From Dehalococcoidia bacterium (GTDB taxonomy: Bacteria > Chloroflexota > Dehalococcoidia > Lucifugimonadales > UBA3495): a stretch of DNA of 64,000 bases. The stretch spans positions 1,865,826 through 1,929,825 of the forward strand of contig OZ253670.1 of the NCBI GenBank assembly GCA_965263395.1, in the 5' to 3' direction. Position 1 is the stretch's first letter; each line of letters starts with the position of its first letter. Shown here one piece after another: positions 1-64,000 of this stretch. The translations under genes were made by a program, and so were the position numbers. The notes under the pieces were generated by a model that saw only the letters and a program-made list of their open reading frames with translations, was not told the DNA's origin and ran no database searches.

Positions 1-1
1 C

Positions 2-763
2 GGGTACAAGAACGAGGATGAGCTGCAGCAGAAGTTCCACTCCATCGCCTTCGTGGTCGCGGCCAACGAGGTCCTGGACCTGCCCGAGACCACCAGCAAC
101 TACCTCCGGGTCCATCTGTCCACCAGGGCGGCCAGGATCCACGACGAGCTGGACAGGGAGTTCCGGGCCGATGTGGAGGCCGGCAAGATCACCAACGCGA
201 CCAACGCCCTGACCCGCCTGCTCCGGCTGCAGCAGATCACATCGGGATTCGCCGTCACCGAGAACCAGAGCACTGGAAACGAGGAGACGGTCGAGGTTGA
301 CCAGGCCAAGGCGGATGCCCTGAAGGACATCCTGGAAGACCTGTCCCCGGACGAGAACGTGGTCGTGTTCGTCCGCTTCCTGCACGACCTGGACGTGGTC
401 CACCGTGTTGCCCAGGGGGCTGGCCGGGACTCGTGGGAGCTCTCCGGCCGCCGGCGTCAACTCGTGGACTGGCAGCGGGCCGGCGGCGTACTCGCCGCCC
501 AGATCCAGGCAGGGAGCATGGGGATCGACATGACCGCAGCACGGTACTGCATCTATTACAGCCTGGGCTACAGCCTGGGCGACTACCTGCAGAGCCGGGC
601 CCGGGTCCACCGTCCCGGACAGACCAGGGACGTCCGATACATCCACCTCATCGCCGCGGGGACCGTGGACGAGACGGTGATGGGCTCCCTCAGAAACAAG
701 GAGAACGTCATAGAGAGAATAATGCGGGCCATGGGCCCGGCGGCTCAGCACATCGCTGAGTAG
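2..763 (+). CDS. SNF2/DEAD-like helicase, C-terminal fragment (5' end lies outside the window)
   Basis: The frame is open from nt 2, and track ORF 53..763 is its GTG-started part. Helicase C-domain motifs are present: VVVFVRFLHDLD and QSRARVHRPGQTRDV (QxxGRxxRxGQ-like). TAG stop at 761-763. Confidence 0.85.
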   Translation, partial: GYKNEDELQQKFHSIAFVVAANEVLDLPETTSNYLRVHLSTRAARIHDELDREFRADVEAGKITNATNALTRLLRLQQITSGFAVTENQSTGNEETVEVDQAKADALKDILEDLSPDENVVVFVRFLHDLDVVHRVAQGAGRDSWELSGRRRQLVDWQRAGGVLAAQIQAGSMGIDMTAARYCIYYSLGYSLGDYLQSRARVHRPGQTRDVRYIHLIAAGTVDETVMGSLRNKENVIERIMRAMGPAAQHIAE

Positions 764-801
764 CTCAGCCGCCCTCTCAGCCCCGGGCTGAGCGGCTGAG
801 C
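763..801 (+). terminator. GC-rich hairpin after the helicase gene
   Basis: gctcagccgc ... gcggctgagc forms a 10-bp stem with an inner ctcagcc/ggctgag stem. There is no clear T-run. Confidence 0.45.
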
Positions 802-868
802 AACAACAGGACAACCACTGCGGAGGCGCCTGCGGGTACACCTGCGGGGGCACAGCAAGAGGAGACCA

Positions 869-1270
869 ATGACCGAACAGATCGTCAACGAGTACGTGCA
901 GCTCCACCAGGAAAAGAGGGAGTTGGAGACACGGCTCAACAGGGTAAAGAAGGATATTGAGACACGGGAGCCCGTGGTGGAGGAGTACTTCGCCGAGCAC
1001 GGCTTCCAGAATATCCGGACTGAAAATGGCACCGCATACCTCCACCGGGAAATCCTGGTAAACCTGCGGCCGGAGCAAAGCGGCGGCCACGAAGAAGCCC
1101 ACAACACCATGCGGAAGCACGGCCTGGGCTACATGATCAAGGAATCAGTGAACACCAGCACCCTCCGTTCCCACTTCGCGGAGATCGTCAAGTCCGGGGA
1201 AGAAATTCCCCAAGACATGTCGGAGTACCTGAACGTGATGGACCGGCACCGGGTGCGGGTGCGCAGCTAG
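869..1270 (+). CDS. hypothetical protein (coiled-coil N-terminus)
   Basis: 133-aa ORF with protein-like composition, preceded by aagaggagacc. TAG stop. Confidence 0.6.
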   Translation: MTEQIVNEYVQLHQEKRELETRLNRVKKDIETREPVVEEYFAEHGFQNIRTENGTAYLHREILVNLRPEQSGGHEEAHNTMRKHGLGYMIKESVNTSTLRSHFAEIVKSGEEIPQDMSEYLNVMDRHRVRVRS

Positions 1271-1383
1271 CCGTGCCCCCGCAGGCTGCTGCCCCTCCGG
1301 GGGACGTGCAGCCGCACGGCACAGCAGGGCCACACCACTGAACAGCGGACCAAAAACAAAAACTCAAAGGAAGAAGAGAAAGA

Positions 1384-2238
1384 ATGGCAAAAGAGAATGA
1401 ACAGGCAAACCCCCTGGTCCCGGCTGGACAAGCCGGCGCGGACTACATGGCCCTCCAGTGCAGCGACGATGAGCTGGCGGAGTACGCCGAGATCTTCCGG
1501 GACAACACCGAGGGTGAGTCCCTCACGGAGCGGGACCTCCCCCGCTGCGCCGTGCCCCCCCAGGGGATGAAGGTCTGGAACGCCCCGACCCCCGAGGGTC
1601 CCAAGGTCCAGGAGTCCATCCGGGGCATCATCGTGAAGGTGACCACCCCCAGGGCCATGTGGCCCGCCAGCATGGATGAGGGCGGCAGCGCGCCCCCCAT
1701 CTGCGCCAGCCCCGACAGCATCAAGGGCACCGGCAAGCCCGGCGGCGACTGCCTCTCCTGCCCGTTCAACGCCTGGGACTCTGCGCCCAACGGCAGCGGC
1801 AAGGCCTGCAAGGAGAAGAGGATGGTCTACATCCTCCAGAAGGACAGCATCCTGCCCGTGGTCGTCCAGGCTCCCAGCACCAGCATCCAGAACGTCAAGG
1901 AGTACCGGATGAACCTGGCCGGTCAGAAGCTCCCCTACTACGGGGTGGAGACCGAGCTGACCCTGGAGCGCATCGAGGGCAAGTTCCCCTACAGCCGGAT
2001 CGTCCTCCGGAACGTGGGCGAGCTCTCCATGGACCGGCGCAACACCGTCCGCGGCTACATCAACGCCTTCGGGCCGATGTTCCAGAAGCGGGTTGAGCTG
2101 ACCGCCGACGAGGAGTCGACCCTGGCTGATACCCAGAACGGTGTCGTGGAAGGGACCGTGGTCGACCAGAACGCCTTGGTGGAAGCCATGGCGGACACCG
2201 CCGGCGCGGGCGACGCTCCCTTCGACGGCGAGGAGTAA
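1384..2238 (+). CDS. hypothetical phage/plasmid replication-module protein with Cys motif (CxxCP...C)
   Basis: 284-aa ORF preceded by an A-rich aggaagaagagaaaga leader. Acidic C-terminal tail. TAA stop. Confidence 0.7.
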   Translation: MAKENEQANPLVPAGQAGADYMALQCSDDELAEYAEIFRDNTEGESLTERDLPRCAVPPQGMKVWNAPTPEGPKVQESIRGIIVKVTTPRAMWPASMDEGGSAPPICASPDSIKGTGKPGGDCLSCPFNAWDSAPNGSGKACKEKRMVYILQKDSILPVVVQAPSTSIQNVKEYRMNLAGQKLPYYGVETELTLERIEGKFPYSRIVLRNVGELSMDRRNTVRGYINAFGPMFQKRVELTADEESTLADTQNGVVEGTVVDQNALVEAMADTAGAGDAPFDGEE

Positions 2239-2264
2239 GCCTCCCCCAAACGCGCCAACCGGAA

Positions 2265-2290
2265 GTCACGGCCCCCATGGGGGCCGTGAC
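2265..2290 (+). terminator. perfect 26-nt palindrome hairpin
   Basis: gtcacggcccccatgggggccgtgac lies immediately after the stop at 2238. Confidence 0.55.
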
Positions 2291-2405
2291 TCTCGCACCA
2301 ATGGCGGCGAAACCCACTCCAGAGAGTGGGCGGAACTGAAACCGGTCAACAGGCCCGGCCAAAAACATCCCCTCCTCATAGAGTGGATGAGGATCGAAGC
2401 AAGGG

Positions 2406-4160
2406 ATGAGGATTGAAACCATGACTCCAAGAGATTTCATGACCATGCTCTGGGGGGACCCTCCCCCCGCATCCGTCTACCTCTTCCTCCTGCCCCAGAA
2501 GCGGGCAATCTGGTTCACACACTACGAGAACCTGGACAAATTGTGCAACGCCCACACCGCCATGGAAATCTACACCGGCGGGGGGACCGGGCCCAGGAGC
2601 AACCGGCAGGCCCTCCCCAACCGGCGCCTCCTGCAGGATGAGGTAACCGGCATCACCGGACTCTGGTCCGACATCGACGTGGCCCACGATGTACACCCGA
2701 AGAAGAACCTGCCCCCGACCCTGGAGGCAGCCCTGGAGATCCTGGAGCAGGCCCAGTTCGAGCCCACCATCCTGGTGGACAGCGGCCACGGCATCCAGGC
2801 CTGGTGGCTCTTCGATGAGCCCTGGAATTTCCAGGACACCCAGGAGAGCATGGAAGCCCGGCGCCTCACCCAATGGTGGGGGGGGTACATCGGCTCCCTG
2901 TATGCCGCCGAGGGCTGGAACATCGACTCGGTATACAACCTGGACCGAATCATGCGGGTCCCAGGGACCTTCAACAACAAGGTGAAGAACGACTCGAAGC
3001 CCGTAACGGTCATCCGGAACACCGGCATCCGCTACTCCCGGACGGCCTTCCAAGAACTCATCCCGCCGGACTACCAGCCCAAGACCATCATCAAGGGCAC
3101 CAATGCCGACGGGCAGCCGGTGGGAGCCGAGAACCTGATCCTGGACCCCAAGGCCGAGCCGGACATAATGAAATTCGGTGAGCTCATCGCCGAGGACCCC
3201 CGGTTCCTCCGGAGCTGGCAGGAAAACCGCACCGACTGGGCAGAGGAGGCCGACCGGTCCGCCAGCGCCTACGACCTCTCCCTGGCCAGCTTCGCAGCCA
3301 GAAACGGCTGGAGCGACCAGGAGATCTCCGACCTGCTCATCGCCAAGCGGCGCCGCCACGGGCAGGACCTGAAGCTCAGGGAGAACTACTACGCCAACAC
3401 CATCGCCCGGGCCCGCCATCCAGTGACCGTTGCTCACGCGGAGGAGAGCCTGAAGGAGGCGATGGAGATGGATGAAGAGGACAGCTCCGACGACATCATG
3501 AACGCCCTCAGCATAATGATGGGGATCAGGATCCGAAGGATAGTCAAGTTCATCGGGGACCCGCCCATATTCTGGATGTCCACCGACCAAGGCGATATCA
3601 CCATCGGCAAGGTCGATGGCCTCACCTCCCAGAACCGGTTCATCAACCTGGTGGCCGGCATAACCGGGATCGTCATGCAGCCCTGCAAGTCCGCCCAATG
3701 GCGGGAACGGGTCCAGGCCATTCTCCGCGCCGCGGTCGAAGAGGACGTGGGGGACGCCAGCCATCCGGCCACCGAGACCCGGGCCTGGCTGACCACCTAC
3801 CTTTCGGAACACGCCCCCCTGATCAACATATCCCAGGCCACCATCACCCGAATGCCCTTCATCAGCAACGGCCGGGTCCACATGTTCCTGGAAAGGTTCA
3901 GCCAGTGGGTGGAGCACAGCTGCCACGAGGTGATCAGCACCTTCTCAATGGGCCAGCGGCTGAAGCTGCTCGGGGCCAAGCAGGAGACCATCAACACCAC
4001 CATCAACGGGATCCGCACCACCCGGTCAACCTGGCGGCTCCCCCACGATTTCGATGAATGGGAGCAGATGGCCCAGGAGGAGATGCAAGAGGATATCCAA
4101 GAGGATATCCAAGAGGATATCCAAGAGGATATGCAGGAAGAAGGGGAAGGCAGAGAATGA
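2406..4160 (+). CDS. archaeo-eukaryotic-type primase-polymerase (prim-pol) with C-terminal domain
   Basis: AEP motifs are present: WSDIDV (DxD), SGHGIQAWWLF (sGxGxH-like) and RVPGTFNNK. An alternative start is ATG 2421, which has a GAGGA upstream. The C-terminus carries a QEDI repeat. Confidence 0.8.
   Translation: MRIETMTPRDFMTMLWGDPPPASVYLFLLPQKRAIWFTHYENLDKLCNAHTAMEIYTGGGTGPRSNRQALPNRRLLQDEVTGITGLWSDIDVAHDVHPKKNLPPTLEAALEILEQAQFEPTILVDSGHGIQAWWLFDEPWNFQDTQESMEARRLTQWWGGYIGSLYAAEGWNIDSVYNLDRIMRVPGTFNNKVKNDSKPVTVIRNTGIRYSRTAFQELIPPDYQPKTIIKGTNADGQPVGAENLILDPKAEPDIMKFGELIAEDPRFLRSWQENRTDWAEEADRSASAYDLSLASFAARNGWSDQEISDLLIAKRRRHGQDLKLRENYYANTIARARHPVTVAHAEESLKEAMEMDEEDSSDDIMNALSIMMGIRIRRIVKFIGDPPIFWMSTDQGDITIGKVDGLTSQNRFINLVAGITGIVMQPCKSAQWRERVQAILRAAVEEDVGDASHPATETRAWLTTYLSEHAPLINISQATITRMPFISNGRVHMFLERFSQWVEHSCHEVISTFSMGQRLKLLGAKQETINTTINGIRTTRSTWRLPHDFDEWEQMAQEEMQEDIQEDIQEDIQEDMQEEGEGRE
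4077..4136 (+). repeat. 12-nt tandem repeat gaggatatccaa (3 perfect copies plus 2 variants), in frame
   Basis: Read directly from the sequence. It encodes QEDIQEDIQEDIQEDMQEE at the primase C-terminus. Confidence 0.9.
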
Positions 4161-5848
4161 CCACAACCACCGGGGAGAAGGAGACCCGTCAACCCGGAAG
4201 GCCAGAGGAAGGACTGCCGGAGATCGAGTACCGGGTGATCGGACCTCCCGGCTGTGGCAAGACCACATGGCTGGGCCAGCAGGTCGAAAATGCGGTGGAG
4301 AAGGGCCAGCGGATCCTGATAACATCCCAGACCAGAGCCGCCGCCGCCGAGATAACCGGGCGGCGGCTCCCCATCCCGGACGAGTGCCTGGGAACCCTCC
4401 ATTCGCACTGCTACCACATCCTGGGCAAGCCTGAACTCACCCTGAACCACCTGGAGGAATGGAACAGCGAGAACCCCGCCTTCGCTATCACCATCACCAA
4501 GGGAAATGAGACCCAGCGCCGGATCGAGGGAGATAACCCGGATGCCCAGATAATCCAGACCCCCGGCGACCAGCTCATGGCGGACTACTCAATGGTCCGC
4601 TCCCGGATGGGAGAGGCCTTCAGCAGGATGGCAGAGGCCTCCAACCAGACGGGAGAGGCATCCAGCCTGGTGCAGCAGTTCGGGAGCACCTGGGAGGAGT
4701 GGAAGCAGAAGAACGCCCTCATGGACTTCCAGGACCTAATCGAGATCTGCCTCCGGGAGACCAGCGCCGCACCCGGCAACCCCGACATCATATTCGTGGA
4801 CGAGGCCCAGGACCTGGACTACACCGAGATGAAGCTCATCCGGAAATGGGGGGCCCAGGCCGGCTACCTCATCACCGTGGGAGACCCGGAACAGTGCATC
4901 TACAGCTGGCGGGGCGCCACCCCGGAGGCCTTCATCACTCCCGAACTTCCCCCGGCCCAGAACATGGTCTTGAGCCAGAGCTACCGGGTGCCGCTGGACA
5001 TCCACAACCGGGCCATCTCATGGATCAGCAAGATAGATGGCCGGGACCCAATCCCCTACTACCCCCGGGACCACCCGGGGAAGGTCCGGGAGACCCCCAG
5101 TACCTGGGAGGAGCCCAAGGACGCGGTATCCATCGCCCAGGAACACACGGATGAAGGAAAGTCCGTCATGTTCCTGACCACCTGCGCCTACATGCTCCAG
5201 AACGTCATCAACGAGCTCCGGCAACGCTCAATCCCCTACCACAACCCCTTCCGCCGGAACAACGGCGCCTGGAACCCCCTGGCCAAAAGGGGCAACGCCA
5301 TCACCACCGGGGAACGGATACTGGCCTTCCTCGCACTATCCCAGAATGGGCTGTGGACCGCCCAGGACATCAGGCGCTGGTCCGACGCCCTCACCCTCAG
5401 GAAGCACCTATCCCCGGGTGGACGGAAGGAGATCAAAAGCCTGGTCAACACCCAGGACGGCGGGGTCAGCGCCTACATGATGGAGCGGCTCTTCAGCGAG
5501 GAGCTTCTGAAAGCCGGCCTCACCGGAGACCTGGATTTCTTCCAGGAACACCTGACCGCCGCCAAGCGGGACACCGCCAAGTTTCCCCTGAGCATCGCCA
5601 TGGCCTATGGGCCAAAAGCCCTGGAGGAGCCGCCCAGGACGACCGTTGGCACAATTCACTCCGTCAAGGGAGGCGAGGCCGACGTCGTGGTCATCTTCCC
5701 CGACCTGAGCATGGCCGGCAACAAGGAGTGGGCCGGGACCATCGAACAGCGGGCCGGTATCATCCGGCTCTTCTACGTCGGCATCACCCGATCACGGGAG
5801 ACCCTGGTATTCTGCAGGCCCGCAGGCCGGAACTTCGTGGAGTTCTGA
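4157..5848 (+). CDS. UvrD/Rep/PcrA-like superfamily 1 helicase
   Basis: Motifs GPPGCGKTT (Walker A), FVDEAQD, SQSYRVP and GTIHSVKGGEADVV are present. ATG 4157 overlaps the primase stop (ATGA). The track ORF starts at 4058, but that extension reads the repeat out of frame. Confidence 0.85.
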   Translation: MTTTTGEKETRQPGRPEEGLPEIEYRVIGPPGCGKTTWLGQQVENAVEKGQRILITSQTRAAAAEITGRRLPIPDECLGTLHSHCYHILGKPELTLNHLEEWNSENPAFAITITKGNETQRRIEGDNPDAQIIQTPGDQLMADYSMVRSRMGEAFSRMAEASNQTGEASSLVQQFGSTWEEWKQKNALMDFQDLIEICLRETSAAPGNPDIIFVDEAQDLDYTEMKLIRKWGAQAGYLITVGDPEQCIYSWRGATPEAFITPELPPAQNMVLSQSYRVPLDIHNRAISWISKIDGRDPIPYYPRDHPGKVRETPSTWEEPKDAVSIAQEHTDEGKSVMFLTTCAYMLQNVINELRQRSIPYHNPFRRNNGAWNPLAKRGNAITTGERILAFLALSQNGLWTAQDIRRWSDALTLRKHLSPGGRKEIKSLVNTQDGGVSAYMMERLFSEELLKAGLTGDLDFFQEHLTAAKRDTAKFPLSIAMAYGPKALEEPPRTTVGTIHSVKGGEADVVVIFPDLSMAGNKEWAGTIEQRAGIIRLFYVGITRSRETLVFCRPAGRNFVEF

Positions 5849-6107
5849 CGCTCTCCGCCCGGGTTCGTGGCGCCGGAGCACCGCTTCACAACCGGCCTGG
5901 GGCCCAGGCTTGCCGGTTTCCTGGTCACAGAACCCCGCCGCCAGGAGCGGGAAAAGACAAAACCCCAAGGGGAAGGGGTCCAACATAATCCCCATGTAAA
6001 ACAGGCCCAAGCCAACCATGGAGAGGATGGCAGGCAGGGGCCGGAACCAGAAACCCGGAGGATGGCCTGGAACCAGCGGGGCAACACCGGAAAAGAGGAG
6101 TCGGAAA

Positions 6108-9100
6108 ATGGAGAACGAGGAGCGGAGCAGGAGGATAACCCGGGCCCTCCTGAATTCGGGGATAGCCCGGGAGAACCAGGAGAGCATCCCAAACATCACC
6201 CCCAACGCCAAAACGGTGCTGGAGAGGCGCTACCTGAAGAAGGACCAGGACGGAGCCGCCGAGGCGCCGGACACCATGTTCCGGAGAGTGGCCGAGAACC
6301 TGTCGCAGGCGGACCTGAACTACGGGGCAACCCAGAAGGAGCGGCAGGCCACCGAAGACGAGTTCTTCGACGTCATGCAGAAGCTGGAGCTCCTGCCCAA
6401 CTCACCCACTCTCATGAACGCCGGCCGGGAGCTGCAGCAGCTCTCCGCCTGCTTCGTGCTGCCCATCGACGACGACCTGGACGACATATTCTCCAAGGTC
6501 AAGGAGACCGCCCTCATCCACAAGAGCGGCGGCGGAACCGGGTTCTCCTTCAACCGCCTCCGTCCCAGCGGGGACTTCGTGAAGTCCACCGGCGGCATCG
6601 CCTCCGGGCCCGCCAGCTTCATTCGCGCCTTCGACTCCGCAACCGATGTGGTCAAGCAGGGCGGCACCCGCCGGGGCGCAAACATGGGGATCCTGAACGT
6701 CGACCATCCCGATGTGATGAAGTTCATACGCATGAAGGCCCAGGAGGGGGCGCTTGAGAACTTCAACATCTCCATTGCTGTAAACAAGGAGTTCATGGAA
6801 AAGGTCACCCGGGGGGAGGACTACACCCTCACCAACCCCCGGACCGGGGAGGCAGCCGGCACCCTGAACGCCCGGGAGGTCTTCACCGAGATCGTGGAGC
6901 ACGCCTGGAATACCGGGGACCCCGGGCTCATATTTCTGGACCGGATCAACGAGCAGAACCCCAACCCCCACCTGGGAATGATCGAGTCCACCAACCCCTG
7001 CGTGACCGGGGACACCTGGGTGATGACCCGGGAAGGGCCCCGGCAGGCCCGAAGCCTGGCCGGCAGCCGGCAGACACTCCTGGTCAACGGGGAATTCTTC
7101 CTGACCGGGCCGGAGGGATTCTTCTCCACCGGGATCAAGCCGGTCGTGCGGCTCCGCACCCAGGAGGGCCAGGAGTTGACCCTGACCCAGGACCACCTGG
7201 TGGTCAAGATCATACGCCAGCCCCACGGCAGCGTGGGAATCAGGGCCTGGGCGCCGGCGGGAGAGCTCCGCCCCGGAGACCGGGTGGCGCTGCACGACCA
7301 CCGGTTGGCCCACCGGAAGGGCAACAGCATCCTGCCCATGAGCAGGATCAGCCAGCCGGTGCTGGAGTCTCTCAGAACAACCTTCCAGCCCCGGAACATC
7401 GTCATGGACCCCCGGGAAACATGCCCCTCCATATCGCTGAAGGAACAGGCGCACGGCATGCTGGAGACCGCACAGCGGGAGCTCCTCTACCTGGGAATAC
7501 AGAGCAGGATCCAGGTTACTGCCGGACCGGGAGACCGGGAACTGGTCATCCAGGGTGAATCCCTGGAACGGCTGGCCATCAGGGTCGGGTCGGCCAACCC
7601 GGAGGAACAGCATATCCTTGGAGAGATGGCCCTCCTGGCCAAGGATGCGCCAGGATACCCTGGCCGCGAGACCTACGAGGCAACCGTGGAATCCCTGGAA
7701 CCAGCCGGAGAGGAAGAGGTGTGGGACGTCCAGGTCCCGGGAGTCAATGCCTTCGACGCCAACGGGATCTACGTGCACAACTGCGGCGAGCAGGTACTCG
7801 CTCCCTACGAGTCCTGCAACCTGGGGTCCATCAACCTGGCCCGCATGGTCAGGTTCACCGACCGGGCCGAAATCGACTGGGAAAAGATGGAACGGGTCAT
7901 CCGGACCGGCGTTCACATGCTCGACAACGTGATCGACATGAACGACTACCCCCTGCCGCAGATCGAGGAGGCCAGCAAGAAGAGCAGGCGCATCGGCCTG
8001 GGAGTGATGGGAACCGCGGACTTCCTCATCCAGATGGGGATACGCTATGACTCTGAAGAGGCCCTCAACCTGGCCGGGGAGGTGATGTCCTTCATCCAGA
8101 AACAGGCCCACCAGGCCTCCCACGACCTGATCGGGAACCGGGGGCCCTACCCGGGATTCGAGGGCAGCACCTATACCCGTCCCATGCGGAACACCGCACC
8201 AATCACCATCGCCCCCACCGGCACCATCAGCATCATCGCCGGCGCCTCCAGCGGCATTGAACCCCTCTTCGCCCTTGCCTATACGAGGAACATCATGGAC
8301 CAGACCCGGATGCGGGAGATCAATCCCTACTTCCAGGCAGTGGCCAACAGTATGGACGAGATGGACGAAGAGTTCATGGAAGAGCTCCTGGAGCAGGTTG
8401 CCCAGACCGGAAGCCTGGCGGGGACCAGCGCCCCGGACTGGATGAAGGAGATCTTCCGGGTCTCCCAGGACATCAGCCCGGAGTGGCACGTCCGGATGCA
8501 GGCGGCCTTTCAGGAGCACACCGACAACTCCGTCTCGAAGACGATCAACTTCCCCAACGCCGCCACCCGGGAGGATATCTGGAAAGCCTACATGCTGGCC
8601 CATGAGACCGGCTGCAAGGGCATAACGGTCTACCGCGACGGCAGCAAGGCCGAGCAGGTGTTGAGCACCGGCCAGACCCAGGCATTGAGCGCCGGCCAGA
8701 CCCAGGCGTTGAGCGCCGGCCAAGCCGATCTCCACACGAACGGAAAGCACCCCACCCCCCGGCCCAGGCCCCGCACAATGACGGGCTCAACCAGGAGGGT
8801 CAGGACCGGCCACGGCAACATGTACATCACCATCAACCGGGATGAGGACGGGGAACCCTTCGAGATCTTCAATGCCGTCGGCAAGGCCGGGGGCTGCGAC
8901 TCGGCCCAGATCGAGGCCATCAGCCGGCTGGTCTCCATGGCGCTCCGCTCCAACCTGGACCCCCAGGAGATATCCCGTCAGCTCTACGGCATAACCTGCT
9001 GCCCCGCCTGGGACGAGGGAGTGCTGATCCGCTCCATCCCCGACGGGATCGCCATCGCCCTGAGCGGGAACTGGAAATCCCCGGAGCAGGATGCAGGAGC

Positions 9101-9227
9101 CAGCCACGAGGACATCCTCCTCATGAACGGCCGGCAGAAATGCCCGGACTGCAACTCACCCACCCACTTCCAGGAAGGCTGTCAGGCCTGCACCAACCTG
9201 GTCTGCGGCTGGAACCGGTGCAGCTAG
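6108..9227 (+). CDS. nrdJ: class II (adenosylcobalamin-dependent) ribonucleotide reductase, intein-containing
   Basis: The N-terminus reads TPNAKTVLERRYLKKD. The active-site motif STNPC...GEQ is split by an intein. The C-terminal Cys cluster is CPDC...CQAC...C. GAGGAG lies 8 nt upstream of ATG 6108 (track start is 6018). Confidence 0.9.
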   Translation: MENEERSRRITRALLNSGIARENQESIPNITPNAKTVLERRYLKKDQDGAAEAPDTMFRRVAENLSQADLNYGATQKERQATEDEFFDVMQKLELLPNSPTLMNAGRELQQLSACFVLPIDDDLDDIFSKVKETALIHKSGGGTGFSFNRLRPSGDFVKSTGGIASGPASFIRAFDSATDVVKQGGTRRGANMGILNVDHPDVMKFIRMKAQEGALENFNISIAVNKEFMEKVTRGEDYTLTNPRTGEAAGTLNAREVFTEIVEHAWNTGDPGLIFLDRINEQNPNPHLGMIESTNPCVTGDTWVMTREGPRQARSLAGSRQTLLVNGEFFLTGPEGFFSTGIKPVVRLRTQEGQELTLTQDHLVVKIIRQPHGSVGIRAWAPAGELRPGDRVALHDHRLAHRKGNSILPMSRISQPVLESLRTTFQPRNIVMDPRETCPSISLKEQAHGMLETAQRELLYLGIQSRIQVTAGPGDRELVIQGESLERLAIRVGSANPEEQHILGEMALLAKDAPGYPGRETYEATVESLEPAGEEEVWDVQVPGVNAFDANGIYVHNCGEQVLAPYESCNLGSINLARMVRFTDRAEIDWEKMERVIRTGVHMLDNVIDMNDYPLPQIEEASKKSRRIGLGVMGTADFLIQMGIRYDSEEALNLAGEVMSFIQKQAHQASHDLIGNRGPYPGFEGSTYTRPMRNTAPITIAPTGTISIIAGASSGIEPLFALAYTRNIMDQTRMREINPYFQAVANSMDEMDEEFMEELLEQVAQTGSLAGTSAPDWMKEIFRVSQDISPEWHVRMQAAFQEHTDNSVSKTINFPNAATREDIWKAYMLAHETGCKGITVYRDGSKAEQVLSTGQTQALSAGQTQALSAGQADLHTNGKHPTPRPRPRTMTGSTRRVRTGHGNMYITINRDEDGEPFEIFNAVGKAGGCDSAQIEAISRLVSMALRSNLDPQEISRQLYGITCCPAWDEGVLIRSIPDGIAIALSGNWKSPEQDAGASHEDILLMNGRQKCPDCNSPTHFQEGCQACTNLVCGWNRCS
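6999..7781 (+). other. intein (261 codons) inserted in the NPC/GEQ catalytic motif of NrdJ
   Basis: The intein starts with Cys (CVTGDTWV). Block B is LTLTQDHLV. It ends ...GIYVHN and is followed by the extein Cys of CGEQ. The central LLYLGIQSRI...LERLAIRVG segment looks like a degenerate LAGLIDADG half-domain. Confidence 0.85.
8661..8726 (+). repeat. 24-nt tandem repeat (about 2.7 copies), in frame within nrdJ
   Basis: The unit ttgagcRccggccagacccaggcR encodes LSTGQTQA LSAGQTQA LSAGQA. Confidence 0.9.
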
Positions 9228-9260
9228 GTCCAGCATGAGGAACCCGCATGAGGAACTTGT

Positions 9261-9821
9261 ATGAACATCGAGACCAATGACCGGAATTTCCGGATCAGCC
9301 TGGAGGGCAGCGCTTGCGCCGCGAACCCAGGCAGTGCCCCTGATGAGCGCTCCACAAGGGAGAGCCAGGGAGAGCAGCAACCTCGTAGCACACCGCTCTG
9401 CGGTGCATTCGGGTTCGTGGTTCCTGCAGGAACCACTCCCCGCCTGCTCATCCACCGGCAGGGACCGGACGGACCGGTCCTGGTCTCGGCGCTTACCCCC
9501 GAGCAGGTGGTGCAGATAGCGCTGGAGAATGGCCCCCGCAGTAAACCGGCAATCCCGGAGGAGCTCGGGAAGATACTCCAGGAACAGGAACTCGAGGTCA
9601 TCACGGAGGCCGGAGATTCCTGGCAACAGGCCAGGATCAGCGGATGCACCGAGTACAAGACCAACAGGTCATCGGGCATCCTCCGGTCAGCCGTCGAATT
9701 CGCCCCCACCAAGGACCAAGCCATACGGGAACTGGCCAGGAAACTCAGCGGAAAACTCATGGTCATAGACGCCTACAGCCCCAGCCGGAGAGAAATCCAG
9801 ATACCGGAGCTGAGCCTGTAG
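9261..9821 (+). CDS. hypothetical protein
   Basis: 186-aa ORF. The C-terminal half is protein-like and the N-terminal third is low complexity. Confidence 0.5.
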   Translation: MNIETNDRNFRISLEGSACAANPGSAPDERSTRESQGEQQPRSTPLCGAFGFVVPAGTTPRLLIHRQGPDGPVLVSALTPEQVVQIALENGPRSKPAIPEELGKILQEQELEVITEAGDSWQQARISGCTEYKTNRSSGILRSAVEFAPTKDQAIRELARKLSGKLMVIDAYSPSRREIQIPELSL

Positions 9822-9865
9822 GGGGAGGACCCAAGCCCTGCTGCACCTCACATACAGACAACCAG

Positions 9866-9887
9866 CCCGGGGACAGACGTCCCCGGG
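9866..9887 (+). terminator. hairpin cccggggac-agac-gtccccggg
   Basis: A 9-bp perfect stem lies 45 nt after the stop at 9821. Confidence 0.5.
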
Positions 9888-10196
9888 CAACCCTTCCCCC
9901 AGACCGGCAAACCAACCCAGGGCAGAAATTCTCTGGGCAAAACCCCCTCGGAAAGCAAACATGAGGAGCAGTCTCAACATGGACCCCCAACCCCCAAACA
10001 CGGATGAATACCAACGTCCCAGAGGACGGCGCCGGCATCACCGCCGGCAGAAATTCCAGCCAGAATTCCCAACCACACCCTGGGATGAACCCGGTAAGGA
10101 GGACGGGACCAGCGCCGGAAGGGACCAGGACCACTCCCCGGCCCTGAATCAAGAGTAGAACACCGCACTCCCAGAATCCCACCAGGAGAGAAACGA

Positions 10197-11255
10197 ATGA
10201 CCATCACCACCAGGCACATAGCCATGGGGACCCTGGCGCTATGCGCCGTTATCACGGCGCTCCTCACCCTGTCAGGCTTCTACATGATACGGCCCGGCGA
10301 GGCCACCGCCGTCCAGACCTTCGGAGCAGCCCGGCTGGAGCCGGCAAACCAGGAGGGCCTGCACTGGCACTGGCCCTGGCCCATTGGGAAGACCACCACC
10401 ATCCAGGTCGACAAGAGCCGGACCGCGGAGGTCGGGTACCAGACCCTCCCCAATGGGAAACTCGACGGCATGACCGGGGAGGACTGGCAGAGGGACCTGA
10501 TCGCGGCCACCATGATCACCGGCGACCTGGGGCTCCTGGAAATCCAGCTGGTCGCTCAGTACTACATCAGCGACCTGAATGCCTACCTATTCGAGGCCGA
10601 TGACCCCGGCATCAGGTTCGACTACACAGAGATCGGCAAGAAACTGAAAACCTACCAGAGCCACCGGGTGGGGTTCCCCGACGGCCAGTCCATCAAGGAC
10701 GCAATGGAGATCGCCATCAGGCGCTCCATCGGGCACCGGACCATCGACCGGGCCCTGGTGGCCGAGCGCGAGACCATCGAGCTGGAGACCCGGGAGTACG
10801 CCCAGGAGATCCTGGACCGATACCGGACCGGCCTGACCATAAGCGCGGTACAACTCCAGGAGATCAAGCCGCCCGATGAGGTGCAGGCCGCCTTCGACGA
10901 CGTGCTGCAGGCCAGGGAGGAGAAGGAGACCAGGATCAACCAGGCCCTGACCTTCGAGTCCCAGACCCTCCCGGAGGCCCGGGGCCAGGCCGAGCTCATC
11001 CGGCAGGAGGCCAACGCCTACAAGCAGGAGCGCATCAACGCCGCCCAGGGCGAGACCCTCCGGTTCGAAGCAGTGCTGGCCGAATACCGGGCGGCGCCGG
11101 AGATCATATCCCGCCGCATGTACCTGGAGACCATGGACCTGGTGCTCCCCCGGACCCGGCAGATCCTCATCCCAGGGGATGAGCTGGGACCAATTATCCT
11201 GAACGCCCAGTCCGGCAACAGCCAGATAATCCCCGTCACCCCCGGAGGCAACTGA
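10197..11255 (+). CDS. hflK: SPFH/band-7 protein, HflK-like FtsH modulator
   Basis: An N-terminal TM helix is followed by an SPFH core (GLHWHWPWPIG..., EIKPPDEVQAAFDDV) and a coiled-coil C-terminus. Confidence 0.85.
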   Translation: MTITTRHIAMGTLALCAVITALLTLSGFYMIRPGEATAVQTFGAARLEPANQEGLHWHWPWPIGKTTTIQVDKSRTAEVGYQTLPNGKLDGMTGEDWQRDLIAATMITGDLGLLEIQLVAQYYISDLNAYLFEADDPGIRFDYTEIGKKLKTYQSHRVGFPDGQSIKDAMEIAIRRSIGHRTIDRALVAERETIELETREYAQEILDRYRTGLTISAVQLQEIKPPDEVQAAFDDVLQAREEKETRINQALTFESQTLPEARGQAELIRQEANAYKQERINAAQGETLRFEAVLAEYRAAPEIISRRMYLETMDLVLPRTRQILIPGDELGPIILNAQSGNSQIIPVTPGGN

Positions 11256-12205
11256 TGAACCGTGGAGCAATTGCCCTCATCGCCCTGATCCCCATCCTCC
11301 TGGTGAGCCTCATCCTGACCCTGTCGGCCCTATACCAGGTGGACCAGAAGGAGTACGGCCTGGAGACCCGCTTCGGCAAGGTCCAGAACATCCGGACCGA
11401 GCCCGGCCTGTACCTGAAGGCCCCCTTCATCGACACCGTGCAGCGCATCGACCGCCGCACTCTCCGGGCCGACATCCCGCCACGGGAGGTCCCGGATCGG
11501 GACAAGGAGCGGTTGATTATTGATACCGTGATCCGGTATCAGATCACCGACCCCCTCAAGTTCCGCGTCACCCTCCGGAACGAGGCCACCGCACGGGAGC
11601 GGCTGCAGAACATCCTCTACTCCGCCATGCGCGACACCGTGGCCCAGCACGACCGGACCGACATCATCGGGGCCCGGGCCAGGCTGGACGAGGACGGGAA
11701 GCCGGCCAACAACGAGGAAGGGCTGCCCATCTTCGACTCCCTGGTGGATACCCGGGACGCCATCGCCCTGTCGATCAGGCAGCGCATGGAAGAAGCCGCG
11801 GTCTCCCAGGGATACGGGATAACCATCCTGAGCGCCGACATCAAGCGGGCCGACTTCCCGCCCCAGGTGCGCAACTCCATCATCGAACGGCTCCGCACCG
11901 AACGGGAGCGGGTGGCGGCAAAGCACCGCGCCGACGGCGAGGAGGAGTACCGGAAGCGCACGGCCAGCGTGCAGAGAGATGCCGACATCCTCATCGCAGA
12001 GGCGCGCCGGGATGCCCGGGAAACCCGGGGAGAAGGAGACGCGGAGGCCATCAGCCTGGTCCAGGAGTCCCTGGCCAAGGACCCCCAGTTCTATACCTTC
12101 CTCCGCACCCTGGAGTCCTACGAGCGGTCCATCCAGCCCGGGGCAATGCTGGTCCTCACCGGACAGGAGGGCTACCTGGAGATCCTCTCGGGTGAGGGGG
12201 AATGA
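11255..12205 (+). CDS. hflC: SPFH/band-7 protein, HflC-like
   Basis: A TM helix is followed by YQVDQKEYGLETRFGKV...PGLYLKAPFIDTV. The start overlaps the hflK stop (TGATG). Confidence 0.85.
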   Translation: MNRGAIALIALIPILLVSLILTLSALYQVDQKEYGLETRFGKVQNIRTEPGLYLKAPFIDTVQRIDRRTLRADIPPREVPDRDKERLIIDTVIRYQITDPLKFRVTLRNEATARERLQNILYSAMRDTVAQHDRTDIIGARARLDEDGKPANNEEGLPIFDSLVDTRDAIALSIRQRMEEAAVSQGYGITILSADIKRADFPPQVRNSIIERLRTERERVAAKHRADGEEEYRKRTASVQRDADILIAEARRDARETRGEGDAEAISLVQESLAKDPQFYTFLRTLESYERSIQPGAMLVLTGQEGYLEILSGEGE

Positions 12206-12480
12206 CCACCCAGGCGAAAACCCAGGTCAGGGTCCGGGATACATCCACCGGCTTCGATGACGAGGAGGAGGCCATCCTCCACACCTTCAGGATGAACCGG
12301 TCCGGCAACCCCACCACAATCGTGATGGAAACATACCGGGGGCCGGTGGAGATACGCTCCGGTCCCGTCCTGGTCAGCCGGAGCTCGGCCGGCATCGCGC
12401 CGGGGAAAATCAGCGTGGAGTGGGACAGAAAGGTAACCTCCTTCACCAGACACCGGAAATCCACGCCCAGGCCGGGATGA
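12202..12480 (+). CDS. hypothetical small protein, translationally coupled to hflC
   Basis: ATGA overlap at 12202. 92 aa. Confidence 0.5.
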   Translation: MTTQAKTQVRVRDTSTGFDDEEEAILHTFRMNRSGNPTTIVMETYRGPVEIRSGPVLVSRSSAGIAPGKISVEWDRKVTSFTRHRKSTPRPG

Positions 12481-13574
12481 TCTCAGGGGAAGACCCCAAG
12501 CAGCTCCCGCCAACCAAGCACGGCAAGATCCAAGACATGCTCATCGAGTTCCTGGAACTCCCCAGGGCCATGGCCCTGCTCGTTCAGACCGGAGACCTGC
12601 CGGCGGGAGGCGGCCCTCATGGAGCAGTACCGGAAGAAGCAGCAAAAGTTTGCCCAGGGGGATGGGACCCAGCCTCCCATCCCCCACATCTGCCGGCGCT
12701 GGGGGATTTGAAGCAGGGAGGAGACACACAGATGGTCAGAACGATCAACACCGCCAGAAAGAAGGATATGACAGACCAACAGGACCTCCGGTCATCCAGC
12801 GGATGGCACGCCGCCCTCCTCCTACACCTCGCCCAGCACATGGACCACCCGGCCTGCTCAGAGATAAACTCGGCAGCCTTCCTCCTCCAGGAGTGGCTGG
12901 GAGCGCCAACCAGGTTCATCTTCCCAATGGCGGGTGGACGGACTGCCTCCCACGACCTTCAGGACCTCCTCCTGGGAACAATGGTCACCAATATGGTGGT
13001 GGAACACCCGGCCAGGAGGCTGGCCAGCCCGGTTAAACCCGGACACCACAGCAACACGGTGCTGCTCCGGAACGAAGACCTGCTGGAACAGTACCGGAGC
13101 AGGATCGCATTCGTCCTCAAGATGACGGAGGAAATCCCGGAAAGCGAGCGGCATGACCTATCCGCACTCATCTGGCTGATCAGCCGGAAACCCGGCATCG
13201 GCCGCCGGAACCTCCTGAGGGACCACTCCAAGCTCTGGAACGCGATGCCAGGGTATCCCTTCCCCTACGACCGCACCCAGACCTCGGTCCTGCACCTCCA
13301 GAAATTCACCGGGATAGCACGAGCCAACGGACTGGAACCCCTGGTCATCATGCCGGACCATCCGGAAGATATCCCGGCCGGGCCCCCGTCCTGCCGGACT
13401 CACCGGGAGGCCTACAACCTGGAAACCAGTGGGAAGCGGTTCCACATCGTCCAGAATGAAGCCGGCCTCATGGCCTGCTGGGAAAACGAACGGGAGATGA
13501 CGCCGGTCAGAATTGAATTGCCGGGGAGCCGGCCTGACCACTGGGAGATGGGATGTCCCCTTTCAGATTCCTGA
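12477..13574 (+). CDS. hypothetical protein (possibly two genes; internal start candidate at 12732)
   Basis: ATGA overlap at 12477. The track start at 12420 is upstream of it. A strong GGGAGGAG lies 8 nt before the in-frame ATG at 12732. See findings. Confidence 0.5.
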   Translation: MISGEDPKQLPPTKHGKIQDMLIEFLELPRAMALLVQTGDLPAGGGPHGAVPEEAAKVCPGGWDPASHPPHLPALGDLKQGGDTQMVRTINTARKKDMTDQQDLRSSSGWHAALLLHLAQHMDHPACSEINSAAFLLQEWLGAPTRFIFPMAGGRTASHDLQDLLLGTMVTNMVVEHPARRLASPVKPGHHSNTVLLRNEDLLEQYRSRIAFVLKMTEEIPESERHDLSALIWLISRKPGIGRRNLLRDHSKLWNAMPGYPFPYDRTQTSVLHLQKFTGIARANGLEPLVIMPDHPEDIPAGPPSCRTHREAYNLETSGKRFHIVQNEAGLMACWENEREMTPVRIELPGSRPDHWEMGCPLSDS

Positions 13575-14029
13575 GGGAGATGGATGCCAGGTTCTGGAAC
13601 GACCCCTGGTGGCTCAGGGCCATAATCGCGTGGGTCCTGGCAGCCCCCACCCTGGGATACGCGGGCTCCAACACCCTGGCCCACCTGATCGGCCAGCACC
13701 CCATCACCCTGGGCCTGGGGATCCTGTCTATGGCTCCCCTGATCGCATGTCCGGCCCTGATGATAGCCAGGGAAAAGACCCCGGAGGGAAATCCCCTCCG
13801 GGGCATCAGCCCCCTCTGGCTGCTCATGGCCGCGATGCAGATCTGCGTCATAACCACCACAATCCCCATCTGGGGGATAACCGTTCTGGCCGGCGAGAGT
13901 CCCGGAACCTTCCTCAACATCGCCGCCGCCCTGTCTCCCATGATCGCCCTGTTACTGCCCACCACTCTCAGGGAAATCTGGAAGAATGAGAAACCCACCG
14001 CGCGATGCCTGAAGGAGGACAGAGAATGA
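13553..14029 (+). CDS. integral membrane protein (about 4 TM segments)
   Basis: The sequence contains hydrophobic helices (WWLRAIIAWVLAAPTLG, LGLGILSMAPLIACPALMIA, and others). Confidence 0.6.
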   Translation: MSPFRFLREMDARFWNDPWWLRAIIAWVLAAPTLGYAGSNTLAHLIGQHPITLGLGILSMAPLIACPALMIAREKTPEGNPLRGISPLWLLMAAMQICVITTTIPIWGITVLAGESPGTFLNIAAALSPMIALLLPTTLREIWKNEKPTARCLKEDRE

Positions 14030-14484
14030 CCAGCAACACCCTGGGGAGAAAGACCCAGTGGGCACTGGCATCGGCCCCAATCATTGGAATGGCCACCGCC
14101 GGACTGGCGGCATGGGGACTCCGTGGGGACGAGCCCCAGGTAATACCAATAGCCGCCGTGCTGGCGGGGATCGGCATCACCGCCGCTCCCGGAATACTCC
14201 TGGCCGCCAGCAAAACAGCAGGACTCATCAGGATGCAGCGGGGAATACTGGCCAAGAGCGGCCTATTCAAGACCACCTTCCTGGGATACATGATCGCCAA
14301 CGCAGTCATGTTCCCCACCGTCCTGGCCCTCCGGACATGGGCCGGACACGAGACCCAGCCAGTTGAGACGGCACTGGCCCTCACCGTGCTCCCAGTCTGC
14401 GGCACGGCAGCCTGGCTGATCTTCAGGAACATCAGAGCCGAGAGGAGAAAACCCACCATGCAGAAGGAAAAGCAAGATGGCTGA
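14026..14484 (+). CDS. integral membrane protein
   Basis: ATGA overlap at 14026. Several TM helices. Confidence 0.6.
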   Translation: MTSNTLGRKTQWALASAPIIGMATAGLAAWGLRGDEPQVIPIAAVLAGIGITAAPGILLAASKTAGLIRMQRGILAKSGLFKTTFLGYMIANAVMFPTVLALRTWAGHETQPVETALALTVLPVCGTAAWLIFRNIRAERRKPTMQKEKQDG

Positions 14485-15343
14485 GAATACAAAGATCGAG
14501 TGGACCACTCACACATTTAACCCGTGGATCGGTTGTCAGGTCGTCAGCCCAGGCTGCGATAACTGCTATGCCGAGACCCTCTCCAACCGGAGGGGCTGGA
14601 CCCAGTGGGGACCGGAGGGAGAACGGGTCCGGACCAAGCCAGCAACCTGGAAGCAGCCACTGACCTGGGACCGGAAAGCCCGGGCCGCCGGTGAGCGGCA
14701 CAAGGTATTCTGCGCCAGCCTGGCCGATGTCTTCGACAACCAGGCCCCAACGGAACCCACAGATGCCCGGGAAGACCTGTTCGAGCTCATCCGCCAAACC
14801 CCGAACCTGGACTGGCAGCTCCTGACCAAGCGGCCCCAGAATTTCGCAAGGTTCCTGCCCGAAGATTGGGGAGAAACCGGCTACCCCAACGTCTGGCTGG
14901 GGGTCAGCGCCGAGAACCAGGAGGAGTACGACCGCCGGTGGCGCCTCTTGGCAGAAACCCCCGCGGCCGTCCGGTTCATCAGCTACGAACCGGCCCTGGG
15001 CCCGGTATCGCTCCGTGGTTTCAACCAACACCCGGACTGGTTGATCTGGGGCGGCGAGTCCGGGCCGGGGTGCCGTCCCATGCAGGCCCAATGGGCCCGG
15101 GACATCACCAGGGAATGCGTCGAGCTCGAGATTCCCGTGTTCGGCAAGCAGTGGGGCAGCTACAACAGCAACCCCCTGGTGACCGAACAGCAGTACTCAC
15201 TCAGTCAGGCGGAGCTCCACGACCCCCGGACCAACGGCAAGGGCGGAGCCCTCCTGGACGGGAGACTGTGGCGCCAGTTCCCTCTGTCTGCCGGCCTGCT
15301 GCTGGGGCAGACCGGCAGACAGAGGGAAAAACATGAACCTTGA
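14477..15343 (+). CDS. phage Gp37/Gp68 family protein (DUF5131)
   Basis: The characteristic N-terminus TKIEWTTHTFNPWIGC..SPGCDNCYAE is present. Confidence 0.8.
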   Translation: MAENTKIEWTTHTFNPWIGCQVVSPGCDNCYAETLSNRRGWTQWGPEGERVRTKPATWKQPLTWDRKARAAGERHKVFCASLADVFDNQAPTEPTDAREDLFELIRQTPNLDWQLLTKRPQNFARFLPEDWGETGYPNVWLGVSAENQEEYDRRWRLLAETPAAVRFISYEPALGPVSLRGFNQHPDWLIWGGESGPGCRPMQAQWARDITRECVELEIPVFGKQWGSYNSNPLVTEQQYSLSQAELHDPRTNGKGGALLDGRLWRQFPLSAGLLLGQTGRQREKHEP

Positions 15344-15483
15344 AACATTGAAACTCCTCCAGGACAACGGGCAGCCCCTCATCCTCACCACACGGTAACG
15401 ACCCCGAGAACCAGAATCCGGAGAGCCGGAACCCCCAGAACCAAGACCCAGGGACTTAAACGGACAGGAGAGAAGGAACACAG

Positions 15484-16650
15484 ATGAAAGTCAAATGCCT
15501 CCAGGGAAACCTGAGCCACGGGTTGGCCATGGCCAACCAGATCATCAACGCCAGAACCACCATGCCCATCACCCAGAACGTCCTCATGGTCGCCATCGAC
15601 GGCGCCGTCAAGATGCAGGCCACCAACCTGCAGACCTCCCTGACCACCTGGGTGCCGGCCGACGTGGAGGAGGCCGGCGGGATAACCGTCCCCCTGAAGC
15701 TCCTCCACGAGTTCGTATCAACCCTCCCCAATGATGTGGTGGAGCTCCGGGTACCCCAGGATGACCCGGACGACGGCAGCCTGCTGGTCCTGAAGTGCCT
15801 CCGGAACAAGGCCCACATAAACGGGACCATGACGGACCAGTTCCCGCCGATACCCGAGGTCGAGAAGGAGAGCAGCCTGGCCGTGAAGGCCAGCGAGTTC
15901 AGCACCGCCATCGCACGGACCGAGTTCTGCGCCGCCAAGGAGGACAACCGCCCGGTCCTGACCGGGGTGAACATCCGATTCCAGGAAGAGGGGTTCATCA
16001 TGGCCGCCGCGGACGGCTTCCGCCTGGCAGTGCAGGAGGGCAGCCTGGAGAACCCGGTGGAAGACCCCTTCGAGATCAACCTGCCCGCCAACTTCCTGAA
16101 GCGGCTCAGGGCCATCCAGGGAGACAGCGAGGAGCCGGTCCACATCCATATGCCCCAGAACCGGAAACAGGCGCTGTTCCAGTTCATCGCCGCCGCCCAC
16201 GGGGAGTTCCGGGTGGAGATGACCACCCTTCTCCTGGAGGGAGAATACCCCAGCTACCAGGATCTCATACCCGAAAGCTCCTCGGCCAAGGCCGTGGTGG
16301 AAAGCGGAAGCCTGATGCAGGCCGTGCGCAGCACCTCCCTCTTCACCAAGAACAACTTCAACAAGATAACTCTACAGATGGATGCAGATGGGGACGAGGG
16401 CAAGCCCACCACCACCATCTACGGAGAGGGTGAGGAGACCGGCAACAGCCGGGCCGTGGTGGAGATGGAGGAGATGGAGGGCCCACCGGTGCAGATCTCC
16501 TTCAACCACCAGTACCTGAAGGACATCCTGAACATCACCGACAAGTGCAAGATCCGGATGGAGACCAACAGCGACCGGGCCCCGGGAGTGTTCCGGCTCG
16601 TGGACTCCGACCTCTACACCCACGTGATAATGCCCATCATGCCCGCCTGA
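15484..16650 (+). CDS. dnaN: DNA polymerase III beta sliding clamp
   Basis: 388 aa with a typical DnaN N-terminus (MKVKCLQGNLSHGLAMANQII...TMPITQNVLM) and three-domain length. Confidence 0.9.
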   Translation: MKVKCLQGNLSHGLAMANQIINARTTMPITQNVLMVAIDGAVKMQATNLQTSLTTWVPADVEEAGGITVPLKLLHEFVSTLPNDVVELRVPQDDPDDGSLLVLKCLRNKAHINGTMTDQFPPIPEVEKESSLAVKASEFSTAIARTEFCAAKEDNRPVLTGVNIRFQEEGFIMAAADGFRLAVQEGSLENPVEDPFEINLPANFLKRLRAIQGDSEEPVHIHMPQNRKQALFQFIAAAHGEFRVEMTTLLLEGEYPSYQDLIPESSSAKAVVESGSLMQAVRSTSLFTKNNFNKITLQMDADGDEGKPTTTIYGEGEETGNSRAVVEMEEMEGPPVQISFNHQYLKDILNITDKCKIRMETNSDRAPGVFRLVDSDLYTHVIMPIMPA

Positions 16651-16666
16651 TCAGGAAGGGGGATGA

Positions 16667-17188
16667 ATGCCGGCCCAGACCAGCGAGAAGCAGTTCCAGT
16701 CAACCATCATCCAGGCCATCCAGGCCAGGAACTGCCTCGTCTTCCACATACACGACTCCCGGCGCCAGATACGCACCCCGGAGGGAGCCATGCACTGGGT
16801 CGGCGACCAGCAGGCCAGGGGATACCCGGACCTCACCATCATACGGAGAAACCCCCTCCCGATCTGGATTCCAATGGACCAGAAAGCATTCTGGGCCGAG
16901 CTCAAACGGGAGGGCCAGAACCCCAACGAGAACCAGGTCCAGTACCTGGAAGAACTCCCCCCTCACCGGGCATTTCTCTGGAGGCCCCATGACTTCGATG
17001 ACGCCGACCGGATTATCCAGAACGGCCACCCCACCGACGGACGGAAGTGCCCGACCTGCTGGACCTGCTGGGGCGCCGAGCTCCTCATCCGGAAGGGAAG
17101 AGGAAAACAGAGCCCCAAGCAGGTCAGCTTCATTGAAAGACCCCGGACCCAGCGGCTGGAACAAGTCCAGCCGCCCCCCGGCACATGA
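16667..17188 (+). CDS. VRR-NUC domain nuclease
   Basis: A PD-(D/E)XK-like core is present: GYPDLTII ... AELKREGQNPNENQVQYLE. Confidence 0.75.
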   Translation: MPAQTSEKQFQSTIIQAIQARNCLVFHIHDSRRQIRTPEGAMHWVGDQQARGYPDLTIIRRNPLPIWIPMDQKAFWAELKREGQNPNENQVQYLEELPPHRAFLWRPHDFDDADRIIQNGHPTDGRKCPTCWTCWGAELLIRKGRGKQSPKQVSFIERPRTQRLEQVQPPPGT

Positions 17189-17230
17189 CCAGCAGCAGAA
17201 CCCCAGCAGCAGAACCCCATCAAACTAAAA

Positions 17231-17626
17231 ATGGACCATCGGACAATCATGCAAGAAACCATGCAAGAAACCAACATCAGGAACTACACAGCGAGAGCCC
17301 AGAGGGTCTACCAAGACCAGCTGGCCGAATACACCCTCCTATCGGTGGAGGCCACCAGCCCGGAACATGCCGGGGAGAGCGTGAAAAATTGGTGCCGGAA
17401 GATGAACCAACTGGACCAGGACTGGGAAACCAACCCGGGCCAGCCCCCCATCCAGATGGTGGCCGACTCCATATCGGAGGTCATGCCCCTTTCCACAGAA
17501 CCCGGAACCCACACCGCCTGGGTCAACCCCGGCTCAGCACAATGCTGCGTCATAACCGTGCTCAGGTCAGGGCTGACCAGGTATCCCCAAATCGACGGCG
17601 AAGAACAAGATGACCAGCAAAACTGA
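17231..17626 (+). CDS. hypothetical protein
   Basis: 131-aa ORF. It contains a 12-nt duplication at 17248-17271 (MQETMQET). Confidence 0.5.
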   Translation: MDHRTIMQETMQETNIRNYTARAQRVYQDQLAEYTLLSVEATSPEHAGESVKNWCRKMNQLDQDWETNPGQPPIQMVADSISEVMPLSTEPGTHTAWVNPGSAQCCVITVLRSGLTRYPQIDGEEQDDQQN

Positions 17627-17795
17627 ACGACCGCCGGCAACCATCCAGGATGGCCGAAGGCAGAACTTCGAAATGGCCTCACTGTCCGGAGACCGGATGG
17701 ACCGGACCTGACCCAGGCCAACCCCATCTTCGCCAAGATCCGGCAGGGGTGACCCCCCAGCCGGGAAAAACAGAAGTCAAAAAGGAGAACGCCGA

Positions 17796-18080
17796 ATGGC
17801 AGGAACAGTGAACCAGGTCATCCTCATGGGACGGCTCGGCAACGACCCGGAGATACGCTACACCCAGGGAGGAACCGCCCTGGCCAACGCCAGGATGGCC
17901 ACCGACCGGTACCGGGCCGGGCAGGATCCCCAGACCGGCTGGCACACCATAGCCGCCTGGGGGAAGGCCGCCGAGATCCTGGCCGAACGCGCCCACAAGG
18001 GGGACCTGGTCCACATCGTGGGAAGAATCGTCAACAATTCCTGGACCGGTGACGACGGCCAGAAACGGGAACGCACCTAG
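17796..18080 (+). CDS. ssb: single-stranded DNA-binding protein, OB-fold part ending at an in-frame amber codon
   Basis: The sequence MAGTVNQVILMGRLGNDPEIRYTQGGTALANARMAT...WHTIAAWGKAAE...GDLVHIVGRI is a typical SSB. AAGGAG precedes the start. TAG at 18078-18080. Confidence 0.85.
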   Translation: MAGTVNQVILMGRLGNDPEIRYTQGGTALANARMATDRYRAGQDPQTGWHTIAAWGKAAEILAERAHKGDLVHIVGRIVNNSWTGDDGQKRERT

Positions 18081-18296
18081 ATCCACACCAACAGCATAGT
18101 CCCCCTGGGCCGGCCGGGCAGCGCCAGCCAGAACGGCGCCAGCCAGAAACCGGAGTCCCATGAACCGGAGTCCCATGAACCGGAGTCCCATGAACCGGAG
18201 TCCCATGAACCGGAGTCCCATGAACCGGAATCCCAGGAACCGGAGTCCCATGAACCGGAGTCCCATGACATCCACAGCCCGGATATCCCATTCTGA
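18081..18296 (+). other. in-frame continuation of ssb beyond the TAG: end of OB fold, repeat linker and DIPF tip
   Basis: The same frame reads IHTNSIVPLGRPGSASQNGASQK(PESHE)n...DIHSPDIPF and then TGA at 18294-18296. The ORF track misses it because it has no start codon. Confidence 0.75.
18150..18269 (+). repeat. 15-nt tandem repeat ccggagtcccatgaa, 8 copies (2 variants)
   Basis: Read directly from the sequence. It encodes (PESHE)n in the ssb frame. Confidence 0.95.
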
Positions 18297-18307
18297 GCCG
18301 CATCAAC

Positions 18308-19072
18308 ATGGGAGGACAGTTGCAACAGTCAAAAAGGCAGAACCCCTACCTTCACCCACCGCCCGCCGGATACCATGCCGCCGCACGGCATGGGAAGGAT
18401 GCGATACGGGAAGCCCAGAAGGCCCAGGCAGCCATCCAGAACCTACCCAGGCAACCCAGCCCAGAGATCCTGGAACGGATGCTCATCGAGGAAGCCCTGG
18501 CCTCATCCCACATCGAGGGAGAGTTCAGGGAATCCAAGATACTGCTCCTCCGGGACGCCCTCCGGGCATTCATAAATACCCCCATCACATCCACCACCCT
18601 CCTCCAGCTCCACGCCTGGGCGATGCAGGAACAAGAACAGGCCCAGCCGGGCCGGTACCGCTCCATCCCCGTCACAGTGGGACCGCACCGGCCTCCGGAC
18701 CCCGTATTCGTGCCATCCCTCATGGATCAGCTGCACCGCTACATCCAGGAGAGCCAGGACCCACCGGTGGTGCGGGCCACCTGGGCCCACCTGATATTCG
18801 AGACCATCCATCCCTTCGTAGACGGCAACGGACGGACCGGACGCGCCATCATCCAGGCAATAATCGGCAGCCCGCTGCCGGTCAGCACCCACATACTCCA
18901 GCACCGGCACGAGTACTACCAGCTCTTCCAGGAAGGCGGGCCGGACCGGTGGGTGTGCTGGATATCCAGGGCAATCATCGAACAGGCCCAGCGCTGCCAG
19001 AGCTACCAGAGCTACCAGAGCTACCAGAGCTACCAGTGCTACCAGACCTGCCCAGAAGGGGAAGCAAAATGA
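18308..19072 (+). CDS. Fic-domain protein (AMPylase family)
   Basis: The Fic motif HPFVDGNGRTGR is present. SSHIEG upstream matches the (S/T)xxxE(G/N) inhibitory-helix motif. Confidence 0.85.
   Translation: MGGQLQQSKRQNPYLHPPPAGYHAAARHGKDAIREAQKAQAAIQNLPRQPSPEILERMLIEEALASSHIEGEFRESKILLLRDALRAFINTPITSTTLLQLHAWAMQEQEQAQPGRYRSIPVTVGPHRPPDPVFVPSLMDQLHRYIQESQDPPVVRATWAHLIFETIHPFVDGNGRTGRAIIQAIIGSPLPVSTHILQHRHEYYQLFQEGGPDRWVCWISRAIIEQAQRCQSYQSYQSYQSYQCYQTCPEGEAK
18998..19045 (+). repeat. 9-nt tandem repeat cagagctac, 4 copies plus 1 variant
   Basis: It encodes QSYQSYQSYQSYQCYQ at the Fic C-terminus. Confidence 0.9.
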
Positions 19073-19491
19073 TCCAGCACTACCGGCGCCAGGACGCTGG
19101 GGCGGACCCCCAGAAAAGCGGGGACGCGCCCCGATGGGTCTGCGGCCGGTTGGAGAAACCGGAGATCACCATCGACCCTCCCCTGACCCCGCAGGACATC
19201 CAGGAAGAAGACTGCCGGAACTGCGTCCGGCGCATCCAGGAGACCTGGGAGAAGAAGCACAAGACGGAAGCTCCCCCCATCCGGCACATCAGGAAGGAGC
19301 GGGACCTCCCCTCCACAATCTGCGGCAAGAATACCCTGGGCATGAACCCCCCGGCCCTGCCCTACCCAGAGCAACTGCCAACACCCGGGCCAGGCTGGTG
19401 CCAGATGTGCCGCAACCTGTGGGAACGCCAGGAAAAATACCGCCAGGAAAAATACCGCCAGGAAAAGGCCCGGGCCCAAGGGGCCGGCTGA
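19069..19491 (+). CDS. hypothetical Cys-containing protein
   Basis: ATGA overlap with the Fic stop. This is the C-terminal part of track ORF 18160..19491, whose upstream part is an out-of-frame reading. Confidence 0.5.
   Translation: MIQHYRRQDAGADPQKSGDAPRWVCGRLEKPEITIDPPLTPQDIQEEDCRNCVRRIQETWEKKHKTEAPPIRHIRKERDLPSTICGKNTLGMNPPALPYPEQLPTPGPGWCQMCRNLWERQEKYRQEKYRQEKARAQGAG
19426..19468 (+). repeat. 15-nt tandem repeat cgccaggaaaaatac (2 copies plus a partial)
   Basis: It encodes RQEKYRQEKYRQEK. Confidence 0.9.
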
Positions 19492-19522
19492 ACCAGCATC
19501 CAGAACCACGAGAGATATACAC

Positions 19523-20161
19523 ATGAGCGAACAGAACCAGAACGAGACCGTGGCAACCATTGCGGCTGAGATCCGCACCTGCGAGAACTGCCCACTCCAC
19601 CGGACCAGAAAGTGCGCCGTCCCCGGAGAGGGGCCGGCCAACGCCCGCGTGATGTTCATCGCCGAGGGGCCGGGAGAACACGAGGACCGCTGGGGACGCC
19701 CCTTCATGGGACCCGCCGGGTTCTACCTCCGGGACCTCCTCGCCATGGCCGGCCTGTCCCGGGAGGATGTCTACATCACAAACATGCTGAAGTGCAGAGC
19801 TCCGGGGAACCGGGACCCCAGGCCCGAGGAGATGGAGGCCTGCTCCCAGTACCTGGACCGGCAGATAGAGGCCATCAACCCCGACATCATCGTGACCCTG
19901 GGACGATTCTCCACCGGCAAGTTCCTCCCAGGCGAGACCATCAGCAAGGTCCGGGGCAGCCTGAGACGCCGACTGGGACGCAACATCTTCCCCATCATGC
20001 ACCCCGCTGCCGGACTCCACAAAAACGCCAACCGGGCGGCCATCGAGGCCGACTTCCAGCAGCTCCCCCAGATCCTCCAGGAGATCCGGGACAACCCGCC
20101 GGCCGATGAGCCGGAACCCCTGCCTCAGCCCGAACCCCCCAAGCAGGGAACCCTGTTCTGA
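19523..20161 (+). CDS. family-4 uracil-DNA glycosylase
   Basis: The motifs CENCPL, FIAEGPGEHED and IMHPAAGLH are present. Confidence 0.85.
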   Translation: MSEQNQNETVATIAAEIRTCENCPLHRTRKCAVPGEGPANARVMFIAEGPGEHEDRWGRPFMGPAGFYLRDLLAMAGLSREDVYITNMLKCRAPGNRDPRPEEMEACSQYLDRQIEAINPDIIVTLGRFSTGKFLPGETISKVRGSLRRRLGRNIFPIMHPAAGLHKNANRAAIEADFQQLPQILQEIRDNPPADEPEPLPQPEPPKQGTLF

Positions 20162-20526
20162 TGCTGGAGCCCGCACTCCGCATGGCCGCAACCACCACCG
20201 CCGCCCGCATGGCCCCCATGGGTCCCGCGGGAGTCCTGGCCGTAATGGAAATGGGACAGAGAAGCCCGATCTGGTACGTCTCAATAGCCGTCATCATCCT
20301 GGCCTCCATCCTGCTCTACCCCCAGGCCAGGAAATGGAAGTGGGACCAACCCGGAGAACTCCTGGCCGCCGGCGCCATCATCGCCGGAGTCCTGTCGGCC
20401 CTGCCCATAATCATGGCGCTAAAGGGCCGCAAAGCCATCCCCAAGGGAATGGGGACCAATCTCCTCATCAACAGCGCGATGGTCTGGATGACCATCATCC
20501 TCCTGGTAACCAGGATTTCCGCCTGA
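20161..20526 (+). CDS. small membrane protein
   Basis: TGATG overlap with the preceding stop. About 3 hydrophobic helices. Confidence 0.55.
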   Translation: MLEPALRMAATTTAARMAPMGPAGVLAVMEMGQRSPIWYVSIAVIILASILLYPQARKWKWDQPGELLAAGAIIAGVLSALPIIMALKGRKAIPKGMGTNLLINSAMVWMTIILLVTRISA

Positions 20527-20539
20527 ACCGAGGGAAAAT

Positions 20540-21079
20540 ATGAGAGCGCCAACAGAAAAAGTAATCAGTTCCATCAGGGACACGCTCAACCTAAGGGGGA
20601 CGAGAGTCCACGATATCCGGAGCATTGCCAGCAACTCCATAGACGTAACGACCATGGATGCCAACCCCTCAGCACAGCAGGAGATCAACGAGATATGCCG
20701 GAACCACCAATTGGGGCGCTCCTACCTGATGCTGGAGTCCTACGAGTTCGACAATATCCGGGACGACCTGCCCCAGACCGACCATGTGCTGGTATTCCAC
20801 CGGAGATCCCATGAGCTCCAGGAGCGGCTGGAACAGCTCGCCCAAGAGAGCTTGCCCGGCTGCCGGCAGAACCCAAGCATCACCATCCAGTACGAGCAGT
20901 GCCTCTTCGCCGGCAGAATTCCGGGCCTATGGGGGAACGAGCCCCCCAGGTGCTGCATATGTCAGAAACCCGTCCCCGACACGGGAGCGGCCCACAGCCG
21001 GAAGATGAAACAGGAAAGAATATACCGGCACCAGGAGTGCGGAGACTTCCACCCCACTCCACGGAAGGACGAACGATGA
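20540..21079 (+). CDS. hypothetical protein with C-terminal Cys/His cluster
   Basis: 179-aa ORF preceded by gagggaaaata. Confidence 0.55.
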   Translation: MRAPTEKVISSIRDTLNLRGTRVHDIRSIASNSIDVTTMDANPSAQQEINEICRNHQLGRSYLMLESYEFDNIRDDLPQTDHVLVFHRRSHELQERLEQLAQESLPGCRQNPSITIQYEQCLFAGRIPGLWGNEPPRCCICQKPVPDTGAAHSRKMKQERIYRHQECGDFHPTPRKDER

Positions 21080-21360
21080 CACTGGAACCACCCAAATCCA
21101 CAATGGCGGCACCGGACGAAGTCCGGGAAGCCAGCCTGATCGACATCGACAAGCTCCACCTGGAGCTGGAGTCCCGGACCGGCTGCTGCCACCGGCTGGT
21201 ACCGGCCGGCTGCTCCGGGAATGAGCTTCCCAAGGAATCTCCCCTCCGAATCGCTGTCCCGGGACAGCTCCTCACGTCAGCCGTCTGCGGCCACGGGCGC
21301 CGCCAGGCCAGGCACGAAGCCCAGGAGGAATGGGAAACCCTGGACCTCAGGGCAACATGA
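21076..21360 (+). CDS. hypothetical protein
   Basis: ATGA overlap at 21076. Confidence 0.45.
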   Translation: MTLEPPKSTMAAPDEVREASLIDIDKLHLELESRTGCCHRLVPAGCSGNELPKESPLRIAVPGQLLTSAVCGHGRRQARHEAQEEWETLDLRAT

Positions 21361-21920
21361 AGTGGCGGCAGGTGCAGAGCGGAGCCCTGGTTGCCTTCGT
21401 GCCGGAGCTCTCCCCAGAGTGCGAGGAAGACTGCTCCCACACATCCCACCCCCAGATGGCCCTGGTTCCCCAGTACGACAACCTCCTGAGGAAGCCCCGC
21501 CAGGAGTGGCTCTCCACCACCTGGCAGGTGTGGGAACAGCGGCAGCCCTACGAAACGGCCGTGATCGGCCGGGACCTGTCAGTCCAGGACGCCATGAGGC
21601 TGGCCGAAAAGCACGCTCCCAAAATGGACCCTGACCGGGAACCCTACACCTGGGACGGCCACGAACGAGTCCTGAACGCCATCCTGGCCAACGTGCTGGA
21701 GGAGAACCCCCGGATGACAGAGGTTCCGGAACACGAATGCCGGCAGGAATTCACCTTCCGCCTGGCGCCGGACCCGGACCACCCCGGGCCGGAGCACACC
21801 ATCACCGCCTGCGAGGCCTGCATCTACCCCAAGGCCGCCTGGGCGGCCTACATGGTAATGGAAGAAGGGCATGCCGGCTGCACCCTGGAACCGGCAACCC
21901 AAGAGGAAGAACCAGAATGA
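21357..21920 (+). CDS. hypothetical protein
   Basis: ATGA overlap at 21357. Confidence 0.5.
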   Translation: MKWRQVQSGALVAFVPELSPECEEDCSHTSHPQMALVPQYDNLLRKPRQEWLSTTWQVWEQRQPYETAVIGRDLSVQDAMRLAEKHAPKMDPDREPYTWDGHERVLNAILANVLEENPRMTEVPEHECRQEFTFRLAPDPDHPGPEHTITACEACIYPKAAWAAYMVMEEGHAGCTLEPATQEEEPE

Positions 21921-22435
21921 CCCAGCCGAGACACGCCAGCCAGACCACGGTGAGCATGGAGCAGAGTAAGACGGACATCGAGCAGACACTGCGGCGCCAC
22001 GGCGCCGACCAGTTCCTGCACGGCTGGGAAGAGGGACAGGCCATCATCGGGTTCCGCCTGAGCTCCTACGCATTCCGGATGCTCATCCCGATGCCCAGGC
22101 GCGAGGAGTTCGATCACAAAATCAGGAAGAATGGACGGAGGAAGATGCGTCCGGCGGGAGACGCCAGGAGAGCCTGGGAGCAGGCCGAGCGCCAGGCATG
22201 GCGTACCCTGCTGCTGGTCATCAGGGCCAAGCTGGAGGCCGTCGAGGCCGGCATCACGACGCTGGAGCAGGAGTTCCTGGCCAGCATGGTGATGCCCGGG
22301 AACCTGACGGTGGGAGAGACCCTGCTGCCCAACCTTCAGGAGACGCTCCAGACGGGACGGGTGCCCGGAATAATGCCCGGAATGCTGCCCGGGGAAGACG
22401 CGATACCGATACCGCCGCCAGAGGCGGGAGAATGA
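21917..22435 (+). CDS. hypothetical phage-type protein
   Basis: ATGA overlap at 21917. The motif WRTLLLVIRAKLEAVEAGITTLEQEFLA is present. Confidence 0.55.
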   Translation: MTQPRHASQTTVSMEQSKTDIEQTLRRHGADQFLHGWEEGQAIIGFRLSSYAFRMLIPMPRREEFDHKIRKNGRRKMRPAGDARRAWEQAERQAWRTLLLVIRAKLEAVEAGITTLEQEFLASMVMPGNLTVGETLLPNLQETLQTGRVPGIMPGMLPGEDAIPIPPPEAGE

Positions 22436-22454
22436 GAGTTCCGGCCGCCGGCTG

Positions 22455-22895
22455 ATGCCCAGCAACAGGATAAAAATTCTGCCCGAGGAAATCTTGGGCG
22501 TGCCCAGGGGCTCAAGCGCCCGGGAGATAAGCCAGGCCCGGGGCAGGCTGGCCAAGATGCTGCACCCCGACATGCGTGACGGGCAGAGCAAGGCCCTGAT
22601 GCAGTTGATCAACCACGCCGTCGAGGTTCTGACGAGCGGACAGGCCGGCGCCTACACCTTCAGCACCGGCGCCGAGGAGACCGCCACCCGGCCCGGCCAG
22701 CCCGGAGAACACTCCAACGGGCAGCAACAGAACGGGCAGCAACAGGAAGCCTGCACCCACCCCAGGAAGGCGGGCTACAAGCAGTGCTTCAAATGCAGCG
22801 GCGTAATGCGCTGCGAGATCTGCGGAGAGGGTTACTACAAGCCGCCCAACGACCGGTGCAGCGCCTGCCGGCGAAGCGCCTGGGGGAGACCCTAG
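22455..22895 (+). CDS. J-domain protein with C-terminal zinc-ribbon
   Basis: ILGVPRGSSAREISQARGRLAKMLHPDM contains the HPD motif. The C-terminal ribbon is CFKC...CEIC...C..C. Confidence 0.7.
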   Translation: MPSNRIKILPEEILGVPRGSSAREISQARGRLAKMLHPDMRDGQSKALMQLINHAVEVLTSGQAGAYTFSTGAEETATRPGQPGEHSNGQQQNGQQQEACTHPRKAGYKQCFKCSGVMRCEICGEGYYKPPNDRCSACRRSAWGRP

Positions 22896-22962
22896 GGCGG
22901 ACCCCGGGGCGGACAAAGAAGGCACAGAAGATACTGAGCGCACAGCGCAAGGAGAGAGAAAC

Positions 22963-23421
22963 ATGGGAATATCCGAGCAGAGACCCCAGAGAAGTCCCCA
23001 GGAATGGGTTGAGACATTCAGTGAACGCCGGCAGACGTGGGCGGAAACCGCCCAGAGGCTGGAGACGAAGCGAGGACCCGCCACCAGGCAGCTGAACGGC
23101 CAGGATGAAACGACAGGTTATTCATATCTGGGCGCGGGCCTGCAGGCCTTCATGAACCGAGACCCCGGCATCATCCACTGGAACGGACCCGAGACGGCGT
23201 GGGACGGCGCCAGGTACCAGAGCGTGGACGACACCACCATCACGGTCGCGGACTACTACGGCATCAGCACCGAGATGGTGGACCTGCTGGACGAAATGGA
23301 GATAGAGGGACACTCCCGGGATGAACTGAACGAGATGGCCCTGCGGGCCGACTACGATTTCGTGGTACAGGACGAGAAGACCGGGCGCTACAGCACCATG
23401 CGGGTGCCCGCAGGCCCATAG
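22963..23421 (+). CDS. hypothetical protein
   Basis: 152-aa ORF. Confidence 0.5.
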   Translation: MGISEQRPQRSPQEWVETFSERRQTWAETAQRLETKRGPATRQLNGQDETTGYSYLGAGLQAFMNRDPGIIHWNGPETAWDGARYQSVDDTTITVADYYGISTEMVDLLDEMEIEGHSRDELNEMALRADYDFVVQDEKTGRYSTMRVPAGP

Positions 23422-23651
23422 GCGGAGAGCACAGGAAACGACGATCAAGCAGGCCAACAAGAACCGGAAGCGGTACCACAGTGATCCCAGGGCAGAGGCA
23501 ATGAAGATCGGCCAACCAACCCTGATCCTGCCCTCCAGAACCGGGGCAATCCCCCTGCCGGGCAGATCCATGCCGGCTCCCGCCGGACCATCCTCACAAC
23601 ACCAGGCTCTGCCTGTAGCAAACTGAAGAAGACCAACAGACAGTTAACGAC

Positions 23652-24761
23652 ATGACCTATCCCCATCTGGTAAAATTGTGCTTGAACCACAAGACCACCG
23701 GATGGAGGCGGGTTGTGACCACAATTCAAGAGGAACCCCAGTCAACAATCAACTGGCAGCCCCTGGCCGCCCAGGACTTCGCTCGAGAGCAGCACCCCCA
23801 CCTCCGGATGTCCTCCGGGGGCAAGTGTACCCGGGCCCAGGCCTATTCACTCATGGGAGTGGATGAGTCCGACCCCCCCAACCGGCACGCCCAGAACCGG
23901 ATGAACCTGGGCCACGCCGCCGAAGTGCTGATCATCATGGACCTGGAGCAGAACGGATGGGAGACCGGCAACACCGTCCTCTCCAACAGCGGCCAGCTGG
24001 AGCTGGAAGTCCAGGTGCCCGGCACCGATACTGTCCTACGGGGACACCCCGACGGCATCTGCCGCCACCCCGAGTTCACCCAGAATCTCTGGGTCACTCT
24101 GGAGTGCAAGTCGATGAGCGAACGAAAGGGATTGGAGGTGGAGGAGCAGGGAGTCGGCCAGGTATACCCCGCCTACATGACCCAGATCGGCCTCTACGGC
24201 CGGAGACTCTACGAGATGGGGCTGGTCAGCCACCCCGAACGCGGCGTCTTTGCAATGATGGACCGCGACGGCCGCCCCCTCTCCCCAGAGCGCGTCTCCT
24301 GGAAACCGGAGGACGTCGACGAGGACTACCGGAAACTCCAGGAAATAATCGAAACCGTCGGGGCCGAAGGGCTGCCGGACCGGCCCTACCATCACGGCTC
24401 CAAGATCTGCGGCTACTGCAGCTACCACACAGAGTGCTGGGGGACCTACAAGGCCTGGCAGGAGAAGGGCCGGCCCGTCCTGACCAATGACACCAGGGTG
24501 ATCAATGCCGCCGAAGCCTGGATGAAGTCCAAGCCCCAGGTGGATGAGGCACGACTGATACTCCAGGAAGCCTGCGACGAGGTCGAGGAGGCCGACATCG
24601 TGGCCGGAACGGTCCAAGCCGGCTACTTCGAGCCCCGGGACAACAAGGTCTACAACCCCGATCTCCTGGAGGCCAAGGTCCCCATCGACATCCTGAAGCA
24701 GTGTTTCCAGGACTCGAAGAAGCGCCGGCCCAGCTTCTGGGTCAGGGTCAGGAAAAACTGA
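23652..24761 (+). CDS. PD-(D/E)XK nuclease, Cas4/RecB-like with CX2CX5C cluster
   Basis: GHPDG...LECKS gives the D...ExK motif. CGYCSYHTEC near the C-terminus is the Cas4/AddB-type Fe-S Cys motif. Confidence 0.75.
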   Translation: MTYPHLVKLCLNHKTTGWRRVVTTIQEEPQSTINWQPLAAQDFAREQHPHLRMSSGGKCTRAQAYSLMGVDESDPPNRHAQNRMNLGHAAEVLIIMDLEQNGWETGNTVLSNSGQLELEVQVPGTDTVLRGHPDGICRHPEFTQNLWVTLECKSMSERKGLEVEEQGVGQVYPAYMTQIGLYGRRLYEMGLVSHPERGVFAMMDRDGRPLSPERVSWKPEDVDEDYRKLQEIIETVGAEGLPDRPYHHGSKICGYCSYHTECWGTYKAWQEKGRPVLTNDTRVINAAEAWMKSKPQVDEARLILQEACDEVEEADIVAGTVQAGYFEPRDNKVYNPDLLEAKVPIDILKQCFQDSKKRRPSFWVRVRKN

Positions 24762-24984
24762 CAAGAAGCCCCAGGCACCGGACAGGAGCACTCCATCAAG
24801 GGGAGGCGCCGGTATGGCCTCCCCTTGCTCATGTGCCTCATGATCTGCCTCACGATGTGCCTCATGAAGTGAAGACGGGCGGCTGTCTCCTCCGCCTGCG
24901 GGCAGGAAGAGACAGCCTTGCCCGACCGGCAGGAACCCCAGGAAAACCAGGAAAACCAGGAACAGAAAACCAGGAGGAACCAAA

Positions 24985-25140
24985 ATGGTAACGACTCTGC
25001 CCAAGCCCAAGAACACCCAGCAAAACCAGCAAAACCCCAGCAACGAGGCGAAGGTCACTCCCCGCTATCCCGACGGTTGTCCCATCCAGGGGCACGAGGG
25101 CTATGGCTGCACCTGTAACCCCATCAAGAAGAAGGAGTAG
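24985..25140 (+). CDS. possible 51-aa Cys-containing peptide
   Basis: AGGAGG lies 7 nt upstream of the ATG. It is not in the track (under 60 aa). Hairpins flank it at 24881-24917 and 25156-25178. Confidence 0.35.
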   Translation: MVTTLPKPKNTQQNQQNPSNEAKVTPRYPDGCPIQGHEGYGCTCNPIKKKE

Positions 25141-25210
25141 CAGGTCCGGACGGGGGGCTGTTCAAACGGGCAACAGCCTCTCGTGGATATTAGGAAACCC
25201 GGAAATCCAG

Positions 25211-25242
25211 GTATTAAGAAATCCAAGTATTAAGAAATCCAG
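25211..25242 (+). promoter_or_regulatory. AT-rich 16-nt direct repeat immediately upstream of the start at 25251
   Basis: gtattaagaaatccaa and gtattaagaaatccag are adjacent copies, and this is the most AT-rich stretch locally. Confidence 0.4.
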
Positions 25243-25250
25243 GAGCAGGG

Positions 25251-25841
25251 ATGACCGGAAAGACCCAGGAAGAAAAAATCTACACCATATCGGGGCAGGG
25301 GTTCAGCGCGACCTGCGACGCCTTCGCCGTCAGTCCCAAAACCGAGAACATCTGGTTCGCATCAATGATCGGCTCCCTCCGGGCCGTACGGGCCATAACG
25401 GCCAACCTCTGCACCAACCCGCCCGTCAGGGTGTTCATAAACTCCGATGACCCCATGGACCACTACCGGTCCTTCACCCCCGCCGAACCCAACATGCGGA
25501 ACTGGGAACACCGGGAGCAGAAGCTCCCCAACACCCAGCTCCACCACTCGCTGGTCTACAGCACCCGGGCGAAATACGGAACCGCAGGCCACCTCTTCGT
25601 AATACTATGCCAGGATCCCGAGGAGGCGCCCGACCGTCACTACCGGTTCCTGGACCAGCGCGTAGCAATCCCCCTACACCCCAGCTGGGCCGGATGGCTC
25701 TGGGAAGAAGGGCTCGCCAACGAGTCCATAGTCCCCCTGGAATCCCACGGAATACGCGCCTATCTCTGCCAGGTGTATGAACCAATGACCATGGACCTGA
25801 TCAGCCAGGCTATACAGAAAGGCACCCTGCAGACTCCCTGA
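25251..25841 (+). CDS. hypothetical protein
   Basis: 196-aa ORF preceded by ccaggagcaggg. Confidence 0.55.
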   Translation: MTGKTQEEKIYTISGQGFSATCDAFAVSPKTENIWFASMIGSLRAVRAITANLCTNPPVRVFINSDDPMDHYRSFTPAEPNMRNWEHREQKLPNTQLHHSLVYSTRAKYGTAGHLFVILCQDPEEAPDRHYRFLDQRVAIPLHPSWAGWLWEEGLANESIVPLESHGIRAYLCQVYEPMTMDLISQAIQKGTLQTP

Positions 25842-26137
25842 ACAAAGACCCACTGAACGAAGACTCCCTGAACGGGTCTGAACCCAGCCCTTCGTGGAGC
25901 ACCGCTCTCCCCACAGGCCGGCAGAAACACCTCAACCAACCCGCTTCTCTCATCAACCGCACCTCCAACTGCACCATAGACGGTGCGGTTTCCGACATGA
26001 CGCCGCTTCCCACATGCACCACCAGGTGGCGCACCCCCGGGGGCGGCTCCGCCCCAGGGATAACGTTGCCGCCCCCGGGCTCTCCGGCTCAACCGCTCAC
26101 CAGCCAGGCACTGGGGCCAACAGTCTCCCAATCAAAG

Positions 26138-26162
26138 GGACCCAGGGCATAGCCCTGGGTCC
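26138..26162 (+). terminator. hairpin ggacccagggc-ata-gccctgggtcc (same stem sequence as 55652-55683)
   Basis: An 11-bp perfect stem inside a 413-nt non-coding stretch. Confidence 0.45.
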
Positions 26163-26254
26163 TGGAGAAGAGTGCCGAGGGCATAGCCCTGGATGACACT
26201 CAGTCCCAGAAGGAAAGCAGCATCCAACGGGTGCTGTACGAGGAGGAGAAACCA

Positions 26255-26377
26255 ATGTCAAAGCTCATCAGGACCATCGGCCGGATGCTGTCTGCCGCCA
26301 ATCTCAGAGAACAACTGCCGCCCCGGGTGCAGATGGAGATGGAAATCGCCATGTCCAAGTTCGGGAACAACCTCTAG
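26255..26377 (+). CDS. possible 40-aa peptide
   Basis: GAGGAGGAG lies 6 nt upstream of the ATG. Confidence 0.3.
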   Translation: MSKLIRTIGRMLSAANLREQLPPRVQMEMEIAMSKFGNNL

Positions 26378-26388
26378 GGAGAGGAGTC

Positions 26389-26667
26389 ATGGACCAAAAC
26401 GATATGGACCAAAACAACCTGGACCAGATGACGAAGGACCTGTGCCTATGGAACATACAGGACGCCGAGAGCTGCTACAGCACCGATGGAGGGGACCGCA
26501 GGCCAATGTACTGGCCGGAATACCTCCCGGAACACCATGAGGACCAGGACACCCCCACCATCCTCAAATACCAGGACCCCACCACCATCCTGAAGAACTG
26601 GGAGGAGCCGGGACCAGGCTGGTTCCAGGAAACCGTGAGCGGGATCATTTCCTTCAGAATGAACTGA
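26389..26667 (+). CDS. hypothetical acidic protein
   Basis: GAGGAG lies upstream. A 15-nt duplication at the start gives MDQND MDQNN. Confidence 0.5.
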   Translation: MDQNDMDQNNLDQMTKDLCLWNIQDAESCYSTDGGDRRPMYWPEYLPEHHEDQDTPTILKYQDPTTILKNWEEPGPGWFQETVSGIISFRMN

Positions 26668-26697
26668 ACCAGAACGAACTGAACCAGAACGAACTCA
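26661..26697 (+). repeat. 15-nt tandem repeat gaactgaaccagaac (2.5 copies) spanning a stop codon
   Basis: Read directly from the sequence. Confidence 0.85.
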
Positions 26698-26736
26698 AGA
26701 CGCCGGACCCCAGACCTGAGAAAGGAGAAAACCGTA

Positions 26737-26934
26737 ATGACCAGTCAAGCAGAACCCAGAACCCAGGATTACCAACACCTGGGCCGGCCCGGCAACCTCG
26801 GGGAACACTACCGGCTCATGCCGGTCTGCCCCGTCCTGGGAATGGTCCGGATGACCGATAACCCCAAGAAGGTCTCGTGCCCGAATTGCCAGAGCATCAT
26901 GTCCCAAGCGGGACAGGAAGGACCCCAGGAATGA
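26737..26934 (+). CDS. small protein with CP..CPNC zinc-ribbon-like motif
   Basis: AAAGGAG lies upstream. 65 aa. Confidence 0.5.
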   Translation: MTSQAEPRTQDYQHLGRPGNLGEHYRLMPVCPVLGMVRMTDNPKKVSCPNCQSIMSQAGQEGPQE

Positions 26935-27242
26935 GCCAGATCCCGGAAACCAACCCCGGGAACCCCCCCGACACTCCGGTGCTGGACCGGATCAGGAAGA
27001 TCGGCCAGCAGGGCCAGGCCGTGGGAGAATTCATCGAATGGCTGGCCCTGGAGGGATACTGGATAGCGGCGCCCTCAAACATGAAATACGAGGGGCACCA
27101 GGACTGCCTGGAACCTGCCATCGTGAGCCGGAACGGCCTCATCAACCGGTTCTTCGGGATCGACCAACAGCAGGAGACCGCCGAGCGGGAGGCGATGCTG
27201 GAATACGTCCGCAATATCCAGACCGCAGACCCAACAGCATGA
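26931..27242 (+). CDS. hypothetical protein
   Basis: ATGA overlap at 26931. Confidence 0.5.
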   Translation: MSQIPETNPGNPPDTPVLDRIRKIGQQGQAVGEFIEWLALEGYWIAAPSNMKYEGHQDCLEPAIVSRNGLINRFFGIDQQQETAEREAMLEYVRNIQTADPTA

Positions 27243-27288
27243 AGACCATCATCTGCCCCGGCCCAATCCACCAAGGGGAGAGAGAAGA

Positions 27289-27537
27289 ATGGGAAGCCTA
27301 TCGGCCATGAACAGCATCAGCCGGGTGCTGGAGAAGCACGGGGAAGAGCTGAAGAAGGAACTCATGGAGATGATCCCGGAACACATCCGGGAACACGTGA
27401 CCGGCGTGGATCTCAGCAACGAGATCTACGAGATTACGGCCGGGTGGACCACCAACAACGGGAGCACCCTGCCCGGACCCCGGATCGGCATCGACACACT
27501 TGCCAACCGGTTCCCAGACTGCGATGTGGGGTACTGA
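27289..27537 (+). CDS. hypothetical protein
   Basis: 82-aa ORF preceded by ggggagagagaaga. Confidence 0.5.
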   Translation: MGSLSAMNSISRVLEKHGEELKKELMEMIPEHIREHVTGVDLSNEIYEITAGWTTNNGSTLPGPRIGIDTLANRFPDCDVGY

Positions 27538-27574
27538 AACCCACGTCCACCAAATAGAACCAGGAGGAACCCCC

Positions 27575-27703
27575 ATGAACGCCCCAACCAAGAGGCGCCC
27601 CAACAGGAAACCCTGGAAGAACAACCGGAGGAGCAAGGGGAAGAAATACCTGGATCTCCTGACCGCTGTGGTCACCTTCCGGCAACAAGGAGCAAAGGCT
27701 TGA
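27575..27703 (+). CDS. possible 42-aa highly basic peptide
   Basis: AGGAGG lies 8 nt upstream of ATG 27575. Confidence 0.3.
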   Translation: MNAPTKRRPNRKPWKNNRRSKGKKYLDLLTAVVTFRQQGAKA

Positions 27704-28719
27704 ACGTCACCACCAAAAGGGTAGCCACCATGGTCGCCGACAGCCTGGATCCCCAGAACGACCAACGGTCCCCCCCAGGGGAGATCAAGATAATCGACCC
27801 ATGCTGCGGGTCCGGAACCGCCCTCCAGACCCTGGCCGAAACCCTCCGAAAGAGCGCCAACCATACCGTTACCACCTATGGGGTGGAGCGGAGCCGGGAG
27901 CAGGCCCAACGGGCCATCCAGAGGCTCAACCACGCCCTCCACTCCGACATCGCCAAGACCACCATCGCCAACAACGCCTTCGAAGCATGCTTCCTGAACC
28001 CGCCTTCATCCCAGGAACCCGGCAGGACCGAGCACCAGTTCCTCATGAACTGCACCAAGTACCTCGTCCCCAGGGGAACCATGATCTACATCGCCACCCC
28101 GGAGGCCCTCCTGAAGTCGGCGCGGTACCTGTCGGAGCACTACGGCCCCATCCATATCAGGAAGCTGCCCAACCCGGAGTACGAGAACAGCCAGCAGATG
28201 ACCGTCTTCGCATGGCGCAGGGAGACCCCGGTCACCGATGAGCAGCAGCAGAAGCTCCTGGAAAAATGGGCCAACGGAGAACAGCACAACTCCCAGACCC
28301 TGGGAAGGCCCAAAAGCAAGCTCCTCACCCTCTCTCACCAGCAACCCCGGGACATACTCTTCACACGGCGGGACATCGAGCCCGCCGACGCCATCCTCCA
28401 AGCCAGGAGCCAGGGGCTCTGGAACCGCCGGGAGGTGCAGGCCGCCCTCTGGCCCGATGATCCCCAGGAGGTCCAGCCCCTCATGCCCCTCAGGAAGGGG
28501 CACCTGGCAATGCTGGTCGCCGCCGGACTCCTGAACAACATGGTCATCGAGCAGGACGGGCAACGGATCATAGTCAAGGGCAAGACCAGCAAGAACAACA
28601 CCAAGGTCCCCAACCCGGGCCGGGAAGATATGCCAGACGAGATCTGGCAGGAACGTATGAAGATCAGCATAACCACCCTGGACCTGGAGACAGGAGAGTT
28701 CGCCGAGCTGCTGGCCTGA
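27700..28719 (+). CDS. SAM-dependent (probable N6-adenine DNA) methyltransferase, orphan
   Basis: Motif I is IIDPCCGSGTAL and motif IV-like is CFLNPPS. The track start is TTG 27700; ATG 27730 is an alternative. Confidence 0.7.
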   Translation: MNVTTKRVATMVADSLDPQNDQRSPPGEIKIIDPCCGSGTALQTLAETLRKSANHTVTTYGVERSREQAQRAIQRLNHALHSDIAKTTIANNAFEACFLNPPSSQEPGRTEHQFLMNCTKYLVPRGTMIYIATPEALLKSARYLSEHYGPIHIRKLPNPEYENSQQMTVFAWRRETPVTDEQQQKLLEKWANGEQHNSQTLGRPKSKLLTLSHQQPRDILFTRRDIEPADAILQARSQGLWNRREVQAALWPDDPQEVQPLMPLRKGHLAMLVAAGLLNNMVIEQDGQRIIVKGKTSKNNTKVPNPGREDMPDEIWQERMKISITTLDLETGEFAELLA

Positions 28720-28748
28720 ACGAGAAACTTCAAGCAGGAGGGAGAAAT

Positions 28749-29285
28749 ATGAGAGAAAGAGTGACCATCAACAGCACCATGACCATCTACGGGACACTGG
28801 CCGACATCTCCACCTCCGCATCCGCCATCAGCCAGGACACCGACCCCTGCGATCCCAGACAGGACGCCCTCGAAGCACTGAGAGAGGACTGTTGCCGGCA
28901 CATGAAATCCCTGGAGCAGACCTGCCGGGCCGCCACTTTGGGCACCGCACCAAACTCCCCCGGCCAGGATGCCCAGACCTACCGGGGCACCCGCAACCGG
29001 ATCCTGGGGAACCGGGTGGTGAGAGAAATCCCCGGAGCAGGAGAGACCATCCTGGAACACCCGGAACACCCGGACGATGAGGAAGAAGCCCCCTTCACCT
29101 GGGGCTCCCCCGGACCAGGGACCGGCCAGCTCGCCACCGCGCTCTTGGCCGATGCGACCCAGGACCCGGAGTACGCCCGGGAAAACACCCGGAAATTCCG
29201 GAAAGAGGTCGTGGAGAAAATCCATGCGGAGGAGTGGGAAATGGAAGGCGAAGAGATCCTGGGCTGGGTCAATGATCACCCTTAA
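28749..29285 (+). CDS. hypothetical protein
   Basis: 178-aa ORF preceded by caggagggagaaat. Confidence 0.5.
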   Translation: MRERVTINSTMTIYGTLADISTSASAISQDTDPCDPRQDALEALREDCCRHMKSLEQTCRAATLGTAPNSPGQDAQTYRGTRNRILGNRVVREIPGAGETILEHPEHPDDEEEAPFTWGSPGPGTGQLATALLADATQDPEYARENTRKFRKEVVEKIHAEEWEMEGEEILGWVNDHP

Positions 29286-29595
29286 CCGGCTCATCCAACG
29301 GATGCAGTCCCCGGGAAGACCCTGGGCAACCCCCAGCCTGTCCGAGACCAGCATATACGGACAACCACGTACCGCACCACCACGTGGTGCACCTAGATGG
29401 GCAGCCCAGAGCGGGCTGCCCATGGACCTAGGGGACGCCGAGGAGGAATACGCCTGCCACGCGCTCCTGCCTCAGGGAAAACGGAGAAGGAAATGCCTGG
29501 AACTGATGCTCCTGACCCTCAGGACCGCCGCCAAGCCCCAGCGGGATAGACAGCCAGAGGGAAGGAACGCAGGCCAGAGGAGTGAGCGGAAATGA
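29272..29595 (+). CDS. hypothetical protein
   Basis: ATG 29272 is the in-frame part of track ORF 29077..29595. An ATGA overlap links it to the next gene. Confidence 0.4.
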   Translation: MITLNRLIQRMQSPGRPWATPSLSETSIYGQPRTAPPRGAPRWAAQSGLPMDLGDAEEEYACHALLPQGKRRRKCLELMLLTLRTAAKPQRDRQPEGRNAGQRSERK

Positions 29596-30017
29596 ACCGG
29601 ATACAGATGGAACTCATCAAACTCCTGCGCTCGGGAGAGCTGCCGGAAGCCCGGAGCAGGACCAACCTCCTTTCCCCGGAACCCAACCAGTTCAGCCTGG
29701 GCGGCGCCGTCTGCGAGCTCTACCGCCGCCACCACCCCGAATCAGCATACTGGCACCATGACCGGAGGAGTTCCGGTCCCGCCAGCACATTCCGGTACGA
29801 GGGCCAGATCTACTACACCATCCCGCCTCAGAAGATCGCCCGGTGGATGGGACTGCACAACCAGTACGGCGCCGTACGGCACGAAGCGCCGCCCCTCCTG
29901 ACGCAGTGGCCGGTCCGGAACCTGACCGCGGCCTTTGAATGCGGCCTCACCTTCCAGGAACTCGCCAACCTGATGGAGCAGAACGCTCAGGACCTGTTCC
30001 TGGAACCCGCCGGTTAG
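29592..30017 (+). CDS. hypothetical protein
   Basis: 141-aa ORF. Confidence 0.55.
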   Translation: MNRIQMELIKLLRSGELPEARSRTNLLSPEPNQFSLGGAVCELYRRHHPESAYWHHDRRSSGPASTFRYEGQIYYTIPPQKIARWMGLHNQYGAVRHEAPPLLTQWPVRNLTAAFECGLTFQELANLMEQNAQDLFLEPAG

Positions 30018-30257
30018 ACCGGGGGCGGAATAAACAAAACGGCGTGAGCACCCCCAGGAGCGGGCACCAATGCACACCGTAGTCTGGGTAATAACCCAGG
30101 TCACCAAACCCCAATACCCCCTGTGGGACTGAGCGCCAGCGCTCCCCCTCCGGCAATGGCCCCTGCCGGGCCGCCTCCAAGCCCACGACAAAACCCATGG
30201 GTTCTTGAACCAGCAATAATGGGGCCAGAGGCCCACCCACACAATACCCAAACCGGC

Positions 30258-30287
30258 AGCGGATCCCACCAGGGGACCGCTATTTTT
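30258..30287 (+). terminator. intrinsic-terminator-like hairpin followed by a T-run
   Basis: agcggatccc-accag-gggaccgct is followed by attttta. It closes a 287-nt ORF-free stretch. Confidence 0.5.
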
Positions 30288-30304
30288 ATACAGGAGGACT
30301 CCCG

Positions 30305-30538
30305 ATGAGAATCCCCTCCAACTCACTGCCCAAACAAAACCCGCCCATGCCGGAACAGAGATACATCGGCGACGGCGTGTACGCCGGATTTGACGGGTAC
30401 TCCCTCATCCTGGAAACCAGCAACGGCGTCTCAATCACCAACCGGGTCTGCCTGGAGCCGGAGGTCCTGAACAAAATGGACCAGTACCGGGAATATGTCC
30501 GGGAATTCTTCCAGGAAGAAATCCAGAACCAGGGATAG
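30305..30538 (+). CDS. hypothetical protein
   Basis: CAGGAGG lies upstream. 77 aa. Confidence 0.5.
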   Translation: MRIPSNSLPKQNPPMPEQRYIGDGVYAGFDGYSLILETSNGVSITNRVCLEPEVLNKMDQYREYVREFFQEEIQNQG

Positions 30539-30649
30539 GCGCCCAGCCAAGCAAGAGGAGCCGTAGAAGACCAGAGAGGCACTGGGATCCCTGACCCGGA
30601 GTTGGCTGGTCATGACGAAGGAGCAGAGACTGGAAACCGGGAGAGAAAC

Positions 30650-31066
30650 ATGAAACGCGCCGCATATCTCACATTCATGATGGCCCTGATGATAGCTGCC
30701 CTGGCCTGCCGGGGAGAGCCGGAGGAATGGTTGACGCCGATGCCGGAGCCCGCAACACTGACGGACAGCGCGAGAACCTACGCGGAATGCGCGATTGGCA
30801 AAGCCTACGGCGGCTACGGCGGGAACAACTGGAGAGGGCTGTTCCATCCCCAGCTCCAGCAGGCAAGATGCCGGCTACTGCTGCCCGGAGACATTGCGGT
30901 GCACACGATGGAGGAGTTCCAGCTCTGCTTGGAACAGCAGACCCAGTGGGCCATCCGGGAATATGGGGTTGGGGAATGGCCGGACGGCTTCAGATCACTG
31001 CAGGTGATGGCATACGCTGAGGCGGTGTGCGCTCCCAGCCCCAGCGCAAACAGCCAAGGAGGATGA
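30650..31066 (+). CDS. lipoprotein
   Basis: The signal peptide MKRAAYLTFMMALMIAALAC carries a lipobox-like AALAC. GGGAGAGA lies upstream. The track start at 30602 is TTG. Confidence 0.6.
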   Translation: MKRAAYLTFMMALMIAALACRGEPEEWLTPMPEPATLTDSARTYAECAIGKAYGGYGGNNWRGLFHPQLQQARCRLLLPGDIAVHTMEEFQLCLEQQTQWAIREYGVGEWPDGFRSLQVMAYAEAVCAPSPSANSQGG

Positions 31067-31080
31067 GCCAAGGAGGATGA
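31053..31080 (+). repeat. 14-nt tandem duplication gccaaggaggatga spanning stop codon and RBS
   Basis: Copy 1 holds the stop TGA at 31064-31066. Copy 2 supplies AAGGAGG for ATG 31084. Confidence 0.85.
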
Positions 31081-31083
31081 GCC

Positions 31084-31269
31084 ATGAACACCGGATGGAG
31101 AGCCACACGGGAGGCCAGAAGGCCCCACACCAAGAACAAGCTGCAGACCAAGCACCCAAAGAACCGTGTCAGCAAGGCGCGCCGGAAGTCGGTGCAGGAA
31201 TCCATCCGGGCAATGCGGAGAAGGGGCTCCTCCCATGAGAGCGCCCCCGAAAGCATGAATCCGGCCTGA
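31084..31269 (+). CDS. small basic protein
   Basis: 61 aa with an AAGGAGG RBS. Confidence 0.4.
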   Translation: MNTGWRATREARRPHTKNKLQTKHPKNRVSKARRKSVQESIRAMRRRGSSHESAPESMNPA

Positions 31270-31640
31270 TGGCCACCCTCAGGGACATAGAAACCGCTCT
31301 GAACCGGAACACCCGGGACAGGAAGACCCGGGACAGGAAGACAACCTGGAAGGCCGCCAACGAACAGCAGACATTCATCACCCACATCGGGGAATGCAGA
31401 ATCATCGTCAGCCAGCACACCCACCAGAACCGGCAAACAAACCTGGAGATATTCTCCCAAGAGGGAGACCTGCTCGAAACCACCCAGTCCCCCGCCGCCG
31501 TCAGGGACACCAAGATGCAGGCAACGCTCGCCGAGCTCCATAATGCGGCCCGGAGACAGGCCCGGAGACAGGCCCTGAACGCGGACGAGACTCTCCAGAA
31601 ACTGATGGAGGAGCTGGAGAAAATCAAGGAGCAGACCTGA
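31269..31640 (+). CDS. hypothetical protein
   Basis: TGATG overlap with the preceding stop. It contains two internal tandem duplications (31311-31340 and 31548-31571). Confidence 0.5.
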   Translation: MATLRDIETALNRNTRDRKTRDRKTTWKAANEQQTFITHIGECRIIVSQHTHQNRQTNLEIFSQEGDLLETTQSPAAVRDTKMQATLAELHNAARRQARRQALNADETLQKLMEELEKIKEQT

Positions 31641-31654
31641 AGCCGGACCAAGAT

Positions 31655-31676
31655 CTGCAGCTCAGCTGAGCTGCAG
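31655..31676 (+). terminator. perfect 22-nt palindrome ctgcagctcagctgagctgcag
   Basis: It lies 15 nt after the stop at 31640. Confidence 0.5.
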
Positions 31677-31885
31677 AACAACTGGAAGGATGCAGAGGAT
31701 GACTCACCTGCGGTTCACTCACGATCACGGCGCCGAAGAACCAGGCTGCCGGCGCCGCTTCCCTGCACCGGCAGCCTGAACCGGCACCCAGAGAGCATGA
31801 AGAAGATCAACCGGATGGACAGAGACAGAACTCTCCCCAAGGACATCGTCCTGCCCACCATGAACCAGTACTGAGGAGAAGCAGA

Positions 31886-32356
31886 ATGCCGGCAGAAAGG
31901 AACGGAGCCAAGATCGCCAAGGGACTGGAATTCTGGCCCGACGACCAGGAGAAGGGCCGGTGGCGCATCATCGGAGGGGGGTGGAACACCAACGGCTTCG
32001 GGGACGCCGGCCAGCTCACCGAACTCGCCCTAGCCATCCTGGAGATCGTGAACGACAACCGGGAGCTCCCCGCCGTAGACCCCGAGCAGGAACACGGGGC
32101 GCTCTCCTACATCACAACCTCCCCGCGGATCCCCCCGGGAGAGGATGCCCGGGTCGGGGGAGCCCTCATCGCCAAGGGAGTGAGCATGATCCGGGATGCC
32201 AGGCAGAAGGCCTGGGAGCAGGGACGTCCGGAAGACCTGGGAGTCAGATTCAGGGACGAGTGGACCAGGCTGCCCTTCCGAATCGAAGTCGAGAGCGAAA
32301 CCCCGGACCACGAACCCCCGGACCACGAACCCCCGGACCACGAACCCCCGGAATAA
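31886..32356 (+). CDS. hypothetical protein
   Basis: 156-aa ORF preceded by tgaggagaagcaga. Confidence 0.5.
   Translation: MPAERNGAKIAKGLEFWPDDQEKGRWRIIGGGWNTNGFGDAGQLTELALAILEIVNDNRELPAVDPEQEHGALSYITTSPRIPPGEDARVGGALIAKGVSMIRDARQKAWEQGRPEDLGVRFRDEWTRLPFRIEVESETPDHEPPDHEPPDHEPPE
32301..32352 (+). repeat. 15-nt tandem repeat ccccggaccacgaac, 3 copies plus a partial
   Basis: It encodes PDHEPPDHEPPDHEPPE at the C-terminus. Confidence 0.9.
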
Positions 32357-32377
32357 CAACCCAACAAGGACACAACC

Positions 32378-32698
32378 ATGACCGCCGAAGAGATCCTGGA
32401 GCACTACCCCAGCCTCACCCCCCACCTGGTCTGCGAGTCCCTGGGCTACTTCACCCCCAAGAGCGCCGCCCTGGCCATCCAGGCCCGCCAGCAGGGACGG
32501 GGATGCGCCTGCGAGTGGTACATCCACATGAGCGGGAGAGGACGGACCCTCCTGGAAGTCGGCGCCGACACCCTGGACCGGGCCTTCCAGAACCGCCGCC
32601 ACCACCGGGGCTACATGGCCCACTACCCCCATGCCCGGGAACTGGTCGAGATGGAGAGTCAGCACGCCAACCCAACCATGATGAGCAGCTGGCAATAG
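32378..32698 (+). CDS. hypothetical protein (DUF433-like N-terminus, tentative)
   Basis: The N-terminus reads MTAEEILEHYPSLTPHLVCESLGYF. Confidence 0.45.
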   Translation: MTAEEILEHYPSLTPHLVCESLGYFTPKSAALAIQARQQGRGCACEWYIHMSGRGRTLLEVGADTLDRAFQNRRHHRGYMAHYPHARELVEMESQHANPTMMSSWQ

Positions 32699-32818
32699 AG
32701 CCGTGAGCATCACCACCGCCATAGCAGTATCGGCCGGCAACATGCTGGTCCACTGGAGCCCCGGAAAGAGACCCAGCGGCCAGTCGAACTACTGGCTCTA
32801 CAGCGCCAAGGAGTGGAG

Positions 32819-33376
32819 ATGGACATCCGAATGACCGATGACGAGATCAAGAACCTGCAGACCGGCGTGCTGCTGCTGGCCGCCCGGGCAGCACGCCGGT
32901 GTAGCCCCAAACACCTTCAGCACCTCTCCTATCTCATCCAGGAGGGCGCGGGAGTCCCGACCCGCCACGAGTTCACCTACCGCTATGGCCCCCACTCCAG
33001 GACGGTGGAGGACCGCACCGACTCTCTCCATTACACGGGATACCTGAAACGGCAGGAACAGAAGGGAATGCTGGGATGGGTGATCATCCCCTATCTGATC
33101 TACGACCACCGGATGAGGGAGCGCGAGCTCCGGTTCACCCAGCCCGCGGAGGAGTTCCGGGATATGGTCCAGTCAGCCGCACGGCAGTACCCAGGGAAGA
33201 ACAGCCTGGAGACCAACATCGCCGCCACCATCCTCTACATGAGCCGGTCAGCACCCGCCAGGCCCAGGGCCGACACCATTCGCGCCGCCCAACGGGCCAT
33301 GCCCAAGCTGAGCACAGAGGCGCTGGAGAGAGAATACCAACGTCTGGCCGAACTGGGATGGCTGGCCGCCAGCTGA
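32819..33376 (+). CDS. hypothetical protein (Panacea/SocA-like, tentative)
   Basis: AAGGAG lies 5 nt upstream of ATG 32819 (track start is GTG 32813). The segment LQHLSYLIQ...FTYRYGPHSRTVED is present. Confidence 0.5.
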   Translation: MDIRMTDDEIKNLQTGVLLLAARAARRCSPKHLQHLSYLIQEGAGVPTRHEFTYRYGPHSRTVEDRTDSLHYTGYLKRQEQKGMLGWVIIPYLIYDHRMRERELRFTQPAEEFRDMVQSAARQYPGKNSLETNIAATILYMSRSAPARPRADTIRAAQRAMPKLSTEALEREYQRLAELGWLAAS

Positions 33377-33377
33377 A

Positions 33378-33629
33378 GTGAGAAATAAGATGCCCGACAG
33401 AGAACCAGGCAGCGGACACACCGACCCCCAACACGACTGGCAACACACCAGGACAATAATGGTCCCCACCGGGTTCCCCAGGTTCATGCAGTTCCACGTC
33501 TCAATACTGGAGTGCGGCAACTGCCGTGCCCAGATGACCACCATGGGCAGAATGGATGAGGAAGAGGATATCTACCAGACCCCACGCTGCCAGGAAACCC
33601 AGGGACAGCAAGCCCAGGAACAGGAATAA
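33378..33629 (+). CDS. small protein with CxxC motif
   Basis: 83-aa ORF. Confidence 0.4.
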   Translation: MRNKMPDREPGSGHTDPQHDWQHTRTIMVPTGFPRFMQFHVSILECGNCRAQMTTMGRMDEEEDIYQTPRCQETQGQQAQEQE

Positions 33630-33659
33630 CCGGCACAAAACTACCAGCGGCTGGGCCCA

Positions 33660-34028
33660 ATGGTCCAGCAAGCAGGAGCAACCCAAATGGCCCACACATG
33701 CCAGGGAACCGCCGACAAGCGCGGAAGGATAATCAGCAGCTGCGAGGACTGCCACTGGACCGCATACCATGAGGGTATCTACCTGGGCGCCACCGGCGCC
33801 GTGAAGGACGCCGCCAAGCGGATAGTCCAAGCACTCCAGGAGGCCTGCGATCCCCTGCAGAGGTCGCCACCTCAACACGAGGACGAGGACAAGGCCCTCC
33901 AGAACTGGAAGACCTTCCAGAAGATGACCCATCTGGTCAGAGAAGCTGTGGAACCAATGATCAAGGAAGCCGGAGAGGAATTCACAAAGGCCAAGGAGAA
34001 GCGCCAAGGAGACCCGAACCCCTCATAG
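33660..34028 (+). CDS. hypothetical protein
   Basis: 122-aa ORF in the same frame as the previous ORF, separated by a single TAA. Confidence 0.45.
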   Translation: MVQQAGATQMAHTCQGTADKRGRIISSCEDCHWTAYHEGIYLGATGAVKDAAKRIVQALQEACDPLQRSPPQHEDEDKALQNWKTFQKMTHLVREAVEPMIKEAGEEFTKAKEKRQGDPNPS

Positions 34029-34110
34029 AGCACCCCATCCGGGGTGCATTCGTGTTCGCGGCGCTGGAGAGCGCCAGCCCAATCGGAGGAGAAAGAACAG
34101 GAGGACCGGC

Positions 34111-34326
34111 ATGGCCAAGACCTATACCAACAAATATGGAGAGGAGTACCGGAAGGTGACTCTCAACCTGAGCGCCAAGGCGATCGACCATGTGCAGGCT
34201 GCGGCCAGGAGGAGTTTCCGGAACATCTCCGCTGAGGTTGAAATGATGATCCAGGAGCATATCTCTAGGACAGGCGAAGCGAGCGCCGGCTCCAACGAAG
34301 CTGGCCCCAAAAAGGAAATGACCTGA
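34111..34326 (+). CDS. ribbon-helix-helix (CopG/Arc-like) protein, putative antitoxin/regulator
   Basis: KVTLNLSAKAIDHVQAAARRSFRNISAEVEMMIQEHI fits a beta-strand followed by two helices. GGAGGA lies upstream. Confidence 0.55.
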   Translation: MAKTYTNKYGEEYRKVTLNLSAKAIDHVQAAARRSFRNISAEVEMMIQEHISRTGEASAGSNEAGPKKEMT

Positions 34327-34844
34327 TGAGCCAAAAGCAGACCCTGGTGACCCGGCGGTTCCCATCATTTCAGAGCCTGCGCACCTTTCCCTGGAAACCC
34401 GGATTCCAGTGGGTGCAGACCGCACTCCAAGCCGCCGACCTCATCAACCAGCCCCACGAGGACTACCCCCAGAGAGTGCCGGATACCGCCCAAGCCATCC
34501 AGTCCATGGCCGGACGAACCCCGGGGATGCCGGCAAACCGGGAGTGCCTCCAAGTCCACCGGGACATCTTCCCCGACCTGGCCGGAGCCGGAAGCTGGCG
34601 GGAAACCGACGTGATGGTCATGTTCCACCGGCCCCCGGACCACCGGCTTCTGCCCAAGCTGATGGACGAACTCGAACTGGTCTACCAGGAGGAATGCTCA
34701 ATCCAACGGCTGGAACAATGGTACCTGGACTTCGAGACAATCCACCCATTCCTGGACGGAAACGGCAGGGTCGGCGGGGTCATGACCGCCGCCATATCCC
34801 ACGCAATGAACCCAGGGCAGGGATACCTGGCCCCGGAACGATAG
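34326..34844 (+). CDS. Fic/Doc-family protein
   Basis: The motif HPFLDGNGRVGG is present. The start abuts the RHH gene stop (TGATG). Confidence 0.8.
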   Translation: MSQKQTLVTRRFPSFQSLRTFPWKPGFQWVQTALQAADLINQPHEDYPQRVPDTAQAIQSMAGRTPGMPANRECLQVHRDIFPDLAGAGSWRETDVMVMFHRPPDHRLLPKLMDELELVYQEECSIQRLEQWYLDFETIHPFLDGNGRVGGVMTAAISHAMNPGQGYLAPER

Positions 34845-35030
34845 ACCCCAACTACCGGTCTTCGTAACCAGAACCATACTACCGGCGGCGGCAGACCCAG
34901 GGCCGCTCACGCTCCTCAGGGGAGAGACCCAACACCCCAACACCGTCCCGGCGCGCCGCCTCCTCCTGCTCCACACTCCCCCGCCCCTGCTCAGAGGCCG
35001 GCCAGCCCAGATTCAAATTGAGGAGACACC

Positions 35031-35696
35031 ATGATCCAACCACTCATGACCAAGAACATCCGGTACGGCCTCAGGGCAGTCCTTGCCAAAGACCCAGGCT
35101 CGGAACACCCCATCCAGGAAGATGACGAGATCGCCGTCGCAACCTTCGGAATCCACCAACACCTGTCCAGCAGAGAGCACCCCTCGGATACCCTGGATTT
35201 TCTCCGGGAACTCCTGCACCCACATCACCCCGGGACCAGGCACGTGGCCCAGCAGAAATGGCGGGAGCTGGGCTACCAGGAAATACTACGGAGCTTCCCC
35301 TACCCAGGCAGCATCCTGCCAATCATCCTATACGACGAGGGATCCCAGGGATGCCGGTTCAAAACCAGCCACCAAGGCCCATCCGGAGGCACCCACATCG
35401 GCTGGGCCTACTGCCCAAGCGGAGAGGACGATGAAAAACGAGTCCTCCAAGCAGTCCGGAAGCTGGAAATGCACCTGAACGAACAGGTCTACCAGGTATA
35501 CCTGGAGGAGAACTACCAGAGGACCCAGGGGGTAGGGGACCTCTACAACTGGAAGGCCGGCCAGGACCAACAGGGAGAGAAGACCCTCACCATGGAGCCA
35601 GGGTACCCGGAGCCGGAATTTCTGGACAGCGTCCTCCGGGAAATGGACCTGGACCCGGATGACCTGCAGGCCGCACTGGCCAGCAAGTGGGAGTAG
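35031..35696 (+). CDS. hypothetical protein
   Basis: 221-aa ORF preceded by ttgaggagacacc. Confidence 0.55.
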   Translation: MIQPLMTKNIRYGLRAVLAKDPGSEHPIQEDDEIAVATFGIHQHLSSREHPSDTLDFLRELLHPHHPGTRHVAQQKWRELGYQEILRSFPYPGSILPIILYDEGSQGCRFKTSHQGPSGGTHIGWAYCPSGEDDEKRVLQAVRKLEMHLNEQVYQVYLEENYQRTQGVGDLYNWKAGQDQQGEKTLTMEPGYPEPEFLDSVLREMDLDPDDLQAALASKWE

Positions 35697-35702
35697 AGCA
35701 AA

Positions 35703-36203
35703 ATGGGAATGAACCTTTACGGACTGAAGCCGGCCAGCAAGGCCGGAAAGAACTTCCGATCAAACATCTGGTACTGGGAGCCACTGGTAAAAGTCTGCCA
35801 GGCCATCGCTCCGGAGATCGCTGGCCGGTGCAACTGGGACCGGCCCGACGGACAGGGCCTTGGACAAACCGATGCCCAGGCCCTGTCAGACCGGTTGGAC
35901 CAGGCCTGGCAGTCCGGCCTGACCCCCCAGGTGGTCCGGAACAACGCCGAACAGGTCAGGAACAGCAGCACAAACGGGGAACTCACCTACTACTTCACCA
36001 GAGGAAGGATGAAGGCAGGACTGGACACCAGCCCCCAGGGGCCCCAGGGGACGGAGATACCCCCGGAACTCCGGGATAACATGGAGAGAGCCGGCTTCGA
36101 CGTAGACCAGCACATGAGCGAGATCCAGTTCTACTTCACCGACAGCATGCACCAGGAATTCATCAGCTTCCTGCGCCAGTCGGGCGGGTTCCAAATTTTC
36201 TGA
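35703..36203 (+). CDS. hypothetical protein
   Basis: 166-aa ORF. Confidence 0.55.
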   Translation: MGMNLYGLKPASKAGKNFRSNIWYWEPLVKVCQAIAPEIAGRCNWDRPDGQGLGQTDAQALSDRLDQAWQSGLTPQVVRNNAEQVRNSSTNGELTYYFTRGRMKAGLDTSPQGPQGTEIPPELRDNMERAGFDVDQHMSEIQFYFTDSMHQEFISFLRQSGGFQIF

Positions 36204-36298
36204 CCGAACCTTCTGACCGGACCTTCTGACGAAACCTGCCAAAACCGGCCCCGCCGCCAGGATGATAAGCTGGAACACCAGGGCGGCGAATCAACACC

Positions 36299-38563
36299 AT
36301 GCCAGGAGCATCAATGACCACCACCATCGCCAGACCCGCCCCCCAGACTTTGGCACAGTTCATCGAGATCTACCAGAACGCCATCACCAAAAAGGTCATC
36401 GAGACCTACCAGCCCCAGTACACCCCCCAGGAACGGGATGAACCCCTGCCCGAACTCCTCCGCCAACCCCTCGGCGCCCAGGAACACGCAATCCGGGCCA
36501 CCGCCCAGAGCCTCCGGACCAACCATGGCACCACCATCGTCGGGGAGATGGGAACCGGCAAGACCTACATCGCCATCGCCGCGGCACAGATGGCCAACTT
36601 CCGGAGACCCATCATAATCTGCCCCCCGCACCTCGTCCCCAAGTGGAAGCGGGAAGTCGAGATCACCCTGCCCGGAGTCCGCGCCCTCACGGTATCCAGC
36701 ATCACCCAGCTGGAAACCATCCGGAAGGCGGACCCCCGGCACCCCTTCTTCACCATCATCTCCCGGGAACAGGCCAAGCGGACCTACTTCTGGAAACCCG
36801 CGTTCCTGGAACGCCCCGTCCGGACACGGCGGGGGAACGGCATACGAGACGAAGAAGGCAACCTCCTATACCGGCTCGCCTGTCCAGAGTGCGGCGAGCA
36901 ACCCATGACCATCCAGAAGGACGAGGTCAAGATACTGACCCCGGAGGACCTGGAAGCAAAGCGGAGACGGTGCCAAGACTGCGGCGGAGCACTCTGGACC
37001 GCCGACCGGGAGCGCAACCGGAAGTACGCCCTCGCCGACTACATCACCCGCCGAATGAAGGGCTTCTTCGACCTCCTCATCTGCGATGAGGTCCATGAGT
37101 ACAAGGGGAAGAACACCGCCCAGGGGATCAGCGCCGGCAACCTGGCCACCACCTGCGGACAGTCCCTCGCCCTCACCGGAACCCTCATGGGCGGATATGC
37201 CTCAACCATCTTCCACCTCCTATACCGTTTCTCCCCCAACATCCGCGCCAAGTACGGCTACAACCAGGTCGGGAAGTGGATCGACGACTACGGATTCCGG
37301 GAACGGCGCACCAAGAACAGAAAGGACAAGGACCAGGAGGAACTGATCGCCGACGGACGGGCCAGCCGGAGCAGGCAGGCCAAGACCAGGATATCCGAGA
37401 TCCCCGGCATAGCGCCCGCCGCCCTCATGCATATCATAGGGAATACCCTGTTCCTCCGGCTCTCCGACGTAGCCGCCGGACTGCCGCCATACGACGAAGA
37501 GGTTATCACCGTCCCCATGGACCAGGAAATCGACCCCGACTTCGGCATCTCCCAGCACTCCGGCTACCAGAAGGTCCTCGAAGAGATGAAGAAGGCCATC
37601 GGCGCAACCATCCGCGAAGGCTCCAACCGCATGCTGGGCCAGTACCTCCAGAGCCTCACCGCCTACCCGGATGCCTGTATCAACGGCGAGACCGCCTACG
37701 ACCCGGAGACCGGTGAACTGATCGTCGCCGTGCCACCCCTCCAGGAAGACCGCCTCTACCCCAAGGAAAAGGCCCTCCAGGAGAGGGCCCTCCAGGAGGT
37801 CCAGCAGGGACGCCGGATAATCGTCTATGTCAGCCACACCGATACCCGCGACCTCACCCCCCGGATCCAGGAGGTGCTGGAAAGGGCCGGCATCAGGACC
37901 GCCGTGCTGAAGAGCACCAGCTCCAAGGCGGAGAACCGGGAACTCTGGGTCGAAAAGCAGCTCCAGAGAGGCGTACAAGCCCTCATCTGCAACCCGAAGC
38001 TGGTGCAGACCGGCCTGGACCTGGTGGAGTTCCCCACCATCATCTGGTACCAGCAGGACTACAGCACCTACACCATGCGCCAGGCATCCCGCCGCTCCTG
38101 GCGGATTGGCCAGCAGAACCCAGTCCACGTCGTATTCATGGCCTACCAGAACACCGTCCAGACCGAGGCCCTCCGGCTCATCGCCGGCAAGATGCAGAGC
38201 AGCCTCGCCATCGAGGGCGAGCTCCCCAAGGATGGACTGGCCGCCTACAGCAACAACGCCGACAGCATAGTGCTCACCCTGGCACGGCAGATAATCGAGG
38301 ACGGAGCGGATGACTGGCGCTCCATCGACCAGATCTTCCAGGAGACCAAGAAGGTCGAGGCCCACGACCAGCAGTTCCTGGGAGAGGTCCGCTGGGACGC
38401 CCCCCTGGCCGCCCAGAACCCCCCGCCGCCCAGGACCAGGACACCCCAGGAGATCATACGCCTGGAGGCCAGCCTGAGCGTCCAGCCCGCCCGGAAAGAA
38501 ACCCGGAAGCCCTCCCAGGAGGGAATGACCCTCTTCGACTGGGCCGCCGGCAACTCCCAGTAG
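36299..38563 (+). CDS. SNF2-family helicase with inserted zinc ribbon
   Basis: The motifs GEMGTGKTY, LICDEVHEYK, CPECG...CQDCG and MRQASRRSWRIGQ are present. An alternative start is ATG 36314. Confidence 0.85.
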   Translation: MPGASMTTTIARPAPQTLAQFIEIYQNAITKKVIETYQPQYTPQERDEPLPELLRQPLGAQEHAIRATAQSLRTNHGTTIVGEMGTGKTYIAIAAAQMANFRRPIIICPPHLVPKWKREVEITLPGVRALTVSSITQLETIRKADPRHPFFTIISREQAKRTYFWKPAFLERPVRTRRGNGIRDEEGNLLYRLACPECGEQPMTIQKDEVKILTPEDLEAKRRRCQDCGGALWTADRERNRKYALADYITRRMKGFFDLLICDEVHEYKGKNTAQGISAGNLATTCGQSLALTGTLMGGYASTIFHLLYRFSPNIRAKYGYNQVGKWIDDYGFRERRTKNRKDKDQEELIADGRASRSRQAKTRISEIPGIAPAALMHIIGNTLFLRLSDVAAGLPPYDEEVITVPMDQEIDPDFGISQHSGYQKVLEEMKKAIGATIREGSNRMLGQYLQSLTAYPDACINGETAYDPETGELIVAVPPLQEDRLYPKEKALQERALQEVQQGRRIIVYVSHTDTRDLTPRIQEVLERAGIRTAVLKSTSSKAENRELWVEKQLQRGVQALICNPKLVQTGLDLVEFPTIIWYQQDYSTYTMRQASRRSWRIGQQNPVHVVFMAYQNTVQTEALRLIAGKMQSSLAIEGELPKDGLAAYSNNADSIVLTLARQIIEDGADDWRSIDQIFQETKKVEAHDQQFLGEVRWDAPLAAQNPPPPRTRTPQEIIRLEASLSVQPARKETRKPSQEGMTLFDWAAGNSQ

Positions 38564-38613
38564 TACGGCGCCAAGCGGCAGAGAAATCCCAAAAGCCCAC
38601 CGGAGTTTCCAGA

Positions 38614-40068
38614 TTGAACCAGCAGAACCAGCGGCTCCTGGAAATCATACAGGAGGAGCTCCTGTCTCCACCGGAGGAACACCAGGATGAACGCGCCTCC
38701 TGGTCCAGAATCCCCAGGAGCCCCGGAGAGGATAACCCCAGCCAGCCCAGGCCCACCGGCATGTGGGAACTCCAGAACCAGACCGCCAGCCTCACCCGGA
38801 ACGAAGTCAGGGAAGCCTGCCGGGAACTCCGGCAACGCCTCTTCATCCTGAGTAAAGCCCAGACCCAGCTGCTCCAGGAAATCAACCCTCCCCACCTCCA
38901 GGATATCCTGTCCCTCTGGGGCCGGAGCAAGCCCCAGGACTTCAGCATCCGGCAACGCCTGGAAACCATTGGCCAGACCCTGCCCCATGACCGGGACTGG
39001 AGGAGGTGGTGGATCGACACCGCCCTCCAGCCCGGCTCCGGCATCCAGCAACCCCACCATGACAACCCGGTGGCCGAGCTCCTGGACCAGGTGATAAGAA
39101 CCATCGCCCAGCACGCTCTCCCCAACATGCCCAACTCATCCGACATCGCCTGGCACATCGCCGCCGGCGCGGTGCAGAACCCGATCTACGCCAAGTACTT
39201 CCAGCCCCAGACCGAACGGGTCCCCCTCTCCAGCATCATCATTACACAGAAGATGATGCACAGCCTGGCCGAAAGACTCCTGATCAGCCCCGGGCAGATC
39301 CCGGACACCGGCCAGACCCCGGAGCAGATCCAGGATGAGCTCGAAACAATCGGCATCGAAACCCTCCGGGACACCGGCACCCTCACCACCCTGGCCCAGC
39401 TCCGGGAGGACATCGGAACCAAGGGCCTGGACGCCATATCAATCAGCCCAGAGACCAGACTGTGGTGCCGGCAGAATATCCCCGGCAACGAGGCAATCGT
39501 CCCCTGGCGGCAACACCACGCCCCCACCGACGGCAAGATGCCGCCCAATGCCAGCACCGAGGGAATACCCGGCGCCGAGATCGAGCTCATCATCCTCACC
39601 GCTCCATCACGCCCCGACCTGAACCCCAGGGACAGCTGGACCACCAGCCAGAACGCCCGAATCGCCGGCTACCTGACCCATACCTACCCGGAACACGTCA
39701 CCCTCTACATGTCCGGCCAGGTCAACCAGACCAGGGGAGTCCCCCGGGAACAATGCCCCTTCGCCCAAAAGTGCCCCACCTACTGCGGCCAGGCCCAGAC
39801 CATGGGAGAGTTCCCCTTCCCAATGAACCAGGACGGCAAATACGAGAGCTGCCGATACTACCAGTTCCTGAAACAACACGGTGAAGCGCCCCCATCAGTC
39901 CGGGACGCCTTTGCCCAGCTCTCAATACAGACCACCGTGCGCGCCCTCGCCAAGCGCCAGAGAGAGGAGAAGCCGGAAAGGCTGACCCCCGGGAACAGGG
40001 GAGAGTGGCAGAACCCCGGGACCAGGCCGGCAGAACCCGCCCAAAATGGCGCCAAGACCATGCTCTAA
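38614..40068 (+). CDS. unknown-function protein, 4-Cys family, paralog A
   Basis: 484 aa (TTG start in the track; start uncertain). By eye it aligns along its length with 42621..44057. The C-terminal motif is CPFAQKCPTYC...FPFP..DGKYESCRYYQFL. Confidence 0.6.
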   Translation: MNQQNQRLLEIIQEELLSPPEEHQDERASWSRIPRSPGEDNPSQPRPTGMWELQNQTASLTRNEVREACRELRQRLFILSKAQTQLLQEINPPHLQDILSLWGRSKPQDFSIRQRLETIGQTLPHDRDWRRWWIDTALQPGSGIQQPHHDNPVAELLDQVIRTIAQHALPNMPNSSDIAWHIAAGAVQNPIYAKYFQPQTERVPLSSIIITQKMMHSLAERLLISPGQIPDTGQTPEQIQDELETIGIETLRDTGTLTTLAQLREDIGTKGLDAISISPETRLWCRQNIPGNEAIVPWRQHHAPTDGKMPPNASTEGIPGAEIELIILTAPSRPDLNPRDSWTTSQNARIAGYLTHTYPEHVTLYMSGQVNQTRGVPREQCPFAQKCPTYCGQAQTMGEFPFPMNQDGKYESCRYYQFLKQHGEAPPSVRDAFAQLSIQTTVRALAKRQREEKPERLTPGNRGEWQNPGTRPAEPAQNGAKTML

Positions 40069-40200
40069 AAATGGGGTACCCAATGAGAACCAAGACCGCC
40101 AGAGAGACGGTGATCCTCGTTGGCCTGGCCGGCCTGGGAACCGCGGCCATTGCCTGGCTCACCACCCACAGACGGGGGAACCCACAGACGGGAGACTTCA

Positions 40201-40590
40201 ATGACCGAGACAGCCAACCGGGTAATGGCAACACTGAGCGGACGGCGGACAGTAGGCGTACAGGCAGCATGTGGACACAGGGTATACGGCCAAGCCAATG
40301 ATGACCACACCGCCGAGCGGCCCCGGATCGCTGAGGTCAAACAACAGGCGAGATCCCTCCCCTGTGAGCGTTGCGCTCTGGAGCCGGTCCAGACCCCGGT
40401 GAGACCAGCCGGCCAGCCCACGGCCACTCCCCAGCAACTCAAGTATGCACGCTCTCTCATCCGCAAGCACCTTGGTGAGTACACCGCACACGGGCAGATA
40501 GCATCGGAGACGCTGCTGGTGGAGATCACAAAGCAGGATTGCAAGCGATTGATCGACCATCTGCTGACACTGGACAACCAGGGCCTTTAG
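40201..40590 (+). CDS. hypothetical protein
   Basis: ATG 40201 lies inside track ORF 40120..40590. Confidence 0.45.
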   Translation: MTETANRVMATLSGRRTVGVQAACGHRVYGQANDDHTAERPRIAEVKQQARSLPCERCALEPVQTPVRPAGQPTATPQQLKYARSLIRKHLGEYTAHGQIASETLLVEITKQDCKRLIDHLLTLDNQGL

Positions 40591-40749
40591 GAGCGCCTGG
40601 AATACCAAGCCATTGATCCCCTGACCCACACAGACGATGAAATCCTCACTCACAGTAGAGCCGCCCTCCCCGGGGCCCCGTGCGGCTCTACTCAGGAACG
40701 AGGAGCGGCGCATGGCGTCACGACCACGAACAGAGAGTAGGGAACAGTT

Positions 40750-41121
40750 ATGGGTGCAGGAATAACACTGGTCTGCGGGGGACGGGACTTCCATGACATG
40801 ACGACGCTCAGGATGGTGCTGGACGAGGTCAGTCCGGAAAAAATAGTCCACGGAGCCGCCAAGGGCGCCGACAGCATGGCAGGACGATATGCCCGGGAAC
40901 GGGGGATAACCTGCCGGGAGTTCCCGGTAACCTGGCGGAGGAACGGCGTATACAACCCCAGGGCCGCCTTCGACCGGAACCAGCAGATGCTCGACGAAGG
41001 CCAGCCGGACCTGGTCGTAGCCTTCCCGGGAGGAGGCGGCACCCGGGACATGGTCTCCAGGGCCAGGAAAGACGGTTTCACCGTCTGGACCGTCACGGAG
41101 TCGGGGAAGATCCTTCGCTGA
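40750..41121 (+). CDS. SLOG-superfamily DUF2493 protein
   Basis: The sequence reads LVCGGRDFHD...IVHGAAKGADSMAGRYA...AAFDRNQQML...VVAFPGGGGTRDMV. Confidence 0.7.
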   Translation: MGAGITLVCGGRDFHDMTTLRMVLDEVSPEKIVHGAAKGADSMAGRYARERGITCREFPVTWRRNGVYNPRAAFDRNQQMLDEGQPDLVVAFPGGGGTRDMVSRARKDGFTVWTVTESGKILR

Positions 41122-41139
41122 CCCCAGCCCCCCGGTTTA

Positions 41140-41170
41140 CGGCAGCCCAGGCCCACACCCTGGGCTGCCG
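41140..41170 (+). terminator. hairpin cggcagcccagg-cccacac-cctgggctgccg
   Basis: A 12-bp perfect stem lies 19 nt after the stop at 41121. Confidence 0.5.
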
Positions 41171-41566
41171 GCGCCCCCTCCTGCTCGTGAGCAAGGTGCG
41201 GGGCCGCCTTCCCAGATAACGGACGGAACCGCAAAATCCTGGCCGCCCAATATGAACGACCCCCCGGGAGGGAAGTGGTGAGCCCTCCCTGGGAACCCCC
41301 AGCTGAACCCACTGGCAGCCCCCCGGGGCCTCATGGCCCCGCCGGCTGGACTACGGTCCAGCACCCCACCAGGAGGCACAGCTATCAGGCAGCCCGCAGA
41401 ACTACGGACCAGAACCGGGAGGCGCCTCCTCCAGCCAACCGGTCAGCCGGAGCCAAGCGGGCTGCAAACCCCCCATCCCACTCGGAATCCCAGCCCAGAG
41501 TTGGACAACGCCAACATCCGCCAGGAATGTTAAAATCCCAAGGAGGAGCCACCAGAAGGAGGAGAA

Positions 41567-41770
41567 ATGGAAGCCCAGGACTACACCCACATTGAAATCG
41601 AGGGGGTCCTGACCCCCAACATGATCGCCTGCACCAGAACCCCGGTGCCGCTGGCCACCCACCTGCCCACCACCAAGACTCTGGATAACGCCACCTGCCC
41701 CCCATGCCGGATGGCCATGATCCACCGCGCCCGGCAGTTCATCGACGGCTCAAGACCCACCGCAGCCTGA
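41567..41770 (+). CDS. small hypothetical protein
   Basis: Two AAGGAGG motifs lie upstream. 67 aa. Confidence 0.45.
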   Translation: MEAQDYTHIEIEGVLTPNMIACTRTPVPLATHLPTTKTLDNATCPPCRMAMIHRARQFIDGSRPTAA

Positions 41771-41979
41771 CCCAAGCCGGGGACCAGTCACCCAGGTTCC
41801 CACCCCAAGCTGAACTGAACAACCACCCCGGGGCGCCCGCACGCCCCAGGGTCACCTCCCCCCAGGCATCAACGCCTGGGGGCCTTGATATGAAAGCCCC
41901 CCAGGCCCCTGACTCAGCAAGGGTTCGCGCTTTCCCACCCACCCCGTCCCAACTCAACCACCAGAGAAAGGAGTACAGG

Positions 41980-42624
41980 ATGATCCCCATAAAAACCAGC
42001 GAGAAACCACAGGCTGAACCCAGCACCCGGAGCATGAGCTCAGCGCCACCCCCGATTGTCCAGTGGCGGGACAACAGGAACATCCTGGAAATGGTGGGCG
42101 AGATACTGGGCCAGGACCTCAGCGAGGACCACCGCGCCCGGACCCTGGTAAACCTCACCACCCAGGACCACCGGGCATCCGACACCCTGAGAGCAGCGCT
42201 GGACCACGAGAAGACCCAGCTCGCCAAAAAGCTCATGGAAGCCATATCCCCGGAACGGTGGCGGGAAATCCGGCAGGAGATCAGAACCCAACAGCCACCC
42301 AGGAAACACCACGAGCCAAACATGGAGAGCATCCTCCACACCGCCCTGGACACAGCCGAAGCCGGGAACGGCCAGCCCCAAGGATGGGAACGGCTGGCCA
42401 TTGTGCGCTACGAAACCCCCGACCTGTTCATCGCCCTCCAGAACATCATCCGGAACCACCAGCCATCCCGGCAGCTGGCCTGGGAAATCGAGGCGGAGCT
42501 CGAGAGAATTGCCACCCGCATTGCGGATAAACTCAGGAAGCCCAACCCACCCCCAGCAATCCAGGACAACCAGGCCCTCTGGCCGCCCAATACCCTATGG
42601 TCCCGCTCATGGGAGAAGCAATGA
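41980..42624 (+). CDS. hypothetical protein
   Basis: AAAGGAG lies 7 nt upstream of ATG 41980. The track start at 41704 is probably too far upstream. Confidence 0.5.
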   Translation: MIPIKTSEKPQAEPSTRSMSSAPPPIVQWRDNRNILEMVGEILGQDLSEDHRARTLVNLTTQDHRASDTLRAALDHEKTQLAKKLMEAISPERWREIRQEIRTQQPPRKHHEPNMESILHTALDTAEAGNGQPQGWERLAIVRYETPDLFIALQNIIRNHQPSRQLAWEIEAELERIATRIADKLRKPNPPPAIQDNQALWPPNTLWSRSWEKQ

Positions 42625-44057
42625 CCCTCTGGAAAGACCAGACCCAAGGACCCGAATTCCTCATCCAACTGATCCGGGCCCATCTGGACCCCGGCCAGGA
42701 GCCGCCTCCAATGCCCCCCGGAAAACCGCCCCCACAGGGCACAATCCCACGGGAGATGGGGCAGCTGCGCCGCCAGATGGCCGACCGCCTGAGCGAGAGA
42801 ATTGCAGATAAATTCAATGAGACCATGTACTTCAGATTCACCATGACAGAGGCCCAGCTCCAAACCATCCAGACCCTGGACATACCGGAAGAACGGCTGC
42901 AGAACATCCAGTCCCTCAACTGCCTCCAGATGCTCCCCCAGAACCACGCCATCAACCGGCGCCTGGAAGTCATCGCGGCCATTCCACCCACCAGGAACGG
43001 AGAACCGGCAAACTGGAAGGACTGGTGGCTCCAGAACCGCGACCAGAGGATTGGGGTCGCCCGCCCCCAGGACCATGACCCCAACAGGGACCCCATCTCC
43101 GAAGAGCTGAACCAGGTCATCCAGACCATCACCGCAAAGGCACTCCAGGACCAGCCATCCAGGACCGAGATCGCCCAGGACATCCTGGAGAAAATACAGG
43201 AGAAGAAGGCCGGCCACCAGAGCATCATATCCCTCACCCAGGTCTGGGCCGCAATCCGGAAAATCCAAAAGCTCGCGGAAAGAATGGGGGCCGGCCCACG
43301 GCAGGTCAGAGCCCAGGACCCGGAATCCGCAGAACAGCTCCTAAAAGAACTCCGGGAAGCCGGGTTCACAGTCCTGCCCGACATGGGCTCCATCGGGACA
43401 CCATGGGAGATACGTGACGCCCTCCTGGCCGCCGGCCATTCCGCCTCCACCTGGGATATAACCACATCCTGCACCGGACGCCGCTGGTACTGGAGCGAAG
43501 CCCAGGACAGCAACCAGATCGACCCAATGCACGCCACCAGCGGGGACGGGAAGAAGGTCAGGGAACCAGGGGTCAGGGAACCAGGGGAGGGGATCTCATC
43601 CCAGGAGCGGGCGCTCCTGGCCCGGACCGCACCGGAACACCCCGGGATCCTGGGCGACATCGGCGCCAGCCCCAACCCCAGTGCCGCAACCATCGCCTTC
43701 CTGAACCGGATGACCCCCCAGGACGTGGTGGCGATAATCGACCAGGGCTCAACCGCCCCCCAATCAACCCCGCCCCGGTGCCCCCGGACCCAGGAGTGCA
43801 ACTCCTGGTGCGCCCACCTCCAGGAAACCGGCATCCTCCCATTTCCCCTCACCCATGACGGCATATACCGGAACTGCCAGTACTGGCAGTTCCTGGAACG
43901 CTTCGGCAACATCGAGCCAGCCGCCCGGGGGCCCCACGCCCAGCAGGCCTGCGAGCAGGCCGCAAAGACCGCCGTCAGGGAATACCGCCAGGAAAACCGG
44001 GCTGCCCAGGCGGAACCGCCCCCCAAACCCCAGTCCAACCAGGCAAAACTCTTCTGA
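42621..44057 (+). CDS. unknown-function protein, 4-Cys family, paralog B
   Basis: ATGA overlap at 42621. The C-terminal motif is CPRTQECNSWC...LPFP..DGIYRNCQYWQFL. Confidence 0.6.
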   Translation: MTLWKDQTQGPEFLIQLIRAHLDPGQEPPPMPPGKPPPQGTIPREMGQLRRQMADRLSERIADKFNETMYFRFTMTEAQLQTIQTLDIPEERLQNIQSLNCLQMLPQNHAINRRLEVIAAIPPTRNGEPANWKDWWLQNRDQRIGVARPQDHDPNRDPISEELNQVIQTITAKALQDQPSRTEIAQDILEKIQEKKAGHQSIISLTQVWAAIRKIQKLAERMGAGPRQVRAQDPESAEQLLKELREAGFTVLPDMGSIGTPWEIRDALLAAGHSASTWDITTSCTGRRWYWSEAQDSNQIDPMHATSGDGKKVREPGVREPGEGISSQERALLARTAPEHPGILGDIGASPNPSAATIAFLNRMTPQDVVAIIDQGSTAPQSTPPRCPRTQECNSWCAHLQETGILPFPLTHDGIYRNCQYWQFLERFGNIEPAARGPHAQQACEQAAKTAVREYRQENRAAQAEPPPKPQSNQAKLF

Positions 44058-44074
44058 ATAAGGACCGCACCAAA

Positions 44075-44788
44075 ATGAACAGCACCAAAATGAACGCAAA
44101 CCAACAGCGCCTCGCGGAATGCATCCTCGCCATCCTGGAGAGCGAGGCATACGAAACCGTCGTGGCCGGCGACCAGACCCTGACCCCCCAGGACCTCCGG
44201 GAACTGGCCCCAAGAGCCGCCCAGGCACTGATCGAAGAGAGACTGCCACAGCAGACCATCACCAGCATGAGCGGCCACCAATACACCCAGACCCACCTGG
44301 CCCTGGAGGACCTGGCCCTCCAGATCGCCAACCGGATGGACCAAGAGGAAAAACAGGAACTCCTGGACCGGATGACCGGGAACGTCAAGCACGAGATGCT
44401 GAGCAAAATCCTGGTCCTGAGCAGGTGGCTCAACGAGGAAGACCTCATGCAACTGGTATGCGAGATCATGGAGGAAAACCGGAGCGAGGACCCCCTGATC
44501 GCCGAACAGGTCAGCAAGACCCTCCGGGAACACCAGCCATCCGATACCCTCATGCTCCTGATCGAGCGGGAGAAAGACCGGTTTGCAGAGAACACCAGCG
44601 TAGACCTGAATAACCTGGAAGACTACCTGAAATTCTATGACGACTCAGAGCAGTTGGCCCAGGAAGCAGACGCCGAGATGAAACTGATGGCACTGGGCGT
44701 CGTGGAGTCAGCCCTAGGCACGGAAAGGCGGGACCAGGCAGAGTCAACCCTCCTCGTGCTCCGGGGCTTCATGCCGCTGGAGGAATAA
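44075..44788 (+). CDS. hypothetical acidic protein
   Basis: 237 aa. A 15-nt tandem duplication at 44067-44096 duplicates the start codon (MNSTKMNANQ). Confidence 0.55.
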   Translation: MNSTKMNANQQRLAECILAILESEAYETVVAGDQTLTPQDLRELAPRAAQALIEERLPQQTITSMSGHQYTQTHLALEDLALQIANRMDQEEKQELLDRMTGNVKHEMLSKILVLSRWLNEEDLMQLVCEIMEENRSEDPLIAEQVSKTLREHQPSDTLMLLIEREKDRFAENTSVDLNNLEDYLKFYDDSEQLAQEADAEMKLMALGVVESALGTERRDQAESTLLVLRGFMPLEE

Positions 44789-44844
44789 CCCGCTGGAGGG
44801 ACAGCAAATCCCAAACCACAGCAACCTCGACAGGAGCAAAAACA

Positions 44845-46050
44845 GTGCCGAGCCAGCCGGAAACCACCGCCATCCCCACCTCAAGCCTGCACCCGGACCC
44901 CCTGAACCCCAGGCTCTGGGAATACCCACCCAGGAATCCCCAGGAACCCATAATCGAGCGGCTCTGGAGCAATCCCAGGGTCACCCAAATAGCCCAGTCC
45001 ATCCTGGACCACACCTACCTGGGACCACCCGCCATGCTCACAATCCAGGAAGACAGCCGGACCATCGTGGTCGACGGCAACTGCCAACTCGCCGCCCTCC
45101 AGGCCTGCCACGACCCCCAGCTGTTCGAGAAGATCAGGGACCACTCCGCCGCCACCAAGAAGGCCGCCTCCCTGACCGGAGACCCACCGGTGGAAACCGT
45201 CCCGATGCCATCCAGAGAAGAGGCAATGCGGGTCAGGATAAAAAGGCAGGCCAACACCACCGGGATGTGGAGCCGGATGGCCCAGGCCCACCACTTCCGC
45301 CAACTGCTCCAAGACGGCTGGACCAGGGAACGCATCCAGGACCTGTACGGCTACCACAACCACTCCAGGGAGAGCGGCCGCCGGATACTCAGGATGGTCA
45401 ACGGGCTGAACCTCATGGAGCAGATCAGCCAGGCATCCCCAGCCCCCTGGAACCGGAACTGGCATTACAGCAGGCTCACCGATGCCGTCAACAGACCCAG
45501 TATCCAGGGATTCCTGGGACTGGGAGAACCCGACGAATACGGCCCCAATGAGCCGCCCCTCAGAAATGGCAAGGTCCAGGAGGGCCTGAACCTCATGACC
45601 ATCCTGAACGGCAGCCCGCCCAACTCAGGAGAGTTCCAGCAAGCCATGGTCTCAAGCGATGAGGACCTCCGGCTTCTCGAAGAGATCTGCCAGAAACCCC
45701 AGAACACCCGGCTCCTCCAGGACCGGAGATTCCTGAGCCTCCGGGAAATCCACCGGACTACCAACAACAGGAACAGCGCCAGGTCCATAGAGTCCAGCGT
45801 TCAGCACATCCACGAGCTCGCATCCCGGATACTCCGGGAGTTGAAGGACATGCCCGAAGGGCCTGTGGATACTCCCGGCGACATCTGCATCGCCAACACC
45901 ACCTGCGAGATCCACCAAGATGGCTCCACCCAGTACCGGGTCCGGGTCATGAGCGCCAACCCGCTCCGGGACGGCCCAGCTCTGGCCCTGCTCCAGAAGG
46001 AGTTGCGTAAGTACGACCGGCGGACCGTCGTGGTGCAGTTCATCCAGTAG
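44845..46050 (+). CDS. ParB/Srx N-terminal-domain-like protein
   Basis: The sequence reads IPTSSLHPDPLNPR...TIVVDGNCQLAAL, a ParB-like box with the Arg pair replaced. GTG start. Confidence 0.6.
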   Translation: MPSQPETTAIPTSSLHPDPLNPRLWEYPPRNPQEPIIERLWSNPRVTQIAQSILDHTYLGPPAMLTIQEDSRTIVVDGNCQLAALQACHDPQLFEKIRDHSAATKKAASLTGDPPVETVPMPSREEAMRVRIKRQANTTGMWSRMAQAHHFRQLLQDGWTRERIQDLYGYHNHSRESGRRILRMVNGLNLMEQISQASPAPWNRNWHYSRLTDAVNRPSIQGFLGLGEPDEYGPNEPPLRNGKVQEGLNLMTILNGSPPNSGEFQQAMVSSDEDLRLLEEICQKPQNTRLLQDRRFLSLREIHRTTNNRNSARSIESSVQHIHELASRILRELKDMPEGPVDTPGDICIANTTCEIHQDGSTQYRVRVMSANPLRDGPALALLQKELRKYDRRTVVVQFIQ

Positions 46051-46162
46051 ATGCCGTTCCCTCTCCCTCTCCTCGCCCAGAAGGATAGGAGAGGAGTGGT
46101 TCCACCAAGGACCACGGCCCCGGCCAGCACCGCAGAGCAGTGCAACAGAAGGAGTGAACGGC

Positions 46163-47023
46163 ATGAGCACAGCACCCATCAGGTTCCTGGTAGCAGGAAC
46201 CGCCATAACGGAAAGTATCGTCCACCACCCCCAGGGCGGGTCACGGACCAGACTGGGAGGAGTCGCGGCCACCATGGCGATAGCCCTCGCCCAAGCTGCA
46301 CCACCCCACACCGTACAGCAGCAGCACAGCGTAACTCTCATCACCCAGGCCGGCGCCGACGAGGCCGGAGAGCAGACCCGAAGACTCCTGGCCCGGGAGC
46401 AAATGGAGACCATCATGCTGGACGGACCCAACCCCAGCGGAGAAGCCATCATCGAAACCATGAGGGGAGAGCAGAGCCGGGCCCGGGGGAAATGGCCCCA
46501 CCCCAGCCGGGTGGCCCAGCATGCCGCCCAGCTGGCGCCCGAGTTCGACTGCACCATCATCGACTGCACCCTGAGCCCAAAGGACATCAGGTAAGTGGCA
46601 GAAGCCTGCCGGCCCAACCTCTGCACCAACGGCACCACCACCAAGACCGCCCGGAAGATCCTGAGCATCGGGAAAATCCCCAAGATGCTCTGCACCATGA
46701 ACCGGAACGAGGCACGGAGCCTCATGCAGGAAATCGGGTGCCGGGAGGAAAACGGCCTCCCCGGGAAGCTGAACGCCCAGCACGTCCTCGTCACCCACGG
46801 GGCACAGGGGTTCTGCATCCACAACCGGGACGGCATGACTGCCAAATACCCAGCCGTCCCGGTGCCGGAATACACCGACTTCATCGGATGCGGGGACTAC
46901 GCCACCGCCGGCGCCATCCTGGCCCTGATGACCGGACTGGACCCCGGCAAAACCATCCAGGAGTTAATTGGGCGGAAGCTGGAGCTCAACATCGTTCCGC
47001 CCAATCCCCGGAAACTGACATAG
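46163..47023 (+). pseudogene. PfkB-family sugar/nucleoside kinase interrupted by one in-frame TAA (46592-46594)
   Basis: The N-part reads IRFLVAGTAITESIV...LGGVAATMAIALAQ. The C-part reads VLVTHGAQG...DFIGCGDYATAGAILALMTG (a GAGD-like motif). Track ORFs 46154..46594 and 46595..47023 are contiguous and in the same frame. GAAGGAG lies 8 nt before ATG 46163. Confidence 0.7.
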
Positions 47024-47066
47024 ACACCCGGAAACTCACGCCGCTCCCCCAAACAGGAAGAAGAGA

Positions 47067-47234
47067 ATGGACCAGCAACAGCCCAACGCCGGCAACAACA
47101 TCCAAGAAACATTCCGCCGGATGGGAGAACAATCAGGAGCAATAACCATGTCGAAAGTGGAGGAGAAACTCCACCAGGCAATGCGGGAAGAACCGGGCAG
47201 AAGCAGCCCGCCGGACCCAAACCGGGAAGGCTGA
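47067..47234 (+). CDS. possible 55-aa peptide
   Basis: Weak RBS. It is followed by the 12-nt repeat gctgacaggaac x2 at 47230-47253. Confidence 0.25.
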   Translation: MDQQQPNAGNNIQETFRRMGEQSGAITMSKVEEKLHQAMREEPGRSSPPDPNREG

Positions 47235-47287
47235 CAGGAACGCTGACAGGAACGCTGAGCTGCCCCAACCACCGGAGGACGTCAGCT

Positions 47288-47980
47288 TCACCCCTTGATC
47301 TTCGGCAGGAAGGGCGCTATCCGATCCGCCAGCGTAACCAGGTTCCTGGTCTGGATCCAGACATGGCCGCTCCCCCGGAACTTCATCACCAACCCCTCTC
47401 CACCAGCCACGATCGACCGGAGACCCCCCACCTTGCCAATGCTGTAATCAACTCCCCCCGTGAACGCCACCAGGTGACCGGTGTCCACCACCAGCTCCTC
47501 CCCCGGCTGAACATCAAGCTCACGGATGCCCCCATAGGAGTTGTAGAAGACACTCCCGACACCACTCCGGTCCTCCAGCGTCACCCGGAGAAAGAAGATG
47601 CTCTCCCCACTGAACAGGCCCCGGAACCCCTGGAACTTGGAGTCCACCGAGACCCCGGAAGTGCAGGCCAGAAACGACCCGCCCTGCAGGAAGAATTCCT
47701 CACCCGGGACCAGCGCACGTTCCATGACGCCGCCGGGCGCCGGCGGGGCCAGCATTACCCAGCCACCCCGGCCAACACCGGTGAACTCGTTCATGAAGAA
47801 ACTCTCACCACCCAAAGACCGCTTCACCGCACCGAAAATGCCGCCGCCGCCACCCTTGGTCGCCATCTCCACCCCCGCCTGGGCCACCATCGCCCCAGGC
47901 TCGGCCCGGACCATCTCCCCCCGCTCCAACTCCACCGTCAGGACCGCATAGGCCACATCCCGGTCAATATCCGTATTCAT
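47288..47980 (-). CDS. AIM24/TIGR00266 (DUF124) family protein
   Basis: The sequence reads MNTDIDRDVAYAVLTVELERGEMVRAEPGAMV...GESFFMNEF...GHVWIQTRN. ATG 47980 is preferred over the track start at 48112. Confidence 0.8.
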   Translation of the reverse strand: MNTDIDRDVAYAVLTVELERGEMVRAEPGAMVAQAGVEMATKGGGGGIFGAVKRSLGGESFFMNEFTGVGRGGWVMLAPPAPGGVMERALVPGEEFFLQGGSFLACTSGVSVDSKFQGFRGLFSGESIFFLRVTLEDRSGVGSVFYNSYGGIRELDVQPGEELVVDTGHLVAFTGGVDYSIGKVGGLRSIVAGGEGLVMKFRGSGHVWIQTRNLVTLADRIAPFLPKIKG

Positions 47981-48018
47981 CTGGAAACTCCTCTCTGCCG
48001 CAGCACCAACGCTGCTCC

Positions 48019-48402
48019 TTAAAACAGGCTGGGGCGATTGTGGACATAATCCACACAACCCCGCTTTGAACGTGAGACCCCCAGCACAGCATAAACCCGG
48101 CCAGAACCCCACCGGGATGCCGAATCATCCGGAGGCAAGAGATCCGGCGGCGCTGGAGGCGCAGGCGGAACCGGGACCGAATCCACAGGGGCGCTACCCT
48201 CCTCCAAAACCCCGTCCGAGCCATCCGGAGCAACCTCATCCACAACCTCCGGCACCTCAACAACCAGGGGCACACCGTAATCGCCGAACTCCACCAGGAG
48301 AATCACCCGGGTCAGCCCCGACGGGTCATCCTGCTCAATCACCGAACGGACCTGAACCAGCTGGAAATCATCCACCCCCACCAAGATCAAGAGGCCCCTC
48401 AC
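48019..48402 (-). CDS. ORF that probably is the frameshifted C-terminal part of the upstream lipoprotein gene
   Basis: It overlaps 48368..49216 by 35 nt in another frame around a C5/G5 run at 48375-48379. The protein-like segment VDDFQLVQVRSVIEQDDPSGLTRVILLVEFGDYG is present. Confidence 0.35.
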   Translation of the reverse strand: MRGLLILVGVDDFQLVQVRSVIEQDDPSGLTRVILLVEFGDYGVPLVVEVPEVVDEVAPDGSDGVLEEGSAPVDSVPVPPAPPAPPDLLPPDDSASRWGSGRVYAVLGVSRSKRGCVDYVHNRPSLF

Positions 48403-49216
48403 CCAGATCCAACAGGTCGGGGCGAGCCACTATCCGGTGGGCCAGACCCCCGGGAAGCTGGTCAATCCCCTCATGCTCCAAATCCTGCAAGAACTCATCC
48501 TCCAGGAGAAGATCAGGCCCAAAGACAGCCTCATACAGGCCGTCTTCCACATCATCCCCACGGCCCCAAAGGCCTGTCAGAGGGTCCCGGATATAGAGAT
48601 CAGTCCCAATCTGAATGATCTCTATCTCCATGCTGAAACCACCGAATCCCACCGTCATCAAGGCACGCTGACGATCCGGAGCCACCACCTCGCCCTCCAC
48701 ACCAACGATGCCAGCATCAACGATATCAGCATCACCGAACTCGGCCCCAAGTCCATCCGCGGTGATGGTCATCACATAGCGGTAGGAACCCGCATCTTCC
48801 ATCCCCAAAAACGCATCACCCAGGATGGCCCGGGCATCCCAGCCGCCTGGAGGAGGCTCGGGAACCTGATCATCAGGAACCTGATCATCAGGGTCATCCG
48901 GCGACAGGGTGGCTGAAAGCGCCGGAACAACAGCCGGCTCGGGATCCAGAGCCAGCACCAGAGTGGGCGAAGGCGCCGGTGATGGGACAGGTCCCATCAC
49001 CTCAACCGGATCACCGGAGGAAAACACGGTCACGGGTTCACCCAACTCCCCAGGGGTCTGGGATGGAAATTCTGAAGAAGGCTCAGCCGGGGACATGGGA
49101 ACTCCAGCCCCAGGAGATTCAGGACTCTCCCCGATATCACCAGTCAAAACCTCCGGACTGCTGCTGCAGGCAGCAAGCAGAAAAAGCATGGGAACCAGCA
49201 GGACAAAAAACCTCAT
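48368..49216 (-). CDS. lipoprotein (signal peptide with LLAAC lipobox), Pro/Glu/Ser-rich linker
   Basis: The N-terminus is MRFFVLLVPMLFLLAACSSS. A 15-nt in-frame duplication at 48861-48890 gives PDDQVPDDQV. Confidence 0.65.
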   Translation of the reverse strand: MRFFVLLVPMLFLLAACSSSPEVLTGDIGESPESPGAGVPMSPAEPSSEFPSQTPGELGEPVTVFSSGDPVEVMGPVPSPAPSPTLVLALDPEPAVVPALSATLSPDDPDDQVPDDQVPEPPPGGWDARAILGDAFLGMEDAGSYRYVMTITADGLGAEFGDADIVDAGIVGVEGEVVAPDRQRALMTVGFGGFSMEIEIIQIGTDLYIRDPLTGLWGRGDDVEDGLYEAVFGPDLLLEDEFLQDLEHEGIDQLPGGLAHRIVARPDLLDLGEGPLDLGGGG

Positions 49217-49303
49217 GACAAGAAAACTCCAGTGAAAACTTGCAGCCCGAGGCCGAGCTCAGCAACTCAACCGCAGTTGAGCAAAAGGGTACAGGGAAGA
49301 GAT

Positions 49304-49387
49304 GGCTCAGGGGTTTGGCCGCTGCGCCTCTGAACCAACGCAGCGGCCAAACCCCTGAGCCCAGGCGGTTGAGCTCAACCGCCTGGG
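49304..49387. promoter_or_regulatory. 23-bp perfect-stem hairpin abutting a 28-nt perfect palindrome in the divergent intergenic region
   Basis: ggctcaggggtttggccgctgcg (49304-49326) pairs with cgcagcggccaaacccctgagcc (49339-49361). The palindrome cccaggcggttgagctcaaccgcctggg is at 49360-49387. The CTCAACCGC motif occurs 3 times. Confidence 0.6.
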
Positions 49388-49556
49388 CCCGGGCGCCAGA
49401 TCCCGAAGGGCAAGATCCCGAACTGCCAGGAAAATCTGGAGCTGCTCGACAAGCTGGCCATAACGAGCTCTTGAGAGCTTGAGAACCACAGAACCCAGGG
49501 AAACCCTCGGGATACACCACCGGAAAACAAGAACCGGAAAAAGGAGAAAGGCGAAA

Positions 49557-50252
49557 ATGGCAGATGAAACCAGGGAAAGGGCGATGACCGACCACCTGCT
49601 GGAGCTGAGAGCCCAGCAGAAGACGGCCCATGAATTCGCAGAGTACTTCAACACCCAGGTCATGAACTGGGAGAACTCAATGATCCAGCTCGGGGTCCCC
49701 ATTCAGTCCGCCAACAAAGGGGGACAGCCCGCAGCCCGAAGGGCAGAGGATGAAGCGGTCCTGGAAACGGCCGGAGCAGAACCCGCCCAGCAGGAGCTGC
49801 AGCAGGAACCGGAAAAGGATCGGAAACCGGAAACGGCCAGCCCCGTATCCGGACACCGGCTGGGTGAACTCCGGAAGATGCCCGATGACAGCATGACCCA
49901 GAACGAGAAGCGGGAACAGGACCTCCTGGAACAGCTCGTGGCCTGCCCGAACCAGAAGAGCATGATGCGAGCCATCGCGACCAGGACGGGCGCCAAGAAC
50001 CAGGACAGCTACCGGATCGAGATCAGCAGCGCGGCCATCCATATCGTCGGAGCAGGCCGGAGCAGGATGGAAGCCAGGAACCTGGGAAACCACCTCAGGT
50101 ACACCATCATGAACGACGATGCAGAACACTGGACCGTGGACAAAAACAAGAACGATGCCCAGTTCTTCCCGGACGGCAAAGACCGGGAGGGGGAGCTGGA
50201 GAACAGCAACCCCCGCCCCCAGAACGGCGCCAACACGATGCTGCCCCTGTAG
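49557..50252 (+). CDS. unknown-function protein, paralog of 60141..60923
   Basis: AAAGGAGAAAGG lies upstream of ATG 49557 (track start is TTG 49479). The conserved C-terminus reads ACPNQKSMMRAIATRTG...YRIEISSAAIHIVGAG...ARNLGNHLRY...KNKNDAQFFP. Confidence 0.6.
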   Translation: MADETRERAMTDHLLELRAQQKTAHEFAEYFNTQVMNWENSMIQLGVPIQSANKGGQPAARRAEDEAVLETAGAEPAQQELQQEPEKDRKPETASPVSGHRLGELRKMPDDSMTQNEKREQDLLEQLVACPNQKSMMRAIATRTGAKNQDSYRIEISSAAIHIVGAGRSRMEARNLGNHLRYTIMNDDAEHWTVDKNKNDAQFFPDGKDREGELENSNPRPQNGANTMLPL

Positions 50253-50421
50253 CAGCAGGACACGCAACCAGGTTGCGCAAACACCATGCCCAAAGGGAGG
50301 CTGACCCCAAATCCAATCCGGAATTGCACAGCGGGGCCGGGGACAAGGGGAAAGCGGACCAGGCCAGCCTCCCCTCAGAATTAGCAGGGATCAAAACAGC
50401 AACTGAAGGAGACGGCCCCCC

Positions 50422-50886
50422 ATGGAGAACATCCAGAACCCCAGAGACAACGCCCCCGACCGGGAACTCTTCCTGACATCCCAGGGAGAGGAAAAGTACG
50501 GGATCTCCTACGTCGCATCCCCCTACTGGCACCCGTCGGAGCCGGTCCTTCAGGCCCGGGTAACAGCCGCCCGGATCGCAACCGGGGAGATGGTACGGCA
50601 GGGGGTCCCCGCATTCTCCCCAGTCTCCTACACCCACACCATCCTGGAAGAAACCGGGGCCAGACCCCCACAGGGCTGGTACGGGTTCGACCTCCACTTC
50701 CTCCAGCACGCCCGGGAGATGATCATTCTAAAACTCCCCGGCTGGGAGGAGAGCCGGGGAATCATGATCGAGAAGGCCTTCGCCCACGGCCGGGGAATTC
50801 CCGTCTCCCACTCGGAGATGGAGGACATTGCGCCAATGCTGGATGAAGCCACCATAGCAGCCCTCCACCCAGATCAGGAAGAATGA
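50422..50886 (+). CDS. DUF1937-like protein (nucleoside deoxyribosyltransferase-like fold, tentative)
   Basis: The sequence reads ISYVASPYWH...FSPVSYTH...LLKLPGWEESRGIMIEKAFAHGRGIPV. Confidence 0.6.
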   Translation: MENIQNPRDNAPDRELFLTSQGEEKYGISYVASPYWHPSEPVLQARVTAARIATGEMVRQGVPAFSPVSYTHTILEETGARPPQGWYGFDLHFLQHAREMIILKLPGWEESRGIMIEKAFAHGRGIPVSHSEMEDIAPMLDEATIAALHPDQEE

Positions 50887-50981
50887 GGAAATGTCGTGGC
50901 TCAGGGCCCTGACCGAATCCCTCCAGGACCGGACATCAGACCTCAGATCTCAGGGAAAGAGTCCGGGACCGCAACCAAGAG

Positions 50982-51284
50982 ATGCGGGAACGAGCACAGG
51001 ACCGGACCACCCGGCGCCAGAAGCAAGAGAGGAGAATCACGAAGACCCCGGGCACAGTCCTGTTCAACACCGCCATCTGCATCGGAATCCTGTACCTCTT
51101 CGGGCTCAATACCGGTCTGGCCCTCATCCGGGACGCAGGCCAGACCGGGAACGCCCTCCAGTCATGGATCGGGCTCGGGATGATCGCATGCCCCCTGCCC
51201 ATATTCATTGGAACAGCCCTGCTCGCTCTGAAGCTCAAACCCAACGCCGGCCTGCCAGGAAGAACAACCGGAGGAACGACATGA
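50982..51284 (+). CDS. membrane protein (the gene probably begins at ATG 50891 and is frameshifted)
   Basis: The TM helices are VLFNTAICIGILYLFGL and IGLGMIACPLPIFIGTALLAL. See the finding on the 7-nt repeat at 50936-50956. Confidence 0.5.
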   Translation: MRERAQDRTTRRQKQERRITKTPGTVLFNTAICIGILYLFGLNTGLALIRDAGQTGNALQSWIGLGMIACPLPIFIGTALLALKLKPNAGLPGRTTGGTT

Positions 51285-51934
51285 CCCACTACCAAACCCT
51301 GGGACTGGACCCCACCGCCAGCCCCGCCGAGATCGCCCTCGCCTACCAGGACCGGGCCGGCCGGATGACCCCCGAAATCCAGCGCGCCTTCCAGATCCTC
51401 TCCAGCCCCAAACTCAGGGATGAGTATGACCACGCCCTGAAACAGCCGGGCCGGACCCAAGGGTACCGCCCCATCAGACGGATGGCCCACAAGGACTGGA
51501 AGAAGTGGCGCACAGGCGAACTCATCAGCTCACTCGCGGTCCTCAAACCGCTTGCAGCCATCATCTCCATGGCCATCCTCATCCTTACCCCCGCCTACCT
51601 CTCCGGCTCCATGGCCTTCCAACTCCGGGACGCCGGCAACGAGGCACTCCTGCAGGGAGACCTGTACACCGCCCTCCAGAAGCACGAGCGGGCCGCGGCC
51701 ATCAACCACCTGGACCCCGGCTACCGGAGCGACCTCGCCCGCACCTACCTGGCCCTGAACCGGCACGCCGACGCCATCACCCAGTACACCCAGGCCCTGG
51801 AGATGGACCCCGAACACCCCCCATCCCTCACGGGACGCGCTCAGGTATGGGAGGCCATCGGAAATAAAGACATGGCCGAGCAGGATATACAGGCCGCGGC
51901 ACGGCTGGGCATCACCATGGAGGAAAACAAATGA
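51281..51934 (+). CDS. degenerate J-like domain, TM segment and TPR repeats
   Basis: HYQTLGLDPTASPAEIALAYQDRA has no HPD motif. The TM segment is LAAIISMAILILTPAYL. TPR-like segments follow (YTALQKHERAAAINHLDP...). ATGA overlap at 51281. Confidence 0.6.
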   Translation: MTHYQTLGLDPTASPAEIALAYQDRAGRMTPEIQRAFQILSSPKLRDEYDHALKQPGRTQGYRPIRRMAHKDWKKWRTGELISSLAVLKPLAAIISMAILILTPAYLSGSMAFQLRDAGNEALLQGDLYTALQKHERAAAINHLDPGYRSDLARTYLALNRHADAITQYTQALEMDPEHPPSLTGRAQVWEAIGNKDMAEQDIQAAARLGITMEENK

Positions 51935-52221
51935 CCGGCCACCAGCGCCTCACGGAGCGCCTCATGAAGGCCATCCGGGAACGCGGCCTGGAACACGAGG
52001 TCCAGGACCTCACCCCAGAGGAGATCGGACAGAAGTTCCTCCTCAGGAACCAGTGGCGCTGCGCCAGTTGCGGCACCGCCATAGAAGACCCGGGACTCCC
52101 CGCCCCAAACCGGCGCCCCGAGTGCGGAAGACGGCAGATGGAGATCAGAGAGACCCTGTCCATCAGGGTCCAAGCCCTCAGCTTCACCCAGGTCATGGAA
52201 CAGTGGCTGGATCCCAGATGA
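51931..52221 (+). CDS. small protein with CxxC...C zinc-ribbon-like motif
   Basis: ATGA overlap at 51931. Confidence 0.5.
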   Translation: MTGHQRLTERLMKAIRERGLEHEVQDLTPEEIGQKFLLRNQWRCASCGTAIEDPGLPAPNRRPECGRRQMEIRETLSIRVQALSFTQVMEQWLDPR

Positions 52222-53516
52222 AAGAAAACATGCCGCTCAGAACACCCCAGGAGGCCCTGCATTACTACTGCGGCCTGCTCGGGAAAATCCCCCAGGTCAT
52301 CGAGGTACGGACCGCCCCCGACGGCAACAACCTGATCGCCTGGACGATAATCTCCACCCCACCCTTCCAGAACAACCCCAGAGGATCGGTCCTGTCAGCA
52401 ATGATCGCAACCACAACCAGGATGGCCGACACCTTCATGGAGATCCAAATCATGAACATCCAAGAGCTCCCGGAGGACTCCGCCCCACTGCCCGGCGAAG
52501 CCGTGTGGAAACCGGAACCCCAGGACACACCAGCCACTCAACCCCCAGTGGCCACAGCACAACCCTCTGGGACAACTCCTCGCAGCACACCGGAAAACCA
52601 GCGCCGCTCCCCAGGGAGATTTGACGGGAGCAACACCTCCCAGCAGTCCACCAGCGAAGATGCACCCATGGCACAGACCCGTGGCGCCGCCCCCATGGCC
52701 ATCGTCTACGACTTCGACGGTACCCTCGCCCCCGGACGCATGCAGGACCGCCAGTTCATACCCTCCACCATCGGGATGGACGTGGACCAGTTCTGGCAGG
52801 ACGTCGACCGGAACACCATCCAACACCAGGCAGACCCCATCCTCTCCTACATGTTCGTCATGCTGGAAAAGGCCCGACAGTCCGGCACCATCATCCAGGA
52901 GCAGGCCCTGGCGCAGATCGGCCCCGGCACCATCTTCTTCCCCGGAGTCCAGGAATGGTTCGGCCAGGTGAACCAGGACGCCCTGCAACAGGGAATCAGG
53001 CTACGCCACTTCGTAATCTCCTCCGGCAACTCCGAGATCATAGAGAACACCACCATCGCCGGCGAGTTCGAGCGCATCTACGCATCCCGGTTCCTATACA
53101 ACCAGGACGGCCAGGCAGTCTGGCCCGCCCGGGTCATCAACTTCATCAACAAGCCCAACTACCTATACCGGATCAACAAGGGCGCCCTGGACCAGCAGGA
53201 CCTCTTCGTGATCAACGAGTTCATACCGGAACCGGAACGGGCTGTCCCCTTCGAGAACATCGTCTACATCGGAGACGGCGAGACCGATGTCCCCTGCTTC
53301 CAGACCATCACCAGCCAGGGCGGCCTGGCAGTCGCCGTCCACCAGCCCGGGGGCGGAGACGACGCCCGCCGCTACCTGAACGAAGGCAGAGTAGCCGCCG
53401 CGGTCAACGCCGACTACCGGCCCAACTCCAGCCTGCACCGGATAGTCCAGTGCCAGATCGGCATGATCGCAGCCCGCACCAAGCTCCGGAACGCCATCCA
53501 ACCCAAAAGAGCCTGA
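52218..53516 (+). CDS. HAD-superfamily hydrolase with N-terminal extra domain and Pro/Thr/Gln linker
   Basis: The DxDxT motif is IVYDFDGTL and the motif IV is YIGDGETD. ATGA overlap at 52218 (track start is 52053). Confidence 0.65.
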   Translation: MKENMPLRTPQEALHYYCGLLGKIPQVIEVRTAPDGNNLIAWTIISTPPFQNNPRGSVLSAMIATTTRMADTFMEIQIMNIQELPEDSAPLPGEAVWKPEPQDTPATQPPVATAQPSGTTPRSTPENQRRSPGRFDGSNTSQQSTSEDAPMAQTRGAAPMAIVYDFDGTLAPGRMQDRQFIPSTIGMDVDQFWQDVDRNTIQHQADPILSYMFVMLEKARQSGTIIQEQALAQIGPGTIFFPGVQEWFGQVNQDALQQGIRLRHFVISSGNSEIIENTTIAGEFERIYASRFLYNQDGQAVWPARVINFINKPNYLYRINKGALDQQDLFVINEFIPEPERAVPFENIVYIGDGETDVPCFQTITSQGGLAVAVHQPGGGDDARRYLNEGRVAAAVNADYRPNSSLHRIVQCQIGMIAARTKLRNAIQPKRA

Positions 53517-53609
53517 GAGAAAGCAGTCACTTTCAGGGACTGCGAACACGAGTGCACCGCATTCCAGGTGCATCACGAGGAAGAACAACAACCCAAAAAG
53601 GAGACGACA

Positions 53610-55631
53610 GTGACCACATCCACAACCGCCGGCCGGGCCCAGGAACTCCGGAAACAGATCCAGCACCATGACCACCTCTACTATGTCCTGGACCACCCCG
53701 GCCTGACCGACCAAGAGTACGACGCCCTGATGCGGGAGCTCCGGGAGATCGAAAAACAGCACCCGGAACTCCATGACCCCGACTCTCCGACCCAGCGCGT
53801 CGGGGGCGCCGTCGCCGCCGGCTTCCCTGAGGTCCAGCACCCCCAGCCCATGCTCAGCCTGGCCAATGCAATGAACGAGGAGGAGTTCCAGGACTGGCAA
53901 GAACGAATCACCAAGGGCACCGGCGAGGAGAAATTCACCATCACCATGGAGCCCAAGATCGACGGGCTCGCCATGCGCCTGGTCTACCAGGACGGACACC
54001 TCCTCCAGGCCATAACCCGAGGCAACGGCGCCTCCGGAGAGGACGTCACCCACAACGTGCGCACCATCCGGAACATCCCCCTCGTCCTGCAGGGCACACC
54101 CGAAAGCCCAGTGCCGGAACACCTGGAGGTCAGGGGCGAGGTCTACATGTCCCGGAAGGTGTTCGAAACCGCCAGCAAGGCCCGGGAGGAACGGGGCGAC
54201 CAGCCATTCCGGAACCCCAGGAACGCCGCAGCCGGCACCATCCGGCAGCTCGACCCCGCCCTGGCATCAGAAAGGCGCCTGAGCGCCTGGATCTATGGAT
54301 ACGCCCAGCCACAAACGCTGACCCACCACCAGGCCCTCATGACCCTGGCAGGCTGGGGACTGCCGGTGAACCCCCTCATCGAGAACTGCCAGAGCGTGGA
54401 TGAAGCACGGGAGTACCACCAGAGGCTGCAAGCAGGACGGGACGCCCTGGACTACGAGATCGACGGCGTGGTGGCCAAGGTGAACCGCCTGGACCTCCAG
54501 GAACAGATGGGCGCCACCAACCGGGAACCCCGGTGGGCCATCGCCTGGAAGTTTCCCTCCGGACAGGCCACCACAACCCTCCGGGAAATCAGCATCTCCC
54601 ACGGCCGCTTCGGGCGCCTGACCCCCGTCGCCGTCCTCGACCCGGTGGAACTGGGCGGCGTCACCGTCCAGTCGGCCAGCCTCCACAACCTGGAGGACAT
54701 CCGCCGGAAGGACATCCGGCCGGGTACCCAGGTCGTGGTGGAACGCGCCGGCGACGTAATCCCCCAGGTGACCGGCCCAGCCGACCCGGAGGAGAACGAG
54801 CGGGCAGAGCTCTTCCGGATGCCGGAGCGCTGCCCCTCATGCGGAGCAGATGTGGAAACCGGCGGCTCAGAGGCCGGGCACTGGTGCCCCAACCAGGACT
54901 GCCCGGCACTCCTCCCCGAACAGCTCAAGAGCTTCGTCGGCAAACGGGCCATGGAGATCGACGGCCTGGGCGAGCACTACTGCCAGCAGCTCGTCGAAAG
55001 AAAGCTCCTCACCAACACCGCCGGCCTCTACTTCGTCACCCGGGAACAGTGGCTCACCCTGGACCGGATGGGAGAAAGGCTGGCAAACCGCGTCCAGGGG
55101 AACCTGGAAGCCAGCAAGCAGCGGCCCCTGGCCCGGGTCCTCTACGCCCTGGGAATATTCCGCCTGGGCCGGGACGTATCGACAAAACTCGCCCAACGGT
55201 ACTCCAGCATGGATGAGATCCGGGTCCTCACAGCCGAGGAACTGACCAGCATGGACGGCGTGGGACCGGAGATCGCCCAGGCCGTCGTGGCCGGATTCCA
55301 GTCAGGACGCGTCAACAACACCATCAAGCTCATGGAACAGGCCGGGGTCAGAATGACCCAGGACCAAGAGGAAAAGGAGAAGGAAACCAACATGATAGCA
55401 GGAAGAAACCTCGCCGGACTGACCTTCGTGGTCACCGGAAAGCTGGAGGGCATGTCCCGGAACGACGCCCAGATGCTCATCGTCCAGAACGGCGGGAAGA
55501 CCAGTTCCTCCGTTACCAAGTCAACCGACTACCTCGTGGTCGGCGAGAAGCCGGGCAGCAAGCTCACCAAGGCCAACGAGTTCGGGGTCACCGTCATCGA
55601 CCAGAACCAGCTCTACGCCCTCATCGGGTAG
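53610..55631 (+). CDS. ligA: NAD-dependent DNA ligase
   Basis: The sequence reads AQELRKQIQHHDHLYYVLDHPGLTDQEYDAL, with the KxDG-like MEPKIDGLA, the zinc finger CPSCGA...C..C, and a C-terminal BRCT-like segment GLTFVVTGKL. GGAGA lies 6 nt before GTG 53610 (track start is GTG 53568). Confidence 0.9.
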   Translation: MTTSTTAGRAQELRKQIQHHDHLYYVLDHPGLTDQEYDALMRELREIEKQHPELHDPDSPTQRVGGAVAAGFPEVQHPQPMLSLANAMNEEEFQDWQERITKGTGEEKFTITMEPKIDGLAMRLVYQDGHLLQAITRGNGASGEDVTHNVRTIRNIPLVLQGTPESPVPEHLEVRGEVYMSRKVFETASKAREERGDQPFRNPRNAAAGTIRQLDPALASERRLSAWIYGYAQPQTLTHHQALMTLAGWGLPVNPLIENCQSVDEAREYHQRLQAGRDALDYEIDGVVAKVNRLDLQEQMGATNREPRWAIAWKFPSGQATTTLREISISHGRFGRLTPVAVLDPVELGGVTVQSASLHNLEDIRRKDIRPGTQVVVERAGDVIPQVTGPADPEENERAELFRMPERCPSCGADVETGGSEAGHWCPNQDCPALLPEQLKSFVGKRAMEIDGLGEHYCQQLVERKLLTNTAGLYFVTREQWLTLDRMGERLANRVQGNLEASKQRPLARVLYALGIFRLGRDVSTKLAQRYSSMDEIRVLTAEELTSMDGVGPEIAQAVVAGFQSGRVNNTIKLMEQAGVRMTQDQEEKEKETNMIAGRNLAGLTFVVTGKLEGMSRNDAQMLIVQNGGKTSSSVTKSTDYLVVGEKPGSKLTKANEFGVTVIDQNQLYALIG

Positions 55632-55651
55632 CCCCCCAGTCAAAAGCACAG

Positions 55652-55683
55652 CCGGGACCCAGGGCTTTGGCCCTGGGTCCCGG
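55652..55683 (+). terminator. hairpin ccgggacccagggc-tttg-gccctgggtcccgg after ligA
   Basis: A 14-bp perfect stem whose core sequence is identical to the hairpin at 26138-26162. Confidence 0.55.
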
Positions 55684-55724
55684 ACAAGAGCGCAAACAAT
55701 ACGCAGAAGAAAGGAGAACCTGCC

Positions 55725-56935
55725 TAGTACCGTTTCCAGAAAGTCTTACAATCATAAGGGAGATCAGGTAGGCTTGAGTAAAATCCTTTAGTGAGGCCGT
55801 ACCTGACATGCCTGTCTCCAAATACAAAGTCGAACTGACCCAATCCGAACGCTCCGCTCTGATTGAAACATCCGGCCGTGGCAAGCCGTTAGCCCGCACG
55901 GTAAAGCGGGCCCTTGCGCTGTTGAAAGCTGACGAAGGACTCTCAGACCGTGAGGCGGCTGAGGCGGTTTCGATCAGCGCCGCCACTGTTGCCAGAGTGC
56001 GCAGACGGTTCGCCGAGGAGGGAGTGGAAGCCGCAATCAACGACCGGCCACGGTCAGGCCGGGGGCGCAAGCTGAACGGCAGACAGGAGGCGCACCTCGT
56101 CGCCATCACGTGCAGCAATGCGCCCGAAGGACACGCGCACTGGACGCTCCAGCTACTTGCTGACCAGGTGGTGGCGATGGAGTTTGCCGGGAGCATCTCC
56201 CTGGAGACGGTGCGCCAGATACTCAAAAAAACGAACTCAAACCATGGAAGAAGAAAGAGTGGTGCATCCCCAAGGTGAGCGGGGAGTTCGTGGCCCGGAT
56301 GGAGGATGTCCTGGACCTGTACCACGAAGACTACGACCCAGAGCGTCCCGTGGTGTGTTTCGACGAGACCTCCAAGCAGTTGATCGAGGACGTGAGGCCG
56401 CCCATCAAGGCCAAGCCCGGACGGGTGGAACGCTATGACACCGAGTACCAGCGAAACGGGACCCGGAACCTGTTCATGTTCTGTGAGCCGAAGGGAGGAT
56501 GGAGACACGTCGAAGTGACCGGGCGCCGCACTGCTGTGGACTTCGCTCACCAGATGAAGTGGCTGGTGGACGAGGCATATCCTGACGCCACAGTGATCAG
56601 GCTGGTGTTGGACAATCTCAATACCCACAAGCTGGGCTCGCTCTACGAAGCATTTGGAGCGTCCGAAGCGCGTCGTATAGCCAAGCGCCTGGAGTTTCAC
56701 CACACTCCCACCCATGGAAGCTGGCTGAACATGGCCGAGATCGAGTTGAGCGTCTTCAGCAGACAGTGTCTGAACCGCCGGGTCGGCGATGAAGCGCTGC
56801 TGAGACGGGAGGTCGCCGCGCTCGAACGCGAGCGCAACGATGCTGGCGCCGTCATAGACTGGCGGTTCTCCACTCAGGATGCCCGCAGTAAACTCCAACA
56901 TATCTATCCATCAGGATTAAATTGAAACGGTACTA
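55725..56935 (+). mobile_element. IS630-family insertion sequence flanked by a TA duplication in a CTAG target
   Basis: The terminal inverted repeats are gtaccgtttc (55727-55736) and gaaacggtac (56924-56933). TA lies on both sides, and the reconstructed target is cCTAGa. Codon usage differs from the surrounding genes. Confidence 0.85.
55808..56925 (+). CDS. IS630-family DDE transposase, two ORFs joined by a -1 frameshift on an A7 run
   Basis: OrfA is 55808..56278 (HTH) and orfB frame runs to 56925. The A7 run is at 56225-56231. A shift to -1 restores the family hallmark LKKNELKPWKKKEWCIP. The D..D..E region reads VCFDE...LVLDNLNTH...SWLNMAEIE. Confidence 0.8.
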
Positions 56936-57246
56936 GACCCCCGCCCAGGACCTGGGACACCGCCCACCGCCACCTCATCGCCAAGCCGGGCCAGCCCGGC
57001 GAGGAGCACAAGCGGCTCCCCGTCCTCAGGAACGATGACGCCCTGCAGAAGAAAACCGTCTGGAACCTGAGCCTCCAAGATGACGAGACCTACCCCCCTC
57101 ATCTTCAAAAAGCTGGGCGGCGGCGGCGCCGCCCCATAGATCTTGGCCGCCGCCGCCCTCTGGTGGATTCGAAGGAAGAGCTCGAGAGACAGAGATCAGG
57201 CGAACTGGCCGGAAACAAGAAAAAACTGAAGGAAACACAACCATGA
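56935..57246 (+). other. start-less ORF abutting the IS630 right end (possible 3' part of a gene disturbed by the insertion)
   Basis: An open frame reads RPPPRTWDTAHRHLIAKPGQPGEEHKRLPVLRNDDALQKKTVWNLSLQDDE...KKKLKETQP with no ATG, GTG or TTG near its beginning. An AAGGAG at 55711-55716 is stranded on the other side of the IS. Confidence 0.25.
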
Positions 57247-60047
57247 GCAACACCCCCAGAACCGGTCCCGGAAGCGTATCGGGACCGCACCTCCTCGACT
57301 CAATCACCCTGTTTTTCAAGAAGGCCCTGCCCAGGACGACCGGACGGACAGAAGACCCCGCCAGAAGGCGGGGTCTTTTCAGTTTCAGGAAAGACAGGCA
57401 AGGTGGGAAAGGGATCCAATGGACAGGTACAGCCCCAGCCTACGCACAACAGCACCAGCCCGCCCCACTCGCAGAGCAGAGCTCCGTTGCCGTCATGACG
57501 GGAGCCCTCGTCCCCACACCAGAGGAAACCTCTCCTCCGGTTCAGGCAGAGTGCCCCTCCCAACAGGGGCACGAACACGAGTGCACCAAGACCAGTGCTC
57601 ACGAGGCGGAAGCCGGCGGCACCCAGGCTCAGATCAAAAAGTCCATCGAGACCGCCGGACAGATGATTGAGATATGTCTGGACGGAGACCCCGGGAAAAT
57701 CCGGGAGATCGAGGACATCCTCCAAATACCCTTCAGCACGGAGGCGGCAGAAATCGCTGCCCTGGCCGTCATACACGCCATCGCACGCACCGGCAAAATA
57801 CCCAGCGGAAATCTCAACAACAGGGCCGGACTCCTGCAGCAATGGGAACAGGCCGCAACTCCGGGAAGCAGCGAGAGATTCGTTCCCGTCACCCGGATGG
57901 CAGCAAAGCTGCTCCGGACCATCGGAGAAACCCCTGACGGGGAACCCACCAGGACCATGGCCCACGCCGCGGAGAACATCCAGGACCCATCAACTCTGGG
58001 AGACCTCATCCAGCGGCTGGTGCCGGACCGGAAGGCCCTGGGCGCCTACTACACCAGGCAGGCCTCGGCAACACTCATGGCACGCCTGGCAGTCCCGGAC
58101 CCCAGCGAGTGGACCAGCCCCAAAGAGGGACGCTGCCGCATCGCAGACTACGCATGCGGAACGGGAACACTCCTCAGGGCCGCCGCAATGAGGGTCAGGG
58201 AACTGCACTCCCAAGGGGGAGGAGACCCGACACTCATCCACCAAGCAATGATGGAGGAAGACATCACCGCCGTCGACGTCCTCCCCGCGAGCGTCGCCAT
58301 AGCCGTCACCGAGCTGGACGCCCTGGAGGAGAACCCTTCAAAAAACCCCGAGGGCACCCAGGGATTCACCCTCCGGTACGGCCCCATCGACCGCACCCCC
58401 GACCGCGGCTCGATCAGAAACCGGCTGATGGGAATGGGGGCGCTGGACATCCTGCACTCCAACATGCTCAAACACATCCCCAGGGACCCCATCGCCAGAG
58501 CTGAAGGGCACAGCGCCGACCTCATCCGTAACTGGCCCAGCATGCCGGCCGGCCTGAAACCCCACACCCAGGACCTGGTCATCATGAACCCCCCATTCAA
58601 CCGGGAACAGCTCGAACCCATGCCGCCGGTCGGAAACTCCCGCCCCACCACGAAGGGAGAGAAGGAAATGGCTCGCAAGCGGCTGCAGGAAGTCCGTGCC
58701 CTGACCCAGAGCAACATGACGAGCGGACTCGCCTACCACTTCTCAATCCTGGCCCACCGGATGGTCAGGCCAGGCGGGACCATCGCACTCCTTCTGTCCG
58801 AAACATCCCTCGTCGGGGGAACAGAGACCGAAAAAGGATGGATGGAGTTCCGGCGCATCATCGCCCAGAACTACAGGAACATCCGCGTCATAGGGATCAC
58901 CGGATTCGAAGAGAGAGACTCAACCTTCAGCCAGGACACCAAGATCGCAGAGGTAATCCTGATAGCACAACGGCGCATCAGGGGCCAGACGGGAAGCAGC
59001 TCAGCATCCTTCATCAGCGCCAACCGCCAACCCCAGGACGACCAGGATGCCCAGGTCATGAGCGACACCATCATGGATATCCTATCGAAAACCGGAAAAG
59101 CCGGCAGAAGAGAGATCCAGAAGACCAAACAGGGAGACCTGGAGGTCCGGGGCATCAAGGCCGCAATACCCAAGGACGGCGCACCCTGGCGGGAGACCCG
59201 GGTAGCACAATACGAGATAAACACCAACCTCGCAAAAATGGTCCTGCCAGGAAGGACCGGCAGCTACCGGGGAAAGCTCCCAACCGCACCCCTCAGCGAG
59301 ATTGCCAAAATAGGTCCTGCATCCGCCATCCTCGGCGGATGGAAATACAGGAAGCCGGCCAACCTGCCTCCCGGATGGCCCAGGGTCCCGGCACTGATAG
59401 CCCACCAGTGCGACGAACAGAGGAGCATCGAGACCGAGCCCAACGCAACCATCCCGATGGACCCGGACGGCAAGCTCAGGCTCGCCATCCTCCACATCAA
59501 CGACAACTTCCGCTTCAACTCCCAGTCCACCGGAGCCTGCACAACCAGCGTCCCATCAGTGGGGAGCAACCACTGGCCCACCATAGACCTGGACGACCAG
59601 GATACCCAGAGGCTCATCGCCCTCTGGATGAACACCACCATGGGACTCATATCCCACTGGAATGCATCCAGCAGGACCCAGCACGGCCTGGGATACGTCA
59701 ACAGCGTCAGCATGAAGAACCTGCGGGTCCTTGACCCCAGGGCCCTGTCGGACAGCCAGCTCGACAGCATCCAGGAACTGTTCAACAACACCAAGCACAC
59801 TCACCTCCTGGCAGCCAACGAAGCATGGAGAGACCCGGCACGGATGGAATTGGACCGGCGCATGCTCGACATCCTGGGCGCCACAAATGAAATCCGGAAG
59901 AATATCGAAATCACCCGGATCATCTGGTGCCGGGAACCCACCGTGATCAGCCAGAAGGGCAAGGGAGAACGCCACCAGAAGGACATCGACCTGCTCAACC
60001 AGAGAGAAGCCGAGCTGCTCCTGGCAAACCCAGGAATATCCCCGTAA
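57243..60047 (+). CDS. large N6-adenine DNA methyltransferase with C-terminal target-recognition-like region (type IIG/BREX-PglX-like architecture), orphan
   Basis: The motifs LGAYYTRQ, IADYACGTGTLL (motif I) and VIMNPPFN (motif IV) are present. The true start is probably internal (ATG 57495 or 57663), because a terminator sits at 57351-57383 and the first roughly 85 aa are not protein-like. Confidence 0.8.
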   Translation: MSNTPRTGPGSVSGPHLLDSITLFFKKALPRTTGRTEDPARRRGLFSFRKDRQGGKGIQWTGTAPAYAQQHQPAPLAEQSSVAVMTGALVPTPEETSPPVQAECPSQQGHEHECTKTSAHEAEAGGTQAQIKKSIETAGQMIEICLDGDPGKIREIEDILQIPFSTEAAEIAALAVIHAIARTGKIPSGNLNNRAGLLQQWEQAATPGSSERFVPVTRMAAKLLRTIGETPDGEPTRTMAHAAENIQDPSTLGDLIQRLVPDRKALGAYYTRQASATLMARLAVPDPSEWTSPKEGRCRIADYACGTGTLLRAAAMRVRELHSQGGGDPTLIHQAMMEEDITAVDVLPASVAIAVTELDALEENPSKNPEGTQGFTLRYGPIDRTPDRGSIRNRLMGMGALDILHSNMLKHIPRDPIARAEGHSADLIRNWPSMPAGLKPHTQDLVIMNPPFNREQLEPMPPVGNSRPTTKGEKEMARKRLQEVRALTQSNMTSGLAYHFSILAHRMVRPGGTIALLLSETSLVGGTETEKGWMEFRRIIAQNYRNIRVIGITGFEERDSTFSQDTKIAEVILIAQRRIRGQTGSSSASFISANRQPQDDQDAQVMSDTIMDILSKTGKAGRREIQKTKQGDLEVRGIKAAIPKDGAPWRETRVAQYEINTNLAKMVLPGRTGSYRGKLPTAPLSEIAKIGPASAILGGWKYRKPANLPPGWPRVPALIAHQCDEQRSIETEPNATIPMDPDGKLRLAILHINDNFRFNSQSTGACTTSVPSVGSNHWPTIDLDDQDTQRLIALWMNTTMGLISHWNASSRTQHGLGYVNSVSMKNLRVLDPRALSDSQLDSIQELFNNTKHTHLLAANEAWRDPARMELDRRMLDILGATNEIRKNIEITRIIWCREPTVISQKGKGERHQKDIDLLNQREAELLLANPGISP
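57351..57383 (+). terminator. canonical intrinsic terminator
   Basis: gaagaccccgcc-agaa-ggcggggtctt is followed by ttcagttt. It lies inside the 5' end of track ORF 57243..60047. Confidence 0.6.
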
Positions 60048-60140
60048 GAGCTCATCACAGCCGCACCAGCAACCCCGAATCCCCATAGCACGAGGCAGGC
60101 ATAGCCTCAGTGCCCCCCAGAGAAAAGGAGGAGATCCAAA

Positions 60141-60923
60141 ATGGTGAATGAGACCACCAGAAAGATGATGACCGGCCAGCTCGCAGAGCTGAGAGAGAAA
60201 GAGAAAGCAGCCACCGGGCTGGCAGAATACTTCCAGAACCAGATACTGAAACGGGAGTATTCATTGAGCCAGCTGGGAATCCCGATCCCCGATCACAACG
60301 ACAATCATCCCCGAAACCCTGAGGGGGAAACACCCCGAACCACCGGCGAAGAGACAGCCAGCCGGGAAGCCGGGAACCAGGAAGCCGAGAACCAGGAAGC
60401 CGAGAACCAGGAAGCCGAGAACCGGGAAGTCGAGAACCAGGAAGTCGAGAACCGAACCGCCACGGCAACGCCGGAGCCAAACGGTACCAAAACAAACTAC
60501 GCTCATGTCCCCGGACACCGGATGCAACAGCTACGCTACATGAACGGCGACGACATGACAGGGGCGGAGCTCCGGGAACTCGAACTCATGGAACAGCTCC
60601 AGGCCTGCCCCAACCAGAGCAGCATGATGCGAACCATCGCCGCCAGGACGGGTGACCGGAGCCAGGAAAGCTACCGGATACAGATCAGCAGCGCAGCCAT
60701 CCACATCATCGGCGCAGGACTGACCAAGATGGTGGACGCCAGGAACCTGGGAAACCACCTCCGGTACAGCATCCTGTCCAAAGACGCAGACCACTGGATC
60801 GTGGCGAGCAACAAGAACGATGCCCAGTTCTTCCCCGAAGGGAAACCCGTCACGGACGATTCCCCTCCGGTGGAACCCAGGGACAACCACCAGCCCCCTC
60901 ACAACGGCATGATGAACCTGTGA
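60141..60923 (+). CDS. unknown-function protein, paralog of 49557..50252
   Basis: AAAGGAGGAG lies upstream. The conserved C-terminus reads ACPNQSSMMRTIAARTG...YRIQISSAAIHIIGAG...ARNLGNHLRY...SNKNDAQFFP. Confidence 0.6.
   Translation: MVNETTRKMMTGQLAELREKEKAATGLAEYFQNQILKREYSLSQLGIPIPDHNDNHPRNPEGETPRTTGEETASREAGNQEAENQEAENQEAENREVENQEVENRTATATPEPNGTKTNYAHVPGHRMQQLRYMNGDDMTGAELRELELMEQLQACPNQSSMMRTIAARTGDRSQESYRIQISSAAIHIIGAGLTKMVDARNLGNHLRYSILSKDADHWIVASNKNDAQFFPEGKPVTDDSPPVEPRDNHQPPHNGMMNL
60366..60455 (+). repeat. 15-nt tandem repeat gaagccgagaaccag, 6 copies (variants)
   Basis: It encodes EAGNQEAENQEAENQEAENREVENQEVEN and is absent from the paralog at 49557. Confidence 0.9.
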
Positions 60924-60937
60924 CCCGGAGGGAGAGA

Positions 60938-61080
60938 ATGAACCAGGAAACCCGCTTCGAACAGCTCGCCCAAAGGTGGAGGCGGGAAACCTGCTTCCAC
61001 TCCATGCCCCACGGCATCATGGACAACGACCCCTTCCGGGAGATCGTCAGTATGGGAGAGCCAGCCATCCCCCTAATCCT
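60938..61080 (+). pseudogene. 5' fragment of a small gene split by the IS4-family element
   Basis: GGAGGGAG lies upstream of ATG 60938. The fragment reads MNQETRFEQLAQRWRRETCFHSMPHGIMDNDPFREIVSMGEPAIPLIL and then runs into the IS end. Confidence 0.7.
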
Positions 61081-62414
61081 GGCTGACAGGGGTATGTATG
61101 GACTGAAATTGGTCTGAGGGCTTGGAAAGCGCACGGGAATCCGGCATCTTGGTTGCAATGACGAAACCGGATGCCGGAGGTTTCCCATGCGCCTTCCCAA
61201 GGAATGCTGCCAGATGCAGCAGGTCATTGAAACGCATTTGCCTCACCTCAGCCGGTCACAATTGGCCGGGCTGGTCTTGTGGGTGTGCGGGACTATCCTG
61301 GCCGGGAGCGCCTGCCAGAATGCCGTCGCCGCCGCTCTCTCCACCAAGGGAAACTGGGACAATCTGCGGCAGCGCCTTCGGGAATGGCTCTACGACGGCG
61401 GCGACCGGGCGCGTCCCTGCCAGACCGAACTGGATGTGAGTCTCTGCTTCGCGCCGTTGCTCAGGTGGGTCCTTGCGTGGTGGTGTTCTGACCGGCTGGC
61501 CTTGGCGGTTGACCCGACGTTGAAAGGGGACGACACCACCGCCATCGTCATCAGCGTGGTCTACCGGGGTTGCGCGATTCCCGTGGCCTGGCGCATCCTG
61601 CACGCCAACAAACCTGGGGCCTGGATGGACCCGATAGTGGAACTGTTGCAGGCGCTGGCCCCGGCGGTCCCAGAAGACATGACCGTGATTGTGCTGTGCG
61701 ACCGGGGCCTGGCCAGTCCGAAATTGTGGAAACAGATACTCGCTCAGGGCTGGCATCCCTACATGAGGTATCCGAAAAACGTCACTTTCTGCGCTGAGGG
61801 CGGTCGGCGGCTGCCCGCGCGCGCCTTCGTTCCCCGTCCGGATACCGCGTGGATCGGGAGCGGGACGGCGTTCAGCAAGGCAACAGTAAAACGCCGTTGC
61901 ACCCTGCTGGCGGTCTGGTACGTTGAACAGGAGGAGCCGTGGATCATCCTGACCGACCTTCCGCCGGACGAAGTTGGGGTGAGTTGGTACGCGCTCCGCT
62001 TCTGGATCGAGTTGGGGTTTAAGGCGGTCAAGAGCTTGGGTTGGCAATGGCAAAAGACCCGCAGGACTGACCCGGCGCGGATTTCGCGGCATTGGTTCGT
62101 GTTGTCGGTGGCGACGCTGCTGACCCTGGCCTACGGGACCAGGGTGGAAGACGCCTATGACCGGAGGCTGGCCCCCGGCAGCTTGCGAGCGCCGCCCAGG
62201 GCGCTGGCGCCCACTCACCGCAGTAGCCGGGAGAAGCCGGGACGGACCGTCAGCGTAATCCGTTACGGCATTGCCTGGCTGAGGTGGTTGCTGCACCGGG
62301 GCCGGTTCTGGAGCCGGGTATGGCTGCTGCCCGAACCCTGGCCTGAACCCAAGTCCGACCTGGAGGTCACCCGCCATGCCCCTACATGAAACCCTATACA
62401 TACCCCTGTCAGCC
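61081..62414 (+). mobile_element. IS4-family (YREK-type DDE) insertion sequence with 19-bp perfect terminal inverted repeats and a target-site duplication
   Basis: The left IR is ggctgacaggggtatgtat (61081-61099) and the right IR is atacatacccctgtcagcc (62396-62414). The flanking direct repeat taatcct is at 61074-61080 and 62415-62421. It extends to cctaatcctgg if the outer 2 nt of each IR are counted as duplication. Confidence 0.85.
61187..62389 (+). CDS. IS4-family DDE transposase
   Basis: LAVDPT, VLCDRG and YALRFWIELGFKAVK match Y-x2-R-x3-E-x6-K. Codon usage is unlike that of the neighbouring genes. Confidence 0.85.
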   Translation: MRLPKECCQMQQVIETHLPHLSRSQLAGLVLWVCGTILAGSACQNAVAAALSTKGNWDNLRQRLREWLYDGGDRARPCQTELDVSLCFAPLLRWVLAWWCSDRLALAVDPTLKGDDTTAIVISVVYRGCAIPVAWRILHANKPGAWMDPIVELLQALAPAVPEDMTVIVLCDRGLASPKLWKQILAQGWHPYMRYPKNVTFCAEGGRRLPARAFVPRPDTAWIGSGTAFSKATVKRRCTLLAVWYVEQEEPWIILTDLPPDEVGVSWYALRFWIELGFKAVKSLGWQWQKTRRTDPARISRHWFVLSVATLLTLAYGTRVEDAYDRRLAPGSLRAPPRALAPTHRSSREKPGRTVSVIRYGIAWLRWLLHRGRFWSRVWLLPEPWPEPKSDLEVTRHAPT

Positions 62415-62635
62415 TAATCCTGGGGAAGATCACCGCCGGCCAGCAGGGACTCTGGTGGCTCCTACTCGAGACCATCACCGGCGCCAGCCCGGACGAGGGC
62501 ATCACCCAGATAGAGGGAACGAAGGGCTGGGTCGGGATAGATGTCCCCACCCTCCATTCCGCCTGGCTCAGGTGGGGGCGGGAACACGGCCACCTGCCGG
62601 AAGAAGAGCAGAACGACGACAGCATGGAGGAATGA
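62414..62635 (+). pseudogene. 3' fragment of the IS-split gene
   Basis: In frame after the duplicated cta atc ctg the fragment reads LILGKITAGQQGLWWLLLETITGASPDEGITQIEGTKGWVGIDVPTLHSAWLRWGREHGHLPEEEQNDDSMEE. Confidence 0.7.
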
Positions 62636-62644
62636 GCAACCGGA

Positions 62645-62914
62645 ATGGGCAAGAAGACAACCACAATGAACCAGGAACCACCCAGGAAACTCCAGTTCTC
62701 ATCGGAGTTCATCCAGGACCTCCGGGAACGCCTGGACCAGAGACGCCGGGACCAAGCAGCCAGGCCAACCGGCCCGGAACCGTCCCCGCCAATCTGCGGC
62801 GAGATCTACGAGGAAGCCCTCCGCACCATGGCGCTGGAGGAAGGGCTTCCAAAACAATGCTGGGACTTCGACAACCTCCCCGGCCCCATCCCGGTTACAT
62901 TCAGACCAGCATGA
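62645..62914 (+). CDS. hypothetical protein
   Basis: 89-aa ORF. Confidence 0.45.
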   Translation: MGKKTTTMNQEPPRKLQFSSEFIQDLRERLDQRRRDQAARPTGPEPSPPICGEIYEEALRTMALEEGLPKQCWDFDNLPGPIPVTFRPA

Positions 62915-63207
62915 AAACGGGAGAAGAATACAAATACCGGTGCGACTGCCCCAACTGCCCCTGCAACATACCCAAGAAAGAACGGGCCGGCCGTCAGTGC
63001 CCAGAATGCATGACCGGAAACTGCATGGAATGGCGGACCGCAAAACGCAAGGACGAACAGAAAAATGAGCCAGAAAGAACCCAGGCCGTCAATGGCCCCT
63101 CTGGAGCCAGCCTCCCCGTAGTTGTCCCCGTAGTTGTCCCAGCAGTTGTCTCAGGAGAGAACCCAGGGAGAAGAAATGATGCTCGGGAAGCAATGGAAAC
63201 CGGGTAA
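62911..63207 (+). CDS. Cys-rich small protein (CDCPNCPC...CPEC..C)
   Basis: ATGA overlap at 62911. The 12-nt repeat at 63115-63150 gives PVVVPVVVPAVV. Confidence 0.5.
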   Translation: MKTGEEYKYRCDCPNCPCNIPKKERAGRQCPECMTGNCMEWRTAKRKDEQKNEPERTQAVNGPSGASLPVVVPVVVPAVVSGENPGRRNDAREAMETG

Positions 63208-63517
63208 GTCCACACCACCCCCCTGGACCGCAGTGCCCCGGGATATCGGGAACGACGGCACCCACGATGACGACCAGGCAGGACTGGGCTGGGACCTGGA
63301 TGGCCCCCCACAGGCCATGCTCCGGGGACAGTTCGCACTGGCCATGGACGCCAAAATGGCCGCCGCCAGCCCGGAGCTCGTGAACGCCCTCGAACGGGTG
63401 CTGGATGAGGCAGGAGGCTGCCTGTGCGGCACGGGCGGCTCAATCGCCGAGAACCACTCCCAGACCTGCCAGCTCGCCCATGCCGCGGTCGCCAAGGCCA
63501 GGGGAAATCGATCATAG
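63176..63517 (+). CDS. hypothetical protein
   Basis: GGGAGAAGAA lies upstream of ATG 63176. Confidence 0.45.
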   Translation: MMLGKQWKPGKSTPPPWTAVPRDIGNDGTHDDDQAGLGWDLDGPPQAMLRGQFALAMDAKMAAASPELVNALERVLDEAGGCLCGTGGSIAENHSQTCQLAHAAVAKARGNRS

Positions 63518-63744
63518 GGCCAGGCCCCGATCAGCCGGAGGTATCCCGAAAGTGGCCCGACACCATCTTCCGCCTCATTGTCCAAGGCAAGGACCACGAA
63601 CCTGAGTGCATTGCACGGCAATGCATCACGATGCATTACCACCTGGGCGGCATGGTCCAGACCGTGGAAGGCCAGGTTAGTGTTCCCACCACTCCAGCCG
63701 GAGCTATTCAGGTAACCGTTCACCAGAACCAAAGAGAGAGAAGA

Positions 63745-64000
63745 ATGAGTGAAAAAATACTGGTGGCGGGAACCTTCACCATCCTCATCGCAATCATGGG
63801 CGCCGCGGGGCTGGGCGCAACAATCGAGGTGCTGGGCGGCCCCCACAACAGCCCCTGGGCAACCGCCGGGAAACACCTGGATGAGAACCATGAGGGAATC
63901 AGGAAGCTCATCGAGCAGGCGGCCCCCAACCCCCAGGTCCAGTCGGTCCTGGCAGGACTCCCGGATCAGGAAATAAGCATGAACTGCAGGAAGCCGGACG
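63745..64000 (+). CDS. membrane-anchored hypothetical protein, 3' end outside window
   Basis: ATG 63745 follows agagagagaaga, and the frame is open to the window end. The N-terminal TM segment is ILVAGTFTILIAIMGAAGLGA. The track does not list it because there is no stop. Confidence 0.5.
   Translation, partial: MSEKILVAGTFTILIAIMGAAGLGATIEVLGGPHNSPWATAGKHLDENHEGIRKLIEQAAPNPQVQSVLAGLPDQEISMNCRKPD

Follow-up and report, generated by a model that had tools for sequence, protein, structure and literature searches.

Frequent short tandem duplications in a clade of phage-like elements from Dehalococcoidia

Comparison with Borgs and the carrier element

The closest described system is that of the Borgs, giant archaeal extrachromosomal elements in which 0.62% of bases lie in perfect tandem repeats of at least 50 nt and at least three units, compared with at most 0.01% in their hosts (PMC9879509). 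By the same criteria, the 64,000-nt stretch of DNA analysed here (the window) contains three arrays, amounting to 0.29% of bases and 0.047 per kb: a density close to the Borg value when arrays are counted, and roughly half of it when covered bases are compared. The resemblance to Borgs proposed in the preliminary description stands for the repeat features that were tested, namely perfect and locus-specific units, a multiple-of-3 rule in open reading frames (ORFs) only, A-enriched and T-depleted units, partial terminal copies, hydrophilic repeat peptides, and a near-single-strand gene layout. It does not extend to the degree of enrichment (at least 60-fold for Borgs over their hosts, just 5–10-fold for the window over real DNA) or to the carrier, which is chromosomally integrated. 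That the element is itself a Borg is rejected: the window sits within a 4.7-Mb contig, and the element belongs to a family of phage-like elements of Dehalococcoidia that bear an integrase and a repressor.

The carrier is a large, virus-like element integrated in a Dehalococcoidia (Chloroflexota) chromosome and is most likely a temperate phage. The window covers part of this mobile element, whose full size, judging from a relative contig of 133 kb, is probably above 100 kb. Genes lie on the + strand nearly throughout, and this strand shows a strong asymmetry (A 24.7%, T 12.9%, C 33.7%, G 28.7%) that is independent of transcription direction. The earlier picture, of high GC content combined with bacterial-type replication genes, is confirmed by DnaN, NAD-dependent LigA and two SPFH/Band_7 proteins; UvrD, class II RNR, SSB, UDG, a PrimPol-type primase, SNF2 helicases and a Cas4-like exonuclease are also encoded. 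Two genes are interrupted by nonsense codons—an in-frame TAG in the SSB gene, the same gene that bears (PESHE)x8, and an in-frame TAA that splits a PfkB kinase—and there are two IS insertions. Pfam or PHROGs scans of ~70 window proteins found no polymerase or other enzyme able to explain raised slippage, nor any reverse transcriptase or Cas1-like gene; the only transposase-like genes found were the two ordinary IS transposases.

Number, placement and composition of the repeats

An exact-repeat scan (perfect arrays of at least 20 nt and at least two copies, period 4–60) found 24 tandem repeats in the window, and TRF found 30 arrays scoring at least 50 (Table 1). The repeats are therefore as pervasive as first described (more than 20 loci), and all 21 loci listed at that time contain the repeat reported there. 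Codon shuffles within genes gave 0.29 ± 0.52 arrays, and 0.38 are expected under a third-order Markov model of the window; neither yielded any array of at least 40 nt, of which the window has six. The repeat density is accordingly not matched by shuffled controls (24 versus ~0.3), a match that the preliminary description had named as grounds for dismissal. Perfect arrays occur at 0.4–0.85 per 10 kb in ~2 Mb of natural sequence from phages, prophages and bacteria: 0.4 in mycobacteriophage Bxz1, 0.63 in unrelated GTDB loci, and 0.85 in 74 IMG/VR loci (1.18 Mb; 0.28 for arrays of at least 30 nt), with 0 in Caulobacter phage phiCbK. The window, at 3.75 per 10 kb (2.19 for arrays of at least 30 nt), exceeds real DNA with a Poisson P of 1e-8 to 1e-11. 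This richness is apparently specific to the element, as judged from the DNA flanking its relatives and from other genomes.

Table 1. Tandem arrays of the window and the state of the homologous sites in relatives (percentages are matches; L numbers denote relatives).
Position	Strand	Unit and copies	Sequence context	Relatives
1..64000	+		Carrier element: replication and accessory region of integrated phage-like element	
557..580	+	12 nt x2.0, perfect	Within SNF2-helicase C-terminal gene (2-763)	
4073..4132	+	12 nt x5	QEDI, C-terminal tail of PrimPol-like primase (2406-4160); perfect core 4086-4132	Sister lineages: other repeat (TTPEE/PEESV) or none
8655..8722	+	24 nt x2.8 (90%)	LS(T/A)GQTQA, class II RNR (NrdJ) linker joining barrel and TSCPD domains	One copy in L001 and L002 (not repeated)
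16457..16480	+	9 nt x2.7	EME, DnaN	Not repeated in DnaN of L056 (85% identical)
16708..16727	+	9 nt x2.2		Sole checked repeat common to near relative (L056, L057)
17189..17219	+	14 nt x2.2, perfect	Intergenic	Different, 16-nt repeat in homologous spacer
17248..17273	+	12 nt x2.2	MQET	One copy in L056
18148..18268	+	15 nt x8.1	(PESHE)x8, SSB linker 5' of acidic tip DIPF	Missing in SSB of L056 and L058
18988..19046	+	9 nt x6.6	QSY, C-terminus of Fic/DOC protein (18320-19072)	
19426..19466	+	15 nt x2.7	EKYRQ	One copy in L056
22716..22745	+	15 nt x2.0	NGQQQ, DnaJ-domain protein	
24930..24962	+	9 nt x3.7	Intergenic	
25202..25243	+	16 nt x2.6 (92%)	Intergenic	
26388..26426	+	15 nt x2.6 (83%)	Start codon duplicated (MDQND MDQNN)	
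26655..26695	+	15 nt x2.7	Across stop codon of 26389-26667	
29054..29074	+	9 nt x2.3	EHP, DUF6166 protein	
31052..31084	+	14 nt x2.4, perfect	Gene junction; AAGGAGG, ATG and TGA duplicated; first copy holds stop of 30650-31066	
31306..31342	+	15 nt x2.5	TRDRK	
31547..31575	+	12 nt x2.4	ARRQ	
32296..32352	+	15 nt x3.8	PDHEP; ends 4 nt 5' of stop codon of 31886-32356	
36198..36230	+	13 nt x2.5 (95%)	Intergenic, upstream of SNF2/ResIII helicase	One copy in L140
43556..43587	+	15 nt x2.1	VREPG	Absent from L140
44067..44095	+	15 nt x1.9	Start codon of 44075-44788 duplicated	Exactly one copy in L140
47225..47258	+	12 nt x2.8	Between convergent 47067-47234 (+) and AIM24 47288-48112 (-)	
48861..48892	.	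15 nt x2.1, perfect	In frame on both strands	
50932..50953	+	7 nt x3.1 (86%, TRF score 30)	Weak; spacer	
60365..60453	+	15 nt x5.9 (94%)	E(A/V)ENQ, 260-aa protein; perfect core 60374-60423	
63113..63150	+	12 nt x3.2	PVVV, the only hydrophobic repeat	

Inside genes, the unit length is divisible by 3 in all 18 window arrays, versus three of five outside; in relatives, for which gene calls were independent, the counts are 20/23 and 6/21. Taken together (38/41 inside versus 9/26 outside; Fisher P = 6e-7), these figures bear out the claim that the multiple-of-3 rule is restricted to ORFs. Since 9/26 is close to one third, and 38/41 is not, the generator is frame-blind and selection acts as a filter. 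One frameshifting duplication, of the 7-nt GCCCGAG, is carried by L001 and L143 but not by L144; the Band_7 product measures 311 aa where the duplication occurs and 364 aa where it does not.

The duplications of translation signals reported for the 14-nt unit at ~31053 and of a start codon at 44067 were both borne out (Table 1). At 48861 the repeat is real, while its assignment to a minus-strand ORF is doubtful: by GC3, the + strand ORF is the more coding-like. The 7-nt unit at 50936-50956 had been associated with a frameshift, a reading that is rejected; the site is a spacer, the genes concerned are separate (a small membrane protein is encoded by 50982-51284 and a DnaJ/TPR protein by 51281-51934), and this weak repeat probably lies outside the phenomenon.

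Unit sequences are perfect and different at each locus, with a modal length of 15 nt in genes and of 13–16 nt outside, and most arrays have merely 2–3 copies. Units are enriched in A (34% versus 24.7%) and depleted in T (7.9% versus 12.9%). They have no common motif; words of the GAACC and CAGGAA type show weak enrichment (3–5-fold), in at most 15% of units. The partial copy that ends an array has a mean length of 4.1 nt here, compared with 3.3 nt for relatives and ~0.4 nt calculated for chance extension, and some duplications have no terminal microhomology. Repeats are placed near gene ends and in linkers (for 9/18 in-gene arrays a gene end is no more than 45 nt away, versus 3.8 expected; P = 0.004), and are concentrated in small hypothetical ORFs and spacers. 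The repeat peptides exceed the rest of their own proteins in hydrophilicity (P = 0.024). Disorder propensity is high in the longer arrays (PESHE 0.61, PDHEP 0.62 on the TOP-IDP scale), and is a weak trend across all arrays (11/18, P = 0.08). TRF arrays span 100% to 72% matches, which is consistent with steady birth and decay.

Repeat turnover among relatives

Eight of the nine window repeats that were checked (16461, 17189, 17248, 18148, 19426, 36198, 43556 and 44067) are single-copy or missing in a relative that is ~85% identical (range 82–91%); judged by such comparisons, the window repeats are young. Sister prophages with almost the same sequence around each polymorphic site differ by whole units: (i) primases of 586 and 591 aa differ by one TTPEE unit and are otherwise identical, (ii) a 9-nt unit in the SNF2 gene occurs in three variants, with differences of 9 and 18 nt, (iii) a 12-nt intergenic unit shows one-to-two-unit differences among three variants, and (iv) a 14-nt unit shows a two-copy difference between two contigs from one sample. 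Overall, point substitutions outnumber repeat changes among sister prophages (L001 versus L143: 503 substitutions versus 2–4 unit changes).

The element's clade contains 96 arrays in 221 kb across five lineages (4.4 per 10 kb; for arrays of at least 30 nt, 2.8 versus a baseline of 0.28), and individual repeats are almost never common to these lineages. Within the family, repeat richness is limited to this clade: the more distant members L004-L011 lie at baseline (~0.5 per 10 kb) despite having the same replication module and strand skew, which are therefore insufficient. The nearest relative (L056 and L140, contigs with 2x coverage) has just 1.2 per 10 kb. In another, ctg58371, units of 13 and 14 nt form long intergenic arrays (x10.5 and x9.4, respectively).

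Comparing related elements, as the preliminary description had suggested, shows that copy numbers are not identical and that repeats are gained and lost between relatives. Its proposal of an active repeat-generating process is supported by the absences in the 82–91% identical relative, the whole-unit differences between sisters and the repeat-rich clade; such a process need not require a dedicated machine.

Origin of the repeats

In this clade, tandem duplications of ~9–25 nt arise unusually often, anywhere and irrespective of frame. Slippage at a normal rate could give this picture if duplications persist because the prophage clade is decaying or weakly selected, as might be read from the nonsense codons in SSB (TAG) and PfkB kinase (TAA), the two IS transposases, the clustering of repeats in small hypothetical ORFs and spacers, and the excess of substitutions over repeat changes between sister prophages. 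However, the frame rule (38/41 versus 9/26) shows that selection still operates on most genes, prophages of the same family have 6–10 times fewer repeats, and high density occurs in at least four independent lineages, some with an intact SSB; we consider this account unlikely. It is quite unlikely that the repeats are kept as useful, whether as disordered tails and linkers or, between genes, in translation-start tuning or as regulatory or origin sequences, as proposed for Borgs. The same sites do acquire independent repeats across lineages (the primase tail, QEDI versus TTPEE/PEESV; the spacer after the 16667 gene), but this is equally predicted if those sites are merely insertion-tolerant. 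The SSB linker repeat (confined to the window), the high disorder of longer arrays (PESHE 0.61, PDHEP 0.62), the doubling of SD and start codon by some arrays and the long intergenic arrays of ctg58371 would suit a function; repeats are, however, almost never conserved across lineages, most arrays have only 2–3 copies, and the all-array disorder trend is weak.

A dedicated repeat-making activity on element DNA—a staggered-cut fill-in nuclease, an integrase-like enzyme or a reverse transcriptase—would fit the narrow unit size range, the lack of terminal microhomology at some duplications and the weakly enriched words. We judge it very improbable: no reverse transcriptase or Cas1-like gene was found in the window and no transposase-like gene beyond the two ordinary IS transposases, the units share no motif, and a frequency that falls with unit length, together with common microhomology, matches slippage. 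Chance, low sequence complexity or an assembly or sequencing artefact is hardly credible, and is already contradicted. Although the T-poor strand (12.9%) raises chance repeats slightly, the skew lifts the 5-mer match probability just ~1.2-fold (calculated), and shuffles that preserve composition and codons give 0.3 arrays versus 24. The relatives were assembled from long-read metagenomes, in some cases at 2x coverage, but an artefact could not produce the frame rule, the same repeats occur in independent assemblies with whole-unit differences, and comparable long-read Dehalococcoidia MAG loci are at baseline density.

The repeats probably reflect elevated slippage or microhomology-mediated duplication during replication of the element, filtered by selection. 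Slipped-strand mispairing, or template switching at microhomologies, would be the most likely source of the duplications as the DNA is copied by replication and recombination machinery that the element itself encodes; this machinery includes the PrimPol-type primase, the UvrD and SNF2 helicases, SSB, the element's own beta clamp, the Cas4-like exonuclease and LigA. Once two copies exist, more slippage gains or loses whole units, a step visible as polymorphism. Selection purges duplications that are frameshifting or that disrupt folded domains, an effect evident in the arrays; what survives within genes is in-frame, hydrophilic and A-rich and sits in linkers or at protein termini, whereas between genes units of any length persist. 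Point mutation would then erode the arrays, so that perfect arrays would be the youngest layer only. Functions for individual arrays, such as longer disordered tails or duplicated start signals, are possible and not needed; given that two genes are broken by nonsense codons and that two IS elements have inserted, some relaxed selection may contribute. With short perfect tandem duplications being gained and lost here much as in the giant archaeal Borgs, the element offers a bacterial system for studying the origin of such repeats.

Tandem repeats in the window and their excess over background

Tandem Repeats Finder (TRF) returned 79 rows at a score of at least 30 and 30 arrays at a score of at least 50 in the window. 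An exact-repeat scan (period 4–60, at least 2 copies, at least 20 nt) found 24 perfect arrays, of which 14 are at least 30 nt and six at least 40 nt long. Every locus of the preliminary description was recovered in its place, with the same unit and, inside genes, the same peptide. The frameshift that had been associated with a 7-nt unit at 50936 was not borne out: the repeat is weak (50932–50953, TRF score 30) and lies in a spacer, with no frameshift there. A broken gene at this position is ruled out, the DNA encoding two separate genes with overlapping stop and start. At 48861 the repeat itself is present, but the minus-strand ORF to which it had been assigned is not firm.

Shuffled controls confirmed the proposed excess over chance. 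Against the 24 perfect arrays observed, roughly 0.3 are expected: 0.29 ± 0.52 arrays per window when codons are shuffled within genes and bases between genes, and 0.38 under a third-order Markov model. Neither the shuffles nor the model generated any array of 40 nt or more. Since real genomes always exceed shuffles, real DNA was put through the identical scan as well. Mycobacteriophage Bxz1 (50 kb, GC 65%) contains 0.4 arrays per 10 kb, Caulobacter phage phiCbK (50 kb, GC 66%) 0, a set of 74 IMG/VR viral loci (1.18 Mb) 0.85 (0.28 for arrays of at least 30 nt), and unrelated GTDB loci (0.54 Mb) 0.63; the window contains 3.75 (2.19 for arrays of at least 30 nt). Measured against this background of other phages, viral loci and GTDB loci, the excess is 5–10 fold (24 arrays versus 4–5 expected; Poisson P from 1e-8 to 1e-11).

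The units themselves are rich in A (34.2%, versus 24.7% in the window) and poor in T (7.9% versus 12.9%), with A at 33% in units within genes and 41% in units outside them. No unit is common to two window loci, and no motif common to the units was found: GAACC and CAGGAA-type words are weakly enriched, in at most 15% of units, and CCWGG/CCGG is not enriched (0.42 versus 0.34 ± 0.05). The period peaks at 15 nt in genes and at 13–16 nt outside them, declining above ~18–25 nt. Arrays typically close with a partial copy, averaging 4 nt (~0.4 nt by chance, on our calculation), a length that fits microhomology at the ends of the duplications. Half of the in-gene arrays lie no more than 45 nt from a gene end, where 3.8 are expected (P = 0.004). 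The encoded repeat peptides are more hydrophilic than the proteins that carry them (P = 0.024). On the TOP-IDP scale, disorder propensity is raised in 11 of 18 (P = 0.08), with a clear rise for the longest arrays; both measures are composition scales only.

Coordinates of repeats and genes in the window, together with those of selected features in related loci, are collected in the following table.

Features of the window and of related loci; positions are those of the window unless a relative's locus is named
Feature	Location	Strand	Remarks
14-nt spacer repeat	17189		not repeated in nearest relative (L056/L140)
MQET repeat	17248		not repeated in nearest relative (L056/L140)
(PESHE)x8 repeat	SSB		not repeated in nearest relative (L056/L140)
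EKYRQ repeat	19426		not repeated in nearest relative (L056/L140)
13-nt repeat	36198		not repeated in nearest relative (L056/L140)
VREPG repeat	43556		not repeated in nearest relative (L056/L140)
Start-codon duplication	44067		not repeated in nearest relative (L056/L140)
EME repeat	DnaN		not repeated in nearest relative (L056/L140)
Long intergenic arrays of relative contig ctg58371	L002 2999–3135; L002 18239–18369; L139 21119–21189
SNF2 helicase C-terminus	window
DUF7307 'Pam3 gp33-like' protein	window
PrimPol-type primase	window
UvrD helicase	window
Class II ribonucleotide reductase with intein	6108–9227		Intein_splicing; LAGLIDADG in relatives
Two SPFH/Band_7 proteins and DUF5131 protein	window
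DnaN, SSB, UDG	window
Two Fic proteins	window
Cas4-domain (PD-(D/E)XK) exonuclease	23715–24761		replication region; phrog_1990, E = 5e-25
Orphan methyltransferases	window
Second SNF2/ResIII helicase	window
NAD-dependent LigA	window
Ubiquitin-like neighbourhood	28749–29285; L142 1–3694; L146 18187–21167; L058 20198–20713
AIM24-family gene	47288–48112	minus	Pfam E = 2e-62; one of very few minus-strand genes
Small membrane protein	50982–51284		downstream of 7-nt spacer repeat
DnaJ/TPR protein	51281–51934		downstream of 7-nt spacer repeat
IS transposases DDE_3 and DDE_Tnp_1	56275–56925 and 61187–62389		host-like composition, without element skew
Mirror-image minus-strand genes of relatives	L001 2809–5010; L142 20843–21532

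Reading frame, selection and turnover

The rule that in-gene units are multiples of 3 nt holds in the window and in its relatives. All 18 in-gene arrays of the window obey it, as do three of the five arrays at gene ends or between genes. Because a test on our own gene calls is possibly circular, it was repeated on relatives with the database's independent gene calls. Among these, 20 of 23 in-gene arrays have a unit divisible by 3, the three exceptions falling in short, doubtful ORFs; for arrays outside genes or on gene edges the count is 6 of 21, about the one third expected without preference. Window and relatives combined give 38 of 41 in genes versus 9 of 26 outside (Fisher P = 6e-7). These counts demonstrate that the process making the repeats is blind to reading frame, and that frame-breaking repeats are purged by selection.

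One such repeat, not yet removed, gives this further support. Two of the sister prophages carry a 7-nt tandem duplication, GCCCGAG (L001, ~18871; L143, ~18453), that is absent from a third (L144); the SPFH/Band_7 product is 311 aa with the duplication versus 364 aa without it. The duplication looks like a deleterious variant. In-gene arrays otherwise keep frame, which sets them apart from phase-variable contingency loci.

Comparison with relatives shows that individual repeats are young. The nearest relative (82–91% DNA identity) covers ~25 kb of the window, and in it eight window repeats are present once, missing or replaced by other sequence; of the repeats checked, only a short one at 16708 is common to both. 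Relatives display the single-copy ancestral state at window repeat sites; the NrdJ linker repeat, for example, is present in one copy in two of them. The primase tail carries QEDI x4 in the window, TTPEE/PEESV in a sister lineage, and no repeat in nine other homologues.

The preliminary description had named identical copy numbers in all relatives as the outcome that would count against its reading; copy number does vary, as seen in the clade's sister lineages. Four sister prophages that share an integration site are nearly identical around the repeats and vary by whole units. Two of their primases (586 aa versus 591 aa) differ solely by one extra TTPEE unit; in the SNF2 gene, three of the prophages have arrays of a 9-nt unit with length differences of 9 and 18 nt; and a 12-nt spacer unit varies by one to two units. 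Two contigs of one sample are two copies apart in a 14-nt spacer unit.

A high density of repeats recurs across the clade (96 arrays in 221 kb). Per 10 kb, there are 3.1 arrays on ctg362194, 4.0 on contig_6, 6.1 on ctg58371 (where six arrays satisfying the threshold of the Borg paper make up 0.98% of bases) and 7.2 on ctg358674; the nearest relative, at low coverage, has 1.2. Distant family members with the same replication module and the same skew lie at baseline, with ~0.5 arrays per 10 kb. What the clade inherits is a high rate of repeat birth, not the individual repeats, and such a combination speaks for a lasting cause and against a one-off burst.

Two observations concern particular relatives. 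On ctg58371, long intergenic arrays could be regulatory or origin-type repeats: one of 13 nt x10.5 lies directly upstream of the first SNF2 helicase gene, and the others are 14 nt x9.4 and 14 nt x5.1. On ctg358674, which represents another sister lineage, the primase (P0364) is annotated with a 30-aa N-terminal extension containing a PERSE repeat; the 579-aa P0003 is without this extension and otherwise identical save for one residue.

Identity of the element

The window has a GC content of 62% and nearly all of its genes on the + strand. One of its helicases (P0241) is recorded on a single contig of 4,724,373 bp, and the element is therefore integrated. Among ENA long-read contigs there are relatives whose primases are 62–68% identical. 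On one such contig, a tyrosine integrase and a CI-like HTH/S24 repressor, beside host dehydrogenase genes, immediately precede the same order of genes; integrase and HTH/Peptidase_S24 repressor adjoin the dehydrogenase genes in all four sister prophages (L001, L143, L144 and L145), as expected of a prophage border. The window begins ~5 kb inside the element, and the border genes are accordingly seen in relatives. Primases of 36–47% identity occur in Dehalococcoidia MAG chromosomes and in IMG/VR viral contigs, and the closest cellular DnaN proteins with a source name are labelled Chloroflexi or Dehalococcoidia.

The window probably represents one half of a large, phage-like and temperate element from a Dehalococcoidia bacterium, the half with the replication and accessory genes. 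Like PrimPol-helicase temperate phages, the element encodes a primase whose N-terminal domain matches PHROG 'DNA polymerase/primase' families and mycobacteriophage primase/polymerase genes, and whose relatives lie in viral contigs; it also shares with them the DUF7307 protein and, in relatives, the integrase and S24 repressor at the left border. Unlike those phages, it shows no virion or lysis gene in 64 kb or in the relatives' readable loci. Pfam or PHROGs scans of ~70 window proteins detected no capsid, portal, terminase, tail, lysis or conjugation genes, and capsid, tail, terminase and lysis genes were likewise absent from the relatives' readable loci; this negative applies to the window and those loci, the rest of the element lying beyond the window. 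A conjugative or other integrative element is a possible alternative to a phage. Searching 24 kb against 50,697 phage records gave no nucleotide match, a PDB sequence search with four large unknown or primase proteins gave no match, and tRNA and Rfam scans of the window found nothing.

Other repeat-bearing systems fit poorly. All arrays are head-to-tail and without spacers, and so do not have the unique spacers of similar length of a CRISPR array. No reverse transcriptase was detected among the ~70 window proteins (Pfam or PHROGs), and the repeats are tandem and identical, which does not fit a diversity-generating retroelement.

Two element genes are interrupted. The SSB gene contains an in-frame TAG at 18078–18080, inside the conserved end of the OB-fold (..KRERT*IHTNSIVPLG..), where an 85%-identical relative has GAG (Glu); a PfkB-family kinase (46163–47023) is cut into two same-frame ORFs by a TAA at 46592–46594. 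Recoding of TAG is rejected: coding-like read-through follows TAG in 3 of 24 cases versus 6 of 50 for TGA, and standard-code genes already span 84% of the window. Either a nonsense mutation or a base error probably accounts for the SSB stop. The two IS transposases, given their host-like composition and lack of the element's skew, are probably recent insertions.

Accessory content varies among relatives. The ribonucleotide reductase intein is present in one and absent from the other sister prophage of one sample (L146 583–3630 versus L147 1887–4950). A prokaryotic ubiquitin-like system (Prok_Ub, Prok-E2, Prok-JAB, ThiF) occurs in relatives; of its neighbourhood, the window retains a DUF6166 protein.

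Strand asymmetry, origin of the repeats and comparison with Borgs

At four-fold degenerate sites of + strand genes, A stands at 13.0% versus 3.1% for T, and C at 54.7% versus 29.1% for G (AT4 skew +0.61, GC4 skew -0.30). Skews produced by bacterial replication are usually far below these values. Three minus-strand element genes (the AIM24 gene of the window, its counterpart in relative L142, also on the minus strand, and the relatives' integrase and repressor) have the reverse bias when read on their own coding strand, so the + strand is rich in A and C irrespective of transcription direction. The asymmetry is missing from host flank genes and from both IS transposases. This is the pattern expected from deamination of a longer-exposed strand; it suggests that the minus strand remains single-stranded for longer, undergoing C-to-T and A-to-G deamination, and that the element replicates asymmetrically. 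Single-strand exposure shapes the asymmetry between the H and L strands of vertebrate mitochondrial DNA and between bacterial leading and lagging strands. As there, four-fold sites are rich in G+T on one strand and in A+C on the other, regardless of gene direction; unlike there, the asymmetry belongs to an integrated element whose flanking host genes do not have it.

The simplest explanation consistent with these findings runs in three steps: (i) during copying or repair of the element, slippage or microhomology-mediated template switching would frequently create short tandem duplications, (ii) slippage would then expand and contract the arrays, and (iii) selection would filter the outcomes, with mutation decaying the survivors. 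Turnover, a frame-blind origin, microhomology and a selective filter are all seen in the repeats themselves. We infer that the element's own machinery causes the raised duplication rate. No polymerase or special enzyme behind that rate was identified in the Pfam or PHROGs scans of window proteins, and the replication module is not sufficient, since repeat-poor relatives carry it too. The Cas4-like exonuclease may be part of a recombination system able to contribute to template switching.

Several other explanations were weighed against an element-driven duplication rate. One is composition, the element being poor in T and strongly skewed; T-poverty, however, raises 5-mer matches only ~1.2 fold by our arithmetic, and across 128 loci neither skew nor GC correlates with repeat density. 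Skew alone does not predict repeat density, and is rejected as the cause together with composition, because equally skewed distant family members are at baseline. The repeats might instead accumulate because selection is relaxed in a prophage undergoing decay. Two IS copies and two genes interrupted by nonsense codons do speak for some decay, and set beside them is the purging of frame-breaking repeats from genes. Adaptive maintenance would have the arrays kept for a benefit, and a dedicated nuclease- or integrase-like generator would produce them enzymatically; bearing on these are the rapid replacement of individual repeats and the lack of a common motif among units. An artefact, finally, would place the source of the repeats outside the biology of the element, and here the relevant finding is the frame rule under independent gene calls. 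Bacterial contingency loci have units of 1–9 nt and switch a few specific genes on and off by frameshift. Like these loci and VNTRs, the present arrays change copy number by slipped-strand mispairing and are polymorphic between close strains; unlike contingency loci, they have unique units of 9–24 nt and frame-preserving survivors, and are scattered across dozens of unrelated genes and spacers.

Genome-wide perfect tandem repeats are known from the Borg and mini-Borg elements of Methanoperedens (Schoelmerich et al. 2023, PMC9879509; bioRxiv 10.64898/2026.05.22.727314). Ten Borg genomes contain 460 repeat regions, occupying 0.62% of a Borg genome versus at most 0.01% of hosts (PMC9879509). At the threshold of that paper (perfect, at least 50 nt, at least 3 units; PMC9879509), the window has three arrays, or 0.047 per kb, and the clade 0.05 per kb; for Borgs, we estimate ~0.06 per kb from the 460 regions in 10 genomes. 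The resemblance to Borgs that had been proposed was upheld for five of the six defining repeat features tested in the window or clade: (i) pervasive excess, (ii) perfect units divisible by 3 only inside ORFs, (iii) locus-specific units in arrays ending in partial copies, (iv) enrichment in A and depletion of T on the coding strand, and (v) rapid turnover, with copy-number variation between close variants. For the sixth, intrinsic disorder of the repeat peptides, the composition scales show a trend that is clear in the longest arrays. Hydrophilic repeat peptides are a further likeness, as is the placement of almost all genes on one strand; Borgs, too, are reported to have A over T on the coding strand.

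The repeats resemble those of Borgs, but the element is not a Borg. Its host is bacterial (Dehalococcoidia) rather than archaeal, and its GC is 62% versus about 33%. Where Borgs are linear with long terminal inverted repeats, this element is integrated, with a tyrosine integrase and CI-like repressor. No PolB was seen among its replication genes, which are of bacterial and phage type. Its arrays are shorter (mostly 2–3 copies of 9–24 nt units), repeat bases make up 0.29% of the window versus 0.62%, and the contrast with background is 5–10 fold versus at least 60 fold. Assignment to the Borgs or mini-Borgs is rejected on the GC, the 4.7-Mb contig (4,724,373 bp), the integration of relatives in Dehalococcoidia chromosomes next to an integrase, and the replication genes.

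Perfect tandem repeats that are pervasive and obey an in-frame rule have been regarded as a distinguishing mark of the Borgs and mini-Borgs of methane-oxidising archaea; full-text literature searches returned the pattern only for these, and no report of it in a bacterial element. Its presence in a clade of integrated, phage-like Dehalococcoidia elements means that the phenomenon is not tied to archaeal PolB replication, low GC or giant size. Repeat-rich and repeat-poor members of one family share a replication module, so that the responsible factor is mappable by comparison, and the repeats are coupled with a strand-specific mutational signature that can be measured and hints at replication mode. 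Since copy number differs between co-occurring variants, the loci mark strains in soil and groundwater metagenomes, where they are also likely to cause trouble in assembly. It is conceivable, though on balance we doubt it, that this clade shows a whole 'Borg syndrome' (one-strand coding, transcription-independent asymmetry of A over T and C over G, and sustained birth of short perfect repeats), with both kinds of element sharing a replication mode that drives skew and repeats together. Such a mode, for example strand displacement or rolling circle, would leave one strand single-stranded for long, and this could yield deamination skew as well as slippage or template switching in both. If this common cause were true, Borg-type repeats would be a by-product of replication style rather than an archaeal curiosity, and their mechanism would be testable in bacteria.

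What the first reader, a model, noticed from the sequence alone, without database searches (positions are those of the whole stretch)
17796..18296. ssb is interrupted by a single in-frame TAG, yet the downstream frame still encodes the linker and canonical DIPF tip
The OB-fold ORF stops at TAG 18078-18080 (…GDDGQKRERT*). By eye this position aligns with the near-invariant Glu of the SSB T-E-V/I strand.

The same frame then runs 71 more sense codons to TGA 18294-18296 without a start codon: IHTNSIVPLGRPGSASQNGASQK-(PESHE)x8-DIHSPDIPF. The tail ends in the hallmark SSB C-terminal D-I-P-F partner-binding tip, so the ancestral gene is 17796..18296 with one amber codon.

Possible explanations are a very recent GAG>TAG or CAG>TAG nonsense mutation, regulated readthrough or suppression giving tail-less and full-length SSB, or a consensus error. 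A tail-less SSB would bind ssDNA but could not recruit partner proteins, so the ratio of the two forms would matter biologically.
Basis: seen in the sequence. Interest (0 to 1): 0.75.

Follow-up and report, generated by a model that had tools for sequence, protein, structure and literature searches.

The report
ssb gene broken by one nonsense change
A mobile-element copy of the single-stranded-DNA-binding protein gene carries one GAG-to-TAG change inside its DNA-binding fold, which is most likely an ordinary recent knockout or a sequencing error and not a regulated recoding signal.

Summary
An SSB gene starts at 17796, hits TAG at 18078-18080, and continues in frame for 71 codons to TGA 18294-18296, ending in DIPF. 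The three closest orthologues (45-70% identity, syntenic) are uninterrupted and have Glu encoded by GAG at that codon, so the change is one G>T transversion. The sequence after the TAG is homologous SSB: IHTNSIVPLGRPG is 12/13 identical to P0002.

There is no sign that the stop is programmed:
- It is not shared with any orthologue.
- The window and the relatives' loci hold no tRNA, and the window has no Rfam hit.
- No unusual RNA structure follows the TAG.
- TAG terminates about 22 other genes here, including RNR, ligase and the SNF2 helicase.
- Reading TAG as sense would add at most 2.8% coding sequence.

The TAG lies inside the OB fold, at E. coli Glu-101. It removes about two-thirds of the last beta-strand, so the 94-aa product is probably a misfolded fragment and not a tail-less SSB.

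Most likely this is a recent inactivating mutation in an accessory ssb (about 0.6). A consensus error (about 0.25) cannot be excluded without reads. Interest is low.

The parts
17782..17787 (+). Shine-Dalgarno-like AAGGAG, 8 nt upstream of the ssb ATG
   Evidence: Read directly from the sequence.
17796..18077 (+). ssb codons 1-94: the N-terminal five-sixths of the OB fold
   Evidence: Pfam PF00436, 88.4 bits, profile 1-94 of 104. Aligned to E. coli SSB, it keeps W49/H50 (=W55/H56), W55 (=F61) and W83 (=W89) in the precursor numbering of the alignment.
18078..18080 (+). In-frame TAG at codon 95. Orthologues have GAG (Glu), so this is a single G>T transversion.
   Evidence: Codon-level comparison with L001-L004, protein alignment, equivalence to E. 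coli Glu-101.
18081..18110 (+). Codons 96-105 (IHTNSIVPLG): the rest of the last OB-fold beta-strand, stranded downstream of the stop
   Evidence: The Pfam match extends to profile 101 of 104 when the stop is read through. The AF2 model of orthologue P0002 has a strand at residues 90-105. IHTNSIVPLGRPG is 12/13 identical to P0002.
18111..18266 (+). Disordered linker, including the 15-bp x 8.1 tandem repeat (18148-18268) that encodes PESHE units
   Evidence: TRF. The orthologue's equivalent region has pLDDT below 50. The relatives have a shorter P/Q/N/S-rich linker with no repeat.
18267..18293 (+). C-terminal tip DIHSPDIPF (DIPF = 18282-18293)
   Evidence: Translation. It aligns with PDIAF, PDLPF and DDLPF in the orthologues and with DDDIPF of E. 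coli SSB (the sequence used).
18294..18296 (+). Ancestral ssb stop codon, TGA
18308..19072 (+). Fic/DOC-family gene, 11 nt after the ssb TGA. It is absent from the relatives. Its stop overlaps the next gene's start (ATGA at 19069-19072). It is context only and could suffer a polar effect from the ssb stop.
   Evidence: Pfam PF02661, 77.3 bits. No tblastn match anywhere in L001-L004.

Best explanation
The TAG is a recent, lineage-specific nonsense substitution (GAG to TAG, Glu-95) in the accessory ssb gene of a large one-strand mobile or integrated element that lies on a 4.7-Mb contig.

Translation ends at the TAG under the standard code. This gives a 94-residue fragment that lacks about two-thirds of the last beta-strand of the OB barrel, the disordered linker and the DIPF tip. 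Such a fragment is expected to be unstable or non-functional, so the gene is effectively knocked out. It is either a young pseudogene or a variant segregating in the population.

Shown: the stop, its single-base origin, its position in the fold, its absence from orthologues, and the normal use of TAG as a terminator in the element.

Inferred: that the fragment is non-functional, that the element tolerates the loss (for example because a cellular SSB is present), and that the event is recent (one disabling change only, no frameshifts, downstream homology intact).
For: 1. Origin. The orthologues in L001-L004 all have GAG where the window has TAG, in an otherwise conserved RER(T/M)-E-IHT motif.
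2. Synteny. The order DnaN, two small genes, SSB, then UDG is conserved, so these are true orthologues.
3. Position. The stop is inside the fold: the Pfam profile reaches only 94 of 104 before it, it equals E. coli Glu-101, and the model strand spans residues 90-105.
4. TAG is a working terminator. 22 + strand genes in my gene map end in TAG. These include the NAD-ligase, whose PHROG match covers profile 5-651 of 656 and ends at the stop, plus RNR and the SNF2 helicase. The other two same-frame TAG junctions are each followed by an SD and an ATG.
5. No suppression machinery or signal. There are 0 tRNAs in the window or in L001-L004, 0 Rfam matches, and the RNA fold z-score after the stop is -0.04.
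6. Recency. There is only one disabling change, and the downstream frame keeps 12/13 identity with P0002.
7. Assembly quality. Long genes across the window are intact (1069, 934, 754 and 687 aa). This shows a low indel (frameshift) error rate in the assembly and, by inference, good overall consensus quality.
Against: - No reads are available, so a consensus error cannot be excluded. One related contig in the same kind of assembly is labelled 2x coverage, which shows that low-coverage contigs exist in such datasets.
- Only 64 kb of a 4.72-Mb contig is visible. A CUA-anticodon suppressor tRNA or a second ssb elsewhere could not be checked.
- No near-identical copy of the element was found in any collection, so the age and population frequency of the TAG are unknown.
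- The ssb gene keeps a good SD and lies in an otherwise intact operon.
Confidence: 0.6

Rival explanations
1. Sequencing or assembly consensus error. The real codon is GAG and the gene is an intact 166-aa SSB.
For: - The change is a single base at a strongly conserved codon.
- Everything else in the gene is intact: SD, aromatic DNA-binding residues, frame, linker and tip.
- The protein cluster has one member on one contig, so there is no independent confirmation.
- Related assemblies include a contig labelled 2x coverage.
Against: - The window shows no other broken genes. Very long ORFs and full-length domain matches argue for a low error rate.
- A 4.72-Mb contig implies decent coverage.
- Only a small fraction of random substitutions create a stop codon (my estimate from the codon table, not a tool result).
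Confidence: 0.25
2. Functional partial suppression or leaky readthrough. A host or element amber-suppressor tRNA, or near-cognate decoding, yields some full-length SSB. The TAG then sets a low SSB dose, or sets the level of downstream Fic expression through translational coupling or polarity.
For: - The downstream frame is fully intact.
- Belinky et al. 2021 (PMC7918605) argue that in-frame stops with readthrough are widespread and can be transiently advantageous in prokaryotes.
- A Fic/DOC gene, unique to this lineage, starts 11 nt after the ssb TGA with no clear upstream SD. A polar effect on it is conceivable.
Against: - The stop is not shared by any orthologue, which is the criterion Belinky et al. 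use to separate signal from artefact.
- No tRNA, no Rfam hit and no RNA structure after the stop.
- Efficient TAG suppression would extend 22 other genes.
- Fic has a possible SD of its own: GGAGG at 18311-18315, 4 nt before an in-frame TTG at 18320 (read).
Confidence: 0.1
3. Element-wide stop-codon reassignment (TAG as sense, code-15-like), as in recoded phages.
For: One homology-supported in-frame TAG. Prophages with recoded stops in standard-code hosts have been described (Borges et al.).
Against: - Reading TAG as sense adds at most 2.8% coding sequence, against the threshold of more than 10%.
- GC is 62%, not low.
- TAG is the proper end of 22 genes.
- No suppressor tRNA in the window.
- The interrupted gene is a replication gene, not a late or lysis gene.
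- The ancestral residue is Glu, whereas the only known TAG reassignment in phages is to Gln.
Confidence: 0.02

Closest known systems
Bacterial homotetrameric-type SSB (Pfam PF00436; E. coli SSB, PDB 1EYG/1EQQ; Thermus/Deinococcus SSBs 2FXQ/1SE8 were the best PDB hits)
   Same: It has one OB fold with conserved aromatic and His residues, a disordered linker, and a C-terminal D-I-P-F tip.
   Different: It is interrupted by TAG at the Glu equivalent to E. coli Glu-101. The linker carries a lineage-specific 15-bp x 8 repeat encoding PESHE. The gene is encoded by a mobile-element replication module and not by the rpsF-ssb-rpsR context (that context is from my own knowledge).
Nonsense-mutated genes, young pseudogenes and transient in-frame stops in prokaryotic genes (Belinky et al. 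2021, PMC7918605)
   Same: It has a single in-frame stop in an otherwise conserved gene, and the downstream frame is intact.
   Different: The stop is not orthologously shared with any other genome, so it fails that paper's filter for non-artefactual, possibly read-through stops.
Stop-codon-recoded phages and prophages (TAG to Gln, code 15; Borges et al., doi 10.1101/2021.08.26.457843)
   Same: There is an in-frame TAG in a gene of a mobile element that lives in a presumably standard-code host.
   Different: There is one TAG only, in a replication gene. GC is high, no suppressor tRNA was seen, TAG is a frequent true terminator, and the ancestral residue is Glu, not Gln.

Membership tests
SSB family (PF00436, bacterial type) | OB-fold domain matching the SSB profile above the curated cut-off | tested here: met
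   88.4 bits for the 94-aa ORF and 94.6 bits for the read-through product, against a cut-off of 26. 34 PDB SSB sequences matched with E below 1e-5.
SSB family (PF00436, bacterial type) | Complete OB barrel, including the last beta-strand, encoded in one uninterrupted ORF | tested here: not met
   TAG at codon 95. The profile is covered only to position 94 of 104. The last strand is residues 90-105 in the orthologue model.
SSB family (PF00436, bacterial type) | Disordered linker followed by an acidic or hydrophobic C-terminal tip ending D-(I/L)-P-F | tested here: met
   It is present in the frame downstream of the TAG (...SPDIPF) and aligns with the tips of P0002-P0004. The orthologue tail has pLDDT below 50. 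It would be translated only if the TAG is read through.
SSB family (PF00436, bacterial type) | Conserved ssDNA-stacking aromatic residues and the tetramer-interface His (E. coli W54, H55, F60, W88 in mature numbering, from my own knowledge) | tested here: met
   W49, H50, W55 and W83 align with the corresponding E. coli residues in the BLASTP alignment.
Stop-codon-recoded (code 15) phage or prophage | Marked gain in coding density when TAG is read as sense (more than 10% for contigs of 5-100 kb) | tested here: not met
   The upper bound is a 2.8% gain. Only the ssb extension looks like coding sequence (criterion).
Stop-codon-recoded (code 15) phage or prophage | Element-encoded suppressor tRNA (CUA anticodon) | tested here: not met
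   0 tRNAs in the window and 0 in the relatives' loci. No Rfam hits. The rest of the element and genome is not visible. Borges et al. detect such tRNAs in only about 40% of TAG-recoded phages.
Stop-codon-recoded (code 15) phage or prophage | TAG depleted as a true terminator, with recoded stops concentrated in late, structural or lysis genes | tested here: not met
   22 + strand genes end in TAG. The single interrupted gene belongs to a replication module.
Programmed or maintained translational readthrough | The stop codon is conserved at the orthologous position in diverged relatives | tested here: not met
   GAG in all four orthologous loci. No closer relatives were found in any collection.
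Programmed or maintained translational readthrough | A stimulatory RNA structure or context 3' of the stop | tested here: not met
   MFE -28.1 kcal/mol against a shuffle mean of -27.97, z = -0.04.
Pyrrolysine (UAG) decoding | pylTSBCD genes and TAG at positions not aligned to a standard residue | tested here: inconclusive
   The TAG aligns with a conserved Glu encoded by GAG, and no tRNA or Pyl-type gene appeared among the annotated window genes. The rest of the genome cannot be inspected.

The most novel reading that the evidence does not exclude
The amber codon is maintained and not accidental. Low-level suppression or leaky termination would yield a trickle of full-length SSB. At the same time, premature termination 216 nt upstream of the tightly abutting, lineage-specific Fic/DOC gene would uncouple or attenuate that gene's expression. 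The single TAG would then act as a dosage or polarity valve for a toxin-like gene newly inserted into the replication operon.
Probability: 0.04. Interest if true: 0.6.

Novelty: already known. Interest (0 to 1): 0.15.

Why it matters
If the TAG is real, it only shows that this copy of a large, poorly characterised mobile element has lost its own SSB. That is consistent with the gene being dispensable when a host SSB is present, or with the first steps of element decay. For annotation, the locus should be called a disrupted or pseudo ssb spanning 17796-18296, not a 94-aa SSB. It carries no evidence for a new recoding mechanism. The case would become interesting only if reads confirm the T and a suppressor tRNA or full-length protein is found.

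Tried and rejected
1. Genome-wide TAG reassignment. A frame-aware scan of in-frame stops found TGA, TAA and TAG alike between same-frame neighbours. The two other same-frame TAG junctions (32696, 35694) are normal gene ends followed by an SD and an ATG. TAG-as-sense gains at most 2.8%. Rejected.

2. A suppressor tRNA or other RNA. ARAGORN on the window and on L001-L004 and Rfam on the window found nothing.

3. A stimulatory RNA structure after the stop. None was found.

4. A near-identical copy of the element, to see whether it has GAG or TAG.
- Exact-protein look-ups for ssb and three neighbours found nothing.
- Megablast against phage records found nothing.
- Alignment-based scans of GTDB genomes, IMG/VR and JGI metagenomes returned only distant SSBs of 52% identity or less, mostly from Dehalococcoidia and Acidobacteriota.
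This route is exhausted.

5. A second, compensating ssb in the window. None was found.

6. Internal re-initiation to make a separate C-terminal peptide. There is no ATG, GTG or TTG in frame between 18081 and 18293.

7. CAG>TAG origin. Rejected, because the orthologues have GAG.

8. My first gene map was crude. It missed the UvrD gene at 4058-5848 and picked the wrong frame for the gene after Fic. The tblastn matches at 19051-19452 and the ATGA overlap seen indicate a start at 19069.

Full report
**Observation**

The sequence is as described.
- An ATG at 17796 is preceded by AAGGAG at 17782-17787.
- It opens a 94-codon ORF that ends at TAG 18078-18080.
- The same frame continues for 71 sense codons, with no ATG, GTG or TTG, to TGA 18294-18296.
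- The conceptual product ends ...DIHSPDIPF.
- The linker contains a 15-bp tandem repeat in 8.1 copies at 96% identity, 18148-18268. It encodes six PESHE units, one PESQE and one PESHD.

An open 71-codon frame is not remarkable by itself in 62% GC DNA; my estimate from the stop frequencies is a chance of about 0.27. Homology across the stop is what makes it significant.
- The Pfam SSB match grows from profile positions 1-94 to 1-101 of 104, and from 88.4 to 94.6 bits, when the stop is read through.
- Full-length orthologues align over the whole product.

**What the relatives show**

A search of 5.8 billion proteins returned only four relatives besides the window's own 94-aa ORF. These are P0002 and P0003 (146 aa, 100% query coverage), P0004 (129 aa) and a distant P0005. 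By alignment, P0002, P0003 and P0004 are 70%, 61% and 45% identical to the read-through product.

In the alignment, the TAG column is Glu in P0002-P0004 within a conserved RER(T/M)-E-IHT motif. The 13 residues after the stop (IHTNSIVPLGRPG) are 12/13 identical to P0002. The C-terminal tips are PDIAF, PDLPF and DDLPF.

At the DNA level, all four orthologous loci (L001-L004) have GAG where the window has TAG. The change is therefore a single G>T transversion.

The loci are syntenic, so these are true orthologues in the same kind of element. The shared order is DUF5131, DnaN beta-clamp, two small genes, SSB, then UDG.

No closer relative exists in any collection I could search.
- Exact-protein look-ups of ssb and three neighbours found nothing.
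- Phage GenBank megablast found nothing.
- Scans of GTDB genomes, IMG/VR and JGI metagenomes gave only SSBs of 52% identity or less.

The stop is thus lineage-specific. Its age and population frequency cannot be assessed.

**Where the stop falls in the protein**

The TAG corresponds to E. coli SSB Glu-101 in precursor numbering, in the TTE|VVVN strand. An AlphaFold model of the intact orthologue P0002 has the same numbering up to residue 108, and its pLDDT is about 84 in this region.
- Residues 90-105 form the last beta-strand of the OB barrel.
- Residues 109-146 are disordered.

The solved SSB core constructs that matched all extend past the equivalent point. The 94-aa product therefore lacks about two-thirds of the last barrel strand as well as the linker and tip. 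It should not be viewed as a tail-less but DNA-binding SSB. I infer that it folds poorly and is non-functional; this was not tested.

**Is the stop programmed?**

Every test I could run says no.
1. It is not conserved in orthologues. This is the criterion Belinky et al. use to separate meaningful in-frame stops from artefacts (PMC7918605).
2. The window has no tRNA gene and no Rfam match. The relatives' loci have no tRNA.
3. The RNA after the stop folds no better than shuffled controls (z = -0.04).
4. TAG is a normal terminator here. 22 + strand genes in my GC3-based map end in TAG. They include the RNR, the SNF2 helicase and the NAD-ligase, whose PHROG match (profile 5-651 of 656) ends at the stop.
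5. The two other places where TAG separates same-frame coding regions (32696, 35694) are ordinary gene boundaries with an SD and an ATG just downstream.
6. Reading all TAGs as sense would add at most 2.8% coding sequence. Borges et al. use a threshold of more than 10%, and they also report low GC, recoding concentrated in late or lysis genes, and only TAG-to-Gln reassignment. Here GC is 62%, the gene is a replication gene and the ancestral residue is Glu.

**Context**

The whole window is essentially a one-strand module for replication and nucleotide metabolism. It contains:
- RNR with an intein and a TSCPD domain
- a UvrD-like helicase
- two SPFH/Band-7 genes
- DUF5131, DnaN, SSB and UDG
- a DnaJ-domain protein
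- DNA methyltransferase-like genes
- DUF6166
- an SNF2 helicase
- an NAD-ligase

No virion genes were recognised. The window's protein is recorded on a 4.72-Mb contig, so the element is probably integrated in, or assembled with, a chromosome. The window holds no second ssb.

Directly downstream of ssb, 11 nt after its TGA, lies a Fic/DOC gene (18308-19072). It has no counterpart in L001-L004, and its stop overlaps the next gene's start. A polar effect of the ssb stop on Fic is conceivable but speculative. Fic also has a possible SD of its own and an in-frame TTG start at 18320.

**Verdict**

The most likely explanation (about 0.6) is a recent, real GAG>TAG nonsense mutation that inactivates an accessory, element-borne ssb. 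It is one disabling change in an otherwise pristine gene. I infer that the loss is tolerated because a cellular SSB exists.

A consensus error (about 0.25) cannot be excluded without reads. The absence of any other broken gene in 64 kb argues for a clean assembly.

Functional suppression or leaky readthrough is possible but unsupported (about 0.1). Element-wide recoding is effectively excluded for this window (about 0.02).

This is an ordinary phenomenon in a well-known gene family. The locus should be annotated as a disrupted ssb spanning 17796-18296. Interest is low (0.15).

Noticed in passing
window 18308-19072 (and 34326-34844): A Fic/DOC-family gene sits 11 nt after the ssb stop, and its own stop overlaps the next gene's start (ATGA at 19069-19072). 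It is absent from all four orthologous loci, so it is a lineage-specific insertion into the replication operon. A second Fic-domain gene lies at 34326-34844.
   Followed up: partly
window, about 30 arrays, e.g. 4073-4132, 8655-8722, 18148-18268, 18988-19046, 32296-32362, 60365-60453: Short tandem repeats with periods that are multiples of three (9, 12, 15, 21, 24, 30 bp; 15 bp is the commonest) are unusually frequent inside coding regions of this element. The ssb PESHE array is the largest. The Fic gene ends in a QSY x 6.6 array. This suggests element-wide slippage that generates repeat-containing protein linkers.
   Followed up: partly
window 6018-9227: The ribonucleotide reductase large subunit (1069 aa) has its barrel domain matched in two stretches, with a below-cut-off Intein_splicing match (30.2 bits against a cut-off of 35.8) at residues 368-588 and a C-terminal TSCPD domain. 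It is probably an intein-containing RNR.
   Followed up: no
window 1-64000; L002-L004: All recognised genes across the 64 kb lie on one strand, and no virion genes were recognised. The modules include DnaN, SSB, UDG, ligase, RNR, helicases and methyltransferases. The relatives add Prok_Ub/E2/JAB/ThiF (ubiquitin-like conjugation) genes and a TnpB-like gene. They lie on contigs of 2.0 to 4.7 Mb. This is a large, uncharacterised mobile or integrated element family with very few database relatives.
   Followed up: partly
L001 2511-3805: In the relative L001, the DUF5131 gene is split into 243-aa and 90-aa calls, and a segment matching window 14561-14749 is duplicated. The window's DUF5131 gene (14477-15343) is intact. 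Different copies of this element family therefore carry different gene disruptions.
   Followed up: no
window 40069-41703 and 48917-49478: These are the largest stretches without a convincing + strand gene in my GC3-based map (852-bp and 562-bp gaps, with a weak minus-strand ORF at 40198-40851). They may be regulatory regions, origins or degraded genes.
   Followed up: no

Follow-up and report, generated by a model that had tools for sequence, protein, structure and literature searches.

Between an SNF2-type helicase gene and a gene described as ParB-like, the Dehalococcoidia DNA analysed here (the window, 64,000 nucleotides in all) carries two genes of similar length whose products resemble each other, raising the question of what they are and what they do for the element that carries them. 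An earlier note had aligned them by eye, pointed to a shared cysteine signature and considered a DNA-transaction role plausible. Here we examine the reality and extent of the family, its two most conserved features and its genomic surroundings, weighing the possible functions as the evidence arises.

Two paralogs of an undescribed protein family

38614..40068, + strand: paralog A, 484 aa, of the rarer A-type subfamily (TTG start; ORF and coding statistics)
42621..44057, + strand: paralog B, 478 aa, of the common B-type subfamily (ORF; database gene call)

The ORFs lie where the earlier note had placed them and are indeed related over most of their length, with 28% identity over 455 aa and E=1e-38 (BLASTP, compositional adjustment); the similarity covers almost the full length and is not confined to low-complexity segments, the concern raised with the original alignment. 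Their estimated separation of about 4 kb amounts to 4,007 nt from start to start, with three or four genes in the intervening 2.5 kb. Codon-position GC of both (~0.6/0.46/0.8) follows the pattern of real genes within the window. A longer ORF for B would be possible from 42597; the database call starts at 42621, where the ATG overlaps the stop of the preceding gene (ATGA). B has 26 close homologs and A a single one at 70%. The A-type clade comprises P0001, P0002, P0033 and P0044, and an A-type ortholog at locus L007 is 36% identical to A (E=4e-82).

No characterized family accommodates either protein, and the earlier note, too, could assign neither: Pfam, NCBIfam, PHROGs, PADLOC and PDB sequences gave no family match, and Foldseek searches against PDB and BFVD returned none. 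An exhaustive HMM search of 1.84 billion proteins recovered 132 clusters at 50% identity, all unnamed and none fused to a known domain, with lengths of 41-571 aa (full-length members ~420-570 aa). Members are mildly acidic (pI 5.2-6.1), which speaks against strong DNA binding of a non-specific kind, and the AF2 model of B (pLDDT 79.4, pTM 0.71) is mostly alpha-helical. Judged by their sequences, A and B are genuine, anciently diverged paralogs of an undescribed and unannotated protein family. Its carriers are mobile elements of large size and co-directional transcription, phage-like or plasmid-like in appearance, in uncultured Chloroflexota/Dehalococcoidia and some marine bacteria; family genes were also found persisting in chromosomes.

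An invariant four-cysteine site

39754..39852, + strand: Cys4 motif of A, C-x5-C-x3-C-x21-C (C381, C387, C391, C413)
43779..43877, + strand: Cys4 motif of B, C-x5-C-x3-C-x21-C (C387, C393, C397, C419)
38998..39012, + strand: W-x2-WW motif of A (WRRWW; alignment A2)
43014..43028, + strand: W-x2-WW motif of B (WKDWW; alignment A2)
43599..43745, + strand: conserved helical segment of B directly before the Cys cluster (secondary structure, conservation pattern)

The four-cysteine signature occupies the positions originally given, although the gap from the third Cys to FPFP (A) or LPFP (B) is 8 residues rather than 20; the site is followed by YYQFL in A (last nucleotide 39870) and YWQFL in B (last nucleotide 43895). 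In the 69-sequence alignment A3, whose mean column identity is 19%, the only invariant columns are the four Cys and the start Met, placing the motif far beyond chance. Five further residues come close to invariance (P388, Q401, P409, G414 and the Gln of the tail, Q474), and the close family (A2) never varies at W132, W135 and W136 (B numbering). One member, P0007, has exactly these four Cys and no others. The suggestion of a metal site thus gains support, and the four residues behave like such a site, which may be for Zn or Fe-S. Besides the Cys, no conserved catalytic-type residues were found in A3.

Four invariant Cys in a DNA-metabolism context recall Zn ribbons and the [4Fe-4S] modules of family-4 uracil-DNA glycosylases, EndoIII/MutY and the primase large subunit; unlike those modules, the family has no Pfam or Foldseek match. 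Its putative ligands sit at the starts of two helices, and to our knowledge C-x5-C-x3-C-x21-C in such an arrangement matches no known spacing among Cys4 DNA-enzyme modules. Distant subgroups carry an additional, separate CxxC…CxxC ribbon of the typical kind elsewhere in the protein. The helical segment preceding the Cys cluster of B includes a helix-turn-helix (HTH)-like stretch, IAFLNRMTPQDVVAII, a candidate HTH to be taken as a lead only, with no confirming profile or fold match for the family in Pfam or Foldseek.

A clamp-binding-type C-terminus

44040..44054, + strand: C-terminal pentapeptide of B, QAKLF, fitting the beta-clamp-binding motif QxxLF
40051..40065, + strand: last five residues of A, AKTML, a degenerate tail of clamp-binding type
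44007..44039, + strand: Pro/Gln/Ala/Glu-rich linker of B, hypervariable and low-confidence (AF2 pLDDT, information content)

The most informative feature of the family, missed by the earlier note, is its C-terminal motif. The pattern Q..[LMIF][FLIM] falls within the last nine residues of 84 of the 95 full-length members (79 of 88 non-redundant representatives), so that about 90% of members carry a clamp-type tail, and it forms the literal C-terminus in 69 of the representatives that have it. The search pattern left position -3 free, and A or S stands there in 56/79, giving a family consensus of Q-x-(A/S)-(L/M)-(F/L)-COOH. The ending Q..[LM][FL] was also looked for in 432 plus-strand ORFs (80 aa or longer) of 13 related loci, where it is exclusive to 15 family hits and absent in all 417 non-family ORFs. 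The 10 or more positions before the tail (about -14 to -6) carry near-background information content, and in B residues 463-467 and 469-475 have pLDDT <50 (AF2). A is an exception, having lost the Gln and retained the hydrophobic dipeptide; its closest relative also lacks the Gln, and other A-type tails read QPLMI (P0033) and QATLF (P0044).

Beta-clamp-binding peptides follow the consensus QL[S/D]LF, or generally QxxLF, in which positions 1, 4 and 5 are critical (PMC12309361). Going by its residues and position, we read the family tail as such a motif. As in the clamp clients Pol II, Pol IV, PolC, UmuC, Hda and MutS/MutL, whose terminal motif is QL[S/D]LF or QxxLF, it opens with Gln (position 1), has a small third residue and finishes on Leu/Met (4) and Phe/Leu (5); it forms the very end of the chain, and the flexible linker before it drifts while the motif is conserved. 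The body, by contrast, is neither homologous to a known client nor similar to one in fold, no catalytic signature was found and A is without the Gln; clamp binding is here a prediction from sequence. Short hydrophobic C-terminal motifs could also have other uses, such as binding another partner or serving as a degron.

An element-borne clamp and a second protein with the same tail

15484..16650, + strand: beta sliding clamp DnaN, to which the tail is presumed to dock (hits to all three Pfam DnaN domains)
19523..20161, + strand: uracil-DNA glycosylase (UDG; Pfam UDG E=1.4e-32), last five residues QGTLF (nt 20144-20158)

The window encodes its own clamp, which matches PDB 4tr6 at E=1.7e-34 and belongs to a separate, element-specific clade with 47-85% identity inside the clade and ~40% to Chloroflexi/Dehalococcoidia DnaN. 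At L007, the A+B pair shares a 68,195-bp contig with a DnaN of the same clade; the co-occurrence of the family with an element-borne DnaN rests on these two elements, the other loci having been viewed within +/-10 kb. Together, the conserved tail and the element DnaN make the earlier idea of a DNA-transaction role more specific. Moreover, the UDG, which belongs to the family known for Fe-S Cys ligands, ends in QGTLF preceded by a Pro-rich linker in both elements, with an identical tail in the L014 ortholog. By its sequence, this enzyme shares the tail design of the family, as a second such protein in the element, and serves as an internal control.

These observations bear on whether the tail concerns the clamp at all. 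It could instead be a degron, a membrane anchor or a docking site for something else, with the Cys4 domain as the functional core, for example a redox/Fe-S sensor or an enzyme; the Cys are, after all, the most conserved feature, and some members lack the tail. We regard this as unlikely, since the motif fits consensus positions 1, 4 and 5 with a small residue at 3, does not occur at the end of other ORFs of the related loci and recurs on a DNA-repair enzyme of the same elements, and since the body shows no catalytic-type residues apart from the Cys.

Gene neighbourhood and competing functions

27700..28719, + strand: DUF6094/N6 DNA methyltransferase, half of a conserved methylase-helicase pair (synteny)
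36299..38563, + strand: SNF2-type helicase, immediately upstream of A (Pfam ResIII, Helicase_C)
40750..41121, + strand: YAcAr (SLOG-family) gene, between A and B (Pfam E=2e-15)
41704..42624, + strand: 306-aa gene, its stop overlapping the start of B
44075..44788, + strand: 237-aa gene directly after B
44845..46050, + strand: gene previously labelled ParB-like (phrog_3694; N-terminal region of PADLOC PD-Lambda-5_A only)

The SNF2 assignment of the upstream helicase is borne out, its best PDB matches being CHD1L, SWR1 and INO80, whereas the ParB-like label is not: that gene has no Pfam ParB match, and phrog_3694 and the N-terminal part of PD-Lambda-5_A are its only hits. The 306-aa and 237-aa products are weak paralogs of each other (E=2e-4 over 65 aa).

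Gene-neighbourhood conservation, proposed earlier as a check, is evident across family loci. An SNF2-type helicase lies near a family gene at L001, L003, L005, L007, L008, L009 and L012, with fragments in L004, and is fused to the DUF6094 methyltransferase in L008 and L009; YAcAr, the most constant immediate neighbour, adjoins a family gene in L001-L005, L007 and L012. The L007 contig is collinear with the window through UvrD, RNR with an intein, two Band_7 genes, DUF5131, DnaN, Fic and UDG, and onwards through the methyltransferase, SNF2, A, YAcAr and B; the syntenic 68-kb contig thus has the DnaN clade of the window, the UDG tail and the A+B pair. Even around distant members, the methylase/SNF2 pair, YAcAr, RadC, ArdC-N, Rad52, Toprim and RNR recur.

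Such genes form the early-entry/DNA-protection set of phages and conjugative elements, in which a DarB-like methylase and SWI2/SNF2 ATPase, ArdC, RadC and a DdrB-like ParB occur, together with 'polyvalent protein' modules (Iyer et al. 2017, PMC5512222). The family is embedded in a set of this kind, with DUF6094 methylase and SNF2 helicase (separate or fused), ArdC-N/MPTase, RadC, Toprim and NADAR/DUF4326; unlike polyvalent proteins, it is never fused into one among the 132 clusters, and the main text of that paper mentions neither the clamp nor conserved cysteines. Anti-restriction surroundings and a clamp-type tail would also suit an inhibitor or hijacker that blocks the cleft of the host clamp, stalling host replication or repair when the element enters or is induced. 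Some phages encode small clamp-binding inhibitors. We consider this role very improbable here: a body of ~440 aa that is conserved, multidomain and equipped with an invariant, predicted metal site goes far beyond what an inhibitory peptide needs, the genes persist in chromosomes, and an element with its own clamp and a similarly tailed UDG appears to use the clamp rather than blockade it.

The window also holds a replication-gene block (DnaN, LigA, UvrD, RNR), and no recognizable initiator or primase was detected among the window genes scanned. With its HTH-like segments and clamp-binding-type tail, the family could be taken for a replication initiator or origin-binding protein that recruits clamp and replisome to an origin, one of the roles put forward in the earlier note. 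The precedent is TrfA of plasmid RK2, an initiator that reportedly does so through the motif QLSLF. This, too, is unlikely, because neither iterons, tandem repeats nor an AT-rich unwinding region were found next to A or B, the proteins are acidic, Pfam and Foldseek gave no winged-helix, Rep or DnaA-like match, and two or even tandem copies per element would be unusual for initiators. More generally, no evidence emerged for segregation, replication initiation or end protection, the roles that the earlier note had named.

The element looks temperate-phage-like in the DNA that directly precedes the window, where a CI/LexA-type repressor and a CHAP gene lie; this invites comparison with replication-coupled transcription factors that bind RNA polymerase or promoters and use the loaded clamp as a mobile activator. 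T4 gp33/gp55 work in this way with gp45, and phage Mu C with two clamp-binding motifs. Precedents of clamp use by transcription factors of mobile elements are on record (PMC12867686); the acidic, all-helical proteins with HTH-like segments would suit such a role, and the paralog pair could mirror a two-component activator. Nevertheless, hhalign gives a probability of 0.5% against a sigma70, Pfam Sigma70 matches number 0 in 69 members, and Foldseek finds no match among the many RNAP/sigma structures in PDB; no late or structural genes were seen under such control, and the constant neighbours are DNA-modification rather than morphogenesis genes. We judge this explanation improbable.

More broadly, RK2 TrfA, T4 gp33/gp55, Mu C, Tn7 TnsE and IS transposases are mobile-element proteins in which a clamp-binding peptide couples function to replication (PMC12867686). 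Neither sequence nor structure relates the family to any of these proteins, and gp33, gp55 and Mu C are far smaller than its members; iterons, transposase domains and sigma similarity were not found for it.

Proposed role

We favour, with somewhat better than even confidence, an accessory factor that is tethered to the clamp, binds metal, probably has no catalytic activity and acts on element DNA as it replicates. A globular body would be held together by, or sense through, the Cys4 metal centre (Zn or Fe-S), and the hypervariable flexible linker would connect it to the C-terminal pentapeptide. The tail would dock on a DnaN clamp loaded on element DNA, in the hydrophobic cleft; this would be the element's own DnaN and possibly that of the host as well, and docking would concentrate the protein on replicating or newly replicated element DNA. 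What follows downstream is a guess, given that conserved catalytic residues and a fold match were not found; tentatively, the protein might serve the neighbouring establishment module of DUF6094 methyltransferase, SNF2 helicase and YAcAr, either as an adaptor without catalysis or as a DNA-associated factor. Since A keeps only the hydrophobic end (AKTML) of the full motif present in B, its own binding is probably weak, or else it acts by way of B.

Two paralogous genes and the family they define

Two plus-strand genes, A and B, encode proteins that share a four-cysteine signature, and an earlier note had described them as paralogs.

38614-40068, plus strand: gene A, an ORF with a TTG start, 484 aa
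39754-39852, plus strand: Cys signature C-x5-C-x3-C-x21-C of A, with (Y/W)QFL next
42621-44057, plus strand: gene B, an ORF of 478 aa that is a database gene call; a longer reading from 42597 is possible
43779-43877, plus strand: Cys signature C-x5-C-x3-C-x21-C of B, with (Y/W)QFL next

The observation of two paralogs is confirmed. Both ORFs lie where they had been placed and are real genes, as their codon-position GC follows the pattern of genuine window genes; the start ATG of B overlaps the stop codon TGA of the preceding gene (41704-42624), giving ATGA. BLASTP aligns A and B over 455 aa (E=1e-38, 28% identity, 44% positives), a near full-length and non-compositional match, so that the similarity is not confined to low-complexity segments. 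The signature and the (Y/W)QFL that follows it are likewise present in both proteins at the positions first read; the 20-residue spacing given before the FPFP motif is in fact 8 residues, with no consequence for the observation.

The earlier view that neither protein can be assigned to a family also holds, no characterised family having emerged with confidence from the libraries searched. A and B match nothing in Pfam-A, NCBIfam, PHROGs or PADLOC, and no family was common to more than two of 69 diverse members when these were scanned with Pfam at E up to 1. Queried with the family profile, the full set of PDB sequences yielded no match under E=0.1. The AlphaFold2 (AF2) model of B is mostly alpha-helical (pLDDT 79.4, pTM 0.71), and Foldseek found no usable match for it in PDB and BFVD (best E-value 1.4), nor any match there for a separate AF2 model of its C-terminal 157 aa (pLDDT 75). 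Because no sequence or structure library contains a detectable relative of the body, a solved structure would probably reveal a new fold and a new geometry of the Cys4 site. No relatives came up in the genome collections at the sensitivity available: neither tblastn and megablast searches of 50,697 phage records and 72,556 plasmids nor scans of IMG/VR and JGI metagenomes with family peptide patterns gave a match, the more diverse alignments being too variable for such pattern scanning. The literature on DUF6094 and on giant Dehalococcoidia elements yielded nothing relevant.

Relatives are nonetheless numerous. Word-indexed searches returned a single relative of A, at 70% identity, and 26 relatives of B, and an exhaustive HMMER search of 1.84 billion representatives retrieved 132 clusters at E up to 1e-3, 59 of them at E up to 1e-30. 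Cluster lengths range from 41 to 571 aa, with full-length members at about 420-570 aa, and no fusion to known domains occurs among the 132. In an alignment of 69 sequences with a mean column identity of 19%, the only invariant columns are the four Cys and the start Met; P122, P179, D254, W289, P388, Q401, P409, G414 and Q474 (B numbering) are near-invariant. The four strictly conserved Cys lie in a compact segment, as in proteins that bind Zn or an Fe-S cluster, and are the sole Cys of one member (P0007); distant subgroups carry an additional, typical CxxC…CxxC ribbon inserted mid-protein. The family is mildly acidic (pI 5.2-6.1) and has no conserved pattern of a catalytic type, and distant members have lost RPQDHD, a motif of the close B-type group. 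We infer from this pattern that the Cys4 site is a structural or sensing metal centre in a non-enzymatic scaffold.

A-type proteins (4 clusters) and B-type proteins (about 45 clusters) are old subfamilies. The gene order A, YAcAr (a SLOG-family gene, 40750-41121 in the window), B is common to the window and a syntenic contig, and a tandem family pair occurs at a very distant locus, L009, with a single copy within +/-10 kb at other loci. A two-subunit arrangement of the proteins is possible. L009 also encodes a 209-aa protein (16232-16861) with weak family similarity (E about 1e-6) and a clamp-binding-type tail, GQLALL, which may be a short form of the family.

A C-terminal tail of the clamp-binding type

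Besides the Cys4 site, the family is marked by its C-terminus. The pattern Q-x-x-[LMIF]-[FLIM] occurs in the last nine residues of 84 of 95 full-length members and in 79 of the 88 non-redundant representatives with a complete C-terminal region, and in 69 of these 79 it is the literal C-terminus. Position -3 of the tail, equivalent to motif position 3 and outside the search pattern, is Ala or Ser in 56/79. The exceptions are mostly sequences with a frameshift or a truncation, or ones with hexapeptide-like ends (QTMLAI, QTVLAL). Positions -14 to -6 show near-background conservation and are rich in Pro, Glu and Ala, and the linker before the tail has pLDDT below 50 in the AF2 model of B, placing the motif in an accessible, flexible terminus. 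The tail is also specific to the family: of the 432 plus-strand ORFs (at least 80 aa) in 13 related loci, 15 end in Q..[LM][FL], and all 15 are family hits.

The bacterial clamp-binding consensus is QL[S/D]LF, or more generally QxxLF, with positions 1, 4 and 5 critical (PMC12309361), and these are the positions conserved in the family pentapeptide. The family tail thus matches the bacterial clamp-binding motif, and binding itself is predicted. The tail of B fits QxxLF:

44040-44054, plus strand: C-terminal tail of B, QAKLF

The tail of A, AKTML, fits the consensus at positions 4 and 5 only. The tail of its closest relative is ARSML, whereas other A-type members end in QPLMI or QATLF, so that A of the window carries a degenerate tail. 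That the tail has nothing to do with a clamp, in spite of this match, seems to us rather unlikely.

An element-borne clamp and a second tailed protein

A presumed cognate clamp is encoded in the same biological system, together with a DNA-repair enzyme that bears a similar tail.

15484-16650, plus strand: full-length DnaN with all three Pfam domains (best PDB match 4tr6, E=1.7e-34)
19523-20161, plus strand: uracil-DNA glycosylase (UDG), ending …PEPPKQGTLF

The dnaN gene lies beside DUF5131 and Fic genes. The nearest relatives of its product form a small clade on metagenomic contigs (47-85% identity), and identity to DnaN of Chloroflexi/Dehalococcoidia is only about 40%. One clade member (51% identity) shares a 68,195-bp contig with one A-type and one B-type gene. 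This contig and the window are collinear across more than 45 kb, with the shared order UvrD, ribonucleotide reductase (RNR) with intein, two Band_7 genes, DUF5131, DnaN, Fic, UDG, DUF6094 methylase, SNF2 helicase, A, YAcAr, B. In both elements, family genes occur alongside an element clamp and another protein of the same tail type.

In both elements compared, that other protein, UDG, has a Pro-rich linker followed by a terminal QGTLF, the ortholog on the other contig (L014 16605-17243) ending …PEPPRQGTLF. Its end looks like a clamp-binding tail, and as read from sequence UDG is an internal control: a bona fide DNA-repair enzyme that shares the design of linker plus QxxLF.

A protein that carries a clamp-binding peptide could also be a clamp inhibitor. 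The size of the family proteins and the element's possession of its own clamp both speak against this reading, which we regard as highly improbable.

Genomic setting and neighbouring genes

The window is part of a 4.72-Mb contig and has 63% GC; every credible gene is on the plus strand, with a strong coding-strand skew of A over T (0.2-0.4), and the related loci are all of the same composition. Family relatives are found in chromosomes of large-genome Dehalococcoidia MAGs, on circular contigs of 390 kb, 552 kb and 3.67 Mb, and on TARA marine scaffolds. Two of these circular contigs (L006, 390,024 bp; L009, 552,615 bp) are candidates for huge phages or megaplasmids from uncultured bacteria; L006 also codes for sigma70, a class I aminoacyl-tRNA synthetase (Pfam tRNA-synt_1c), RuvB, Rad52 and RNR.

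Recurrent neighbours include a DUF6094/N6 methylase and an SNF2-type helicase, which are separate genes in the window, L001, L003, L005, L007 and L012 and a fused protein (1,346-1,386 aa) in L008 and L009; in L002 and L006 no such pair was observed over +/-10 kb. Further recurrent neighbours are the YAcAr SLOG gene, RadC, ArdC-N/MPTase, Rad52, Toprim, NADAR/DUF4326, DUF2958 and class II RNR. These genes belong to the same repertoire as the early-entry and anti-restriction sets, including a "DNA methylase-helicase dyad", known from phages and conjugative elements (PMC5512222).

The region before the window can be viewed on a 13.6-kb contig from another sample (L013), where the 133-aa protein encoded at 869-1270 of the window recurs in identical form; on the downstream side, look-ups returned no exact gene. 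Some 5 kb ahead of the first window position, on the minus strand, lies a CI/LexA-type repressor gene (HTH_3 and Peptidase_S24; L013 2249-2956) that is divergent from the long array of rightward genes, and L013 965-1471 is a CHAP-domain gene. The layout resembles a temperate-phage immunity region and suggests a temperate-phage-like switch driving the rightward array. Since no capsid, terminase or conjugation genes were seen, the element may be phage-like or of another kind. Scanning the window for Rfam families and tRNAs returned nothing, and promoter and terminator scans around A and B gave chance-level matches only.

Role of the family

The earlier note had cautiously proposed a DNA-transaction role, naming replication initiation among the options. 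The general proposal stands in part and is made more specific by the clamp-type tail; the initiator option fares poorly. For a TrfA-like replication initiator, one would look to the DNA around the genes, but no repeat families or tandem repeats of the iteron kind lie near A or B, and no AT-rich unwinding element is present, GC being 0.55-0.72 in 200-nt windows. The pI is acidic, and no winged-helix match was obtained with Pfam (69 members) or with Foldseek (whole chain and C-terminal domain of B). An initiator is, in our estimate, quite unlikely. Clamp-dependent transcription has its precedent in T4 and Mu (PMC12867686), yet the family shows no similarity to sigma or RNAP factors, and a transcription factor of this kind seems very unlikely. 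Separately, a sigma factor was considered on account of a W-x2-WW motif and local similarity to a sigma region 4 HTH, and was rejected (hhalign of the family profile against a sigma70, probability 0.5%); Sigma70 Pfam matches are absent from the 69 members, so that the family shows no homology to region 2 or 4 of Sigma70 or T4 gp55-type factors.

We favour, at somewhat better than even confidence, the reading of the family as a clamp-tethered, Cys4-metal-binding accessory protein that would be recruited by loaded DnaN and would act as an adaptor for the adjacent establishment module. Loaded DnaN would bring the protein to replicating element DNA, where it might then serve as the adaptor; clamp binding, and with it every downstream step, is what we infer. 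On present evidence the proteins are best filed as putative, hitherto undescribed clamp-binding accessory proteins of mobile elements.

A bolder version, which we think unlikely, makes them a new class of clamp-riding regulators, in which a metal-centred adaptor couples fork passage to another process on very large Chloroflexota elements. The metal centre could be a redox-sensitive Fe-S site, and the A/B pair might sometimes fill both clefts of the DnaN dimer. The coupled process could be methylation or protection by the DarB-like methylase/SNF2 pair, or late transcription. With methylation, the family would be a bacterial-element counterpart of PCNA-tethered maintenance methylation; the alternative counterpart would be the clamp-activated transcription of T4 and Mu, in either case with a fold without known relatives.

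Should the tail indeed bind DnaN, the short list of bacterial clamp partners would gain a sizeable family that is entirely unannotated. The source would be poorly known, very large elements of uncultured Chloroflexota with their own clamp, ligase, RNR, UDG and helicases, and such elements would build a private set of clamp clients. The peptide, its partner and four mutable Cys would together offer a handle on the widespread methylase/SNF2/YAcAr early-gene module.

Other features of the element

Tandem repeats that are short and near-perfect, with a period of 9, 12 or 15 nt, are scattered within and between genes. One array lies at 18148-18268 (15 nt x 8.1 copies), in the gap that precedes the Fic gene, and about 40 more sites carry such repeats, among them 60365-60453 (15 nt x 5.9 copies); we take them to resemble those of the giant archaeal Borg elements. 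Inteins recur as well. The window RNR (6018-9227) contains one (Intein_splicing match), its ortholog on the syntenic contig (L014 888-4439) has an intein with a LAGLIDADG domain, and a second SNF2-type helicase upstream of the window is intein-interrupted (L013 4506-7520), its C-terminal end being ORF 53-763.

Further paralog pairs are present: unassigned 257- and 260-aa proteins with 47% identity (49479-50252 and 60141-60923), two Fic-domain proteins (18308-19072 and 34326-34844), and the genes flanking B, of weak similarity (41704-42624 and 44075-44788). A conserved 369-aa gene (23652-24761), which adjoins the SNF2 helicase in related loci, gives only a faint Cas4/PD-(D/E)xK signal and may encode a nuclease. 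A PfkB-like kinase is split into abutting ORFs (46154-46594 and 46595-47023); as the same split recurs on the syntenic contig (L007 15080-15970), it is probably not a sequencing error. Finally, an IS-type DDE transposase (61187-62389) is 79.5% identical to one at L004 12033-13115, which adjoins a family gene in a Dehalococcoidia MAG.
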